From assembly GCF_004010195.1 (NCBI RefSeq), contig NC_057719.1, forward strand, positions 48,343,896-48,407,895: a stretch of 64,000 nt of DNA. Reading direction: 5' to 3'. The DNA is from Chiloscyllium plagiosum (taxonomy: Eukaryota). The position numbers were made by a program, and so were the translations under genes. Positions 1 to 64,000 of the stretch are shown here, piece by piece. Position 1 is the stretch's first letter. Each line of letters starts with the position of its first letter. The notes under the pieces were generated by a model that ran no database searches, was not told the origin of the DNA, and saw nothing but the letters and a program-made list of their open reading frames with translations.

Positions 1-685
1 ATTCCTCATCGCTTCTATCTGTCTCTCCAACTGATCCACTCGATCTGATAAAATTTGCATCCAATAGCATTTATGGCAGATATAATCCGCAGTAACCCTT
101 AAACTCTCTTTAAACTCCCACATCTGACAAGAAGTAGATATCACTGCAAAGGCCATTTTTGCTCCTTCACAATCTACAGACCCAGAAAATAACACCGTCT
201 TATTCCTCTACAAACACTGCCCCAGGTTAATTTAATAGCTATGGCTTATATTTTAAGTTTAATCAAGAGACTTATCTCCAAAAACATATAATCAAGAAAG
301 AATCCACTGTACCCACTACTACAGCCTTTCTCTTGGACAGACTTAAAACAACAGTTAACTTATCTGATTCTGTACTGCGAACTTCGCCCAACAGTTCCTC
401 CAAGATTAGTTGTCAATTTCACTGTTTGTTAATTTTCCCAGATCCACCCCGATGACCAGCGATACACGAATTCAAACAGCAAAGGTGGTAACTATGCAGG
501 TTTTCGCTCTCTCTCTCCTGCACTGACCTCACCATGTGCTTCCCTTGTCTGCTCTTCTCCCTTTTAAACTACTGTTGTTTTGACTTTTTTTTCCAAAGTT
601 CCAAAACAATGCAACAGCATATAAAAACAGTAATTGCTGCTCCTGGAATTCGAGGAAATCACCTCCAACACCTAAAATACCTCAA
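1..685 (-). mobile_element. 5' end of a CR1-type LINE (5'UTR plus start of ORF1), running off the window
   Basis: The minus-strand ATG at 156 reads open to base 1: MAFAVISTSCQMWEFKESLRVTADYICHKCYWMQILSDRVDQLERQIEAMRN. This is a CxxC zinc-knuckle plus heptad coiled coil typical of CR1 ORF1 N-termini. The 5'UTR limit is approximate. Confidence 0.7.
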
Positions 686-958
686 TGCCGGTTTCTGAGC
701 TAGCTTTTCTTGGAACAGATTACCAACCTATCATTAGAGGTTTTAGCTTGAGGAAAATCACTCCATCAAACATGGCTGACGAGGAGAGGCCCCCCCCCCC
801 AGTTTGCTTTCCATAGGCATATTCAAAAAATGTATGGCTGCATAATAAGTGCACATTCTTTAGCCATCAAGGTTTAGAACTTGAATTCACAACCTCTGAA
901 GCAAGGGCACATCCTCTGAATTAAAGCTGACATCCTGTGCAAAATGATCTGATAATGT

Positions 959-1179
959 AAAAACCAAAAAAACCTGCGGATGCTGAAAATCGGAAACAAA
1001 AACAGAATTTGCTCATAAAGCTTAGCAGGTGTGGCAGCATCTATGGAGAGAAATTAGAGTTAACATTTCGGGTTGAGTGAGTTCTGAGGAAGGGTCACGC
1101 GACCCGAAACATTAACTCTGATTTCTCTCAACAGGTGCTGCTAGACCGGCTCAGCTTTTCCAGCAATTTCTGTTTTTGT
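959..1179. mobile_element. Palindromic Penelope-derived mini-element with degenerate hammerhead motif
   Basis: Inverted arms (aaaaacagaatttgct.. / ..agcaatttctgttttt). CTGAGGA-A-GGGTC-acgc-GACCC-GAAAC at 1084-1110. Imperfect TSD atctgataatgt 947-958 / atctgcttatgt 1180-1191. Confidence 0.7.
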
Positions 1180-3941
1180 ATCTGCTTATGTTGCTAAGTC
1201 ACTGGTACAAAATATTTTTTACTTGCTTGATCTTTCCCAGCTAGACAAATACCAATGATAGGCCCTATAATTCAGGCAGTGAATGGTGAATCAGAAGTTA
1301 AAGAGAAGCGCACCCATTGCAGGAATTTTTCTGGTTACCTGATGCTATTCTCAGTGGCACTGGGACAAGTTAAACAATACTTTATAGCTTCAGCATCCTA
1401 TCAACCCTGAACTTGTTTGACTCATATCCTTACATTCTAAAAATACTCTGTTGTCACCCTTGTAAAATTGTCAGTCACTATACCTCCTGTAGGCTGTCTG
1501 GAGCTGAAACACTCTTTCATGCTTTTGTCACTCCAATGTTCTTTTGCCTACCAAGTTCCATAAAACTAAGCTCAGCTAAACTATTCTATGCATAAACTAG
1601 CACCACTCACCCATCACTGGTTCTGCTGGCAGACTACAAAGAGGTTAACTTTAAAATTTTATCCTTGTGTTTCAGTCCCTTAATGATTTTACCCTTTGTA
1701 AAACTACAAACAAAACTAAAAACATGCCAAATTATGGTCTCAGTGTCCCATGGCTGGGGATAAGAAGATTGACCTGTATACATTTGCCTAATTGCTTTTC
1801 TGTGGCTGCTTCTTGGAGTATATATGTGTGTATATGAGGTCATACTCAAGCTGAAATGTTCGAGATTCAACTGTCAAATAGTCTGCCAAAGTGTCCTTGC
1901 TTATGGGAAAGTAAAACATAGAGAAGGAAAATGCTGTTTTTGCCTTGTTTATACTTTTGATTAAAAAAAACTATTTAAAAGAATGTGAACAGTTTTGCAT
2001 TGGACTGTTATTAACTTGAATCAGTTCTATATTCTTGCTGATGTAGTTCACTGCACATTCCCATTAATTTTTCTTATGTTTATCTGAATGTTGTTTTGCA
2101 CAGTTTTGCTTGACTTCCTGATAATTCAAATCTCAGGATCAAGTCAGTGAAGAATGTACCAACTGCGTACAAAGTTTACATTTCAGTAGAATCACTGGTT
2201 GGCTATCAAAATTAAGGGAGCAATGTCCATCTGATAAAGAATTCAGTAAAAATTGTCATCGGTTTCCTAAATGGGGACAGCACAACTATGGAACATGAAG
2301 CAATGGAAATATAGTAAAATTATACATATGAAAGCAACAGTAATGAAACTAGGAATTTAATTAATTATTTAAATGTTACTCTCCAATAGCTAGCTTATCA
2401 GTCAGTGGCTAATGCCCTCTGTTTATTATTGATTACATCTACTGCTAATATTTTCCAGCTTCAAATAAAACAATAATAAAAATAGTTTACAAAATGTTTC
2501 TGCTGGAAAGTTATGGTGTGGAGTACAGTAACACTATAAAGGGCACACAAGGATCTAACAATCTGATGTATATCCGTTGTGTCTATATGCATGCATTCAG
2601 CTCTTTTTTTCAAAGCAGAAGTTTCACTTTTCTCTGAAACTTCTCATTTGTTGAAGACATTAATCCTTGTTTATTTCATGGTTTATATTGTTCTTGTTGA
2701 TTTCTGGTACCTCAGCAAAATGACCATTCTTTGTATGTAAATTCAAATGCAAATAAAAATTAGCCACAGAGGATAAACACAGCCAAGTTGGATTGGCAAT
2801 AGATCTGCACTGTGCAATTGTAGAAAAATGAGTTGTAGTGAATTTCCATGGAGATAAAAATCAAGAATATGTAAAATGTATAACCCACATGCTAACACCT
2901 GTTTTAAATGATCACACAAAGTTAAGATTTATCCCGTTGTACTCTCAGAGGACATATATATACATTTTTGGCAGCAATCACTTAATGATGACATAGAAAC
3001 AGGACAAATACTGATTCTGTCCCTACCCACAGGATCAAACTGGCATTAAACATTGACTGATAAATTAGCCATTGGGGAATGAAATTTCAGTAATTAAGTA
3101 TATTGCCAACTTCAATATTAGTTACTTTCAAGTATGCAACTGACTATTAATTTTACTATATTTCCATTGCTTCACATTCCATGCAAACTGTTCAGCATCA
3201 CCCAACCTCAGTTAATCAGGATAGCAATTAGTGATGGGGAGTCTAATTGATTTTCTTCATGCTAAGCCCATTAATGCTTCCATATGGAGATCAACTATGT
3301 TAGTGCAAACTGGAGATCAAACCTTCGATTTTATTGGTGTGCATAGGTACACACACAGTGACATGATACTGACGTTTACATTGAGACTGGCAGCTTTATT
3401 AATTTAAAGCTAAAACTAAAACCTAAAAATAAAATAATAAAGCAGTGTAAACAATGTCTGTTTTTGTATTTTAAAAATGCAATAACACCATAGAAATAGA
3501 GTTTGTTTGTCAGGTAAGGTATTTTTTAAAAACTGGTTGTCCCAGGAGTTTAGAATTTTACTCAGTCTGCCAGTAGTTGAAGTTTGAAACTACTTTATCA
3601 TTTACTTTCTGACAATGCATTTAGAAAGATATTCCCTTTTATTTTTGCAGTGACTTAACAAGTGGAATAAAACATGTTTGTAGTTTTGGGCTGCTGCTCA
3701 TTTCAAAATGAATGCAATGCAAGCTGCCTTGGTTTTGCTGTTATTAAAGTAATTTCTCAACTTCTGTTTCATTGAAGTTTCAAGATCTTTTATAATTGTT
3801 AATAGTAAGAATGCAAGGTAGGGACTGATGATCACTGAACGACTTATAAAAAACACTACTCCTAAATGTGTAACTGAATAAACAGAGATCGGTCCATTGT
3901 TTCTCTAAATATGAGAAGCATAATTACAAAAAAAATTCTAG

Positions 3942-4632
3942 TTTTATTTATTTATTGTCATGTGTATCTCATTATAAAATACAGTGAAAGGTGTTGGATA
4001 GTGTTGCCACTCCCTGAAGCCATTTTAAAACACAGAAAAATAAACCAAAACATAGAATATAAAGGCAGAAAAATGAAGAAATAAAAAAAATCCAACTTTA
4101 CAATGCTTCTTGTTAAGTGCTCTGGATTGGTTCATGGGCCTTGTGGCCAGGCACAGGTCTCTCTTCAGCACCATCTTGCCCCCACCACCAATGCCGCCGG
4201 GTACTACACCATCCAAAACTCGACTCTGCTGCTGTCTGCTCCGGGCCCACCTCGACAGTGCAACTGCTGCTGATGCTGCTAGCTATCATACTGGGCCCAA
4301 ACCCGCCACCCCGCCACCTCCTTGAATCTGCTGGATGCAGGCGCCACTGGGAATCCAAACTTGCCTCCGCCACAGCAGCCATGAGTCAGTGCTAGGATCA
4401 CCTTGATGATGAAAAAGCCGACAAGAACCCAAACCCGCCTCTGAAGCCACTACCATAAGTCCAGGCTACTGGGCCCACACAAGTGTGTGCTGCTGATGCT
4501 GTTACCATGACCAAGCTCTTCAACAAGACATAAATAAAATGAAATTTAAATAGTGAGGGAAAAAAGTAAAAGAAAAGCAGGTGGAGTGGATGAGCCCCAG
4601 GCTCAGAAGCCCTACTCCTCCACCATCTTAGC
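3942..4632 (-). mobile_element. Non-autonomous retroelement with Rex1/Babar-like 3' tail
   Basis: Homologous to 45350-46040. The minus-strand end TTCACTGT...TGACAATAAA(TAAA)n resembles the LINE tail at 21236-21290. No ORF. Confidence 0.55.
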
Positions 4633-4689
4633 AAAAAACAATTTACAAATCATCTTTTACATCAAATATCCATTTTTCAAATTCTAGCG

Positions 4690-5040
4690 GAGGGCATTAC
4701 TGGAAAGGCTAGCATTTGTTGCCCAGCTGTAATTGCTCATGAACTGAATAGCTTGCTAGGCCATTTCAGAAGGCAGTTAATAGTTAACCACATTGCAATA
4801 GGCCTGGAATTTCATATTGGCAGAGCAGGTAAGGACAGTAGATTTCCTTCTCTAAAGACATTAGTGAACCAGATGGGTTTTAGCAACAATCGATATGGTC
4901 ACCATTCGACTAGCTTTTAATACCAAATCTTACTTTATTCAAATGTCACCATCTAACATTAGGACTTGAGTCCATGATTCCAAAGGGTTAGCATTCTGGA
5001 TTTCTAGTTCAGTAACATTACCTCTATGCCACTGCCTTCC
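4690..5040 (-). mobile_element. tRNA-headed SINE (family 2) with LINE-derived tail
   Basis: Reverse complement of the core seen at 30585-30930 (ggttcactaatgtcctttagggaaggaaatct-like). Confidence 0.65.
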
Positions 5041-5109
5041 CCATTTAATGATTGTGTTAGTGAGAAGATTGTAGTTTCTAACTATTATATGTTATTTACA
5101 ATTTTAGAT

Positions 5110-7050
5110 AATTAACAAGTTTTAGAAAGTGGAGAGAAGGCTCAGTTAGGGGGCTTGAGAGTTATAAGTTAGCCAGAAAAGATCTAAAGAGAGGGCTAAG
5201 AAGAGCCAGGAGGGGTCATGAGAAGTTGTTGGTGGATAGGATCAAGGAAAACCCTCAGGCCTTCGATAGGTATATCAGGAATACAAGAATGACTAGAGTA
5301 AGAATACCAATCAAAGATAGTAGTGGGAAGTTGTGTGTGGAATCTGAGGATGTAGGGAAAGCGCTTAATGAATACTTTTTGTGAGTATTCACATTGGAAA
5401 AAGGCAATGTTAGTGAGAATATGGAGAAACAGGCTACTAGATTAGATGGGATTGTGGTTGACAAAGAGGAGGTTTTAGCAATTTTGGAAGATCTGAAAAT
5501 AGATAAGATTGCTGGGCTGGATGGGATTTATCCTTGGATTCTCTGGGAAGCCAGGGAGAAGATTGCAGAGCTTTTGTCTTTGACCTTTATGTCATCATTG
5601 TCGACAGGAGTAGTGCCAGAAGACTGGAGGATAGCAAATGTTCTTCCCTTATTTAAGAAGGAGAGTCAGGACAACCTCGGTAATTATAGGTTCGTGAGCC
5701 TTACTTTGGTTGTGGGTAAGGTGTTGGAAAAGATTATAAGAGATAGGATTTATAATCATCTGAAAAGGAATAAGTTGATTAGAGATAGTCAACACGGCTT
5801 TGCGAAGGGTAGTTCGTGCCTCACTAACCTTATTGAGTTCTTCGAGAAGGTGACAAATAGGTGGATGAAGGTAAAGTGGTTGATGTGGTGTATATGGTCT
5901 TCAGTTAGACATTTGATAAGGTGCCACACGTTAGGCTGTTGCACAAAATACGGAGTTTCAGGATTGAAGGTGATTTAGCGGTTTGGATCAGAAATTGGCC
6001 AGCTGAGAGAAGACAGGGTGGTGGTTGATGGGAAATTTTCATCCTAGTGCTCAGTTACCAGTGGTGTGCCACAAAGATCTGTTTTGGGGCCACTGCTATT
6101 TGTCATTTTTATAAATGATCTGGATGTGAGCATAGAAGGATGGGTTAGTAAATTTGCGGATGATACTAAGGTAGGCAGAGTTGTGTATAGGGCTAAAGGA
6201 TGTTGTGGGTTACATAGGGACATAGATAAGATGCAGAGCTGGGCTGAGAAGTGGCAAATGGAGTTTAATACGGAAAAGTGTGAGGTAGTTCATTTCGGAA
6301 GAAGTAACAGGAATGCAGAGTACTGGGCTAATAATAAAATTCTTGGCAGTGTAGATGAACACAGGGATCTCGGTGTTTAGGTGGTTAAATCCCTGAAAAT
6401 TGCCACCCAAGTTGATAGGGTTGTAAGAAAGCATATGGTGTGTTGGCGTTTATTGGTAGGAGGATTGAGTTTCGTAGTCACGAGGTAATGCTTCAGCTGT
6501 ACAAAACACTGGTAAGATCACACCTGGAGTATTGTGTACAGATCTGGCCACCGCATTATAGGAAGGATGTGGAAGCTTTGGAAAGGGTTCAGAGAACATT
6601 TACTAGGATGTTGCCTGATATGGAAGGCAGGTCTTAGAGGAAAGACTGAAGTAACTGAGGCTGTTTTATGTTGGAGAGAAGAAGGCTGAGAGGTGACTTA
6701 ATTGAGACGTATAAGATAATCAGCGGGTTAGATAGGGTGGACAATGAAAGCCTTTTTCCTCAGATGGTGAAGGCTAACACGAGGGGACATAGCTTTAAAT
6801 TGAGGGGTGATAGATTTAGGACACATATCAGAGATAGTTTCTTTACTCAGAGAATAGTTGCGGCTTGGAATGGCCTGCCTGCAACAATAGTAAGACTCAC
6901 CGACGTTAAGGGCATTTAAATGGGCATTGGACATACATATGGATTATACAGGAATGGTGTAGGTTAGATGGACATCAGATTAATTTCACAGGTCGACGCA
7001 ACATCGAGGGCCAAGGGCCTGTTTTATGCTGTAACGTTCTATGTTCTATA
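5110..7050 (+). mobile_element. 5'-truncated CR1 LINE (ORF2 RT pseudogene plus 3'UTR)
   Basis: Motifs GLDGIYP, PEDWRIANV.PLFKK, NYR.VSL, SQHGF, PQRSVLGPLLF, KFADDTK, LYKTLVRSHLEYC, ERRRLRGDLIE, with frameshifts. Ends in a (ttctatg)n tail. Confidence 0.92.
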
Positions 7051-8094
7051 TTCCACACAACCTGGCTTCGGATCAGCACAATCTTCCAATCCAAATACTA
7101 CTTTGTAGAATGAATGTGACAAGGCATTTACATGGTGTGATCAGAAAAAGAAAATATTGTTAATTCAACAAGCTTAATGCTAAACGAGGGTTTTTTTCTT
7201 AGTCCTCAAGCCTGTTAGCTAGTCGTGCTTGTCACCAGCTGCAATAATTATAAGTGTTAATAATTGTCCTGTCTAGAATGAATGGTACAACATTGAACAG
7301 AGTAATACAGAAGATCCAGAGAGCAAAGTATTTCTTTCATGTTACTTTTGAAAGAAACTATAATATGCTTGATTTGAAATCAAAAGATTGAATTGTGAAA
7401 ATGATATTAATCCACTCTGTTCATTTTGGTGAAAAACACTGATTGAAAGGTGTTCAACATGTAACATTGTACAATGGGAGGTAGTGGGCTAATCAAATGG
7501 CAGTTGGTCAACCCTTTGAGTACAGAAATCTCATCTTCCTATTCAATTCAAGATATCTAAGTCTACAGATGGATAATTTTTTGTTTTTGGTTGGAAAATA
7601 TAAATTGCTAGAACAGTTTCTATGTTGAAATTGTGATCAGGTTTGATAAGTTAATTAGACATCAATTAGCACATTTAACAAAGGACAGTACTGACTTCAG
7701 GTGCGTACTGTGCATGCTAGCTCGGAAAAGCAGTTTCTACAACTTATATTTATACAACACTTCTAATATAATGAAAAGTTCCATAAAAGGAGCATTATAA
7801 AGCGATATACGATACTAAGACATAAGGAAATATGAGCCAGAATCTTTCCCCAAATTGGGTGGGGGCTGCTCCAGTTCCAGTGGTGTATCATGTTCCTGCT
7901 AATAGTGTTGGATCCAGAGAACTCTAGTTATTTGACTGGTTGGAAAGTCTTGGAGACCAAACATAGTCCCAGATTGTAGTGGAAGTCAATGCCTCAAAAT
8001 CTGCTTGTGGATTCCTGGCCAAGCAAAAGTGGTTGCATCATTAACTTTTCACTTGAAGTTGAGGACACTGTCTCCATGAAGGTCTCTGCCTATT

Positions 8095-8610
8095 AGGTCA
8101 ACTGACCAAAAGTTTAGTCAAAGAAGTTGTTTTTATGGAATGTCGTAAAAAGTGAGATCATGAGGAGAGACTTAGCAACTAATCAACTAAAGCAGCAGGC
8201 AACAGTAGTGTAGTGATTAAGATCAGGAATGAATTAGAGCAGTGCAGATATCTCAGAAGTTTTATGGAGATTATAGAGATAGGAAGGGGTGAGGATATGG
8301 AGGAATTTGACAGAATAGGAGTCAGTAGACCATGGTGATGATACCTTGTAGCTTGCTCACTTGGAGTGTACAGATTGATAAGTGGACAGCATTTGGTGTG
8401 AGTCAGAAGAAGGCTAGCAGAGTTTTGGATGATCTTAAGTTTACAAAGACAGGAGACCAGCCAGGCCATGTTAGCATAATTAAGTATACAATCAACAAAA
8501 GCTGGAATGAATGTTTCAGCAGCAGGTGAGCTGATGCAGGAACAAAGTCAGGTGATGTTACAGATGGAAATATATGTGGGCTTAGTGATGGTACAATTAT
8601 GTGATCTAAA
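8095..8610 (-). mobile_element. Degraded L2 LINE fragment
   Basis: KLKIIQNSASLLLTHTK resembles the L2 C-terminal LQ..QN.AAR.LT motif. It continues at 10975-11490 beyond the CR1 insertion. Confidence 0.55.
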
Positions 8611-8611
8611 A

Positions 8612-10966
8612 TTTAAAATTCTGAATTGGAGAATTACCAACTTTGATGGTACTGGACAATAACTTTTTAAAGTTGATTGGGAGAAGCTATTCACAGGAAA
8701 AGAGATGGTTTGTAAAGTGGGAGCCCTTTAAAAAATAAGATAACGAGAGTCTAGAGGCAGTGTTCCAGTTATGGTGAAGGGTGAGGCTGAAAAGTGTGGG
8801 GAATGCTGGATGACTAGAGAAATTGAGGCTCTGGTTAAGGAAAAGAAGGAGGCATTTGTCAGGTACAGACAGCTGGAATCAAGTGAATCCCTGGAGGAGT
8901 ATAGGGCAGTAGGAGTATACTTGAGGGAAATCAGGAGGGCAAAATGGGAAATGAGATAGCTTTGGTAAATAGCATTAAATGTATTTGTAGAATCTCCGTA
9001 GGAGTAACCAGGGAGAGAATAGACCCCCTTAAAGATCAACAAGACCATCTATGCGTAGAACCACAGGAGATGGATGAGATACTAAACAAATATTTCATGT
9101 CAGTATTTACTGAGAAGGATATGGAAGCTAGAGAACTTAGGGAAAAGATAGCAATATCTTAAAGTGTCCACATTACAAAGGAAGTGCTGGATGACTTAAA
9201 ATGCATAAAGGTGGATAAGACCCCAAGACCTGATCAGGTGTGTCCCAGAACTTTGTGGGAAGCTAGGGAATTACTTGCCAGGCTTCTTGCTGAAATATTT
9301 GTATCATCAGTCGCCACAGGTGATGTGCTGGAAGACTTGAGGTTGGCTAATGTGGTGCCATTATTTAAGAAAGGTGGTAAGGAATAGCCAGGGAATTACT
9401 GACTGGTGAGCCTGACATCAGTGATGGGTGGGTTGTTGGAAGGGATTCTGAGGGACATGATTTACATGCATTTGGAAAGACAAAGACAGATTTAGGGTAG
9501 TCAACATAGCTTTGTAGGCGAAAGTGAGGACTGCAGATGCTGAAGATCAGAATCAAGATTAGAGTGGTGCTGGAAAAGCGCAGCAGGTCAGGCAGCATCC
9601 GAGGAGCAGGGAAATGGAAGTTTAGGGCAGGAGCCCTTCATTAGGAAACATTCCTGATGAAGGGTTCCTGCCTGAAACGTCGAATTTCCTGCTCCTCGGA
9701 TGCTGCCTGACCTGCTGTGCGTTTCCAGCACCACTCTAATCTTGGCATGTGAAATTGTATCTAATTAACTTCATTGAATGTTTTGAAGAAGTAAGAAAGA
9801 TTATAAAGGCAGAGCGGTGTACGTTGTCTTTATGGACTTCAGCAAGGCTTTCGACAAAGTTCCGCATGGTTTACTGATTAGCAAGGTTAGATCACATGGA
9901 ATTCAGAGAGAACTAGCCATTTAGATAAAGTTAGCTTGAAGGTGGGAGACAGAAGATGGAGGTGGACGCCTGTGATCAGTGGTGTGCTGCAATCACTGCT
10001 TTTTGTCATTAATATAAATGATTTGGATGTGAATGTAGAACGTGTAGTTAGTAAGTTTGCAGATGATTCCAAAATTGGTGGTGTAGTAGAATAGTGGAGA
10101 AGGTTATCTCAGAGTATAATGGGACCTTGATCAGATGGACCAATGGGTTGAGAAATGGCAGATGAAGTTTAATTTACATAAACACGAGGTGTTGCACTTT
10201 GGTAAGGCAAATCAGGGCAGGATGCATACATTTAATGGTCGGGTTCTGGGGAGTGTTGCTTAAAAACAAGAGACCTTGGGGTTCCTTGAAAGTGGAATCC
10301 CAGGTATACAGAGTAATGAAAAAGGCATTTAACACACTTGCCTATATTAGTCAATGCATTGAGTTTAGGAATTGAGATGTCATGTTGCCGCTGTACAGGA
10401 CATTGGTTAGACCACTTTTGGAATACTGTGTTTCATTCTGGTCTCTGTGCTATAGGAAAGATACTGTTAAACTTGAAAGGATTCAGAAAAGACTTACAAG
10501 GATGTTGGCGTGATTGGAGGGTTTGAGCTATAGTGAGAGGCTGAATAGGCTGGGGTGATTTTCCTTGCAACCTCAGAAGCTGGGGGGTGACATTATAGAG
10601 GATTATAAAATAATGAGGGTCAGGGATTGGGTGAATAGCTAAGGTTTCTTCCCAGAGTAGGGGAGTCAAAAACTAGAAGGCATAGGTTTAAAGGAGAGGA
10701 GAAAGATTTAAGAGGAACCTAAGGGGCAACCTCTTTCATGCAGAGGGTGGTGCATGTATGGAATGAGCTGGCAGAAGAAGTGTGGAGGCTTGTACAATTA
10801 CAATATTTAAAAGACATCTGGGTGGGTACATGAATAGGAAGGGGTTGAGGGATATAAGCCAAATGCTGGCAAATGGGACTAGGTTAATTTTGGATATCTG
10901 ATTGGAATGGATGAGTTGGACTGAAGGGTTTGCTTCTGTGCTGTACAAATATATGACTACGACTCT
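8612..10966 (+). mobile_element. CR1 LINE ORF2 pseudogene (interrupted at 9518-9744)
   Basis: Motifs DKTPRPDQVCPRTL, RLANVVPLFKKG, DFSKAFDKVPH, KFADD. 3'UTR ends atgactacgactct. Confidence 0.9.
9518..9744. mobile_element. Palindromic Penelope mini-element with hammerhead motifs
   Basis: Inverted arms aagattagagtggtgctggaaa.. / ..tttccagcaccactctaatctt. CTGATGA..GAAACGTC at 9654-9681 (+), with a decayed copy on the minus strand. Confidence 0.8.
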
Positions 10967-10974
10967 AGAAATTC

Positions 10975-11490
10975 ATTTTAGGATCACATATGTCACTAAG
11001 ATTGTATAGAGTCCAGATGAAGTGCTTAACCAGTGAGCAGAATTTAAACAGGGACCATAAACAATAAGTGAGAGACTGTCAGATTTGTAGTGTGTACTGG
11101 ATATCCTGTTCAGGTCCAGACTGGGTTGGTCTAAGTGTTGTCCGGAGTCCATGTGGAATCAGACTGTGGCTGAAGAGCTTCAGGGCAGTGGAGAGGACCT
11201 GTGGAGTACAGTGAGAGAGGGACCACAAACAAGAACTTTTGTCTGTCCAATATTTAAATGAAGAAAATTTCTGCTTACCCAGCACCGGAAGTTCAATAAG
11301 CAGTCTGATATTCCAGCAGTGAGGCATTCGAGAGCAATGGGCATGGTGATAGTGATGGTGAACTGGATGTTGTCAGCTTACATGTGAAAACTAATACCAT
11401 ACTGTTTGGAAGATCTCGCCAAGAGGCAACATGTAAATGAGAAGTAGGAAGATTTGTAAATGGATCCTTGGAGGACTCTAAGAAAGCTTC
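10975..11490 (-). mobile_element. Degraded L2-like LINE fragment (RT region)
   Basis: Minus strand reads ..cacatgtaagctgacaacatccag.. (decayed H.YADD.Q). Same orientation as 8095-8610. Confidence 0.5.
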
Positions 11491-12659
11491 AAATTATTGA
11501 TAGCAAATTTCCATGCTTAAGTGCACATGTGTGGACTTCAGAAATTGTTGTCACTTTGAGAATAATGACAGCAAATTCATTACTACTGAAAAGTTGAGGT
11601 AGTAATGAAATTCCAGAATAGGAGAGAAACATCAATTGGAAAACTTTCCTGTCAGGGTTAAAAGAAGATACAAACTTTAGGCAGGTTCTATATATGTTTA
11701 ATTTCCTGGGTTCACCAGCAATTCTATGCATCACTTTCTCACCGGCCAAATAGAATCTGTGCCTTTTTAATAGTGTAAGCCCCAAAGCACTGAAGAGATA
11801 AAGATATCTATTTATCTTCTGGCTGGAGCCCTTTTTGGAAAAAAAACAATTGCTTGCATATACTTGTTGCTTTGTTGGTGAATGCTTGTAGATACTGTAC
11901 TAAATTTCTGGTGGCAAATCAGATGGGCAATGCTACAGTCTCAGGTTGCCATCCTGGAATATTAACATGGCCTAGTCTTGTGTTTTGTAGAAAACTTTGA
12001 TATTGAGTCCCATTCTCAATTCTAGAAACCACCAATTACAGTTGCAATCATTTAATACTACATATTGTTTTTAAAAATTTTAAAATGCAAGTATCATAAA
12101 GAAATCTAAACAAAATAACATGGAACTCTATTACTGTGCATTTTTAAAAACTCTTGTGTTTCTGTTTCTTAGAAATTGAGAAGTGAAGATTAAACTATGA
12201 GGTGTTAATCAGTTTTATTGTGGTTACTATTGTATCCATGCTTACTTTATTAACAAATGAATAGAGGAGAAAGATCAATTGTTTTAACATATCTGTGAGT
12301 TTGCACTGAATTAACATTGATTTTGATATATATTTAATGCACATTCACTATATGACTGAATCGCAGAGCTGGATAACTGCCAAGCAGTGTCCTGGAAATA
12401 GTGAATTGATCAGATTTACATCATGCCAACTTGATTCTAACAGCTAACTATGAGAGTGAATTTCCACATGGGTTCTCTCTGTTGGCTGCCAAACTTTTGT
12501 GATAAAAACCATGAAAACTCCAGAAGATTAAGCAAGTAGTGTTCTGTCATTTTTTCTGGGCTTTCCACAGTTTCTTCCTGGAATTACAGCAGACAAGAGG
12601 GAGAATTACTATGGAAATTCTGATAAAGACTCCTACACTGCCTCTGGAAATTCACATAC

Positions 12660-13299
12660 TGTGATGATATTATAGTTTTAAGAGGTGTATTTTGTCCTGG
12701 TTTCTTTTGAAGAGAGGTTTTAACGCACAGCTGCATACCTGTCTATTGAAAAACATAAATTAAACAGCTTGTGAGGCCTTTGGGTTTTTTAAAAAAAGTT
12801 GAAACAATAGAAGCAGCCTGAATGGGTAGAGTCAAGCTCACACAGAGCCAGGATTTTGAGTTTAGGTTTTCAGCAGTAGTTGCTGGGTCTTAAAGCAGGG
12901 TTTGGAAGCTGCATTACATCTCTCCTTGCTACTCTCTCTCTCTCAGAGATTGTTCTTGATAACTTTCCCTCCTGCTGCTGGAATTGCCTGTAAGACAATC
13001 TATTGATCTGACCTTGCCTTTTGCCAAGGGTGTGTTTATGGGATGTTACTATATTGGAACTGTTATTTAGTAGTAATTAATAATCTATTATTCTGTTATG
13101 TTTTCTAATAGAGTTGTATTTCTGTTATATTTTAACTACTGTGTATGAATACTGTGTGTTTTGCTTCAAATCTGGAAGTTTGACTAATCAAATTGCATCT
13201 AGAATGCAACACCTTACACTTACCTTTAAAATAAGAAAAACTTTGGGTCTGCTCTATCTTCTGAATATATTTTGCGGGGGTATAGTTTGGTCCATAATA
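12660..13299 (+). mobile_element. Solo LTR (Gypsy-type)
   Basis: Termini TGTGATG...CATAATA (imperfect TG..CA inverted ends), flanked by a 4-bp direct repeat ATAC (12656-12659, 13300-13303). Confidence 0.6.
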
Positions 13300-14084
13300 A
13301 TACATATACATGCCCCATGGAACTCACATACACACAATACACAACACAAATAGACTTTGTGGAAATTCACATGCACACGCATTACATAAGAGACACATGT
13401 CTTCCTTGTCAAAATACACATATACTAATGTAATTATTCCTGTCTTCTGGAAGGAAGGAGAGGTGGATTGAGGTGATCTGCTAAATTCTGAAGGAAGTTA
13501 GAGCATCCATCATCATCCTACCACGATACCAGCTGCAGGAAAGATGGAGGATACAGATTAATTAAATTGGATTTCTTCTAACATTTGGTGAGCTCAGTGC
13601 TGTATTTGATGGCCTCCCTGCCACCTCTGGGTGGGGAAGAAGATTTAATGGACACTCTTTGCCCCAGGGAGGAGAACTTAGAGGCAATGATAACTGAAAC
13701 AACAGTGTCTGGCTGCCTTCACCAACACCCCTACTTTGCTTACACTTATCAAATTGCCTCTCTGTCCTCCTGCCTCACGTACGGTTTGGTGGTTGTCCTT
13801 GTGTGGCATCATCTTCATTCAGCTAAATTTGCAAAGGTGGCTACCAGACCTGATGGCATTGCTAAGTTGACAATCCCCTGGTTGGCCAATAGCAGCCATG
13901 CTGTAAAAGGACCACACCCTGATAGCAAGTAATTTATCGCCTGATACCAGTAAAATGCGATGGGACCTGCAAACAGCAGACATGGGTTCATCCTCTATTT
14001 CTGGCATTTCTCTGGGACTTTGTCGAGAGAATAAAGTTCAGTCAAATCTCTCATATACACTAATGTAAACATTTAACAAAAATA

Positions 14085-14790
14085 GTAATTCATTTCTGGG
14101 ATGTGGATGTTGCTGAAAGGGTCAGCATTTATTGCCCGTTCCCAGTTGGCCTTTGGAAGATGGGAGTGAGCTGCCTTCTTAAACTGCTTAAACTAAATAT
14201 ACCCACAAAGCCATTTGGAAGGAAGTTCCAGGATTTTGAGCCAGTGATACAGAGAGAATGACAATATATTTCTAAGTCAGGATGGAGTGAATTGGAGGGA
14301 ACTTACAGGTATTGGTGTTCCTATGTATTGCTGCCCTTGTCCTTCCAGATGTTAGTGGTAGTGGGTCTGGAAGGTGCTTGGTGAATTTGGACAGTGCATC
14401 TTGTTGTTCGTACACACTTCTGATACTTAGCATTACTGGTGGAGAGAGTGAATGTTTCTGGATGTTGTGCTAGTTAAGCAGGCTTCTTTGTACTGTATAG
14501 TGTCAAGCTCCTTGCGTGTTGTTGGAAGCACATTCATCCAGGCAAGTGAGTAGTGTTTGATTACATTCCTGACCTGTACCTTGTAGGCGATAGACAGGCT
14601 TTGGAGAGGCAGGAGGTGAGTGATTTGCTGCAGGATTTCCAGCTTCTGACCTGCTCTTGTAGCCACAGTACTTATATGGCTAATCCAGTTAAGTTTCTGG
14701 TCAACAGTAACTGCAGGATATTGATAGTGGGGGATTCAGCAATGGTAATGCTATTGAATATCATGGGGCAATGATTAAATTCTCTCTTGT
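14085..14790 (-). mobile_element. 3' part of second LINE family (CR1/L2 group, YKAQVRS..MEY type)
   Basis: AGQKLEILQQITHLL..LSIAYKVQVRNV. The tail (rc atgctgacc..cacatccc) matches other copies. Confidence 0.8.
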
Positions 14791-14850
14791 TGGAGATGGT
14801 CAGGATCATGTGGAAGGTACTAAATTGGGGGAGGGAAAATTTAAGCAGTA

Positions 14851-16664
14851 CAGTAGCGCCTCGGCTTACGAACTTAATCCGTTCCGGGACCCAGTTTGCG
14901 AACTGAAAAGTTTGCGAACTGAATCAATTTTCCCATTGTTCGGATTTTTCCGGAGTCTTTTCTCTTTTCTGTCTCTTGGATGTTGGTGATGCCACAAGGA
15001 AACGATCCAGAGAAACTTGTTTTTTTTTTCTTTGTTGCAGAATTTTCTGAAAATGAGACATCACATTGTCATTTAAAATGTTCACTGCTCTGTTGGTCAC
15101 AGTTTTGTTAGGGTGATGCCTCTCAACAAAAGCAGGTTCACAATCTGGCCAAAGTTTCCTCCAGGCCGACTGCAACGTACGGAAAGAGACCTCGCTCCAT
15201 GCCTTATCAATAAGGCTTATGCAGTGGAGGATATTGAAGTGGTCCTTCCAGTACTGACCAAGGGTCAAATCTGTGTTGTTGGTGACCTGGAAACACCTGG
15301 CGAACAGAGCCTTCGTATATAATTTTTTTGAAATTTGCAATGACATTCTGGTCCATGGGTTGGATGAGAGGAGTGGTATTGGGAGGAAGGAACTTTACTT
15401 TTATGAAGTTGTATTCAATGTCCAAGTCTTCTTCCAAATTTGGAGGATGGGCAGGAGCATTGTCCATTACTAGAAGACACTTAAGTGGCAAATTATTTGT
15501 TTCAAGATATTCCTTGACAGCTGGTGCAAAAACTTCCGTCATCCATTCCATAAAAATCATTCGCATGACCCAAGCCTTGCTATTCGCCGTCCACATTACC
15601 GGGAGTTTAGCCTTCAACATATTATTGTGTTTAAAAATGAGAGGATTTTCAGAGTGGTAGACTAATAGAGGCTTAATCTTGCAATCCCCACTTGCACTCG
15701 CGCACAATAAAAGTGTTAACCTGTCCTTCATTGGTTTGTGGCCGGGTAGTGCCTTCTCCTCTTGGGTTATGTAGGTCCTTTTGGGCATTTTTTTCCAGAA
15801 ACGTCCAGTTTCATCACAGTTAAAAACTTGATGTGAGACATGACCTTCATCTTCGACAAACTTATTGAATTCCTTCACAAAGTCCTCTGCTGCCTTTTTT
15901 TCCGAACTAGCTGCTTCTTCATGCCTTATTACACTATGGATTCCAGTTCGTCGATGAAATTTATCAAACCAGCCTCTGCTGGCTTTAAATTCTTTAACGC
16001 TAGCAGTATTTGTACTCGGTGGTGTCGCCAACAAATCACGGTGTATGTGTACAGCCTTCTCGCAGATTAAAGTCTCATTAACACTATCTCCAGCAAGCTC
16101 TTTTTGATTTATCCAAACTAATAATAATTTTTTAACCTCGTCTAACAATTTAGGCCTTTGTTTCGTTAAAATAGCCACTCCTTTAGCCACGTCAGCTGCC
16201 TTTAGTGCCTCTTTGTTCTTTGGCATAGTACAGATAGTCGATTTTGCCATGTCGTACTGCATAGCGAGATCAGATACGCGAGCACCTTTTTCGTGTTTAG
16301 CTATTATTTCCTTCTTCGTTTCTACAGTAATATGTTTAGGCTTCTTAACACTACTAACACTAACACTTTTCACTTTCTTGGGAGCCATAATGAGGGCTAA
16401 TTTAATGCAAAAAACAAAAAAAAGTGTAAGAATGCTTGGACGTTGGATGTTCACAGCGCGCGAGCGCCAAAGACGAACTGAATGAGATCACATGGGGCCC
16501 GAGAGCTTTTGCATTCAAAGCGCGCGTAGAAAAGCAGAACAATGACAATGAAACCACAGGCTTTTTGCGTTCGTACCTTCGTTCGTACCTTGAATTTCGT
16601 ACGTACTTTGAAGCAAAATTTTACTTACAAAGAACAGGGTCATTCGTATGTCGAGGCACTACTG
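14851..16664 (-). mobile_element. Tigger/pogo DNA transposon, near full length
   Basis: 22-bp TIRs CAGTAGCGCCTCGGCTTACGAA / CAGTAGTGCCTCGACATACGAA, with TA duplications at 14849-14850 and 16665-16666. Inserted in a CR1 fragment. Confidence 0.95.
14924..16388 (-). pseudogene. Tigger/pogo transposase (one frameshift, probable internal deletion)
   Basis: Starts MAPKKVK at 16388. Psq/CENP-B HTH, FKASRGWFDKF, NCDETG, MDNAPAHP, QPMDQ. Frameshift in the T-run near 15325, then continues KKLYTK..AWRKLWP..QVSLDRFL. Confidence 0.92.
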
Positions 16665-16666
16665 TA

Positions 16667-17515
16667 TTAGGGAGTGTTAATTAGGTGGAGCTGTTATCAG
16701 GTCAGTCCACATTTGACATGTTGGAACTGTTTAAAAGTCTGCTGGAGAGAGTTCAAGACTCGCATGTTCCAGTATGGAGAATGGACAAGGATTGCGAGGT
16801 AAGGGATTTTTTGATAATGAGGGAGGTTGTGAATTTAGTCAAAAGGAAGAAGCCAAAATTACCTTGGCAAGTATGATTAAAGAGAATCCCAAAGCAGTCA
16901 ATTGCTATTTTAAAAATAAGACGATAAATAAGGAGAAGATCGGACCACTCAAGGATAAAGGAGGGAACTTGTGCTTGGAGGCAGAGGATGTGGATAAGTA
17001 CTTTGCATCGATATTCAACCAGTAAAAGGATATGGAGGATAGTGAGCTTTGTGTGGAGCATACTAATATGCTAGGGCATTTTGAGATCAAGAAAGAAGTG
17101 GTGCTGGATGTCTTGAAGAAAATTAAGGTGATAAGTCCCCAGGGCCCGATGGTTACTACCCCAGGTTATTGAGAAAGGAGCCTTGACCAAGATGTTTGGC
17201 TACTCGCCAGTCCTCTGGATCCTCTCCAGTGGCAAGAGAGGAAACAATGCTGTTCCTCTGTTCAATAAGGGAATTAGGGATCATCGAGGAAACTGTAGGA
17301 CATTAAGCCTCACATCGGTGGTCAGGAAGCTATTGGGAGAGAATTCTTAGGATAGGATTTATGCACATTTGGAACAGCATGGCCGAATTAGGGACAGTCA
17401 GCATGGCTTTGTGCAGGACAGGTCATGTCTTACGAACTTCATTGAATTTTTCAAAGGTGATCGATAAGCGTAGAACAGTGGATGTTGTTTACATGGCTTT
17501 TAGTAAGGATTTTGA
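16667..17515 (+). mobile_element. CR1 ORF2 fragment (host of the Tigger; begins about 14800)
   Basis: IKENPK..YFKNK..KEKIGPLKDKGG, DKSPGPDG, SQHGF. Confidence 0.85.
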
Positions 17516-17644
17516 TTGAAACCGGATTGATCATTTGGGGTGTTGGTAATGATAGAGTGGGGTATATTCTAGGCCACGAGGAGTACAGTTCAGCTGCTAT
17601 TGATGGCCTACAGCACTTCATTAATGCTCAGCCTTGAGTTCACA

Positions 17645-17930
17645 CATCATAGAACCCCTACAGTTTGGAAACATACCATTTAGCCCGAAAAGGCCACACC
17701 GACCCTCCGAAGAGTAACCCACCCAGACCCATTCGGACCCTATTGCTCTACATTTACCCCTGATTAATGCAACTAATCTACACATCCCTGAACACTATGG
17801 ACAATTTAGCATAGCCATTTCACCTAACCTGCACATCTTTGGATTGTGGGAGGAAACCAGAGCACCCAGAGGAATTCCACGCAGACGTGGGGAAAATGTG
17901 CAAACTCCACACAGACAGTTGGCCAAGACC
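17645..17930 (-). mobile_element. HE1/V-type SINE (5' truncated) inside a LINE family 2 fragment (17515-18180)
   Basis: Reverse complement of the V-domain (gtttgcacatt..ggtttcctcccacaatccaaagatgtgcagg). Confidence 0.85.
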
Positions 17931-18889
17931 GTGTCGTCCATAGATGCTGGTAGATGTGGTCAAATTCTATCCCATTTAGCACAGTGATGGTGCCATACTA
18001 TGCACAGTAGGGTTTTCTCAATGTCAAAATAGGACTTAATCTCCAAAGGACTGTCTGTTACTGATACTGTCATGGAAAGATGCATCTGCGTCAGACAGGT
18101 TAGTGAGGATGAGGTTAAGTACGTCTTTCACTCTTTTCTTTAATTCCCTCACCATCACCTTCTGAAACCAGTTATGACCTTTTATGGCAGTTTTGGAAGA
18201 AGAGTCATACTGGACTTGAAACAGTAACTCTGTTTCTCTCACAACAAAGGCTGCCAGACCTGGTGAGTTTCTCTAGCATTTTTTGCATTTATTTTATTAA
18301 GGATTGGTTTGTATTGATCATAGTGGACAGACAAACATGAATTTTGCAGATGAAGAAATGTGCATTTTATATATTTGAGAAGTGAGAATAATTAGTAGTT
18401 TGATTATCAACCTGCTGAATTATGTCATGAATGCTCCTTCCATAGCCAACAAGTTCTTGCACAGGGCTTGAATCATGAACTTCTAAATCAGAGTTAGGGG
18501 CATTACCAACTTGTCCCCAAGTCCTCTTAATGGCATACTAAAAGCTATGGGAAATATAAATCTGACTGTAGGGTTAGAGGATACAAATTCAAATAATTAT
18601 CCATAAGTAGAATGCATGGAAAGAGTTAGTGGAAGTAAAAATGCTAAAATTAATTATGATGCAATTGGATAATTACAGTAGATGCCACACTGTGTGTCTT
18701 TCTCAATCAACTAAGATTGATCTTTGTTATCCATATTTATTAGAAAATAGAAAATGTATAGTTCTTGATGTTAACCCTGCCTACCAACTAATTACTGAAT
18801 TAAACCACAAAATTCAATTTATGTATTATTTGCTATTTTCATCTTCCTGAATTTATAAAGAATCTGATACTCCCCATAGTTTCCATTTT

Positions 18890-19145
18890 TTCTATCCCTC
18901 CATGTCAAGTGAAGAGAATTTTCTTCACTCAAGAGATTTTGAATCTTTGGAACTCTCTACTTCAGAAATTATGCATGGTTGATGTTTGACTACTTTTCAG
19001 GATAAGATGTTCAGATTTATAGTCTTTCAGGGAATTGAGGGATAGAAGGTGCAGGCTGGAGAGTGGAGTTGAAGTAGAACATTAGTCATGGTCATATTGA
19101 ATGGTGGAACAAGCTGCCATTTGGTCTACTCTGCTTATGTTTTTT
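18890..19145 (+). mobile_element. Old CR1 3' fragment
   Basis: Resembles the gagaatttcttcactca..tggaactct..attgaatggtggaac 3' end. Confidence 0.55.
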
Positions 19146-20699
19146 GTTTCAGTTCCAAACTATTTTTGTTGAAATGAATTCCACTCTCCTTCATTTCTGT
19201 CAGTGAACTACTACCTTTGAACTAAGGTTTAGTTCAGTAAGCCAAGCAATGATTGAGTTTTCATGTATTCACTTTTGTTTTGACACAAAATTCCATGCTT
19301 GTATTTATGCGGTTACAAAAATATCTTTGTATAACTTTTACTGTTATATAAATTTATAAAAAGACCTTTATATAGTAGCTTCAGAATACTGCTTCTGATG
19401 AAATAAGTAACATAGAGGTGGAGAGCACTCTTTGCTAGAGTCTGCATTAATAATTGCATAACTGCTGAAACACTCAATGCAGATTAAAAAAGAAAGTGAA
19501 AATAGCATCATGGTTGCTAAGGCTGAAACAGAAGAAATTCTCCTAAGAAGAGAATATACGTAAACCCACCTATCTTTAGGATATTAAAAAACAACAATGA
19601 CGCAACCAAAATAATCAAGTGGACATTAACATTGCTGTGGCTGACAGTTACAATAGTGAAAGGAAACCTCTTGTTCAGTCTGCCTCTTGCAATTACCACC
19701 CCACCCGCCATCTGTAACCTGCTTTGTAAGGCTCTCCTATTATTAGTTTGTATTATGTAGGTTGAATCATACACACTGTATGCTCAATTTCATACCTATA
19801 AACAGTACTTATTTTAAAGATGAACTTGATAACTGACCTGCTTGACTATAATTATTTACCAATTTGTTTTAACTATTTACAGTTTTACTGCTGATTCACT
19901 TAAACTGAAGTTTTTCATTCTTTTCTTTAATGTTCCTTCCTGATACGGCACATATCCTTTATTCTTCACCACATTCTGTTATATGTTCTCTTTAACATAC
20001 ACATTTGGCAACCAAGGGAATAGAATATTAAAACTGTTGACAGGTATCTTCAAGAAACCAAGTCCATGAGAGATACCCTTTTGATTTCCCTCTTTTCAGG
20101 AGAAATGTCAAACATTTCTTAGCACTCCTTGTGAAGAGTAGCTGAGGAATGGAACTCAATAGTGTGAGAAGTAAAATTATTCCATGGCACCAGAAATTGG
20201 TGATCTAACATATGGCACTATGCTGCTGCTTAAAAGCTGCATAACTATTTCCATATTTAAACATGTTGCTGACTTTTTTTTTCTCCAGTGTGGGAACAGG
20301 AGTATAAACTATTGACACTACTCAGGTCTCCTCTGCCATTCATTTACATCTTGGCTGACCAGTTGTTTATCATAATTTTCCTATCTTTGTTGCATGTTGC
20401 TTGATATCCTTACCTGGAAATGTTGAGGTGGCTCTCAGCCATCTCTTGGGCTCATCCCTTTCCCACTCAAGTTTGTGAAACCCATCCAGTTTCTGTCTGT
20501 CGTGTCAGAGCAATCTAGAAAAAGGAGATAAAACATGATGGGTATTAATTTGATGTCATTTTTCTTATTTGTCTCCATATTTTAAAATACAAAGGAGAAC
20601 ACAAACATGTTTCCTATTTAAAATTAGGTACAAACACATTAAAATTTTCTCTTGTTCTCCCTGTATCAAATTAAGGAAGTGAACATGGATAGTAATTTT

Positions 20700-21290
20700 G
20701 GAGTTCTACCAGTTCTTCATGTGGACGCATGTGTTACAAAGGCCCAACAATGCCTCTTCTTCCTCAGGCAGCTGAGGAAATTTGGCATGATGGCATATAC
20801 CCTTGCCAACTTTTATAGGTGCGCCATCAAGAGCATTCTGTCTGGATGTATCACTGCCTGGTATTCAAGATTGGAGACGGTTACAGAGAGTGGTTAACTC
20901 GGCCTGGACAATCACAAAGGCCAACCTCCCATCTATAGAATCCATGTACCAGGTCCGCTGTCAATGGAAGGCCACCAGCATTCTCAAAGATCCATTCCAC
21001 CCTGGCAATGTTTTTCTACAACCTTTACCATCGGGGAGGAGGTACAGAAGCCTGAACACATGCACCAGCTGGTTTCGAAACAGTTTCTACCCCACTGTTG
21101 TTAGAATACTGAATGGACCCACAAACTCTTAACATTCGCTTGGACTTGTGTTTTGTTTTTGTCGCTGTTTACCTATTATTTACTTATCTATGCTACTTAA
21201 TTATGTGATCTGCCTGCATTGCTCGCAAGATAAAGCTTTTCACTGTGCCTCGGTACATGTGACAATAAATTCAATTCAATTCAGTTCAAT
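20700..21290 (+). mobile_element. Rex1/Babar-type LINE 3' end
   Basis: KAQQCLFFLRQLRKF..LANFYRCAIKSILSGCITAWY, LQRVV, LPSGRRYRS..RNSFYP. Ends in a (ttcaa)n tail. Confidence 0.85.
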
Positions 21291-22157
21291 GGAAAAACAG
21301 CAAACTGTAGTGATTTGAAAGAAAAATGAAGAGAAAGACTAGATAAAGTTGGTATTTTACAGTTAAGGAGGAATAGAAAAGAATGAGTTACATAATAACT
21401 ATAATCAGGCATAAGATTAGTTAGAAAGAAGAGCATGGAAGTGAACATCTGGTAACCCAGGATGCCAGAAATCAGTTTTTATTAGCAGATCAAGCTAAAA
21501 ATATTCAAGTTACATACTATCATTGTTTCCATCTTTTATAAAAAATACTTCCTAATTCATCACTTTTGAAAAATATACATTTAGTTGCTCTCACATATTT
21601 CTTTTACAGTGGATGGGGCCCCTGTAGTCTCTTAGAATTCAATCAGCGCTGATCTGGAATTGTCACCTTGAACAAATACCACAGAAGAGCATGTTGATTT
21701 TCTCTAATTTATTTAATTGCTTTCTTTTCTGAGAAAACATTTCAGGCTTTCTCAGTACTTCACTCATATTAAATGTAACACATAGAGATTCACTGAATGT
21801 AATATTCCTCTATGCAAATTGACTAGATTTCACCACCTAAATTCCAATATTTTGAAGCGTAGGATTAGAAAACTACAAATTACAATAATAAGGAATAGAT
21901 GAAACTATAGGTTTCAGATCAAACTCAAGGTCTAGAATTTGCAGAACAGTTGAGAAAGTGAGTTACGGAAAGTAAGCAAACAACTGCAGTCAGGTGAAAA
22001 TAGCGTTCCACTGAAGCATTTTATTTTCTCAATCAAAAAAGTTATTCAAGAAAAACTTGCATTTCTATAACATTTTTTGTGACCTCAGGGCATCTTAAAG
22101 TGATTTAAAGCCACCATTTAATTGCTACTGAAATGTAGGAAATATGGCAGACAAAAG

Positions 22158-22458
22158 TGGCACGGTGGTACAGTGGTTAGCACTGCTGCCTCACAGCGCC
22201 AAAGACCTGGGTTCAATTCCCACCTCAGGCAACTGTGTGGAATTTGCACATTCTCTCCGTGTCTGTGTGGGTTTCCTCTGGGTGCATCGGTTTCCTCCCA
22301 CAGTCCAAAAATGTGCAGGTTAGGTGAATTGGCCATGCTAAATTGCCTGTAATGTTAGGTGAAGGGGTAAATGTAGGGGAATGGGTCTGGGTGGGTTGCG
22401 CTTCGGTGGGTCAGTATGGACTTGTTGGGCCTGTTTCCACAGTAAGTAATCTAATAAA
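22158..22458 (+). mobile_element. HE1/V-type SINE
   Basis: tRNA-like head (A box tggtacagtggttag, B box ggttcaattcc), V-domain, CR1-like tail. Confidence 0.92.
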
Positions 22459-22784
22459 ATTACTTCTATTGACCATAAAACTTAAGAACGAGTTCATGGA
22501 ATACAAAAGAAAAATCTGTATTAAATGAAATATGGAAAAGTTATGAAGGTTATGACAGACTAAAGCTATTCATGATACATTATCTGGAACATATTCAAGA
22601 TTCTCATTGTGTCCAGACAGGAAAATTATGTCTTTAAAATTTGAACCTTGTAGAGGAATATGCCATGAGTAATATTACCTATATTGCTGTTTACATCATC
22701 CTTTTTTATTCTTTCATAGGATGTGGGCATTTGCTGGCAAAGCCAGCATTTGTTGTCCATGCCTGATTAGCCTTGAACCAACTC

Positions 22785-23175
22785 TTACATTGCCACAATG
22801 AACCAAACTGCAAATTGGAGGAACAACGCATCATCTTCCTCCTGGGCAGCCTACAGTCCGGAGGACTCAACATTGAGTTCTCCAATTTCAAATAAGTTCC
22901 TTCCCTTCCCCCAACTCCCTTCCCAACCCCTCCCGCTCCCTTCCACTTCTCCCAGCCACCTACCGGATTCATTTCTCCCGTTGAACAACCAGGTTGGACC
23001 CTCTGCCTGCCTTCACCTATCCCCACTTCACAACCCCGCCCCAGCCATCCCCTTTATGAGCAGTTCCCCTTACACCCACCCTAGTCCTGAAGAAGGATTA
23101 CACCTGAAACGTCAACTTCTCCATCTCCTGTTGGTGCCTGGCTTGCTGTGTTCTTCCAGCCTCCTGCTTTCTCTG
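22785..23175 (+). mobile_element. Penelope-like element (Neptune-type) 3' end: GIY-YIG C-terminus plus hammerhead-bearing 3' repeat
   Basis: LHCHNEPNCKLEEQRIIFLLGSLQSGGLNIEFSNFK*, a pyrimidine tract, then CTGAAGA..GAAACGTC at 23087-23113. Nested in a family-2 SINE (22705-23430, -). Confidence 0.82.
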
Positions 23176-23639
23176 CTAGACCATTGCAGCAAGCAGCTTA
23201 GAGTCAAACACATTGCTGTGGGTCAGGGATTACATGTAGGCCATTGCACGTCGGAAACAGATTCCCTTTCCTAAATGTCATTAATGAATGAGATGGGTTT
23301 TTATTAAATGATTGTTTCGTGTTCATCTTTTCTGGTACAAGCTTTATGTTTTGAGATTTATTAGTTGAATTTAAATTCTACCAACTAAGTATCTCGAATA
23401 TGACTAGTTCAAATTATCATTATGTCACCATCTCAATGTCCCGTTATCAATGGCAGCAAAACGTTAGAATTTGAAACACAAAAGTCAACAATTATGAATG
23501 AATATAGCACACTGTGCAAGGAACACTGTGCAAGGGTTTCTGTCTGAACCATGTGAGGAATAGGCAAGGGTTACCATTGCTTGGACAAGGATAGCTAAAG
23601 AGGAAAGACCAAAGGAAAGGTGAAAAGAAGATAAAACAT

Positions 23640-26200
23640 AGTGAATTTAAATGTTATTAGCCTGACTGGGAGAAGTAGTGGAGTAATTGACATGATTGTG
23701 AGAAATGGGATACAAATCACACAGTTCTGGAAACAAAGTAAAATGGCAGCAAAATAAGAGATATTGGTAGTGGAATTAACCTATACTACCAGAGACAAGA
23801 TGGTAAATTAAATGATGTTAGATTAGCACTAAGTGAGAAAATAAAGGACAAAGTGTCAGAGTGGACAGAATCAAAAACAGAATCATTAAATTAAAGGTAG
23901 AAATAAAGGATGAAATAGGATGGATGTGGAAAGAAAAGAATTCTGGGAACATATGGACAGTCCAATTTAAACAGTAACAAGCAATGAAAGACTAATGGCA
24001 GGAGGAAACCTGAATGGACATATAGGGAGAGAAAGAGAGGGATATAAGTTTATTCATGATGGACAGGGTTTTAAAGAAGCAAATGAAGAAGGAGCCATGA
24101 TCATTTTTGGAAGATAATTACTTGGTACCAAAAATATAGAAACCACCTTAGAACCTACAAAAATAGTCGTGGAGAAACACAGCTGGATTACATCATGGTT
24201 AGAACATTCAAAGGACTATAAAGTCTTTCCAAGGGAGGTACTGACCACCTAACATAGAATGCTTATTGCAAAGTAAAGAAATTACAGTTGAGAGGGAGGT
24301 AGTATTTTGCAGTTTTAACAGACATAAAATTAAATAAGTCCCCAGGTCTGGATGGGAAGTATCCCCTAAATGCTGTGGGATGAAACGGATAAGATTGCAG
24401 GCATTGCAGATCAGTGCAATTCTCAAGGCAATAGAGGAAAAGCACTTTAGTACCAATTTGTAAAGATCAGGAAAATGATCGAAATTGCAAGAATTAAACT
24501 CCTATTAAATATTTTCAAGTTGTGGGAGATAGTCGTGGACCAGAGATTGAGAGAAAAAAAAGAGATATCCATGAAGATAAGTTTGGATTCATACCCAGAA
24601 GAAGGACTACTGATGCTATTTTTGTTTTGAGACAATTGATGGACCAATATCAGGAAGACCAATACAACATGAAGATTGTGTTAATTAATCTAGTGAATGC
24701 TTGTGACTATATGCCTAATGTGAAATTCTAGATATGTTTTGGAATTCATGGAGTTGCTGAGAAGTATATATGATGATTACAGGATATGTATAAGGTGTGC
24801 CAGAAAACAGTAAGGAGCAGCATAGGTGAGAGTGAGACTTTCAAAGTGTGAATACACCAAGGATTGGCATGAGGTGCATCTGTTCTTGATTGTAATGCAT
24901 ATTTAAACTGAGCAGTTGAAATAGAAAATGCCATAGGTCAATAATGCTTATAGATGATGTTGAGCTATGTGGTGGAGATGATGAGAATATGACTGAGCAC
25001 TTGGAGAAAAGCCCAGGAAGACAATGGTTTGAAATCATGATCCCAAAGCTCCAATATATGACTGTCATTTTGAGCCTAGAAAAAAGGAGCAGAATGAGAG
25101 TGTAAAGATTATGGGAGAAAGTAAATAGATACAAATTATTGGTGTTAGAAGTGACACAAGGTGGAAGTATTGTGATAAAAGATGTGTGGGATTGATTACT
25201 TTTGTGAAGGGCTTAAAAAAAGCCATTCTGCAACTGTACCTAAGTTAGTGTTAGAGAGCATGTTTTAATATACTCCATCATATGTTTATAAAAGATAGTT
25301 TGTTTATACAATGGAATTTAGGGGAGAGAGAGCAAACATTGAAAGACATTATCTTGCCTTTTGTTTGGAATAATCAAGAATTGGTTTTAGCTTAGAAAAA
25401 CCTAGACACTGAAAGCTTTTCGGGCGGTTTCAGAAGAAAATTGAGGTGGAATGCAAATATACCATTTGAAAAGGATAAGATTGCAGGCGTTGCAGTTCAG
25501 TGCAATTCTCAAGGCCATAGAGGAAAAGCACTTTAGTACCAATTTGTAAAGATCAGGAAAATGATTGAAATTGCAAGAATTAAACTCCTCTCAAATATTT
25601 TCAAGATGTGGGAGATAATCGTGGACCAGAGATTTAAATGGAAACTTCAAAGAAAGCTCAGATACAGCAGTGATCATAAGAGTATGCAAATTGGAATTCA
25701 GCAATGGATTGTATCTGGCTAATGTAATTGTAAGTAGTGCAGTAGAATGAAATGTTATAGAAATCACAGAAACTAAAAGTAAAAATCTACAAGACAATTG
25801 TCACATCAACTTTGCTACATATCAATTTGGCCAACATCAAGAAGAGGGGAACAATGACTGGATACTAATGAGATGTGAATGCTAAGATAGATATATGGAT
25901 TTAAGAGGACAGAGAAAATCAAGAACCAACACATCAAGATTTTATGAGCATTGAAGAAGGTTGCCAAGGAGAGATTGAAATTGTGTGGTTGGAAAGAGAG
26001 AGAGAGAGAGAGAGAGAGGAAATGTGATAGGACTAGTGATGGAGAGTGGACTGCTAGGAGAAAGGAGAAGTGAAAGGTTTAAAGCCAGATAGAAAGATGA
26101 GGTGGTAAGATAATTAAGCAGGAGGATTGAAAGGGGAATGGTGACTCACTGGAGAACAGAGATCAGGCAGCATTGTGGGGACACCAAACAAAACTAGAAA
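23640..26200 (+). mobile_element. Highly degraded RTE-clade LINE
   Basis: LNV.SLTGRS (endonuclease start), FGFIPRRRTTDAIFVLRQLM, a decayed HQG and ..DD motif. Interrupted and partly duplicated. Confidence 0.7.
25996..26018. repeat. (GA)n microsatellite
   Basis: Direct reading. Confidence 0.95.
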
Positions 26201-27414
26201 AGCCAAAAGAAATAATCAGCTAACTTAATTTTATTCACTGAGAATTAAAAGAATTAATGCATTATGAACTTTAGGCATATCTCATGATTATAAGTAGGAT
26301 TATTGTCATATCGTCACTCACTATCTGTATATTGCTGGGGCAGAAGCTTTTAGGATGTATTTGAAGATTGTTCTGTGGGAGCTCACAAAGCTAACTGGGG
26401 ATAACAAATGTATCCTAGATCATTAGTAGTCTGAAAATTTATAAACATTGAAATCCTGTTTACCCTATACTTGCTGCCATGCTGTGTCTTTAAACATAAT
26501 AAATTGCCAGATTCCTGTAAATTTGCAGAAGACCTGATTGCAACTGGTATTAAGGATTATCCATTGCAGCCTAGAACGACAATTTCCCGTGTGTTGATGA
26601 GCTCTGAAGTGGCAGTGAGAACAATGCAGGCTTGTTTGCCATCATGAAGTTGATGACAGAGCTGCCTTCCTATCGCTTTGGCAAAGTCCCCTGCACGTAT
26701 ACACATCTCCTTAGTGAGATCCTCATGTGAACTGTGTTGCCTCTATATTTAAAATGTTTGTGGAGGGGAAAGTGTAATATCTGATATAAACCACCTTACT
26801 TAAATCGTGCTTGGTTCTTCTGTGCTCTCGAGTTCCCCTATAACAATAATGATGGGTAGATGGGTATGCTGATTGGGAATGTTAATCTTGTCCTTACAGT
26901 GGAAGGTGACTGAATATCTGCCAGTCATGTGAACTAGTAGAAGCAGAGTGAAGCCAATACAAGGCAGAATCGAGAAACAATGGCTAAAAAAGAATATTCC
27001 ACATTTTTTTCTGTCAGAGGCACTTTGATTTCACCTGTCTAAGCTGGCCCTAACTTTCCCTGAGTGAGTGTATTGTAAGTATAAAAGCAGGAAATACTGA
27101 GCTACAGCATTAATAGTTCTTAATCGCATATTTAAATATGGAAATATAGGACTCAGTGGGCAGTTTACAAGATGAGGCAAAAAGAATGATGAATGTACAA
27201 AAGCAGTTTTCAGTTTGAAAACAATAAACATTAATTTTGCCTGATTTCTTTCCCACAAAGTGTATTTCCATTCATTATGCAAAGGAATTGCACTGAAAGT
27301 AATGAGGCAGTATAACCCCAAATTGCACAATACTGAAGTCATCAAGGTCTCAGCTGAAAATGTGTTGCTGGAAAAGCGCAGCAGGTCAGGCAGCATCCAG
27401 GGAACAGGAGAATC

Positions 27415-27442
27415 GACGTTTCGGGCATAAGCCCTTCTTCAG
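27415..27442 (-). ncRNA. Minimal hammerhead ribozyme motif (antisense twin)
   Basis: Reverse complement is CTGAAGAAGGGCTTATGCCCGAAACGTC. Confidence 0.75.
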
Positions 27443-27453
27443 GGCTTCCTGAA

Positions 27454-27495
27454 GAGATTCCTGAAGAAGGGCTTATGCCCGAAACGTCGATTCTC
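27454..27495 (+). ncRNA. Minimal type I hammerhead ribozyme motif (intact core)
   Basis: gagattc-CTGAAGA-A-GGGC-ttat-GCCC-GAAAC-GTC-gattctc. Stem I pairs 6 of 7, and the predicted cleavage is after 27488. Confidence 0.8.
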
Positions 27496-28644
27496 CTGTT
27501 CCCTGGATGCTGCCTGACCTGCTGCGCTTTTCGAGCAACACATTTTCAGCTCTGATCTCCAGCATCTGCAGTCCTCACTTTCTCCTCATCAAGGTCTCAG
27601 TAAACCTTAAGCCTGTGTGCCTCAAAATCATGGTAGTAAATAGTACAAGTCTAGAGCATGAAGCTAGAATAAATTCTACATGGCTTCTATGATAGAAATG
27701 TTTCATTTTTTTCTCCAAATGTTGATACTTATTTGCACTTTCAGTCAGCTCATGAAATCCTTTATTATTCTCCTCAAGAAACGGTCAGGATCTTTCAGCG
27801 TTATAACAAAAAATTCACTCATCTTCTATATGACAACATTTCAAATGCCTGTTCAGAAAAATAAAATGATTTGTGACAGAATGAAGATATTCTATTCAGT
27901 TATGTACATAAAACACTGGAACTTACCTTGAAAAAACATGACAGACTGCAGGCTTGTTGACACAAACTTAGTCTAGGAAACAGTTGCTGTGCTGGAACAG
28001 CTAGGCTCGTGGTTAACTTCAAATTAGGGTTACAAACCTTATTTACATTAGATAGTTACACTGCAGATTCCTGATGGGTGTCCTCAAGTAGCTTGCTGGT
28101 AAAGAGGATTTTAATTTTGGGTAGCAGTGTTGCCAACAGCACCCTTCAGGTGAGTCAAGAGAAGTGATCAGGAGTGATGTGGTTAGCCATGTGTGAAAGC
28201 GGAGGCGAGAGTAATAGAAAGGGGAATGACTGGTGCCTCACAATGGCTAAAGGAAGACCATTCCTGCACGTTCTATCTTCAAATTCAATCCTGTGAATTT
28301 TTAAAAATGCCGTTTTAGTGGCAAACTTCAGTGGGTGCTTTGGGGACTGCTTTAGGCTGCAATAAATACATCCAACTTTTCTTGCCATGTCATTCATTGG
28401 CAGATCTACAGGGCTTAATTCCTGTTGCAATCGTAATAACGCTTTGATAATCCTGTCAGCATGGTGATGGAAAATATTTTGTTATATTGTCTGTATTTTG
28501 ATGAATACATATAATGTTAGATTATGAAGACTTATTGAAATGTTTGTTTAGTTATATGTTTAATATATTTGTCCATTCTCTGACTAGATACATGATGTTG
28601 CTAATAATACTTTATACAAGTCAAATTGTATATACTTCAAGTAA

Positions 28645-28732
28645 TTCTAAGGAAGGGTCACTGGACCCAAAATGTTAACTCTGATTTTGCCAGACCTGGT
28701 GAGCTTTTCCAACAATTTTAGTTTTTGTTTAT
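28645..28732 (+). mobile_element. Penelope repeat fragment with decayed hammerhead
   Basis: ctaaggaagggtcactggacccaaaatgttaac, same family as 1084. Confidence 0.65.
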
Positions 28733-30041
28733 GGAATGCTGATGTTTTGGTGCTTGGCACAGTACCTTGAATTTCTAGGCCATGAATGCTCAAAATGTCA
28801 CTTTCAAATCTTTCAGTATTAGTACAGAAATTACGAGCCTTGATTTGTCCTGGCAGGAAAATGACGCAAAACTCACAGTATGCATAAAGCCTACTCTCCC
28901 AAGTTGCTCTAAGCAGCCATATATTGTAGAAGAATGCTCTTGGTAAGATATTCCAGCAATTCAGTATCATTGCTCCACTGACCTATCATTTTGGGGATGT
29001 GTGTTACTTCTATCTTACCTGTGCTTGTCCTTGCTAATTGGAAATGTGTTAGTAAAACTTTTAAAACAGTTAAAACATCAGTGCTCCTCCGATGAGGTTT
29101 GTAATCAGTCACTTTAGGCATGAACGTGTCTGCATTCTCCATAGTTTAAACCAGTGATCTCTGAGTTTTTTTTACATTAGTATGTTCTCATATTCTAGAC
29201 AAAAATCACTACATTTTTTTAGACAAGTCAAACTATATATCCTTCAAGCAATTTTAGAATATGATCTGTGCAGTAGATTTCATATCTTTATTTTGGCAGA
29301 AACCTTAAAAGCACCACATATAATGATAAATGGCTTTTCATTCTGTCCAGTACATTTCCATCTTTAAAGACCAGATTGATTGTCAGAATTCCATTTTATT
29401 GTGACCCTTATAACCTGACAAATAATGCCAAAATAAAATGTCTTGCTAACAAATTCTAGCAAGCATTGGTCTTTGTAATGTTTGCCTAGTTGCAAAGCAT
29501 ATTAAAGCTAATGGAGTGTGTTGAGAAACTATCACCTTTCTGAAATGCTGAGACAGCAGTTAAGGAGCATATTATGTTTTTCTTTGGAAGAAAAGTGATT
29601 AATTTCTGTGAGTTATCTCTAGTGCAAATAGAATTCAACTTAGCAAGGAGTTGGTTTTGTTATGTAGGTGCTGTTAATTACAAGATCGTTTTGCTAAGAA
29701 TCCTATTAACTAAATTTTTGGTAATACAAGGTGCTGTGATGGGAAATATGTTGTTGTATTGCTTGCATTTTGGTGAAAAGATATGATGATATATTATTAA
29801 GACTTGTTGAAATATTTATTTAGTTATGTTTAATATATTTGTCCATCATCTGACTAGCTGCATGATGTTGCTAATAATATTTTAGACAATTCAAAGTACA
29901 TATCTTTCAAGTAGGACTGAAATATTAAATAGCTTTTTTATGTCTGACCATAATTATAATCTCTCACCCTCTCCCACCCTCTTCAATAGGGAATGAAAAC
30001 AAGCAACTTTACTCCAATCCTGGCCACTAATTATAGAAAGG

Positions 30042-30257
30042 TAGACAAGCAGGAGGCTGGAAGAACACAGCAAGCCAAGCAGCATCAGGAGATGAAGAAG
30101 TTGACATTTCGGGTGTAACGTTTCTTCAGTCCTGAAGAAGAGTTTTACCCAAAACGTTGACTTCTCCACCTCCTAATGCTGCCTGGCTTGTTGTGTTCTT
30201 CCAGGCTCTTGTTTGCCTACCTTGGATTCCAGCATCTACAGTTTTTTTTTGTCTCTA
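30042..30257. mobile_element. Palindromic Penelope mini-element, decayed hammerheads
   Basis: TSD actaattatagaaagg 30026-30041 / actacttatagaaagg 30258-30273. CTGAAGA at 30132. Same family as 23087. Confidence 0.85.
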
Positions 30258-30584
30258 ACTACTTATAGAAAGGCTCAGAAAAGGCTCAGATAAATTTAAA
30301 AACATTTTCCTGCTTTTAAGATCCTTGTGAGGTAGAATGAGCAGAAATACCACTTTCTGCCAGTAATTCTTGGTCCTTCTTGCTGATGGGAAGTCAGTCT
30401 GGCCAGGTGTTGCCTCAGAGTCTGCGTTACAATGAAACTGTATCATTAAATTCAGACAGGCCTCCACATTCCCAGTGTTCATTGGTTCTTTGCCCATATT
30501 TGGGCTCCCTCACCCTGCCCTCCCATTAATATCAGGGCCCATGTATTCTCCTCTAAGTTTTATTGATACAAATGCTTCCAACAA

Positions 30585-30930
30585 GGCAATGGCCCAGTGG
30601 TATTATTGCTGGACTATTAATCCAGAGATACAGATAATATTCTGGGGACCTCGGTTGAAATCCTATAGTGGGATTTGAATTCAATAAAAATCTGGAATAA
30701 AGAGTTTAATTATGACCATGAAACCATTGTCAATTGTCAGGAAAAAAACCTACCTGATTCATTAATGTCCTTTAGGGAAGGAAATCTATTATCCTTACCT
30801 GGTCTGGTCTGCATGTGACTCCCGACCCGAAGCAATGTGTTTGACTCTTAATTGCCCAATGGGCAGTTAGGGATGGGTAATAAATACTTGCCCAGCCAAT
30901 GACACCTACATCCTGTGGATTAAAAAAAAC
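30585..30930 (+). mobile_element. tRNA-headed SINE (family 2)
   Basis: A-box-like tggcccagtggt and a conserved core. The 3' tail matches the LINE family 2 tail at 33606-33665. Confidence 0.8.
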
Positions 30931-31239
30931 ATTTTTTTTAATATTGGTATATTTTTTAAATTATATGTTTGTAATCATGACTGCATTAACACAATATACT
31001 GTATGTGACTGTCTTTAATCACAGATGTCCACAAAAGTAGTCAATTTGCTTGATTCATGCACAATTTACATTACTTCAGTTAAATATTTCTGTACGTGAA
31101 CGGTTAAAACAAATGCAGCTAAATATAGCAGGGAGTTGTGTTGACCCTGGTGGCCCAGTTTCTGACTGGTATGGTGCTGGATGGTGTTCGTGGCTTCAGT
31201 GGCTCTGTGTCTGGAGGACATTGCGCCACTGTTAATAGA

Positions 31240-31578
31240 TCGTAGAATCGCTACAATGAGGGCTTTTTGGCCCAACAAGTCCACACTGACCCTCTGAAGA
31301 GTCACCCACCCAGATCCATTCCCCTACCCTATTAATCTACATTTACCCCCAACTAATGCATGTAACCTACAAATCCCTGAACACTGCGGGCAATTTAGCA
31401 TGGCCAATTCACCTAACCTGCACATCTTTGGATTGCGGTAGGAAACCGAACATCCAGAGGAAACCCATGAAGACACAGGAGAATTTGCAAACTCCACACA
31501 GCCAGTCACCTGCGGTTGGAATCGAACTCAGGTCTCTGGCTTTCTGAAGCAGAAGTGCTAACCACTGAGCTACCACGC
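31240..31578 (-). mobile_element. HE1/V-type SINE
   Basis: Reverse complement of the 22158 element. Confidence 0.92.
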
Positions 31579-31939
31579 ATTTGACTCAATAGAAGTCTAG
31601 GCAGGGAAGTGGTCATCCCTGTGGGCCCCTATGGGCCAAAAGGAAGCATCCTTAGCAACTTGGGAACATGGAACCTGAAACGCTGAGTATGTGCTGAAGA
31701 ATGATGTGGAGCCTGAGGTGCAGTGTGGGCCCAGAAGCCACAATGGAACGAGAGAAAGAGAGAATCAGCAAGCCGAATTCACGCATACATCTGCTAGAAA
31801 TCTCAGTGGATGACTTGGAGAGAACCTATGTACCAAGAAAAAGTTATCCTATCTTGCCTAGTAGGCAAGGTAACTTGCTTCATGTAGATGAGAGGGATTA
31901 GCAATAGGAGTTCCAGTAAGTGTTGTTTTTGCTGGATGC

Positions 31940-33665
31940 AAAATTTTCCGACAATCAACTAACCCCATTAGTCTACTCCCGATCATCTGTAAAATAGTGG
32001 AATGTGTCATCAACAGTGCTATCAAGTAACACCTGCTTACCAACAACTTTCTCACTGACGTTTAGTTTTGGTTCTGCCAGGGCCACTCAGCTTCCGAACT
32101 CATTACAGCTGTGGTTCAAACATGGACAAAAGAGGTAAATTTGAGATGTGCGGTGAGATTAACTGCCTTTGACATCAAGGCCACATTTGACCAAGTGTGG
32201 CATCAAAGAGCCCTCGCAAAAATGGAATCAATGGGGAATCAGGGGAAAACTCTCTGCTGGTTGGAGTCATACTTCACATATAGGAAGGTGGTTGTAGATG
32301 TTGGAGGTCAGTCATCTCAGCTCCATGAAATCACTGCAGGAGTTCCTGAGATTATTGCTCAGCATCTTCAGCTGTTTCATCAATGACTTCTCCTCCATCA
32401 AAAGGTCAGATGTGGTGATGTTCACCTATGTTTGCACAATGTCCAGCATCATTCATGGTTCCTTGGATACTAAGCAGTCCATGTTTCAATGCAACAAGAT
32501 CTAGACAATCTCCAAGCTTGGGGTGACAAGTGGCAAGTAACATTTGTGCAGCACAAATGCCAGGCAATGACCATCTCAATAAGAGACAATCTAACCATCA
32601 TCCCTTGACATTCAATGGTGTTACCATCACTGAATCCCCCATTATCAATGTCCTTGGGGATTACCATTAACCAGAAGCTTGACTGAACACACCATATAAA
32701 TACAGTGGCTAGAAGGGCAGGTCAGAGGCTAAGAATACTGCAGCAAGTAACTCACCTCCTGACTCCCCAAAGTCTGTCCACCATTTACAAAGTACAAGTA
32801 TACTGGAGTATTCCCTACTTGGATGAGTGCAGCTCCAATAACACTCAAGTAGCCTGACATTATCCAGGTCAAAGCAGCCCACTTGACTGGCATCAAATGC
32901 ACGAGCATCTACTTTCAACAATGCTCTGTCGCAGCAATGTGTGCTATCTATAAGATGCATTGCAGACATTTGAAAAGATCTTTAGACAACCTCTGAAATG
33001 CATGACTATATCCACCGAGATGGACAAGGGCAGCAGATACGTGGGAACACGACCTGTAAGTTCCAGTCACCATCCTGACTTGGAAACATATCATTGTTCT
33101 GTCACTGTCGCTGTGTCAAAATCCTGGCATACCCTCCCGAAGGGTATTGTGGAACTACATACAGCACATGTACAGCAACAGTTCTAAAAGGCAGCTCACC
33201 AGCACCTTTTCAAGCGCAAATATCTTATAGAGGTTTACAAAATTATGAGGGGCATGGATAGGATAAATAGACAAAGTCTTTTCCCTGGGGTTGGGGAGTC
33301 CAGAACTAGAGGGCATAGGTTTAGGGTGAGAGGGGAAAGATATAAAAGAGACCTAGGGGCAACTTTTTCACGCAGAGGGTGGTGCGTGTATGGAATGAGC
33401 TGCCAGAGGATGTGGTGGAGGCTGGTACAATTGCAACATTTAAGAGGCATTTGGATGGGTATATGAATAGGAAGGGTTTGGAGGGATATGGGCCGGGTGC
33501 TGGCAGGTGGGACTAGATTGGGTTGGGATATCAGGTCGGTGTGGACGGGTTGGACTGAAGGGTCTGTTTCCATGCTGTGTATCTCTATGACCCTATGACT
33601 CTAAATAGGGATGGGCAATAATTGCTGGCCTGCCAACAACACCCACATTCCATAAGTGAATAAAG
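31940..33665 (+). mobile_element. LINE family 2 RT and 3' end (interrupted by CR1 at 33223-33603)
   Basis: TAFDIKATFDQVWH, FSCFIND, WGDKWQVTF. Tail gatgggcaataattgctggcc..gaataaa. Confidence 0.85.
33223..33603 (+). mobile_element. CR1 3' fragment
   Basis: MRGMDRINRQSLFPGVGESRTRGHRFRVRG, then an (atgact)-type tail. Confidence 0.9.
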
Positions 33666-33889
33666 GACTTCTGCTATTCTGATGACTTGAGACCAAGGGT
33701 TGACTTCTTAATGATTTTTAAGTATATTTCAAGCATTGGACCATGATTGTAAATAGTTTGTTTTTGAGTCAAGAGTTTTCATAAATGCACATAAAGGCTC
33801 AATCTTGGAGGAATGAAGGATCACTGTTTTAGTACTTACGTGCATTTTGGGTGCATGAATCCTGCATTACATTAAGAATGTAAACTTTC

Positions 33890-34682
33890 CTTATGACCAG
33901 AAGTGTGAGATTTTTTATATTTATCAATATTATTTTTAGAATTTGGGGTTGGTTACATTTCTTAAAGGTTTAAAAATTAACCAGGTTAGACAGTACTATG
34001 GAACACTGCCCTCATCCAGCATAGGCCAGAGAGCAAGGACCCTCTGGAATATTAATGGAAGATTACTTTTACAGGAGTGGTTTACAACATATGGGGTAAA
34101 CATTGAAAGCCAACAGCTTGTTTCTCATCAGGCTAATCTTAGGAAATCCAGATATTGAAAGGGCAGTTTGGAGGAGACCCGACTAGCGTCAGAAGCAAAC
34201 ATAGTTTCTCTCTTAGAAAGAAATATAGGGGAGTTCAGAAAAAGCAAAGTTACCTCAGTGTAAAAGTTTAGTTTTTGAGACTTACAAGAAGTGTTTTGTT
34301 AGAAAGTTACCAGTTAGAAACTGCTGTCAGTTTTGTGAGGTTTCGTCTAAGAAGACTTCACAGTTCATGGACAGAACTGAAGAGAATTGGATACGTTGAA
34401 TACAGGGATTTGATACTTGAGGGCTAATTTCTCTGGATTTGAGTCTTTGTAATGGATAAAATCAAGAACTGATGAAACATTGTTTTGCTGTGTACTTTGA
34501 GTTTTCTAATTTCTGTATCTGGAGAGCTTTGTTTTGGTTTGGTCTTTTGTATAATAAACATCTATTGTTAAACAAACTCTGGAGTGAATAATCACCATGT
34601 TAACTAAAATTTACAAAGAAGAGTCTTATCATTTCGGTCTGGGATCTGACTTGTCCAAAAGTACCAACAGTTGAGATAATAC
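33890..34682 (+). mobile_element. Probable degraded solo LTR
   Basis: ttatgacc... start, aataaa at about 34553, ..gataata end. No clear TSD. Confidence 0.35.
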
Positions 34683-34728
34683 CCTATTCAATAATAGAAT
34701 TGGCTGAATAGCTGTTTGGTTTCGATTC

Positions 34729-34756
34729 CTGATGAAGGGCTTTTGCCCGAAACGTC
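34729..34756 (+). ncRNA. Minimal hammerhead motif (intact core, weak stem I) in a single Penelope repeat arm (34724-34822)
   Basis: CTGATGA-A-GGGC-tttt-GCCC-GAAAC-GTC. Confidence 0.7.
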
Positions 34757-36420
34757 AGTTTCGCTGCTCGTTGGATGCTGCCTGAACTGCTGTGCTCTTC
34801 CAGCACCACTGATCCAGAACCTACTTAGTTAACATGCTTAGTTAACATACTTAGTTAACACCTCTCACCCCAGAATTTAGTGAAGTGGTATGATTTTAAA
34901 GATTATTAAAGGTCATAACCCAAATGTTTAGTTGCAGCCAACCTTCCAGCAGACAGGCAGCTAAATGCATAAAAAGCTATTGCCATGGAAAACTAGAATA
35001 ACCCTTGCAGAATATTACATCTCTGAAGATGTGGGTGCTAGGTGATAGGTAGATTTCTTGCATAGCTGACATACCTGGCATCATTCCACTGGTCTTCCCT
35101 TACACACAGGTAGGAAGATTTCAATTGGGAAACTTACTTATGTCACTTATTGTAAAAATACGTTTGTACATGCATTGCTACGGCAATTTTCATAATCACA
35201 GGACATCCTGAAGCAAATTGAATCTTTTTCAAGTGTAGTTAGTCACTGTTATAAAGCAGGAAATGGCACTAGGATAAGCAATTTGTATGACTTGTGCAAA
35301 AACACTTGACAGCCTAAATGCCAACTAAGTTAAAATTGGTGAAGAATTGCCAGTGTCATTAACTTTGTTTAATTATGAACTTTCCATGACCGCTGGAGTA
35401 CATCTGATCACCCTAGATAACAATTTCAATATGAATGCATCCAATATCTGACAGAGTATATACGAGAACTGCAAGAAATTGTTGCAAAACTGAAATCACC
35501 CAGCTTCTTTTTTTTGAATTGAGCCATGACTTAGTTCGATTGTTGGAAATAAAATCTGGTGCTTTTCCTTTGAGGTAAGAATTAATCACTTTTCACTATC
35601 CAGTATCCATGAAAATACATGAACAAAATCCAAGCTTTAATGTTCTGGAAAGAATGCAATGGAGATAGAAAGTATAATGATTTCAATATTATAGAATATA
35701 GGATACACAATAGAGCATCATGAGCTTAGAAAGAGCAAAGGAATACTGATTACAGTTATATTGATAAAATAGAGGAAGCAAAAAAAATTGCATCAGAGAA
35801 AAAGATTCAATGTTACAAATGATGAAGAGATCATTCTCTAAGCAATGCACTTTGTATTTGTATCATATTGTACAGAAAGGAGAAATAAACTGCACAAATT
35901 TGGGAGCAGTATTCAAGCCGTAAATGAGTTTGAAATTCAATGGTAATTGTTTAGTGTGAAAGGAGGTACTGGACTTCACCTTGAGTTAAAAGAATAACAA
36001 GAGATGAATGATGCAAGGATTGGGAAAAAAAAACTTTAACTGTCTTTAGCAAAGACTTAAGTTATTTATTTTAAACTGGCAAATTTGGTCAGATACATTT
36101 TAAACATTCAGACACTGCTATGCTATTTGGAATTTTGAAATGTCTCACTTTAGAAAGTCCTGTTCTAAGATCAGTGGGGTCACCGCCTTTTTCAGTGACA
36201 TTTATGCACGAGAGTCGTTCTGGATTTTTTTCTCATATATTCCCATTGTCATTTCAGTTTGTCTTTTAAAATAATAAGATAATTGGAAGGAAAGCTTTTG
36301 GGCTTTACAGTAAGATGACAGGTTGCAAAAGACTGAACTGCTGAAATCTGTAAAGAATACTGTTTAGTAATTCCTGCCTTGAAGATGTATAAAAACAAAA
36401 CTCTGACTTAATATGATAAG

Positions 36421-36610
36421 AGTCAAAAAGTGTGGTGCTGGAAAAGCAGAGCAGCATCCAAGGAGTAGGAGAGTCAATATTTCCAGCATGAAGGGCTTCT
36501 GCTCGAAACGTTGATTCTCCTGCTCCTTGGATGCTGCCTGACCCACTGTGCTTTTCCAGCGCCACACCTTTTGACTCTGATCTCCAGCATCTGCAGTTCT
36601 CACTTTCTCT
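36421..36610. mobile_element. Palindromic Penelope mini-element with 13-bp TSD
   Basis: TSD TTAATATGATAAG at 36408-36420 and 36611-36623. Decayed core atgaagggcttctgctcgaaacgtt. Confidence 0.88.
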
Positions 36611-36650
36611 TTAATATGATAAGGATAATGTAATACAGCCATTTGCGCAA

Positions 36651-37246
36651 TTCAAGTGAATCACAGTGAAATTTCAAAACAATAGTGATATTAAGATAAG
36701 TGCAGTTTTGCATCCCACTCTTTGTGCAAAAATGGCTAAGGTAAGCAGATATGTGTCCAGCGCTTATTTACAGTATAATGAAATACAGCATTCAACTTCA
36801 ATGTTCTACATTGTCCAAAAAATAAATTTCTTGAAAGCACCCCAATTACACCATGTTTCAATGACATTGTTAAATAATAAGGCATGGCAAGACAATTTAG
36901 AGCCAATGTTTACCGATTGATGGCATCTACTAAAATGTCATGATTTCTTAGATCTTGTCATGTCTACCAGCAAACGATTATGGGAAACAGAGATCAGAAA
37001 GAGGCAGAATCAGAAATGTGCCATCTGTTGTGAATATGACTGCAGCTAGCATGCATCACTGATGCTGTGACAACAATTAGATATGTCAACTTTCCCCTCT
37101 AGTGTTGAACCAACCATGGAGATGTTACTGTGGAATGGCACAGAAGTCCAGCCCCATTGTACCCATGTCAAGCAAGAGTGGGATGCAAAACTGCATTTAT
37201 CTTAATATCACTATTGTTTTGAAATTTCACTGTGATTTCACTTGAA
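36651..37246. mobile_element. Putative MITE / foldback with about 72-bp terminal inverted repeats
   Basis: 36651-36722 is nearly the reverse complement of 37174-37246. Confidence 0.65.
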
Positions 37247-38089
37247 CCCCTATGAAACATTGAGTTGGATACTAAACTGTTTCACATTTACTTACAAATT
37301 TATTTGCAACTTTTCTTTTCGTCTATTTTCTCTTGCTTCCCTGCCCTCAATCCAGGAATTACAGTATAAAGAATACACTCTATTTGAGTTTGACTAGAAC
37401 TCACTAACAACCATTTGGCAACAATTTGACATTTTAAACTAAAAACTTTGGTACTCCTTAATTCTCCCATAATCTTCCTCCTGCTTCTTTTAAAATTTAA
37501 TAGCCAGTTGCCTCCTAATGATTACTTCCTGATTTTGTTTTCCTGTTTTCACCTTTACTGTTTTCAATATTTGTTTGAGTGCTAAAAAGGAAATTTAGAT
37601 TTAGGTAAATTCGATTTGGTAAATTTCTTAGAAATGCTATACATTACAAAAAAACAATCGTTCAATATACTCGATGGGTAGCGTATGAGTCACAGAGATC
37701 GTGTCAGACTTTTATGACTGAATTAAGGGTCTCATGGTTTGGCAGCAACCGAACTTTTAAGCTTTCACTTCAAACACACATATATACATTATGTAATATT
37801 AATAAACCTTTCTTTAATCGAGCTCAATTTTGAATATATTTTTTATCCCCAATTATTTTTGTATTTCCAAAACGTTTTACAATATGGATTATTCAAATGA
37901 TACTTATAAGAAGCCTAGTAATCTGTTGTGTATGGAAGATGTGTTTAGCAAGTACCAAAGCACCCTAACATAAAAGTTACATAAGGATGAACAGAGTTTC
38001 ACGTACCACAGCTGTCACATTGTGCTTTCTGTGGCTTTACTGGCAGGCCTTTTTGGGGAGGGGGAGGGAGGAAAGAAAGACACTTTGGA

Positions 38090-39130
38090 ACAGCGAAGTC
38101 ATTGTTATCGCTGGATCTGGCAGTACCAGCATGGCCCCGGAACCGAGGTTCAATAGAGGAGACAGCTCAACACATTAAATGTATGCTTCCATTGACCAAC
38201 AGCAACAAGCAGCAGGCGACAGTCAGCAGCAGGGTTGGGACAGAACGCCGACATCTGCCACGGCTCTCGGGCACAAATGAGTTTAGTAGGGGCTGCCTTT
38301 CTCTCGAATCGGAACGGATGGAAGTGACAGCTGCAGCCGCGCCCCTTGGCAGATTCCTGCTAATGAGTCGGGGGAACCAGGGCCTTCTGACCACATTTAC
38401 ATTCGCGGTTCGCGCTACTGTTCGTTATTTTAATTGACTCGTGGCGTAACTCGCGCTCCGAACCCCGGCCCTTTCCAGGCGCTCGCGTTTCACGCGGCGG
38501 CTCCGTCTGCTCTGTTTACATAACACCCTTATACTGGGAACCCAGCACAAAAATAGTTGGGGGGGGCAGCTGATGTACTGAATTATTTTTTTTCAAAATT
38601 TACATCGCTAGCCTGTGCATTTCTGAAGTAAAATCAGAGTAAACACTGTATTCGACATAATGTGCATGTTTTGGAGTTGAATAGTGATAGGAAAGATTTT
38701 CGCCTCTCTTATAGTGGCCACAGAGTTCCCTCCCGCGTGTGCAGTTATTGGTAGACTCCTCTCCCACCCCTCCCCCTCGCCAGCTGACTAATCTGATTGT
38801 TGACGGTTTTTTTTCTCTGGTTCTTTCTCGACGCAGCGAACACTCGGCTGTTTGGCAGTGAGAGACAGATTTTGAAGATCAGAAACTGGGGAAGACATCG
38901 GAGGAAGGGGAGTGGGGCGAAACAAATATACCCATCCACAACCAAATCAGTCCAAATAAATAAAAGGACGAAACTCATGGTGTGCTTGTGGATACAGTCA
39001 TTCAGTACTGAGCGGTGAACGTCGGCGAGACGTAAACCGAGCGCCACTCATGTTTTCATCAAGTCAAGAAGATCACAGTGCGCCCACCAAGGATCCCGTG
39101 AAGTATGGAGAACTCATCGTCCTGGGGTGA
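38090..39130. promoter_or_regulatory. CpG island / promoter and 5'UTR of the Pellino gene
   Basis: Sharp rise in CG dinucleotides (e.g. tcgcggttcgcg, cacgcggcgg) against a CpG-depleted background, directly upstream of the first coding exon. Confidence 0.8.
39050..39126 (+). CDS. PELI2: First coding exon of E3 ubiquitin ligase Pellino (most like Pellino-2)
   Basis: MFSSSQEDHSAPTKDPVKYGELIVLG followed by a phase-2 GTGAGT donor at 39127. Length and H-x-A-P-x-K spacing match PELI2 (MFSPGQEEHCAPNKEPVKYGELVVLG) better than the shorter PELI1 N-terminus. No exon 2 recognised in the window. Confidence 0.9.
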
Positions 39131-39939
39131 GTAAAATGATCAGCACCACACCTTCAGCTGAAGGCAACGTTTCCGTCTCTGTCTCTGTAGATCCCAGTTT
39201 TGCTCTGAGGTGTTCTTGTTCCTTTGATTGCAGATCTCTCCCTCATTCTCTCTGCATTTGTCTCCCCCACCTCCTTTTGTATCTGCGTGTGTTCTCCCTC
39301 GCTCCATGGAAAGTACTAACTCTGAGCTATGCCTGCTCCGTTGTGTCCGTTCTGCCTGTTAGTACGCTTCGTCAACCGCTGAGCATGTCCTCTTTCTTCA
39401 GTGTTCCCTTTAAACTAACTTCTTATTGTTCTGTATTTGTCTTGACTTCTCTGCCTTTATTCTATAGACGTGTTTATTTCACTTTCTATGCACAAGGCCG
39501 CTTCACTTACCGATTTGTGTGCGCATTTCCCAATGCCTAAACTCCGCGCGTGCCCTTTTATCTTTGTGCAAATTGTTTGACTCTCTGAATGACCTTTTTC
39601 TGTATCTTTTCGTGTGAGTACCTCATTGTGATTTTCTCTGCAGCTGAACTGTTTTTTCTGATGCCGTGAGCGCTTGTGAGCTGGTCCCTATCGGATACAT
39701 GCCTTTTCCCCTCCAACTCTCTCTCTTTGCGCCTTGCTGACGGCCCAGTGTTTCTTCTAATTTATCGCTTTTGAGCCTAGCTAGTTTATTCCCAGCACAG
39801 TATCCCCAGGATCGCTGTGCATCATTGCAGGGAACAATAGTTGCCACTCTCATTCTGGTCCTGCCATTTCCCTCACCCCCTGCCATCACTTATGCCCCAT
39901 TCTTTGATTCAAACCTTATTTTTCATCTCTATTCTTACA

Positions 39940-40135
39940 CTATACCAGGTTATCGTCCAACAGGTTTATTTGGAGGCGTTAGCTTTCAAACCACTGCTTC
40001 TTCAACCATACAACCACTTGATGAAGAAGCAGCGCTTCTGAAGCTAGTGCCTCCAAATAAACCTGTTGGACTATAACCTGATGTTGTGTAATTCTTAACT
40101 TTAGTCCACCACAGTCCAACTACAACTGATCCAAA
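39940..40135. mobile_element. Old palindromic Penelope mini-element (GAAAGCUA-type hammerhead, decayed)
   Basis: Arms ccaacaggtttatttgga / tccaaataaacctgttgg. Same family as 62201-62414. Confidence 0.75.
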
Positions 40136-40740
40136 TTGTCCTTGCACTGACTGTCATGACTCACTATTTGCCATCTTCAAAATTTTTTTTGTTTCTTTAT
40201 GGCCTTTTTATGCAGTGAATTTGTATCTACCTCTTATTTCAATGCCACTTTACCCATGATTGTGTTTGCTCCTTGAAGTCTAATATCTGCTTTTATCCTG
40301 GCCCATTTGCCAATAGCTTATTTTATGAAAAAAAACTTGAAAATATTGTCTTTTTTTGCATTAGTTTGGACATATTTAATATTAAATAAAATGAAAGTCC
40401 TTTTAAAAATTACAATTCAATTCATTTTGAGAAGCCAAAAATTTCTGGCTTCTCATTGCATTGAAAGACATTTTATTTAAGTAACTTACAAAAAATGAAA
40501 ATTATGGTGATTTTTTTAAAAAGGTCTTCTGATTGCTCAGAATAATGTACTTCTGATATTTATGATATGATCGGACACAATAGTTATCAGAACAATCTCT
40601 TCATATTTCTAGGAGAGCAATTTATTTGTAATATTACAATGACCTGGATTTTCTAGTTCATGGTGAGGCATAGCATTTGTTGCTATCTTTCAAGAAAGCT
40701 GTTCACAAATCTGTACTGGTCTCTCTGCCATTGATTTTCT

Positions 40741-41330
40741 GTTGTGGTTCTGTTCGCCGAGCTGGGAATTTGTGTTGCAAACGTTTCGTCCCCTGTCTAG
40801 GTGACATCCTCAGTGCTTGGGAGCCTCCTATGAAGCGCTTCTGTGTTGTTTCCTCCGGCATTTATAGTGGTTTGTCTCTGCCGCTTCCGGTTGTCCGTTC
40901 CAGCTGTCCGCTACAGTGGCCGGTATATTGGGTCCAGGTCGATATGTTTCTTGATAGAATCTGTGGATGAGTGCCATGCCTCTAGAATTCCCTGGCTGTT
41001 CTCTATTTGGCTTGTCCTATAATAGTAGTGTTGTCCCAGTCGAACTCATGTTGCTTGTCATGTGTGTGTGTGGCTACTAAGGATAGCTGGTCGTGTCGTT
41101 TCGTGCCTAGTTGGTGTTCATGGATACAGATCATTAGCTGTCTTCCTGTTTGTCCTATGGAGTGTTTTGTGCAGTCCTTGCATGGGATTTTGTACACTAC
41201 GTTGGGTTTGCTCATGCTGGGTATCGGGTCCTTTGTCCTGGTGAGTTGTTGTCTGAGAGTGGCTGTTGGTTTGTGTGCTGTTTTGAGTCCTAGTGGTCGC
41301 AGTAGTCTGGCTGTAAGTTCAGAAATGTCA
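40741..41330 (-). mobile_element. Penelope-like element (Poseidon-type) 3' part: GIY-YIG endonuclease plus 3' repeat
   Basis: NVVYKIPCKDCTKHSIGQTGRQL..HEHQ..HEFDWDNTTII. Left arm of a large inverted repeat. Confidence 0.9.
40777..40816 (-). ncRNA. Minimal hammerhead motif (GUU site)
   Basis: rc: gca-CTGAGGA-T-GTCACCT-agac-AGGGGAC-GAAAC-GTT-tgc. Confidence 0.72.
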
Positions 41331-41513
41331 GACTACTACGACCACTAGGACTCATAACAGCACACAAACCAACAGCCACTCTCAGACAATAAATCACCAG
41401 GACAAAGGACCCGATACCCAGCATGAGCAAAACCAACGTAGTGTACAAAATGCTGAAAATGTGTTGCTGGAAAAGCGCAGCAGGTCAGACAGCATCCAAG
41501 GAACAGGAGAATC

Positions 41514-41541
41514 GACGTTTCGGGCATAAGCCCTTCTTCAG
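41514..41541 (-). ncRNA. Minimal hammerhead motif in the 3' repeat of a nested Neptune-type PLE (41452 to gap)
   Basis: rc CTGAAGAAGGGCTTATGCCCGAAACGTC, identical to the 27461-27488 core. Confidence 0.75.
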
Positions 41542-41627
41542 GTATGAGGAAAGTGTGTCCAGCAGGCTAAGATAAAAGGTAGGGAGGAGGGACTTGAGGG
41601 AGGGGCGTTGGAATTGCGATAGGTGGA

Positions 41628-42253
41628 NNNNNNNNNNNNNNNNNNNNNNNNNNNNNNNNNNNNNNNNNNNNNNNNNNNNNNNNNNNNNNNNNNNNNNNNN
41701 NNNNNNNNNNNNNNNNNNNNNNNNNNNNNNNNNNNNNNNNNNNNNNNNNNNNNNNNNNNNNNNNNNNNNNNNNNNNNNNNNNNNNNNNNNNNNNNNNNNN
41801 NNNNNNNNNNNNNNNNNNNNNNNNNNNNNNNNNNNNNNNNNNNNNNNNNNNNNNNNNNNNNNNNNNNNNNNNNNNNNNNNNNNNNNNNNNNNNNNNNNNN
41901 NNNNNNNNNNNNNNNNNNNNNNNNNNNNNNNNNNNNNNNNNNNNNNNNNNNNNNNNNNNNNNNNNNNNNNNNNNNNNNNNNNNNNNNNNNNNNNNNNNNN
42001 NNNNNNNNNNNNNNNNNNNNNNNNNNNNNNNNNNNNNNNNNNNNNNNNNNNNNNNNNNNNNNNNNNNNNNNNNNNNNNNNNNNNNNNNNNNNNNNNNNNN
42101 NNNNNNNNNNNNNNNNNNNNNNNNNNNNNNNNNNNNNNNNNNNNNNNNNNNNNNNNNNNNNNNNNNNNNNNNNNNNNNNNNNNNNNNNNNNNNNNNNNNN
42201 NNNNNNNNNNNNNNNNNNNNNNNNNNNNNNNNNNNNNNNNNNNNNNNNNNNNN
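41628..42253. other. Assembly gap (N run)
   Basis: Direct reading. Confidence 1.
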
Positions 42254-42873
42254 ACTGCTGTTGAAAAAGGGTCAGCTTAGAAATTGTCACATAGCTAAGA
42301 CATAGCCTTTTGCGAAGGTGAAAAGTAGCTATCATTATCTAAGGTGTTGGCCCACTATGATCCAAAGTGAGAGGTGGTGCTGACATATGGTGCCTACCCA
42401 TATGGTACTGGTGTTATGTTGGCTCACCAGTGGTTCAACGAAGAAGAACACCCAAAAGCGTATGCTTCCTGGACTTTGGCCAATGCTGAACATAAAAATG
42501 CCCACATAGAGAAGGAACATTTGGCGGTCATCTTTGATGTAGGGATGTTCCACCAGAACCTTTACGGATGGGAATTTGTCATAGTAACAGATCACTAACC
42601 CCTGCTAGTGCTACTGAAGGAAGACAAGGTAGTAATGCCCATAGCTTCCAGTAGAATTCAGCATTGGGCCCTTATTCTCAATACTTTCAACTATAAGTTA
42701 GAACACCACCCAGGAAGCCAAATGGCTAGTCTGGATGCCTTGAGCTGCCTTCCACTGGCAGCTACTTTACCAGTGTTGACTCCATTAGAAGAGTCTGTTT
42801 TGGTTTTAAAATTCTTGGACACCCTTCTGGTCACCACTGAAAATATCAGACTCTGGACACAAAAAGATCCTGT
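42254..42873 (+). mobile_element. Ty3/Gypsy pol fragment (RNase H region)
   Basis: AYASWTLANAE..IEKEHLAVIF..FHQNLYG..FVIVTDH*PL..RIQHWALIL..DALSCLP, in one frame with a stop. Confidence 0.88.
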
Positions 42874-43065
42874 CACAGAGTCATACATGATACTGCATAA
42901 ACAAGCCCTTCGGCCCAAAGTGGTCCATGCTGACCATGATGCCCATTCCACTTGTTTCAATTGCCCATATTTGGTCCACATCCCTCTAAACCCTTCCCAT
43001 CCTTGTACCTATCCAAATGTTTTTAAATGTTGCTATTGTACCTGCCTCAACTACTTTCTCTGGCA

Positions 43066-43159
43066 GGATTCGCAGTTTCGGTCACCCGAGACAGAAATGG
43101 AAAGGTCTAGGAAGGGGAGGGAGGAGTCTGATCTAGGAAGGGGAGGGAGGAGTCTGATC
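43066..43159 (-). mobile_element. PLE reverse-transcriptase fragment with 26-bp tandem duplication
   Basis: rc SDSSLPFLDLSISVSGD (LPFLD motif). The unit tctaggaaggggagggaggagtctga occurs at 43106-43131 and 43132-43157. Confidence 0.7.
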
Positions 43160-43543
43160 TAGTGTACAAAATCCCATGCAAGGACTGCACAAAACACTAC
43201 ATAGGACAAACAGGAAGACAGCTAACGATCCGTATCCATGAACACCAACTAGGCACGAAACGACACGACCAGCTATCCTTAGTAGCCACACACACACATG
43301 ACAAGCAACATGAGTTTGACTGGGACAATACTACTATTATAGAACAAGCCACACAGAGAGCAGCCAGGGAATTCCTAGAGGCATGGCACTCATCCACAGA
43401 TTCTTTCAAGAAACATATCGACCTGGACCCAATATACCGGCCACTGTAGCGGACAGCTGGAACGGACAACCGGAAGTGGCAGAGACAAACCACTATAAAT
43501 GCCGGAGGAAACAACACAGAAGCGCTTCACAGGAGGCTCCCAA

Positions 43544-43583
43544 GCACTGAGGATGTCACCTCGACAGGGGACGAAACGTCTGC
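43544..43583 (+). ncRNA. Minimal type I hammerhead ribozyme motif, intact, sense within PELI2 intron 1
   Basis: GCA-CTGAGGA-T-GTCACCT-cgac-AGGGGAC-GAAAC-GTC-TGC. 3-bp stem I, 6/7-bp stem II, GUC cleavage triplet ending at 43580. Confidence 0.82.
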
Positions 43584-45349
43584 AACACAAATTCCCAGCT
43601 CGGTGAACAGAACCACAGCAAGCTACAAATCTTCTCACAAACATTAATTTTCTGTTTCCTGACATCCTTTTAATTCAGGTGTCCAGTACTGGCAATGGTC
43701 ATCAAGTACATTAAGCAACTAATCTTAGTACAGCATAGCAGGAAGGAAGAAAAAGCAGATTGTTATTTTCTTCTCATTTACGTAGTGTTTGTTGTATTTT
43801 AAAAAAAACTGCAGAGTGCAATCATGTAGCACAGTGGAGAAATTTGACTTTCCACAAATTTAAAGTTAGTTTTAAGGCTGGACAGGTTTTTAAAAATATA
43901 TTGTTATCATTTTAAGATGTTGTGTAAAACCCAGTGTACATCATTCAACAAGGTGTAACCTTTTAAATGTTTTTTACAGCATAACTAATAGAGTAAAAAT
44001 GGAAGTTCATGTCAATTCAAGTGATTTCAGAAGATTATCAGTGATGAGGATTTCAACTGGAGAGTAACATGGAATTACTGATGGCAATGTTTAGATTTTC
44101 ATATTTATGCATGTGTGGATTATAGAGGTTGCTGTTAGTTTTACCATTGTAATGATTGTGAATTGATGCTGATAGTTTTGTAATCTTTGCAGTTTCAAAA
44201 TCTGGGCCAATATGGGTTAAACGTTCTATTTGCAGCTTGATTATTCAGTATTATTTACTTACTTGAAGGGCAACAGAAGCTTACAGTTGAATTTATCAAC
44301 AATTCCTTTTTAAAGATCAGTGGGTTTAGATCTATTATTGATCTTAAATATAGATTGTATTCTATTGCATAATAGAAACATTACTATCATGTAATTTTTA
44401 TCTTATTTCAAATTGTATATTTCTGAACCCGTAGATTTTCAGTTGATTGATAAGTTATCTTTTTGGAGTTATAAACAGTGCGTTGAAGGAATAAGCGTTT
44501 GTAAGATTTTCTGCAAGGTGGTCATTCACAAAACCTTGGGATTTTATTAATCTCCTTTAGAGTCTACTCAGTTTAGTTTTTCATCTTTTTTATGGAAACT
44601 TCTAGCTCATTACAATTAACACACCATCATATTTCTGCAGTATCATTTTACACACAACAGCAGAGTAGTTACCCCTGTCAGTCTAATGGAAGAAAGTTAG
44701 TTTCAAATAGACCAGGCAATAATTGGATTCGCTGGCCTTTAATTACTTTGAGCAAGGCCACAGTTGAAAAGTAGTATAATTGATTGGATCCTCTGAAGAG
44801 GATTTTCTTTTTGTCAAGTAAAACATGTCTAATTTCTACAAAGAATTGTTTGGGGCAAATATTATCTACAACATGATTGCAACAAAGCTTTTAAAGGGCA
44901 CTTTTTAAATAGACTTTAATGTTTCAAATATTAAAACTTTAGTGATAAGGACTTCTCAAAGTATTGAACTATTGAAATGGTACTTGAGTTGTGTAGAGTA
45001 CATTTACACTTATAACTTTTTGTTTGGAGTTGACAAAAGTCGTGAATTATCAAACAGAGTGCTCTATTTGGTTAAATTGCATTCCCGAGGGTTTCCTCAT
45101 TAACATTGTCAATGACATTGTGTTCAGAACTAAAGAAGTTTGTTTCTATTATTCACTCATGGGATGTGGGCATGACTGGATGGACAGCTGTTGCTAGTTA
45201 ACCTTAAGAAGATGATGGTGAAATGCCTCTTGAACCACTGTAGTTCTTGTTCTATACATGGGAGGGAATTCTAGGATTTTGACTCAGCAAAAGTGAAGGA
45301 ACAGCAATATATTTCCAAATCAGGATGGTGAGTGGTTAGATTGTAATGA

Positions 45350-46040
45350 TTTAGTGATTTGATTTATTGTCACTTGTATTTTGCTACAAAGTACAGTGAG
45401 AAGTGTTGTATACTGTCGCCACTCTCTGGTGCCATCTTAAACACAGAAAAATAAATCCAAGCAAAGAATATAAAGGCTGAGGAATAAAGAAATGAAAAAA
45501 ATGTGTTCAACTTTACAGTCCTTTTTGTTACGTATTCCGTCCTGGGGCTGGTGGTCAGACATGAGTCACTTTCACTGAGTTGCTGCAGTTGGAATGAAAG
45601 TTGCCACTCTTCGGCACCATCTCTCCTTCATCGACGCCCTCGCTGGACTTTGTCAATGCAGATGCCACTGATGCTGCTGCATACAGCACTGGCCCAAACC
45701 TGACACCATATCCGCAATGAGTTTGCTTTGGGCCCCCCTCATTGATGGCAGCCACTGGCAATGCTGCCGAGTCTCATATTGGGCCCAAACTTGCCTCTGT
45801 TACAGCAGCCATGAGCTGGTATTAGATTTCTTGTTGATGCAGAAGCCACTGGGAACACAAATGCTTGCAAATACTGTTGCCATGTGTCTGTGCTGAGCCT
45901 ACCCGTTACTGCCAATGCAGTCGCCACAACCAAGCCCTTCAACAAGAAGTAAGAAAAGTAAAAGAGGAGAAAAGAGAGCAAAAAGAAAGAAAAGAAAAGT
46001 GGATGAGCTGCGGGCTCAGAAGCCTTACTCTACTGCCATC
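45350..46040 (-). mobile_element. Second copy of the Rex1-tailed non-autonomous element, nested in a family 2 LINE
   Basis: Homologous to 3942-4632. LINE sequence flanks it on both sides (45150-45340, 46045 onward). Confidence 0.6.
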
Positions 46041-47601
46041 TTACCAGTTTGGAGGGGTAACTTGCAGCTGGTAATGTTCCCATGTATCTGCTGCCCTTGC
46101 TTATTTAGTTGAAAGCAATTGTGAATTTGGAAGGTGCTGCCCAAGGACCATTTGCGAAATTCTGCAGTACATCTATAGATAGTATGCACTGCTGCTACCA
46201 AGCATTGATGGTGGAGGTAGTGGATGTTTGTGGATGTGGTGCCAGTCAACCGCACTACTTTATCCTGGCTAGTATGAAGCTCCTTGAGTGTTTTTCAAGC
46301 TGCACTTATCCAGGTAAATGTGGAGTATTCCTTCACACTCCTGACTTGTGCTATGTAGATGATAGAAAGGCCCTGGGAAGTATTTCCATGTTGTACATCT
46401 CTGTGACTCTATCTGACCTGCTCTTCTAGCCACTATGTTTATACAGTGAGTCCAGTTGAATTTCTGGTCAATATTAAATCTCAGAATGTTGATCGTGGGG
46501 AATTCCATGATGTTCATGCCTTTGAATGTCAAAGGACGCTGGTTAGATTGTCTCTTCTTGCAGAAGGTCATTGCCTGGCATTTGTGTGGCACGAATGTTA
46601 CTTGCCACTTATCAGCCTAAGTCTGGATATTGTGCAGAACCTGTTGGATTTGAACATGGATTGCATTTGTTTCGGAGGAGTCGTGAATAGTGCTGAACAT
46701 TGTGAAAACATTGGTGAACATCCCCATATCTGATCTTTATGATGAAGGAACTATCATTGATGAAGCAGCTGAAGATGGTTGGGCATGGGATACTACCCCG
46801 AGGAACTCCTGTACAGATGTCCTAGAGCTGAGGTGACTGACCTCGAATAACCACAACCATTTTCCAATGTGCCAGATATGACTCCAAAGAGGCTGTCACT
46901 CTAACCTCATGAGGAATTCTGCTTCTTTGGCCATATTTGAACTGAGTTACCCTGCAAACTGAGCATTATTGAATAGGTTTTTACAGAGCAAGTACTGTTT
47001 TATAATACTGTTGATGACATTAATTTATTGATGATCGAATGGACTATGGGTGCTAGTTGGCTGGATTGGATTTGTCCTGCTTTTTGTGTACAGCACACAT
47101 GTGGGCAATTTTCCACATTGTTGGGTAGATGCTAGTGTTGTAGCTGTATTAGAACAGCCTGGTTAGGTGTACAGGAAATTCTTGAGTACAAGTCTTCAGT
47201 AGTATTGTCTGAATGTTGTCAGGGCCCGTCGCCTTTGCAGTATCCAGTGACTCCAGCTGTTTCTTGATTATCATGTGGAGTGAATTGAATTGGCTGAAGA
47301 CTGACGTCTGATATGCTGGGAACCACTGAGGTGGCCAAGATGGTTTATCCACTGGACAGCTCTGGCTGAAGATTATTCTGAATGCTTCTGCCTTACCTTT
47401 TGCACTGATGTATTGGGCTCTTCTGTCATTGGGAACGGGGATATTTGTGAAGCCTCACCCTATAGTAAGTTGTTTAATTGTCCACCACCATTTTCAACTA
47501 GATGTAACAGGATTGCAGAGCATAGATTTGATCATTGGTTGTGGCATTGTGTAGCTTGATTTATCATTTGCTGCTCATCCTGTTTGGTGTGCAAGTAGTT
47601 C

Positions 47602-47925
47602 GGGGCTCAGTGGTTAGCACTGCTGCCTCACAGCGCCAGGGATCTGGGTTCGATTCTGACCTTGGGCGACTGTCTGTGTGGCGTTTGCACATTCTCCCCA
47701 TGCCTGTGTGGGTTTCCTCCGGGCGCTCTGGTTTCCTACCACAATCCAAAGATGTGCATGTCAGGTGAATTGGTAATGCTAAATTGCACATAGTGTTAGG
47801 TACATTAGTCAGGGGTAAATGTAGGGGAACAGGTCTGGGTGAGTTACTCTTCAGAGGGTTGGTGTGGACTTGTTGGGCCAAAGGGCCTGTTTCCATATGG
47901 TAGGGAATCTAATCTAATCTAATCT
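47602..47925 (+). mobile_element. HE1/V-type SINE
   Basis: A and B boxes, V-domain, (aatct)n tail. Confidence 0.92.
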
Positions 47926-48835
47926 AGTCCTGCTTGGTAGCTTCATCAGACTGATATCTCATTTTGTTGCACCTGGAACTCTCCATCGAACCACTGTTGT
48001 TCCCCTGGCTTGATGGTATTAGTTAAATGAGCAATGTATTGGGCCATGAGGTTGTAGCTTGTATTGGTATTGTTGATGACCCACAGCACCCCATGTATGC
48101 CTAGTCTTAAATTGCTAGATGTGTTTGTAGTCTGTCCAATTTTGCACAATGGTAGTGTCATACAACACGATACACAGTATTATCAACATGAAGGAGGGAG
48201 TTTGTCTCCACAAGGGCAGGTGCATCTGTAATGGGCAGGTTGGTGAGAATGAGGCCAAGTGTGTATTTTCCTCTTGATCGTTCCCTCACCATCTAATGCA
48301 GACCCAATCTAATAGCTGGTTGTGTCCTAAAAAAAGATAGCTAACTCAGTAGTACTGCTGCTGAACCACGCTTGGTGGCGGACATTGAAACCTCCACCCA
48401 GAGAATATTTTGTGCCCTTGCCATGTTCAATGCTTTCTTCAAGTGTTGTTCCACATGGAGGAGTACTGATTCATCAGCTGAAGGAGGATAGCATGTGGTA
48501 ATCAGCAACAGGTTTCCTTGTCCATTTTTAATCTGATGCCATTACATTTCATGGGGTCCAGAGTCAATGTTGAGGATTCCCAGGGCAACTCCTTCCTGAC
48601 TGTATGCTATCATGTTGCCATCTCAGATGGGTTGTCTTGCTGGTGGGTAAGGACATTTCCAGAAATAATGATAATTGTGCCTGTAAGGCATGATTCCTTG
48701 AATATGATTGTGTCAGGGTTTTGCTTGACTAATCTGTTAGATAGCTCTCCCAACTTTAACACTAGCCACCAGATGATAATATAGAGGACTTTGCAGGGTT
48801 GATAGGACCGTATTTTTTTGCTGTTGTTTCCAGTA

Positions 48836-49063
48836 CAGGTCATTCTGCTATAATGCGCATTTCATCAATGCGAATTGGCTATAATCCGATTGACGAATTG
48901 TGGATGTTGTTGGATAATGCAAACTTTCTACTGAACAGGTATAACTATTTTCTGTTAACAATCTTCTATAGCACAATTTTCTATAGTGGTTTTCCGTAGC
49001 GCGATTTTCTATAGCATGAAGTCACAGAGGAGCACAACTGTTGCGCTGTAGCACTATTAACTG
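48836..49063. mobile_element. Old TA-flanked MITE (Tc1/mariner-pogo type)
   Basis: TA-CAGGTCATTCTGCTATAA start, a degenerate inverted end ..gtagcactattaactg, and internal tttctatag repeats. Confidence 0.5.
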
Positions 49064-49609
49064 TGTGCAAATTTGATGGCAACTCTGATTACTGTATGTG
49101 TATAGTAATGCATGGAATACTGGAAGATGCTGTCCTGAAAATGGTATCTTGCTATTGGACTCACCATTTTAATGAATTGAGCAACTTGAAATTGCTGCAA
49201 TTAGTATTAAAAGAAGTGAACTGTATTAGCCAAAAATTGTTAGCACTTGTGCATTTCAATTCAATATGCTTTTATTTTAATCATGTTGTAAGTCTTTTGT
49301 AGAAAGTAGAGAATGTAAAATAGGAGCAAGTGTAAGCTATTTGGCCCAATGAACCTGTTCTGCCATTCAGTATGATCACAGCCAATATTCTATAATGCTG
49401 GTATGCTCCCACTCCCTTTCCCCATTCTCTTTGCTAACTTTAGTGTTTAGCAATTTCTTTCTTAAATATATTGACTTGGCTTGCACTGACTTATGTGGAT
49501 AGATAATTCCATAGGTTCACCACTTTGATTGAAGTTTTGAAAATTGGGACTTTTTGTTCTAAATGACTGCACCTCCCCTCCCAGCTGATGTTTAATAAGG
49601 CTTGATTAG

Positions 49610-51785
49610 AGAGATTTCGGTGAATGAACTTTTAGGGACAGTGACCGTAATATGATAGAATTCACCCTGTAGTTTGAGGGGAAGAGCTGGAATCAGATGT
49701 AACGGTATTACAGTGAGAGTAACAACAAATGCTTGAGGGAGGAGCTGTCCTGACTTGATTGGAAGGGTACCCTAGCAGGGAAGTTGGTAGAGAAGAAATA
49801 ACAGGGGTTTCTTGAGGTAATTTGGGAAGCACAACAGAAATTCATCCCAAAGAAGAAAAAACATACGAAGGAGAGGGTGAGGCAACCATAGCTGAAAGGG
49901 AAGTCAGGGACAGCAAAAAAAGCGAAAGAAAAAGCATACAATTTGGTGAAGATTAGCAGGAAGCCAGATGATTGGGAAGCCTTTAAAAACCTGCAGAGGA
50001 TAACTGAAAAAGCAGTCAGGGAGGAGAGATGAACTATAAGGGTAAACTAGCTAGTAATATAAAGGAAAGTTGTAAAATTTGTTTTTAAATCTATTAAAGA
50101 CAAGAAAGAGACAGGGAGAAACTGAGTAGGTACTTTGCACCAGTCCTCTGGTGGAAGACAATAATAACATACCAGAATTTGAAGGAAGTTTGGGAACACA
50201 GGCCATCATTACAGAAAAGCTGATGGAGAAGTGGAAAGATTTAAGGCGGATAAATCATCTGGGCTGAATGGACTACACCCCAGAGTTTTAGAGGAGGTAT
50301 CTGAGGAGATTGTGAAGGCATTGATGGTGATCTTCCAGGAATCACTTGAGTCAGGGAGTGTCCCAGATGACTGGTAAATGGATAGTGAAACACCACTGTT
50401 TAAGAAAGAAAGGAGGCAGAAGTTGGGAGCTGTTCCGAGTCAATTGTGGCCAGTTCCCAGTCAGCTTTGACCATAGCATAAAATTGTGGAGTACTTCAAA
50501 ATGCATGGTAAAATAGGGCTGAGTCAACATGGCTTTGTCAAGGTGAGATCATGCCTGACAAATCTGTTAGAGTTCTTAGAGGAGATAATAAGCAAGTTAG
50601 ACAAAGGAGAGCCAGTGGATGTGATTTATTTGGATTTCCAGAAGGTTTTTGACAAGGTACAACTCAGGAAGTTGCTAAATGAGAGCTGTGGTGTTAGGGG
50701 CAAGGTATTAGTCAGGGCAAGGGCTGACAGGTAGAAGTCAGAGGGTGGGGATAAAGAGATCTGTTTCAGGATGGCACACGGTGACGAGTGGAGTTCCGCA
50801 AGGGTCTATCCTGGGACTACAACTATTCACATTAAGAATTAACAATCTGAATGAAGGAACATTATTGCTAAGTTTGCAGATGACTTGATGATAGGTGGCA
50901 GGACAGATAGTGTTGAGGAAGCAGGGAGGTTGCAGAGGACTGTGGACAGGATAGGAGAGTAGACAAAGAAGTGGCAGATGAAATACACTGTGGGAAAGTA
51001 TGAGGCTATGCACTTTGGTAGGAAGAATAAAGGTATAGAGAATTTTCTAAATAGGGAAAAGCTTCATAAATCTGAAACACAAAGGGACTTGGGAGTCCTA
51101 GTTCAGTGTTCTCTTAAGGTTAATATGCAGGTTCATTTGGCATTTAGGAAGGCAAGTGCAATATTAGCAATCATTTCAAGAGGACTAGCGTGCAGGACAG
51201 AAATGTATTGCTGAGGCTGTATAAGGCTCTAGTCAGGCAGCATTTGGAGTATTGTGAGCAGTTTTGTATCCAGTGTCTTAAGGAAGAATGTACTGACATT
51301 GGAGGAGTTCCAGTGGAGGTTTACAAGAATAATTTTGAGGATGAAGGGTTTGTCATATAAGGAGCAATTGAGGACTGTGAGTCTGTACTTAATGGAGTTT
51401 AGAAGGATGAAGGGGGTCTTGCTAAAACTTGGAATACTGAGAGGCCTGGATAGAGTGGACATGCAGAAGATGCTACCACATATTAGGAAAGACCTGAGGA
51501 CACAATCTCAGAGTGAAGGGATGACCCTTCAGAACTGAGATGAGGAGGAATTTCTTCATCCAGAGAATGGTTAATCTGTGGAACTCATTTTCGTGAAAGG
51601 CTGTGGAGGTAAAGTCGCTGAGTATATTTAAGACCGAGATAGATAGGTTTTTATTAATAAGGGAATCAAGCGTGACTGGGAGAAGGCAAGAAAATGGGTT
51701 GAGAAATAAATTAGCCATGATTTAATGGCACAACAAACTTGATGGACTGAATGGCCTAATTCTGCTCCAATATCATATGTTGTTA
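49610..51785 (+). mobile_element. CR1 ORF2 pseudogene with 3'UTR
   Basis: SQHGFVKVRSCLTNLLEF, YLDFQKVFDKV, GVPQGSILG, KFADD. Confidence 0.9.
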
Positions 51786-51789
51786 CTGT

Positions 51790-52430
51790 CTTATGAAAAA
51801 ATCTACCCTGCATCTAATTTATCCAGCCCTGTAAAGAATTTTGTATGTTTCAAGCAGAAGTAGTTGACCTAATTTTTTCTTGTATGACAAATCTGCCATC
51901 CCTGGAGTCTGCCTAGTTAAACATTTTGTTGCACTCCCTCTATAGTAAAAATATCTTGGGCAGGAGACTAAAACAACACATAATACTTCAAGTGTGGTCT
52001 CACCAAGGGCTTCTACAGCTGCAATAAGACATCTTGTCTCCTGTACTTAGAGCATTTTGCAATGAAGACCTGTATACCATTTGTTTTCCTGATTGCTTGC
52101 ACCCTCATGCTTGCTTTCAGTGACTAGTGTACAAAAAAAAGGTACTTTTGTACACCAAGAATTCCCAATCCATCTCAATTTTTGTAATACCCAGTATTCT
52201 GTTTTTCCTGCCAATGTGGATAACTTCACACTTATTCATATTGTACAGCATTTGCCACATATTTTTCTATTCAATCAACATGTTTAAATTGTCTTGAAGT
52301 GTTTTTACTTTCTCCTCACCACTCTCAATTTCAGCTAGTTTTGAATTGTCAGCAAACTTGGAAATGCTGTAGTTGATTCCCTTATCCAAATTGTTGAATA
52401 TTTTGAATAGCTAGGGCCCAAACACTGATC
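51790..52430 (-). mobile_element. CR1 fragment
   Basis: rc contains SVFGP and SKFADN. Confidence 0.7.
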
Positions 52431-52737
52431 TCTGGTCCCTAGCTTTGGATTGGACTACTTTACTTTCTATCCCAATAAAGCATTTTGTCATGTTATAGTC
52501 ACTCTTTGCTAAAGTACCTTGCGCAACCAAATTATTAATTAATACTTCTCCTTTTACTACACCCTTTTTGTCCCTCCGTATATTGGTCTTAATCATCTTT
52601 CATATACTTCACTACTTCGTTTCATCCAGTTTTAAGTGCATCTTGTTGAATATAAGTGTTGTCGCTACACTTCAAATTTAATTAGAAAAAGTTAAGTCCT
52701 TCAAAACATTACATAATAGCTGCTCTAAGAACTTTAT

Positions 52738-53040
52738 ATAGAATCTGTACAGTGTGGAAACAGGTCCTTTGGCCCTCTGAAGAGTAACCCAGCCAGACCC
52801 AATTGCTGTACACTTACCCCTGACCTACACATTCCTGAACACTATGAACAATTTAGCATGGCCAATTCACCTAACCTTCACGTTCTTTGGATTGCGGGAG
52901 GAAACCAGAGCACCTGGAAGAAACCCACGCAGACGTGGGGAGAATGTGCAAACTCCACACAGATAGTTGTCTGAGGCTTTAATTGAACCAGGTTCCTGAT
53001 ACTTTGAGGCAGCAGTGCTAACTACTGAGCGACCGTGCTG
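52738..53040 (-). mobile_element. HE1/V-type SINE
   Basis: Reverse complement of head and V-domain. Confidence 0.9.
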
Positions 53041-55039
53041 ACTCACTTGCTATCTGTATTTTTTTTCACACAGCGGTAACAACTGCCCAGTAGAGTGTGC
53101 TGTGCTTTTTGGATGGTTGGCTGACAGGCTAATATTGATCAGTCTATTTGTGCTGTATGATCATGTATTGTGGATAAATAGGGGACTTCCTCTTCATATT
53201 TGGAGCGAACTTATGTGTTTACTATCATTACATTTCTCATCTCTTCCTGTTTCAGATCTGCAAATAGGTTGCTACCATTCAGTTCCGTACCATTTATGTT
53301 TACTTCATTTGAAGAGAACCCCCCACAACCTTAAGCATGGTGTGTCTTTTTCTATCTTAAACACCCTGCGTCAGTGTGTAAATTGTCATTAGGCTCTTAA
53401 TTTTCATACAAACCTTTGATCACAAATACATTTATGCCATTAAGCTAGGAGCATCTATTTATATCATAATGACAATTCTTTTACAGTGATTGAGATATCA
53501 AAGGTCTATTATGCTTGAAGGCTATTGTACAAGTGAATAGGACATTGGAATGTAATCCCAGGACAATTGGCCACAAAGCAAAACAATCTCCTGTCTCTGT
53601 ACAAAACCTTGGTCAGACCTTATCTGTATTAAGTGTCCAGTTTGGTCTTCTCGCTTGGTCATCTAACATTTGAGCACAGTGTAGAAGAGGATCACTGAAG
53701 TTATATCTGGCTAAGTCCTCTGTTATCAAAGGAGATCTTGGATGGCTCTTTTTTAAATTGTCGAAGAGAGAGAGTGTGTTTCCCACTTATGTTTGTCTGT
53801 GTGGGCTGAATTTCTTCAGAGATTGGCTAATTCTTGAAAGGGGATTTCTTTCTGTCTACCCCCAGTAAAATTTCTCACGCTATTCTCTAAAACTCACGTC
53901 ATTGCTTATGCAGCACATCTCTACAGCACCAGCTTATTCGATCTCTCTCGCACCAGAGATAGAAACATTTGCCACTGTCGGGAACTCCTGGGATTCCTGG
54001 CACCAGTTTCAAAGCCCAGATGTGCACCATGCCAAACCAGGAGTGCCCTTCACTGTGCACATAGTGTAAGAAGAATCAAAAGAAACACCTCTCAGGATAC
54101 ATACGTGGTGCAGCTAACACTTCATTACATATACTTTTATGAATATGCACTTGCCTTGTTATTTGGGAACCAAACTACCAGGTTACCTGTCCTTACCTTC
54201 ATCCCATCTTAGAACCTTATCTAAGTGAGTACTCCTGAGCTTCAAGGCTCAGAGTTGACGATTGCCAACCATGATGTTGCACTGGTGGTTGATGCTTCTG
54301 GCAGCTGTGACCATCAACAACTCCTTCCCACAGTAACCCTTCGCCTCCAATGAACTATTATTTCATCTCCTCTTTGCAAGTTGTGTCATTCACCATTCAT
54401 AATAATCACCTCTCGGCATGCCAGCAAACGCCAGAATTGATCTCCCAACTGCCCTACCACAGCAGTGGCCCTGATGATTTCTCTTTCACTGAGCTGACTC
54501 GGATTGATCTTGACTCACTCCCTGATCAATTTGGTTGGAAAGCCCCAATTGATCCCTGCTAGATCTATGTGCAGGTGAATGGCTCATCTCAGCCATGGAC
54601 TGATTCCACTGCACCTGCAGGACTGACCATACCCAATTCCCAGACAATAGACGATTCCATGACCCTAGTTGGCACAAGCAACCAACTGACTGTTCAAGCC
54701 TCGGACTAGTAGCTGACACTGTCCTTAATGACTATGTTAGGACTCCCTTACTTAAAGATTTCTCCCTTGGCTTGACTGAGGCCTCATCCCTGTAGACTTT
54801 AAGATGTGACCACATGGTTGCAGTTTGCTTGCAGTATATCATACTGGCACATAGTGCAACTGTGAGGTTTATGTATCACAATGCAACATGATAACTACTG
54901 ACAATGGTGAGCTGCCTGGCTTTGTGTCTCCAGCAACCAACAAGGCAAAGCAAAACTACCAAAAATGTTTATGCAAGTCATGCTGTGAGCATCCAAATAA
55001 ATGCAGAACATGTGAGGAGCCCTGAGATAAACTGGTCGA

Positions 55040-56440
55040 AACCATGAGTCAAAATACTCAAAAAGCACAGAAGAAGCACCTTCAGCCCACTGAGTCTGCA
55101 CTGACCTATCTATCCTAATCCTACTTTCCAGCACTTGACCCAAAAGCCGTGAATATTATGACATTTCAAATGTTCATCCAAAACGTTTTAAAAGTTGCCT
55201 CTACTGCCCTTCCATGCAGTTCATTCCAGATTCCCAACATGCTCTGAGTGAAAAATGTTTTCTTTAAATCCTCTCTAAACCACCTGCCCTTCACCTTAAG
55301 ATTATGCCCCCTTGTTATTGATGCTTCAGCTCAGGGGAACAGCTCCTTTCTATCCATTATGTCCATATTCCTCAATCTTGTACACTTCAATCAGGTCATC
55401 CATCAGCTTTCTCTGCTCTAGAGAAAACAACCCAAAATTATTCAGCTTTTCTTCATCGTTAAAATGCTGCAACCCAGGCAGTTTCCTCTCCAGTGTAATC
55501 AGAGCAGAACAGCACACAATACTCCAGCTATGCTGAACTGAAACTTGGTGCAACTCCAACATAACCACACAATAAGAGCATATAATATATGACATGACTA
55601 ATAAAGGCAAGTGTCCCATATGCCTTCTTAGCCACACTACTCACCTGTCTTGTTGTCTTCAGGGATCTGTGGACAAGCACCCCAAGATCCCTGTGTCCTC
55701 TGAGCTTCCTTGTGTCTATCCATTCATTGAGTGCTCCCTTGTCTTGTTACTACTTCCACAGTGCAAGACTTCACATCTTTCAGGGTTAAATTCCATCTGC
55801 CTCTGATCTGCCCATCTGACCAACCCTAAGACCTTCTTTCTCCCTATTACTGAACTCGCCAATATTAATGCCATCTGAAAACTTACTTATTACATCACCA
55901 ACTCTACATTCTCATTTATATCGTTTGTATATATCAGGAACAATAAGGTATCCATCATTGATTACTGTGGTATTCCACTGGACACCGGCCTCCTGGCAAG
56001 TAAACAGCCTTCTACCACCATCCTCAATCTACTGTCACTTAGGTAATTTTGAATCCATTTTGCTAAGGCATCCTCGATTCCATGTGCTTTTAACTTATGC
56101 ATATGGCCAGCGGCAGGCAGATGGGCCTAGTTTAATTTTGGATTATGTTCGGCATGCACTGGTTAGACCGAAGGTTCTATTTCTGTGCTGTATAACTCTG
56201 ACTCTGTGTCGGAGCTTTCAAAGGCTTTCTTGGAATGCATAAAACTTACCTCCTTGAAAAATTCAATCAAATTTGTTGGACATGACCTTCTTCTGACAAA
56301 GTCATGTTGACTAATTTTTTATTAATCCATGCGTCCCTAAATGGAGGTTAATTTTCTCCTTCAGAACTTTCTTCAGTAGTTTTCCTACCACTGCTGTGAG
56401 ACTCCTTATCTCCTTCTTGAAAAGTGGAACCACATTTGCT
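55040..56440 (-). mobile_element. CR1 fragment(s) with a short + strand CR1 3' tail at about 56095-56205
   Basis: rc GLFSLEQRKLMDDLIEVYKI, STFQHDFVR-like region. Confidence 0.75.
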
Positions 56441-56499
56441 AGATAACAAGTATGGTGAAGTGATCACGCCACAAATAAACAGTGCATGGACAGAATGGG

Positions 56500-57977
56500 A
56501 TGACCCATCTGGTACGGAAGCAGGCCATTTTCAAATATAACAAGTTCTGGACAATATCCAGGCTTTGCCTGACAAGTTGCAAATAACATTCATAGCACGC
56601 AATTGCCAGGCAATGACCATCTCCAAGGAGAGACAATTTAACCACTGCTCATGACATTCAATGGTGTTACCAGCACTGTATACCCCACTATTAATATTGA
56701 ACAGAAACTGAACTGGGGCTAGCCATATAAATACAATGCTATAAAAACAGGCCAAAGGTTAGGTACAGAGGAACCTCGATTATCTGAACGAGATGGGCAG
56801 GCACTATTTCGTTCAGATAATTGATTTATTGGATAATCGATTTTACCTTAAACAAGGGAAACCATACTGATCTAATGCTTGCTCTACCGGAGAATTTGTT
56901 TAAATCTATAATTTAATGAGTCTGCTATTTAAACAAATTAATCTTTGCATTCTGCAAATTACAGGTTAAACTGAAAAGGACTAAATCCATCACATAAAGA
57001 CTGTATATGAAATCCCAACATTAAACAAGGTTTTGAATACTTCTATGATCGTAAGAGCATTTGTCAGTTTCTGTGAACTCAGTATCGCGATAAAAAGACA
57101 GAAGCACAGTCTCGTGTATGTGTTGACTTTCTTGGCCGATCTTTTCATGAACGGCCTGGTAAAGTGACGGGAATATTGTAAAACACTTACTTTTGCAAAG
57201 GGCTGTGTAACTAACTCTTACCTAAAAAATATCTAGTCGCTGATGCTTGAAGTGCTTGTATTTCTTTATTTTTGCCAGCGTTTTCACATGTTTTTCAGTA
57301 CAGGTAAATTGAATACACTTACCTCTTAGATGTAACATTTTTGCGGGACCGTGAGATCTTCTTCAGATAATCCGAAATTCAGATAATTGATATTCAGATA
57401 ATCGAGGTTCCTCTGTATACTGCAGCGAGTAACTCGCCTCCTGACTCCTCAAAGCCTGACCATCATTTACAACGTACAAGTCAGGAGTATGATGGAATAC
57501 TTCCCACTTGCCTGGATGGGTGCAGCTCCAATGATACTCAAGAAGCTTGACACCATCCAACACAAAGCAGCCTGCTTGATTGGCACCATATCCATGAGCA
57601 CTTCACTCCCAATATTCAGTAGAAGTAGTGTGTACTATCTACAAGAGGCACTGCAGAAATTTTCCAATGAGACAACACTTTCCAAACCTACAACTACTTC
57701 CATCTAGAAGGACAAGTGCAGCAGATGCCTGGGAACACCATCACCTGCAAGTTCCCCTCCTAACCCCTCACCATTCGGACTTGGAAATGTATTGCTGTTT
57801 CTTCACTGTGGCTGGGACAAAATCCTGAAATTCCCTCTCTAAGGCATTGTGGGTCATCCTCTAGGATTTGGATTGCAGCAGTTCAATAAGGCAACTCACC
57901 ATAACGTTTCCAATGGCATCTTTAGTAAATGCTGGCCAGCCTTAGCAATGCCCTTGTCCCACAAGTGAATAAAAAAA
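56500..57977 (+). mobile_element. LINE family 2 3' part, split by a MITE
   Basis: QVRSMMEYFPLAWMGAAPMILKKLDTIQHKAACLIG. Tail ends gaataaaaaaa. Confidence 0.85.
56766..57415. mobile_element. Non-autonomous Tigger/pogo-type DNA transposon (MITE)
   Basis: Perfect 23-bp TIR CAGAGGAACCTCGATTATCTGAA, TA on both sides, subterminal ttcagataat repeats. Confidence 0.93.
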
Positions 57978-57989
57978 TTCTCCTTGAAA

Positions 57990-58535
57990 ATAGTGTGTGG
58001 AGTTTTGGCCTCCCTCCTATCGGAAGGATATTGTGAAACATGGAACGGGTTCAGAAAAGATTTACAAGGATATTGTCAGGGTTGGAGGATTTGTGCTACA
58101 AGGAGAGACTGAATAGGCTGGGGCTGTTTTCCCTGGAGCGTCTGAGGCTGAGGGGTGACCTTATAGAGGTTTATAAAATCATGAGGGGCATGGATAGGGT
58201 AAATAGACAAGGTCGTTTCCCTGGGGTGGAGGAGTCCAGAACTAGAGACCATAGGTTTTTTAGGGTAAGAGGGGAAACGTTTAAAATGCTCCTAAGGAGC
58301 AACTTTTTAATGCAGAGGGTGGTATGTGCATGGAGTGAGCTATCAGAGGAAGTGAAGAAGGCTGGTATAATTACAACATTTAAAAGGCATCTGGATGGGT
58401 ATATGAATAAGAAGGGTTTAGAGGGATATGGGCCAAGTGCTGGCAAATGTGACCAGAGTAGATTAGGATATCTGGTTGGTATGGACAAGTTGGACTGAAG
58501 GGTCTATTTCCATGCTGTACATCCCTATGACTTTC
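57990..58535 (+). mobile_element. CR1 3' fragment
   Basis: ERVQKRFTR..LERLRLRGDLIEVYKIMRG. Confidence 0.92.
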
Positions 58536-58589
58536 TGTAATCCAGTAGCGTATCGTTGACTTGCTTACCTTGTTCCAACTAAATGCCTC

Positions 58590-59370
58590 TCTTTTCCTTC
58601 TGATCCAGGCCTGAAATTTCTAGACATCTAGGTCTCTTTGGGCTTGTTGCTCCTACGTGTTACCCTAAAGTGTACTCTCTCCGCTTCCTTTTTGAGTCTC
58701 TCTCTATTCTACTGTAGATTGCCCCACAAATAGCTATTCTCAGTCTACTCTGGCCAGTTCCTGCTATAATTTAATAAAATCTGCCTTCCCTTAATCCAAA
58801 ACCCGATTTTTACAGAACGTCTCTTTCCTTTTCTATGACAAACTTAAATCGTACTGTATTGTAGTTGTTACCAATTACATACTCCCAACTACCACCTCGA
58901 CTACCTGTCTAGCTTTGTTTACCAGGATTTGGTCCAGCCCTGCACAGTCCCTTATCAGACCCTTTGCATGTTGATATAAAATAGTTTCTTGAATACATTT
59001 CAAAGAATTTGAAACCTCTAAAACTTGTACACTATGACTGTCTCAATTAGTGTTCGGGAAATTGAAATCACCTAATATAATTACTATTATTGTTAGATAC
59101 CTTAGTGAATTGTCTGCATAATCTCTCCTCCTCGATCTGCTGATTGCAAGGAGTGTATTATAGACCCCCAAACAATGAGACTGTCCCCTTTTTATCCTAG
59201 GCTCTATCCCTCCATTCATTTGCAGATTTTGTCACTCCTTACTGCAGTAACCGACTCCTTAATTTGTAATGAAACACCACCATCTTTTTCACATCCACCC
59301 TTTTCTTGCCTGAAGAACCTATACCCCAGAATGTTGAGTTGCCAGTTCTGTCCCTTTCTTACCCATGTCT
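58590..59370 (-). mobile_element. CR1 endonuclease-region fragment
   Basis: rc TWVRKGQNWQLNILGYRFFR..GGVSLQIKE, LGDFNFP. Confidence 0.75.
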
Positions 59371-59892
59371 GTATGAGGTGGGTGCCTGTCCCTGAGGACA
59401 GTGTGTCCTGGGTGGCAGCATTACAATGACCAGTGCCTGTCTGCTCCAAAATATAACTTTGAGATGCAGGCTACATTGTAAGTGAGTCTGAAATGTGTCA
59501 TGAAGGTGCAGTGAGGATGCTACAAGTCTGATGCCAATGTCTGTGGATGGGGGATGTCGTTGGTTTGGAGTGACTCTGACATTTTGGTGACTAGTATCCA
59601 CAATGGAAGTCCAGAAGAGCAAGGGTTGAGCTGGAGTCAACAGGTACCCATTCTGACTTAAATGTTGAAACTTTTTGCCATCTTCTTTCCATTTGACAGG
59701 TGGGAGAATGGTAAAATGTATTTCAATGAATGCAATTACATAGCAATCAAAATCGGCCTCTCATGGCTTACTTGTGAGATTCTCCATTGCCATTCAAAAC
59801 TTTATCAGGGAATTGGACTTTTTTTCTTGACATAGAGTTTCTAATTTCTACTGACTTCTCCCTATTTATTTCCCAACTGACCTGCCAATACC

Positions 59893-60260
59893 CACGGAGG
59901 CTGAGGGGTGACTTTATAGAGGTTTATAAAATCTTGGATAGAGTAAACAGGGTAGGGGCGTCCAAAATCAGAAGGCATAGGTTTAAGTGAGCATGGAAAG
60001 ATTTCAAAGGGACCTTAGGGGCAATGTTTACACACAAAAGCTGGTGTGTGTATGGAATGACCTGCCGAGGAAGTGGTGGAGACTGGTATAATTATAACAT
60101 TTAGTAGGCATCTGGATGGTTATATGAATAGGAAGGGTTCAGAGAGATATGGATCAAATGCTGGCAAATGGGTGTAGATTAATTTAGAATATCTGGTCAC
60201 CATGGATGAGTTGGACCAAAGGGTCTGTTTCTGTGCTATATATCTCTATGACTTTATGAC
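59893..60260 (+). mobile_element. CR1 3' fragment
   Basis: RRLRGDFIEVYKI, then an atgact tail. Confidence 0.88.
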
Positions 60261-62200
60261 CACTGTTAATAAAGGAACAAATTCCATATGCCACCTTAAC
60301 CACCATATTGACCTGTCCTGTTAGCTTCAGAGATCTGTGGACGCTCAAGGTTCCTTACCACCTCGACACCTATTAGTATTCTTGTGTTAATTGTGTATTC
60401 CTTTTATCTCGTCTGATGCAAAATCTCAGATAGGGTAAACAGACAAGGCCCTTCTTCACCACCACTTCTTCAGGTTGAATTTCATTTGCCATGTTTCTGC
60501 TTATCGTACCAGATGATTGATATATTCCTACAATCTACAACTATCCTCCTCACTATCAACCACATGCCCAAGTTTTGTGTTGTCTGAAAACTTCTATATC
60601 ACACCCTGTATCTTTACATCCAAGTTGTTTAATTAGATGTAAATCCAACAAAAATGTTGATGTAGTCCTGAACCCTGTGGAACCCTCCTGAAAATGCCCT
60701 CCCAGTTACAAAGAGACCCATCAGCAATTACTCAATTTTAATCGAGCTTGCTGGATCCCATTGGCTTTTTTTTAAAAAACCGTCTGCCATGTGGAAATTT
60801 GTTGAAAGACTTACTAAATTCCATGTAGACCAGATAAACAGCACTATCATCGTCAAACCTCCATGTAACTTCCTCAAATAATTATCCTATCCTTTTCTTA
60901 GTCCTCCTCTAATATAAATGTTTTGATTAGATATCTTTGGGTTCACCTTTGTTTTTTTTTTGCTAATATTCTTTCATGTCTTCAGTTCATTTTTGATTTT
61001 ATCCCTCTGCTTTCTATCCTTTTGGCTTTCTGTAGTATTGAGTTCTCACAGTTGAACATCAGCTTTCTTTTTCTACCTTATCGAACCTTGTAAATTCCTT
61101 TACACCCAGGGTGCTATAAACTTGGCTGTCCCACCTCTCTCCATGGCAACATGTTTATTCCAAACTCTTTGTCAGAGCAATGGAAGGCATTCAATGTTAC
61201 CTTCAAGTACAGTCCACTTTTGCTAAATCACTTTACAGCTTAGTGAAATTGGTCTTCAACTTAGTCATAGAGATGTACAGCATGGAAACAAATCCTTCGG
61301 TCCAACTCGTCCATGCTGACCAGATATCCTAACCTTATCTAGTCCTATTTTCTAGCACTTGGTCCATATCCCTCTAAATCCTTCCTGTTCATATACCCAT
61401 CCCAGATGCCTTTTAAATGTTGTATCAATGTACCAGCTTCCACTACTTCCTCTGGCAGTGCATTCCATACACACACAGTCCTCTGCGTGAAAAAATTGCT
61501 CCTTCGGTCCATTTTAAGTTTTTCCCCTCTTACCCTAAACCTATGCTCTCTTGTTCTGGACTTCACCACTTCAGGGAAAATACCTTGTCTATTTACCCTA
61601 TCCTTGCCCCTCATGATTTTATAAGCCTCTATAAGGTCACCCCTCAGCCTCTGACGCGCCAGGGAAAACAGCCCCAGCGTATTCAGCCTCTCTCTGTAGC
61701 TCAAATCCTCCAACTCTGGCAACCTGTTCAAAATTCACAACATCCTTCCGATAGGAGGGAGACCAGAATTGCATGCAATATTCCAAATTTCCAATACTGC
61801 AAATTCCTAACCAATGTCCTGTACAGCTGCAACATGACCTCCCAACTTGTATACTCAATGCTCTGTCCAGTAAAGGAAAGCATACCAAATACAGCCTTCA
61901 CTATCTTATCTACTTGTCACTCCACTTGCAAGGAAATATAAACTTGCACTTCAAGGTCTCTTTGCTCAGCAACCTCCAAGACCTTACCATTAAGTGTATA
62001 AGTCCTGCTCTGATTTGCCTTTCCAAAATGCAGCACCTCACATTTACCTAAATTAAACTCCCATCTGCCACTCCTTAGCCCATTGGCCCATCTGATCAAG
62101 ATCCCATCGTACTTTGAGGTAACCTTCTTTGCTGTCCACTACAGTTTGAATTTTAGTGTCATTTGCAAACTTAACTAACTATACCTCCTATGTTCACATC

Positions 62201-62414
62201 GACTTGGAGGTGCCTGTGTTGGACTGGGGTGGAAAAAGTTAAAAATTATACAACACCAGGTAATAGTCCAACAGGTTTATTTGGAAGCACTAGTTTTCAG
62301 AGCGCTGCTCCTTCACCAGGTGGAGAACCACCTGATGAAGGGGCGGTGCTCCAAAAGCTAGTACTTCCAAATAAACCTGCTGGACTATAACTTGGTGTTG
62401 TGTGGTTTTTAACA
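62201..62414. mobile_element. Palindromic Penelope mini-element (CTGATGA..AAGCTA hammerhead, decayed)
   Basis: TSD atgttcacatc 62190-62200 / atgctcacatc 62415-62425. CTGATGA-A-GGGGC-ggt-GCTCC-aAAAGCTA at 62332-62360. Confidence 0.85.
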
Positions 62415-62898
62415 ATGCTCACATCCAAATTATTCTGTCTTTGTCCATTTTGATAATTATATTAACACTAACTGACTTATGATCATTACCATCAACATGT
62501 GCTCCAATTGCCTCTTATTCCACCTAAAACTAAGTATGAGCCTATGCTCTCTCTTGCTGGGCTTCCTACATAATGTAACTCAATTCCTACAGACCAAAAC
62601 TAACCCAATTAATATTAGGATGGTTAAAATCTTCTATCAGTATCCTATTCTTTATTTTTTATTTGAAAATTGCGTACATTTTTTTGCTCTTCTATCTCTT
62701 TGACTGTTCAGGCATCTATCATACACTCCCAGCAGTTCCTTATGGCCTCATCTAACACATTGTCTCTTCTAATAACTGTAATTGTTTCTTTGTCCAAAAT
62801 TGTTATCCCCTATCTATCATGCCTGAAAATTCCAACCAGGACCATTGAGCTAATTCTGTCCTCTTTAAGACCTATTTCTGCAACAGCCATGAAATCAT

Positions 62899-63081
62899 CC
62901 GAGGAGCAGGAGAACCGACATTTCAGACATAAGCCCTTCATAAGCCCATCATTCCTGATTAAAGGCTCATGCCCGAAACATTGATTCTCCTGCTCCTCGG
63001 ATACTGGCTGGCCTGCTGTGATTTTCTAGCCCCTCAGTCTTGACTCTGATACACCAGCATCTGCAGTCCTTACTTTCTCCT
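62899..63081. mobile_element. Penelope mini-element with short inverted arm, decayed hammerhead
   Basis: TSD agccatgaaatcat 62885-62898 / agccatgatatcat 63082-63095. ctgattaaaggctcatgcccgaaac at 62955. Confidence 0.8.
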
Positions 63082-63174
63082 AGCCATGATATCATACAGA
63101 GCCAGGTCATGTCCTCTGGAGATCGCATATGAGTGCACCTCTTGTGGCCATCAGTCATGAGATGGGACTTGATA

Positions 63175-64000
63175 GCCATAGAACATAGAACAGTATAGAC
63201 CTGGCCCTTGATGTTGGCCCGACCTTTTATCCTACTCTAAGATCAAACTAACCTACATACCCTTCATTTTACTGTCATCCATCTGCCTATCCAAGAATCA
63301 CTTAAATGTCCCTAATATATTTGATTCTACTCCCACCACTGGCAGTGCATTCCACACACCCACCAATCTCTATGTAAACAGCCTATCTGACATCTCTCCT
63401 CAACCTTCCTCCAATCACCTTAAAATTATACCGTCTGGGAAAAATGTCTCTGGCTATCCAATCTATCTATGCCTCTCATCATCTTGTACACCTCTATCAA
63501 GTCACCTCTCATCCTTCTTCATCCAGTGAGAAAAGCCTTAGCTGCCTCAACCTTTCTTCATAAGACATGCCCTCCAGTTCAGGCAGCATCCTGGTAAATT
63601 TTGTCTGCACCCTATCTAAAATTTCCTCGTCCTTCCTGTAATGAGGTGACCAGAACTGAACACAATTTTTTCCAAGTGTAGTCTAACCAAGGCTCTATGG
63701 AGCTGCAGCATAACCTCGCGGTTCTTAAACTCAATCCTCCAGCTAATGAAAGCCAACACACCATATGCCTTCTTAACAACCCTATCAACTTGGGTGGCAA
63801 CTTTGAGGGATCTATGAACATGGACCCCAAGATCCCTCGGTACAAAGAATCCTGCCTTTAACCCTGTAATCTGCATTCAAATTTGACCTTCCATTACTCA
63901 CTTCACACTTTTCCAGATTGAACTCCATGTACCACTTCTCAGCCCAGTTCTGTATCCTGTCAATGTCCCGTCGCAACCGACAACAGCCTTCCATACTATC
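63175..64000 (-). mobile_element. CR1 3' part, same subfamily as 5110-7050
   Basis: RDLGVHVHRSLKVATQVDRVVKKAYGVLAFI, with a (ttctatg)n tail at 63175-63192. Confidence 0.92.

What the first reader, a model, noticed from the sequence alone, without database searches (positions are those of the whole stretch)
959..63081. Window-wide repertoire of minimal hammerhead ribozymes from several Penelope families
Seen in the sequence: the hammerhead core CUGANGA-(extra nt)-stem II-GAAA-(loopless palindromic ACGU or AGCU stem III)-UH recurs over a dozen times. Intact cores are at 27461+, 27442-, 34729+, 40813-, 41541- and 43547+. Decayed ones are at 1084, 9654, about 18195, 23087, 28647, 30132, 36488, 40018, 62332 and 62955. 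Stem II differs between families while pairing is kept (GGGC/GCCC, GGGTC/GACCC, GTCACCT/AGGGGAC, GGGGC/GCTCC), which is covariation-like support. Established: PLE terminal repeats carry minimal type I hammerheads thought to work as dimers. Inference: roughly five ribozyme-bearing lineages have been active in this shark genome. Several decayed copies lost G12 in a way consistent with CpG decay of ..CCGAAA.
Basis: partly seen in the sequence, partly recalled or inferred. Interest (0 to 1): 0.72.

Follow-up and report, generated by a model that had tools for sequence, protein, structure and literature searches.

The report
Penelope hammerhead stubs across shark genome
The motifs are real: they are small hammerhead-ribozyme sequences carried in the ends of at least five families of Penelope-type jumping genes in what is likely a shark, a known arrangement; most copies here are broken stubs, and where the stubs begin suggests they were likely copied from the capped, uncut front end of the element's RNA.

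Summary
Confirmed, and a known kind. All 16 listed sites exist. The window holds 23 hammerhead-related arms at 14 insertions, nine of them head-to-head pairs. Eight strict cores occur against 0-1 in shuffles. Genome-wide there are about 220,000 exact cores against about 1,900 in reversed controls. Five families tie to Penelope-like RT/GIY-YIG ORFs: Poseidon-type B and Neptune-type A, C, D, E. A sixth (F) is unlinked. Between families stems I, II and III all change compensatorily, and CpG decay is confirmed. Corrections: only 3 of the 6 'intact' copies keep their family's stem I; opposite-strand pairs cannot dimerise in cis; the GGGGC/GCTCC stem is a decayed copy. Addition: family A 5' ends pile up 4 nt before CUGA (6,928 pattern matches), not at the cleavage site (390; control 328). 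An extra G often precedes them, at an initiator-like motif. This likely marks run-off from capped, uncleaved RNA. Poseidon B shows no such pile, and cleavage is untested. This scan has noted these elements in at least 16 genomes, and the cap reading in at least six earlier notes.

The parts
959..1080 (-). Family C arm with tail, 5'-cut inside stem II (no CUGA); head-to-head mate of 1079-1183
1079..1183 (+). Family C arm; core at 1084, stems I and II intact, stem III CpG-decayed
9520..9647 (-). Family A (older) arm with tail, decayed core at 9644
9649..9744 (+). Family A (older) short arm; core at 9654 intact, 4-bp stem I, stem II decayed to G-U pairs
18189..18293 (+). Family F arm, decayed core at 18194; 3' part resembles family C; no ORF link found
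22782..23181 (+). Family E 3' end: last 37 codons of a Neptune-type GIY-YIG ORF (22782-22895), about 190-nt spacer, core at 23087 with decayed stems
27352..27443 (-). Family A1 short arm, core at 27442 exact but cut at -1, so no stem I
27457..27586 (+). Family A1 arm with tail, core at 27461 exact, starts at -4 behind a G; the pair is flanked by a 15-bp target duplication (27339 and 27586)
28642..28731 (+). Family C solo arm, decayed (G12>A), internal deletion
30042..30129 (-). Family E short arm, decayed; mate of 30128-30266
30128..30266 (+). Family E arm with tail, G12>A; 11-bp target duplication (30031 and 30263)
34725..34822 (+). Family A3 solo short arm, core exact at 34729, starts at -4 behind a G, stem I broken
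36421..36610 (.). Family A head-to-head pair, both arms cut inside the ribozyme; 13-bp target duplication (36408 and 36611)
39933..40136 (.). Family D (AGCU stem III) head-to-head pair, decayed; arms 39933-40004 (-) and 40010-40136 (+)
40740..41328 (-). Poseidon-type family B left arm: GIY-YIG coding end, core at 40813 (GUU triplet), short 3' end
41329..41451 (+). Start of the family B right arm, split from its remainder by a later insertion with a 13-bp duplication (41439 and 43160)
41452..41627 (-). Family A1 3' end with native upstream sequence up to the assembly gap; core exact at 41541, stem I broken at -2
43160..43645 (+). Remainder of the family B right arm: GIY-YIG coding end, core at 43547 overlapping the element's start codon, tail
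62201..62413 (.). Family D head-to-head pair; arms 62201-62323 (-, with tail) and 62329-62413 (+, G12>A)
62880..63081 (.). Family A head-to-head pair, decayed; arms about 62880-62944 (-) and 62949-63081 (+, with tail)

Best explanation
These are the hammerhead-bearing pseudo-LTR ends of one Poseidon-type and at least four Neptune-type Penelope-like retrotransposon families, left as 5'-truncated and often head-to-head insertions; in the Neptune families the shortest copies were likely made by reverse transcription running off the capped 5' end of an uncut element RNA that likely starts about 4 nt before the ribozyme core. Shown: identity, family anatomy, two fixed 3' ends 35 nt apart, target duplications, compensatory stem changes between families, and the positions of the 5' ends. 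Inferred: transcription starts in the pLTR at an initiator-like motif; the RT-endonuclease primes at one of two sites about 90 and 125 nt downstream, as shown in vitro for the anole Poseidon (PMC11167929); priming on the RNA's front copy gives a 95-130 nt stub, priming on the downstream copy gives ORF-bearing copies; priming from both cut strands would give the head-to-head pairs. The ribozyme was likely functional in source elements, needing a dimer or the element's protein, but it is a passenger in these genomic copies. Odds: PLE minimal hammerheads 0.95; cap run-off 0.65; cleavage-competent source motif 0.7.
For: Full-length B copy L062: cores 2,503 bp apart around an 837-codon RT/GIY-YIG frame with three stops; the start codon lies inside the core and the stop in the next copy's loop II, like PAc. 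Neptune copies: L098 has RT (Pfam RVT_1 33 bits, above cut-off), a CxxC linker and GIY-YIG (21.2 bits, just under the 22.6 cut-off); L101 has cores 3,491 bp apart. Ten subfamily representatives: 81 of 90 pair cells paired, 7 of 9 pairs change on both sides, 0 of 20,000 column shuffles reach this; five-family subset 41 of 45. In a 1.26-Mb sample taken without regard to repeats, 79 of 216 family-A arms start at -8..0 and 5 of 216 at +24..+30, around the cleavage site at +28. Genome-wide patterns: start at -4, 3,719 + 3,209; at +28, 390; control +33, 328. G precedes 12 of 15 arms starting at -4, against 28 of 95 non-C bases elsewhere, p=3e-4. Of solo copies with a readable target duplication, 5 of 13 G-preceded ones carry a single G absent from the target and 1 carries GAG; 0 of 6 A/T-preceded ones carry any extra base. 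An untemplated G is attributed to cap copying in L1/SVA. TATAAA lies at -33 in C and -38/-40 in D; 28 of 28 non-reference C copies start at -6..0. 50 of 55 family-A pairs have one long and one short 3' end.
Against: No cleavage or transcription start was measured. The target-duplication test alone is weak (6 of 13 vs 0 of 6, p=0.063; one duplicated locus counted twice; 20 of the G loci were picked to avoid mirror joins, and so were all 20 A/T loci). About half of the first 100 listed matches look like mirror joins, where the base at -5 can come from the mate. Family C copies show no G enrichment by eye, and Poseidon B shows no pile: 22 of 30 run more than 70 nt upstream and only 4 of 30 end at -20..-34, where its TATA at -53 would place a start. 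A and E have only a non-canonical TTTATCT at -35. A shoulder of ends at +1..+12 (43 of 216) also fits stalling or joining at the hairpin. The most abundant subfamily (A1) and A3 have a weak stem I (2 bp, U-U, 1 bp), and the hammerhead fold is not the predicted minimum for A1, D1 or B1. The shuffle test ignores relatedness and the representatives were hand-picked. Clade names rest on motifs, not on a tree.
Confidence: 0.8

Rival explanations
1. Same elements, but the pile of 5' ends marks reverse transcriptase stalling or template switching at the ribozyme fold, not the RNA's start; the extra G would be terminal-transferase addition or microhomology.
For: Ends extend as a shoulder into +1..+12 (43 of 216). 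Many mirror joins fall in the self-complementary stem II or at AGG/GGA overlaps. In 7 of 13 G-preceded solos the G is part of the target. No clear G excess in family C.
Against: The peak is just past the fold (-4/-3) with a sharp fall upstream: 8.8 ends per nt at -8..0 vs 0.12 at -60..-9. All 5 single untemplated bases are G. Family B has a longer hairpin and no pile at its edge. An initiator-like motif and, in C and D, a TATA box sit at the expected distance.
Confidence: 0.2
2. The short copies are a separate non-autonomous family (non-LTR retrozyme or SINE-like) that spreads through self-cleaved, circularised RNA.
For: Very high copy number of 95-130 nt units. Retrozymes are argued to derive from PLE pLTRs and were found in the one cartilaginous fish screened.
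Against: None of the 14 window sites is a head-to-tail array. 5' ends avoid the cleavage site (390 vs control 328). Lengths run continuously up to ORF-bearing copies with the same two 3' ends. Half the arms are in head-to-head pairs cut at varying points.
Confidence: 0.07
3. Head-to-head pairs arise by self-priming on an antisense template, as proposed for rotifer Penelope, rather than by priming from both cut strands.
For: Proposed in PMC3846280 from palindromes at inverted junctions. Perfect palindromic joins occur here.
Against: 50 of 55 family-A pairs combine the two different 3' ends, matching two initiation sites and extension of both strands in vitro. Both arms often stop near the same -4 position.
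Confidence: 0.15
4. The motifs are chance matches or simple palindromes with no ribozyme ancestry.
For: Rfam gave no hammerhead hit; the motif is short.
Against: About 100-fold and 190-fold over reversed controls; fixed position in PLE pLTRs; compensatory changes in all three stems.
Confidence: 0.01

Closest known systems
[quoted passage not shown]
   Same: CUGANGA/GAAA core, extra base before stem II, G10.1-C11.1, loopless palindromic stem III, short stem I, several consensus families per genome, many single or opposite-strand copies; reported in fish Poseidon, Neptune and Xena, coelacanth and Xenopus.
   Different: No shark in the parts read. Counts here (about 220,000 exact cores) far exceed the 4,000 and 9,000 reported for coelacanth and Xenopus, though the descriptors and genome sizes differ. 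Stem II is 4-5 bp in the Neptune families.
PAc, Poseidon of Anolis carolinensis (Frangieh et al. 2024, PMC11167929; parts 1-2 of 4 read)
   Same: Family B has the ORF start inside the hammerhead, two 3' ends about 35 nt apart and tandem pLTR-ORF-pLTR units. Uncleaved RNA as the main template fits the absence of ends at the cleavage site in family A.
   Different: PAc cleavage was shown (protein-assisted); here it is untested. In Neptune family A the likely start codon lies about 160 nt after the core (inferred). The parts read do not map a transcription start or a cap-derived G.
EN+ PLE insertion anatomy: Adineta vaga Pen2a (PMC3846280, passages) and Craig et al. 2021 (PMC8557442, passages)
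   Same: Inverted 5' partner, 30-40 bp tail on one arm, target duplication, TATA and initiator-like motifs in the pLTR; CX2-5CxxC linker as the Neptune/Nematis mark.
   Different: Here most insertions are reduced to about 100-230 bp stubs cut at the ribozyme's front edge.
Non-LTR retrozymes (bioRxiv 10.64898/2026.07.22.740005; part 1 of 5 and passages)
   Same: Type I hammerheads derived from PLE pLTRs, non-coding.
   Different: Retrozymes are head-to-tail arrays; the window copies are solo or head-to-head.

Membership tests
Minimal type I hammerhead (PLE type) | CUGANGA and GAAA core with NUH triplet | tested here: met
   8 strict cores in the window; all 10 subfamily representatives, chosen for an exact core
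Minimal type I hammerhead (PLE type) | Extra base between A9 and stem II, and G10.1-C11.1 pair | tested here: met
   Extra base in 10 of 10; G-C in 9 of 10, G-U in one CpG-decayed copy
Minimal type I hammerhead (PLE type) | Loopless palindromic stem III | tested here: met
   ACGU in A, B, C, E; AGCU in D; both self-complementary
Minimal type I hammerhead (PLE type) | Short stem I closing the motif | tested here: met
   3-4 bp in A2, C, D, E, B; 2 bp + U-U + 1 bp in A1 and A3; missing or broken in 3 of the 6 'intact' window copies
Minimal type I hammerhead (PLE type) | Covariation across families | tested here: met
   7 of 9 pairs change on both sides; 81 of 90 cells paired vs 50.6 in shuffles; hand-anchored, relatedness not modelled
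Minimal type I hammerhead (PLE type) | Self-cleavage as dimer or with protein help | not testable with these tools
   Needs a bench assay; no genomic excess of ends at the cleavage site
Rfam hammerhead families | Match to a covariance model | tested here: not met
   No hammerhead hit at E<=5; that Rfam models need a full stem III is recalled, not checked
EN+ Penelope-like element | Single ORF with RT then GIY-YIG | tested here: met
   L062 and L098; RVT_1 above cut-off in both, GIY-YIG 21.2 bits vs cut-off 22.6 in L098, no Pfam hit for the window's family B fragment
EN+ Penelope-like element | pLTR-ORF-pLTR tandem with a hammerhead in each pLTR | tested here: met
   B: L062, L057, L060; A: L101, L112. 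Not shown for C, D, E, F
EN+ Penelope-like element | Inverted 5' partner, 30-40 bp tail, target duplication | tested here: met
   110 of 216 A arms and 51 of 90 D arms paired; two 3' ends; clear duplications at 3 of 12 window sites tested and around the B pair
Neptune clade | CX2-5CxxC linker between RT and endonuclease | tested here: met
   A (L098), E (L335), D (L081); C only shown to share the endonuclease C-terminus, 43% over 37 aa in one locus
Neptune clade / Poseidon clade | Placement in an RT phylogeny with named reference elements | not tested
   No named reference PLE proteins were fetched
Poseidon clade | No zinc linker; ORF start inside the hammerhead as in PAc | tested here: met
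   L062 translation against the PAc description
Non-LTR retrozyme | Two or more head-to-tail units each with a hammerhead | tested here: not met
   0 of 14 window sites; the genome was not screened for arrays

The most novel reading that the evidence does not exclude
Neptune-type Penelope elements start their capped transcript on the first base of hammerhead stem I. The ribozyme is then a switch at the mRNA's very front: uncut, capped RNA is the template for retrotransposition, while cleavage removes the cap with the first 32 nt and diverts the RNA to decay or cap-independent translation. The hundreds of thousands of shark stubs are strong-stop-like run-off copies that record the start site, the cap and both priming sites of each family.
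Probability: 0.45. Interest if true: 0.6.

Novelty: new member of a known kind. Interest (0 to 1): 0.33.

Why it matters
The catalogue itself is expected: PLE pLTRs are known to carry minimal hammerheads in fish and amphibians. Its value is as material. What the PLE hammerhead is for is still open, and this genome offers about 220,000 exact cores in six families with natural compensatory variants, plus thousands of insertion junctions. The junctions argue against cleaved RNA being the template and point to a start site at the ribozyme's first base, which turns an open question into simple assays (5' mapping, cleavage of six natural variants with and without protein).

Tried and rejected
Rfam scan: no hammerhead hit; the miRNA hits are artefacts of the palindromes. 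A two-mismatch descriptor was not above chance and was not used. Pile-up of 5' ends at the cleavage site: tested and not found. MAFFT shifted the three D rows by one column, so the alignment was dropped and pairs were counted with hand anchors on the two core boxes. Sequencing runs: no RNA holder listed. Four runs were laid on a family A1 copy. One raw RNA run gave 1,861 reads on both strands with no place where many molecules begin or end, one gave none, and two were contigs. Loose ends at -4 only repeat the genomic boundary, so this says nothing on cleavage or start site. A start-site pile in Poseidon B was sought and not found. No ORF link was found for family F; the joint C/F search returned almost only C copies. 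The main paper on dimer cleavage of PLE hammerheads (PMC5785218) was not held; it is cited only through a review's passage. Literature searches that found nothing on shark PLE hammerheads or on a cap-derived G in PLEs: (listings only; open-licence library, supplements and Repbase/Dfam entries not seen). No phylogeny and no covariance model were built.
Full report
Check of the observation. Every listed site carries the motif. A strict descriptor finds 8 cores in 64 kb against 0-1 in twelve random sequences of the same dinucleotide make-up. BLAST with the window's own copies extends the list to 23 arms. These reduce to 14 insertions: nine head-to-head pairs and five solos. The 40813-/43547+ copies are one pair, whose right arm was later split by an insertion with a 13-bp duplication. 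In the whole 3.56-Gb genome the exact ACGU-type core occurs 168,415 times (reversed control 1,637) and the AGCU type 52,077 times (control 277); one 28-mer alone occurs 33,157 times. Rfam has no hit for it. Nearest named proteins are from Chiloscyllium punctatum at 85-89%, which fits a carpet shark.

What the families are. Positions are counted from the C of CUGA as 0. Family B (40813, 43547) follows a GIY-YIG coding end in the window. A full-length genomic copy, L062, has two cores 2,503 bp apart around an 837-codon RT/GIY-YIG frame with three stops. Its start codon is formed by A9, the extra U and G10.1, and its stop lies in the next copy's loop II. This is the layout of the anole Poseidon PAc. 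Family A (ten arms plus subfamilies A1, A2, A3 and older ones) lies about 240-320 nt after a GIY-YIG end. L098 shows RT, a CX4CxxC linker and GIY-YIG in one open frame, and L101 shows the tandem. E is a relative of A (42-65% over the endonuclease) and D a distant one (28-35%), both with the linker; C shares the endonuclease's last 37 residues in one locus. The linker marks Neptune and Nematis; I call them Neptune-type without a tree. F (18194) resembles C downstream but was not tied to an ORF.

Is it a ribozyme fold? Ten subfamily representatives with exact cores, anchored by hand on the two core boxes, give 81 of 90 paired cells. Seven of 9 pairs change on both sides, and no column shuffle of 20,000 reached this (mean 50.6); one representative per family gives 41 of 45. 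Examples: stem I AUUC/GAAU (A2), GUC/GAC (E), AGUU/AACU (C), CAC/GUG and UAC/GUA (D), GCA/UGC and UCA/UGA (B); stem III ACGU against AGCU. Within family A, subfamily differences in the motif fall at N7, loop II and one stem I position, while decay hits the three CpGs (75-82% kept against 91-100%; 120 arms). Against: A1 and A3 have a U-U mismatch in a 4-bp stem I, and the hammerhead fold is the predicted minimum for only 3 of 6 representatives. The test does not correct for relatedness. Published relatives cleave weakly, as dimers or with protein help.

State of the window copies. Only 27461+, 40813- and 43547+ keep core, stem II and family stem I. Paired arms lie on opposite strands, so they cannot form the dimer in cis, and a read-through transcript of the 27353-27586 pair is predicted to be one long hairpin (-194 kcal/mol). 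These are fossils, not a working repertoire.

Where copies end. In a 1.26-Mb sample (window, its flanks and twelve arbitrary stretches), 366 arms were found, about 300 per Mb and 4% of bases. Family A has two 3' ends, near +90 and +125, and 50 of 55 pairs combine one of each. Its 5' ends are not random: 79 of 216 lie at -8..0, peaking at -4 and -3; 43 lie at +1..+12; 5 lie at +24..+30, where a cleaved template would end. Genome-wide patterns requiring three non-native bases upstream give 6,928 starts at -4, 390 at +28 and 328 at a control position +33. The patterns differ in subfamily scope, so the ratio is approximate.

The extra G. G precedes 12 of 15 well-preserved arms that start at -4, against 28 of 95 non-C bases elsewhere (p=3e-4). 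Genome-wide it is 3,719 G to 3,209 A/T in a genome of about 21% G and 59% A+T, while 10 of the first 100 control matches have G (by eye). About half of the listed matches in both classes look like mirror joins, so I read junctions directly in 70 loci: 50 G and 20 A/T, 40 of them chosen to avoid such joins. Forty were paired and 11 solos had no readable duplication. Of the 13 G solos left, 5 have one G that is absent from the target, 1 has GAG and 7 have the G in the target; of 6 A/T solos none has an extra base (p=0.063). Untemplated G at full-length L1 and SVA ends is attributed to copying the cap. The native sequence at -4 resembles an initiator (TCATTC in A, TCAGTT in C; consensus recalled). 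TATAAA lies at -33 in C and -38/-40 in D, with a weaker TTTATCT at -35 in A and E (the TATA check followed an earlier scan note). All 28 non-reference C copies start at -6..0, and 28 of 90 D arms at -12..0. Results against: no G excess was visible in C, and Poseidon B has no pile (22 of 30 extend beyond -70). RNA runs were uninformative.

How it most likely works. Shown: the anatomy above. Inferred: the pLTR promoter starts a capped RNA at the first base of stem I; the element protein primes at one of two sites downstream of the ribozyme, as PAc does in vitro; copying from the RNA's front gives stubs that run off the cap, and copying from the downstream pLTR gives longer truncated copies; priming on both strands gives head-to-head pairs. 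The ribozyme was kept under selection in source elements, but the inserted copies came from uncut RNA, in line with PAc. If it cleaves, it would remove the cap with 32 nt; ribozyme-linked cap-independent translation has been reported in viral UTRs (passages), which is only an analogy here. In Drosophila virilis Penelope an intron begins 46 bp after the start and ends at helix I, so its ribozyme also sits near, though not at, the front.

Comparison and novelty. It is a member of the known class of PLE minimal hammerheads on every feature I could test; activity could not be tested. It is not a retrozyme array. Searches found no paper on shark PLE hammerheads or on a cap-derived G in PLEs, but repeat libraries and supplements were not seen, and one cartilaginous fish was screened for retrozymes in a 2026 preprint. 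This scan has met these elements often: 155 notes in at least 16 genomes, and six notes reach the same cap reading. I had reached it before looking; their agreement is not independent support. Papers: PMC4209133 and PMC11167929, parts 1-2 of 4; the 2026 preprint, part 1 of 5 and passages; PMC8557442, PMC3846280, PMC3287187, PMC6765202, PMC2377424 and PMC13725137, passages only.

Verdict. Real, correctly interpreted and of a known kind; interest 0.33. The start-site and cap reading is the part worth testing.

Noticed in passing
window 15207-16487 (-): A 426-codon open frame that reads like a Tigger/pogo-type DDE transposase (recalled resemblance, not searched).
   Followed up: no
window 41452-43159: Nested insertion inside the Poseidon pair: A1 3' end, 626-bp assembly gap (41628-42253), a decayed Gypsy-like RNase H fragment (about 42254-42880), a LINE-like tail and a short Neptune RT fragment with a 31-bp tandem duplication; bounded by a 13-bp duplication.
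   Followed up: partly
window 5385-5978, 10475-10958, 33224-33592, 58037-58532, 59897-60253, 61263-61935: Many 3' fragments of CR1/L2-like LINEs and associated SINE-like repeats on both strands (family names recalled).
   Followed up: no
one search hit list (query window 43162-43434): After sharks (69-89%), the next named relatives of the Poseidon endonuclease are from Schistosoma (46-52%); could reflect patchy sampling or old horizontal transfer.
   Followed up: no
L106:~3329 and ~3578 (oriented); G000:C1:2619545 and 2619751; G000:C2:115761992 and 115762090: A few same-strand hammerhead pairs 98-249 bp apart; candidates for retrozyme-like dimers or local duplications.
   Followed up: no
G000:C1:944837, 1182987, 1228685; L023, L154: Further Poseidon-type hammerhead subfamilies with 7-bp stem II variants, not present in the window.
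   Followed up: partly
L097 and L098, about -22..-14 and +72..+80 from the core: Sequence upstream of the A1/A2 core is partly complementary to sequence after the ribozyme, with an apparent compensating difference between subfamilies; seen by eye, not tested.
   Followed up: no
L101:~403-700: A family D head-to-head insertion sits in the 5' end of a full-length family A3 element.
   Followed up: partly
window 37991-39540: GC-richer stretch with two open frames of 148 and 173 codons, possibly a host gene's first exon or promoter; not examined.
   Followed up: no
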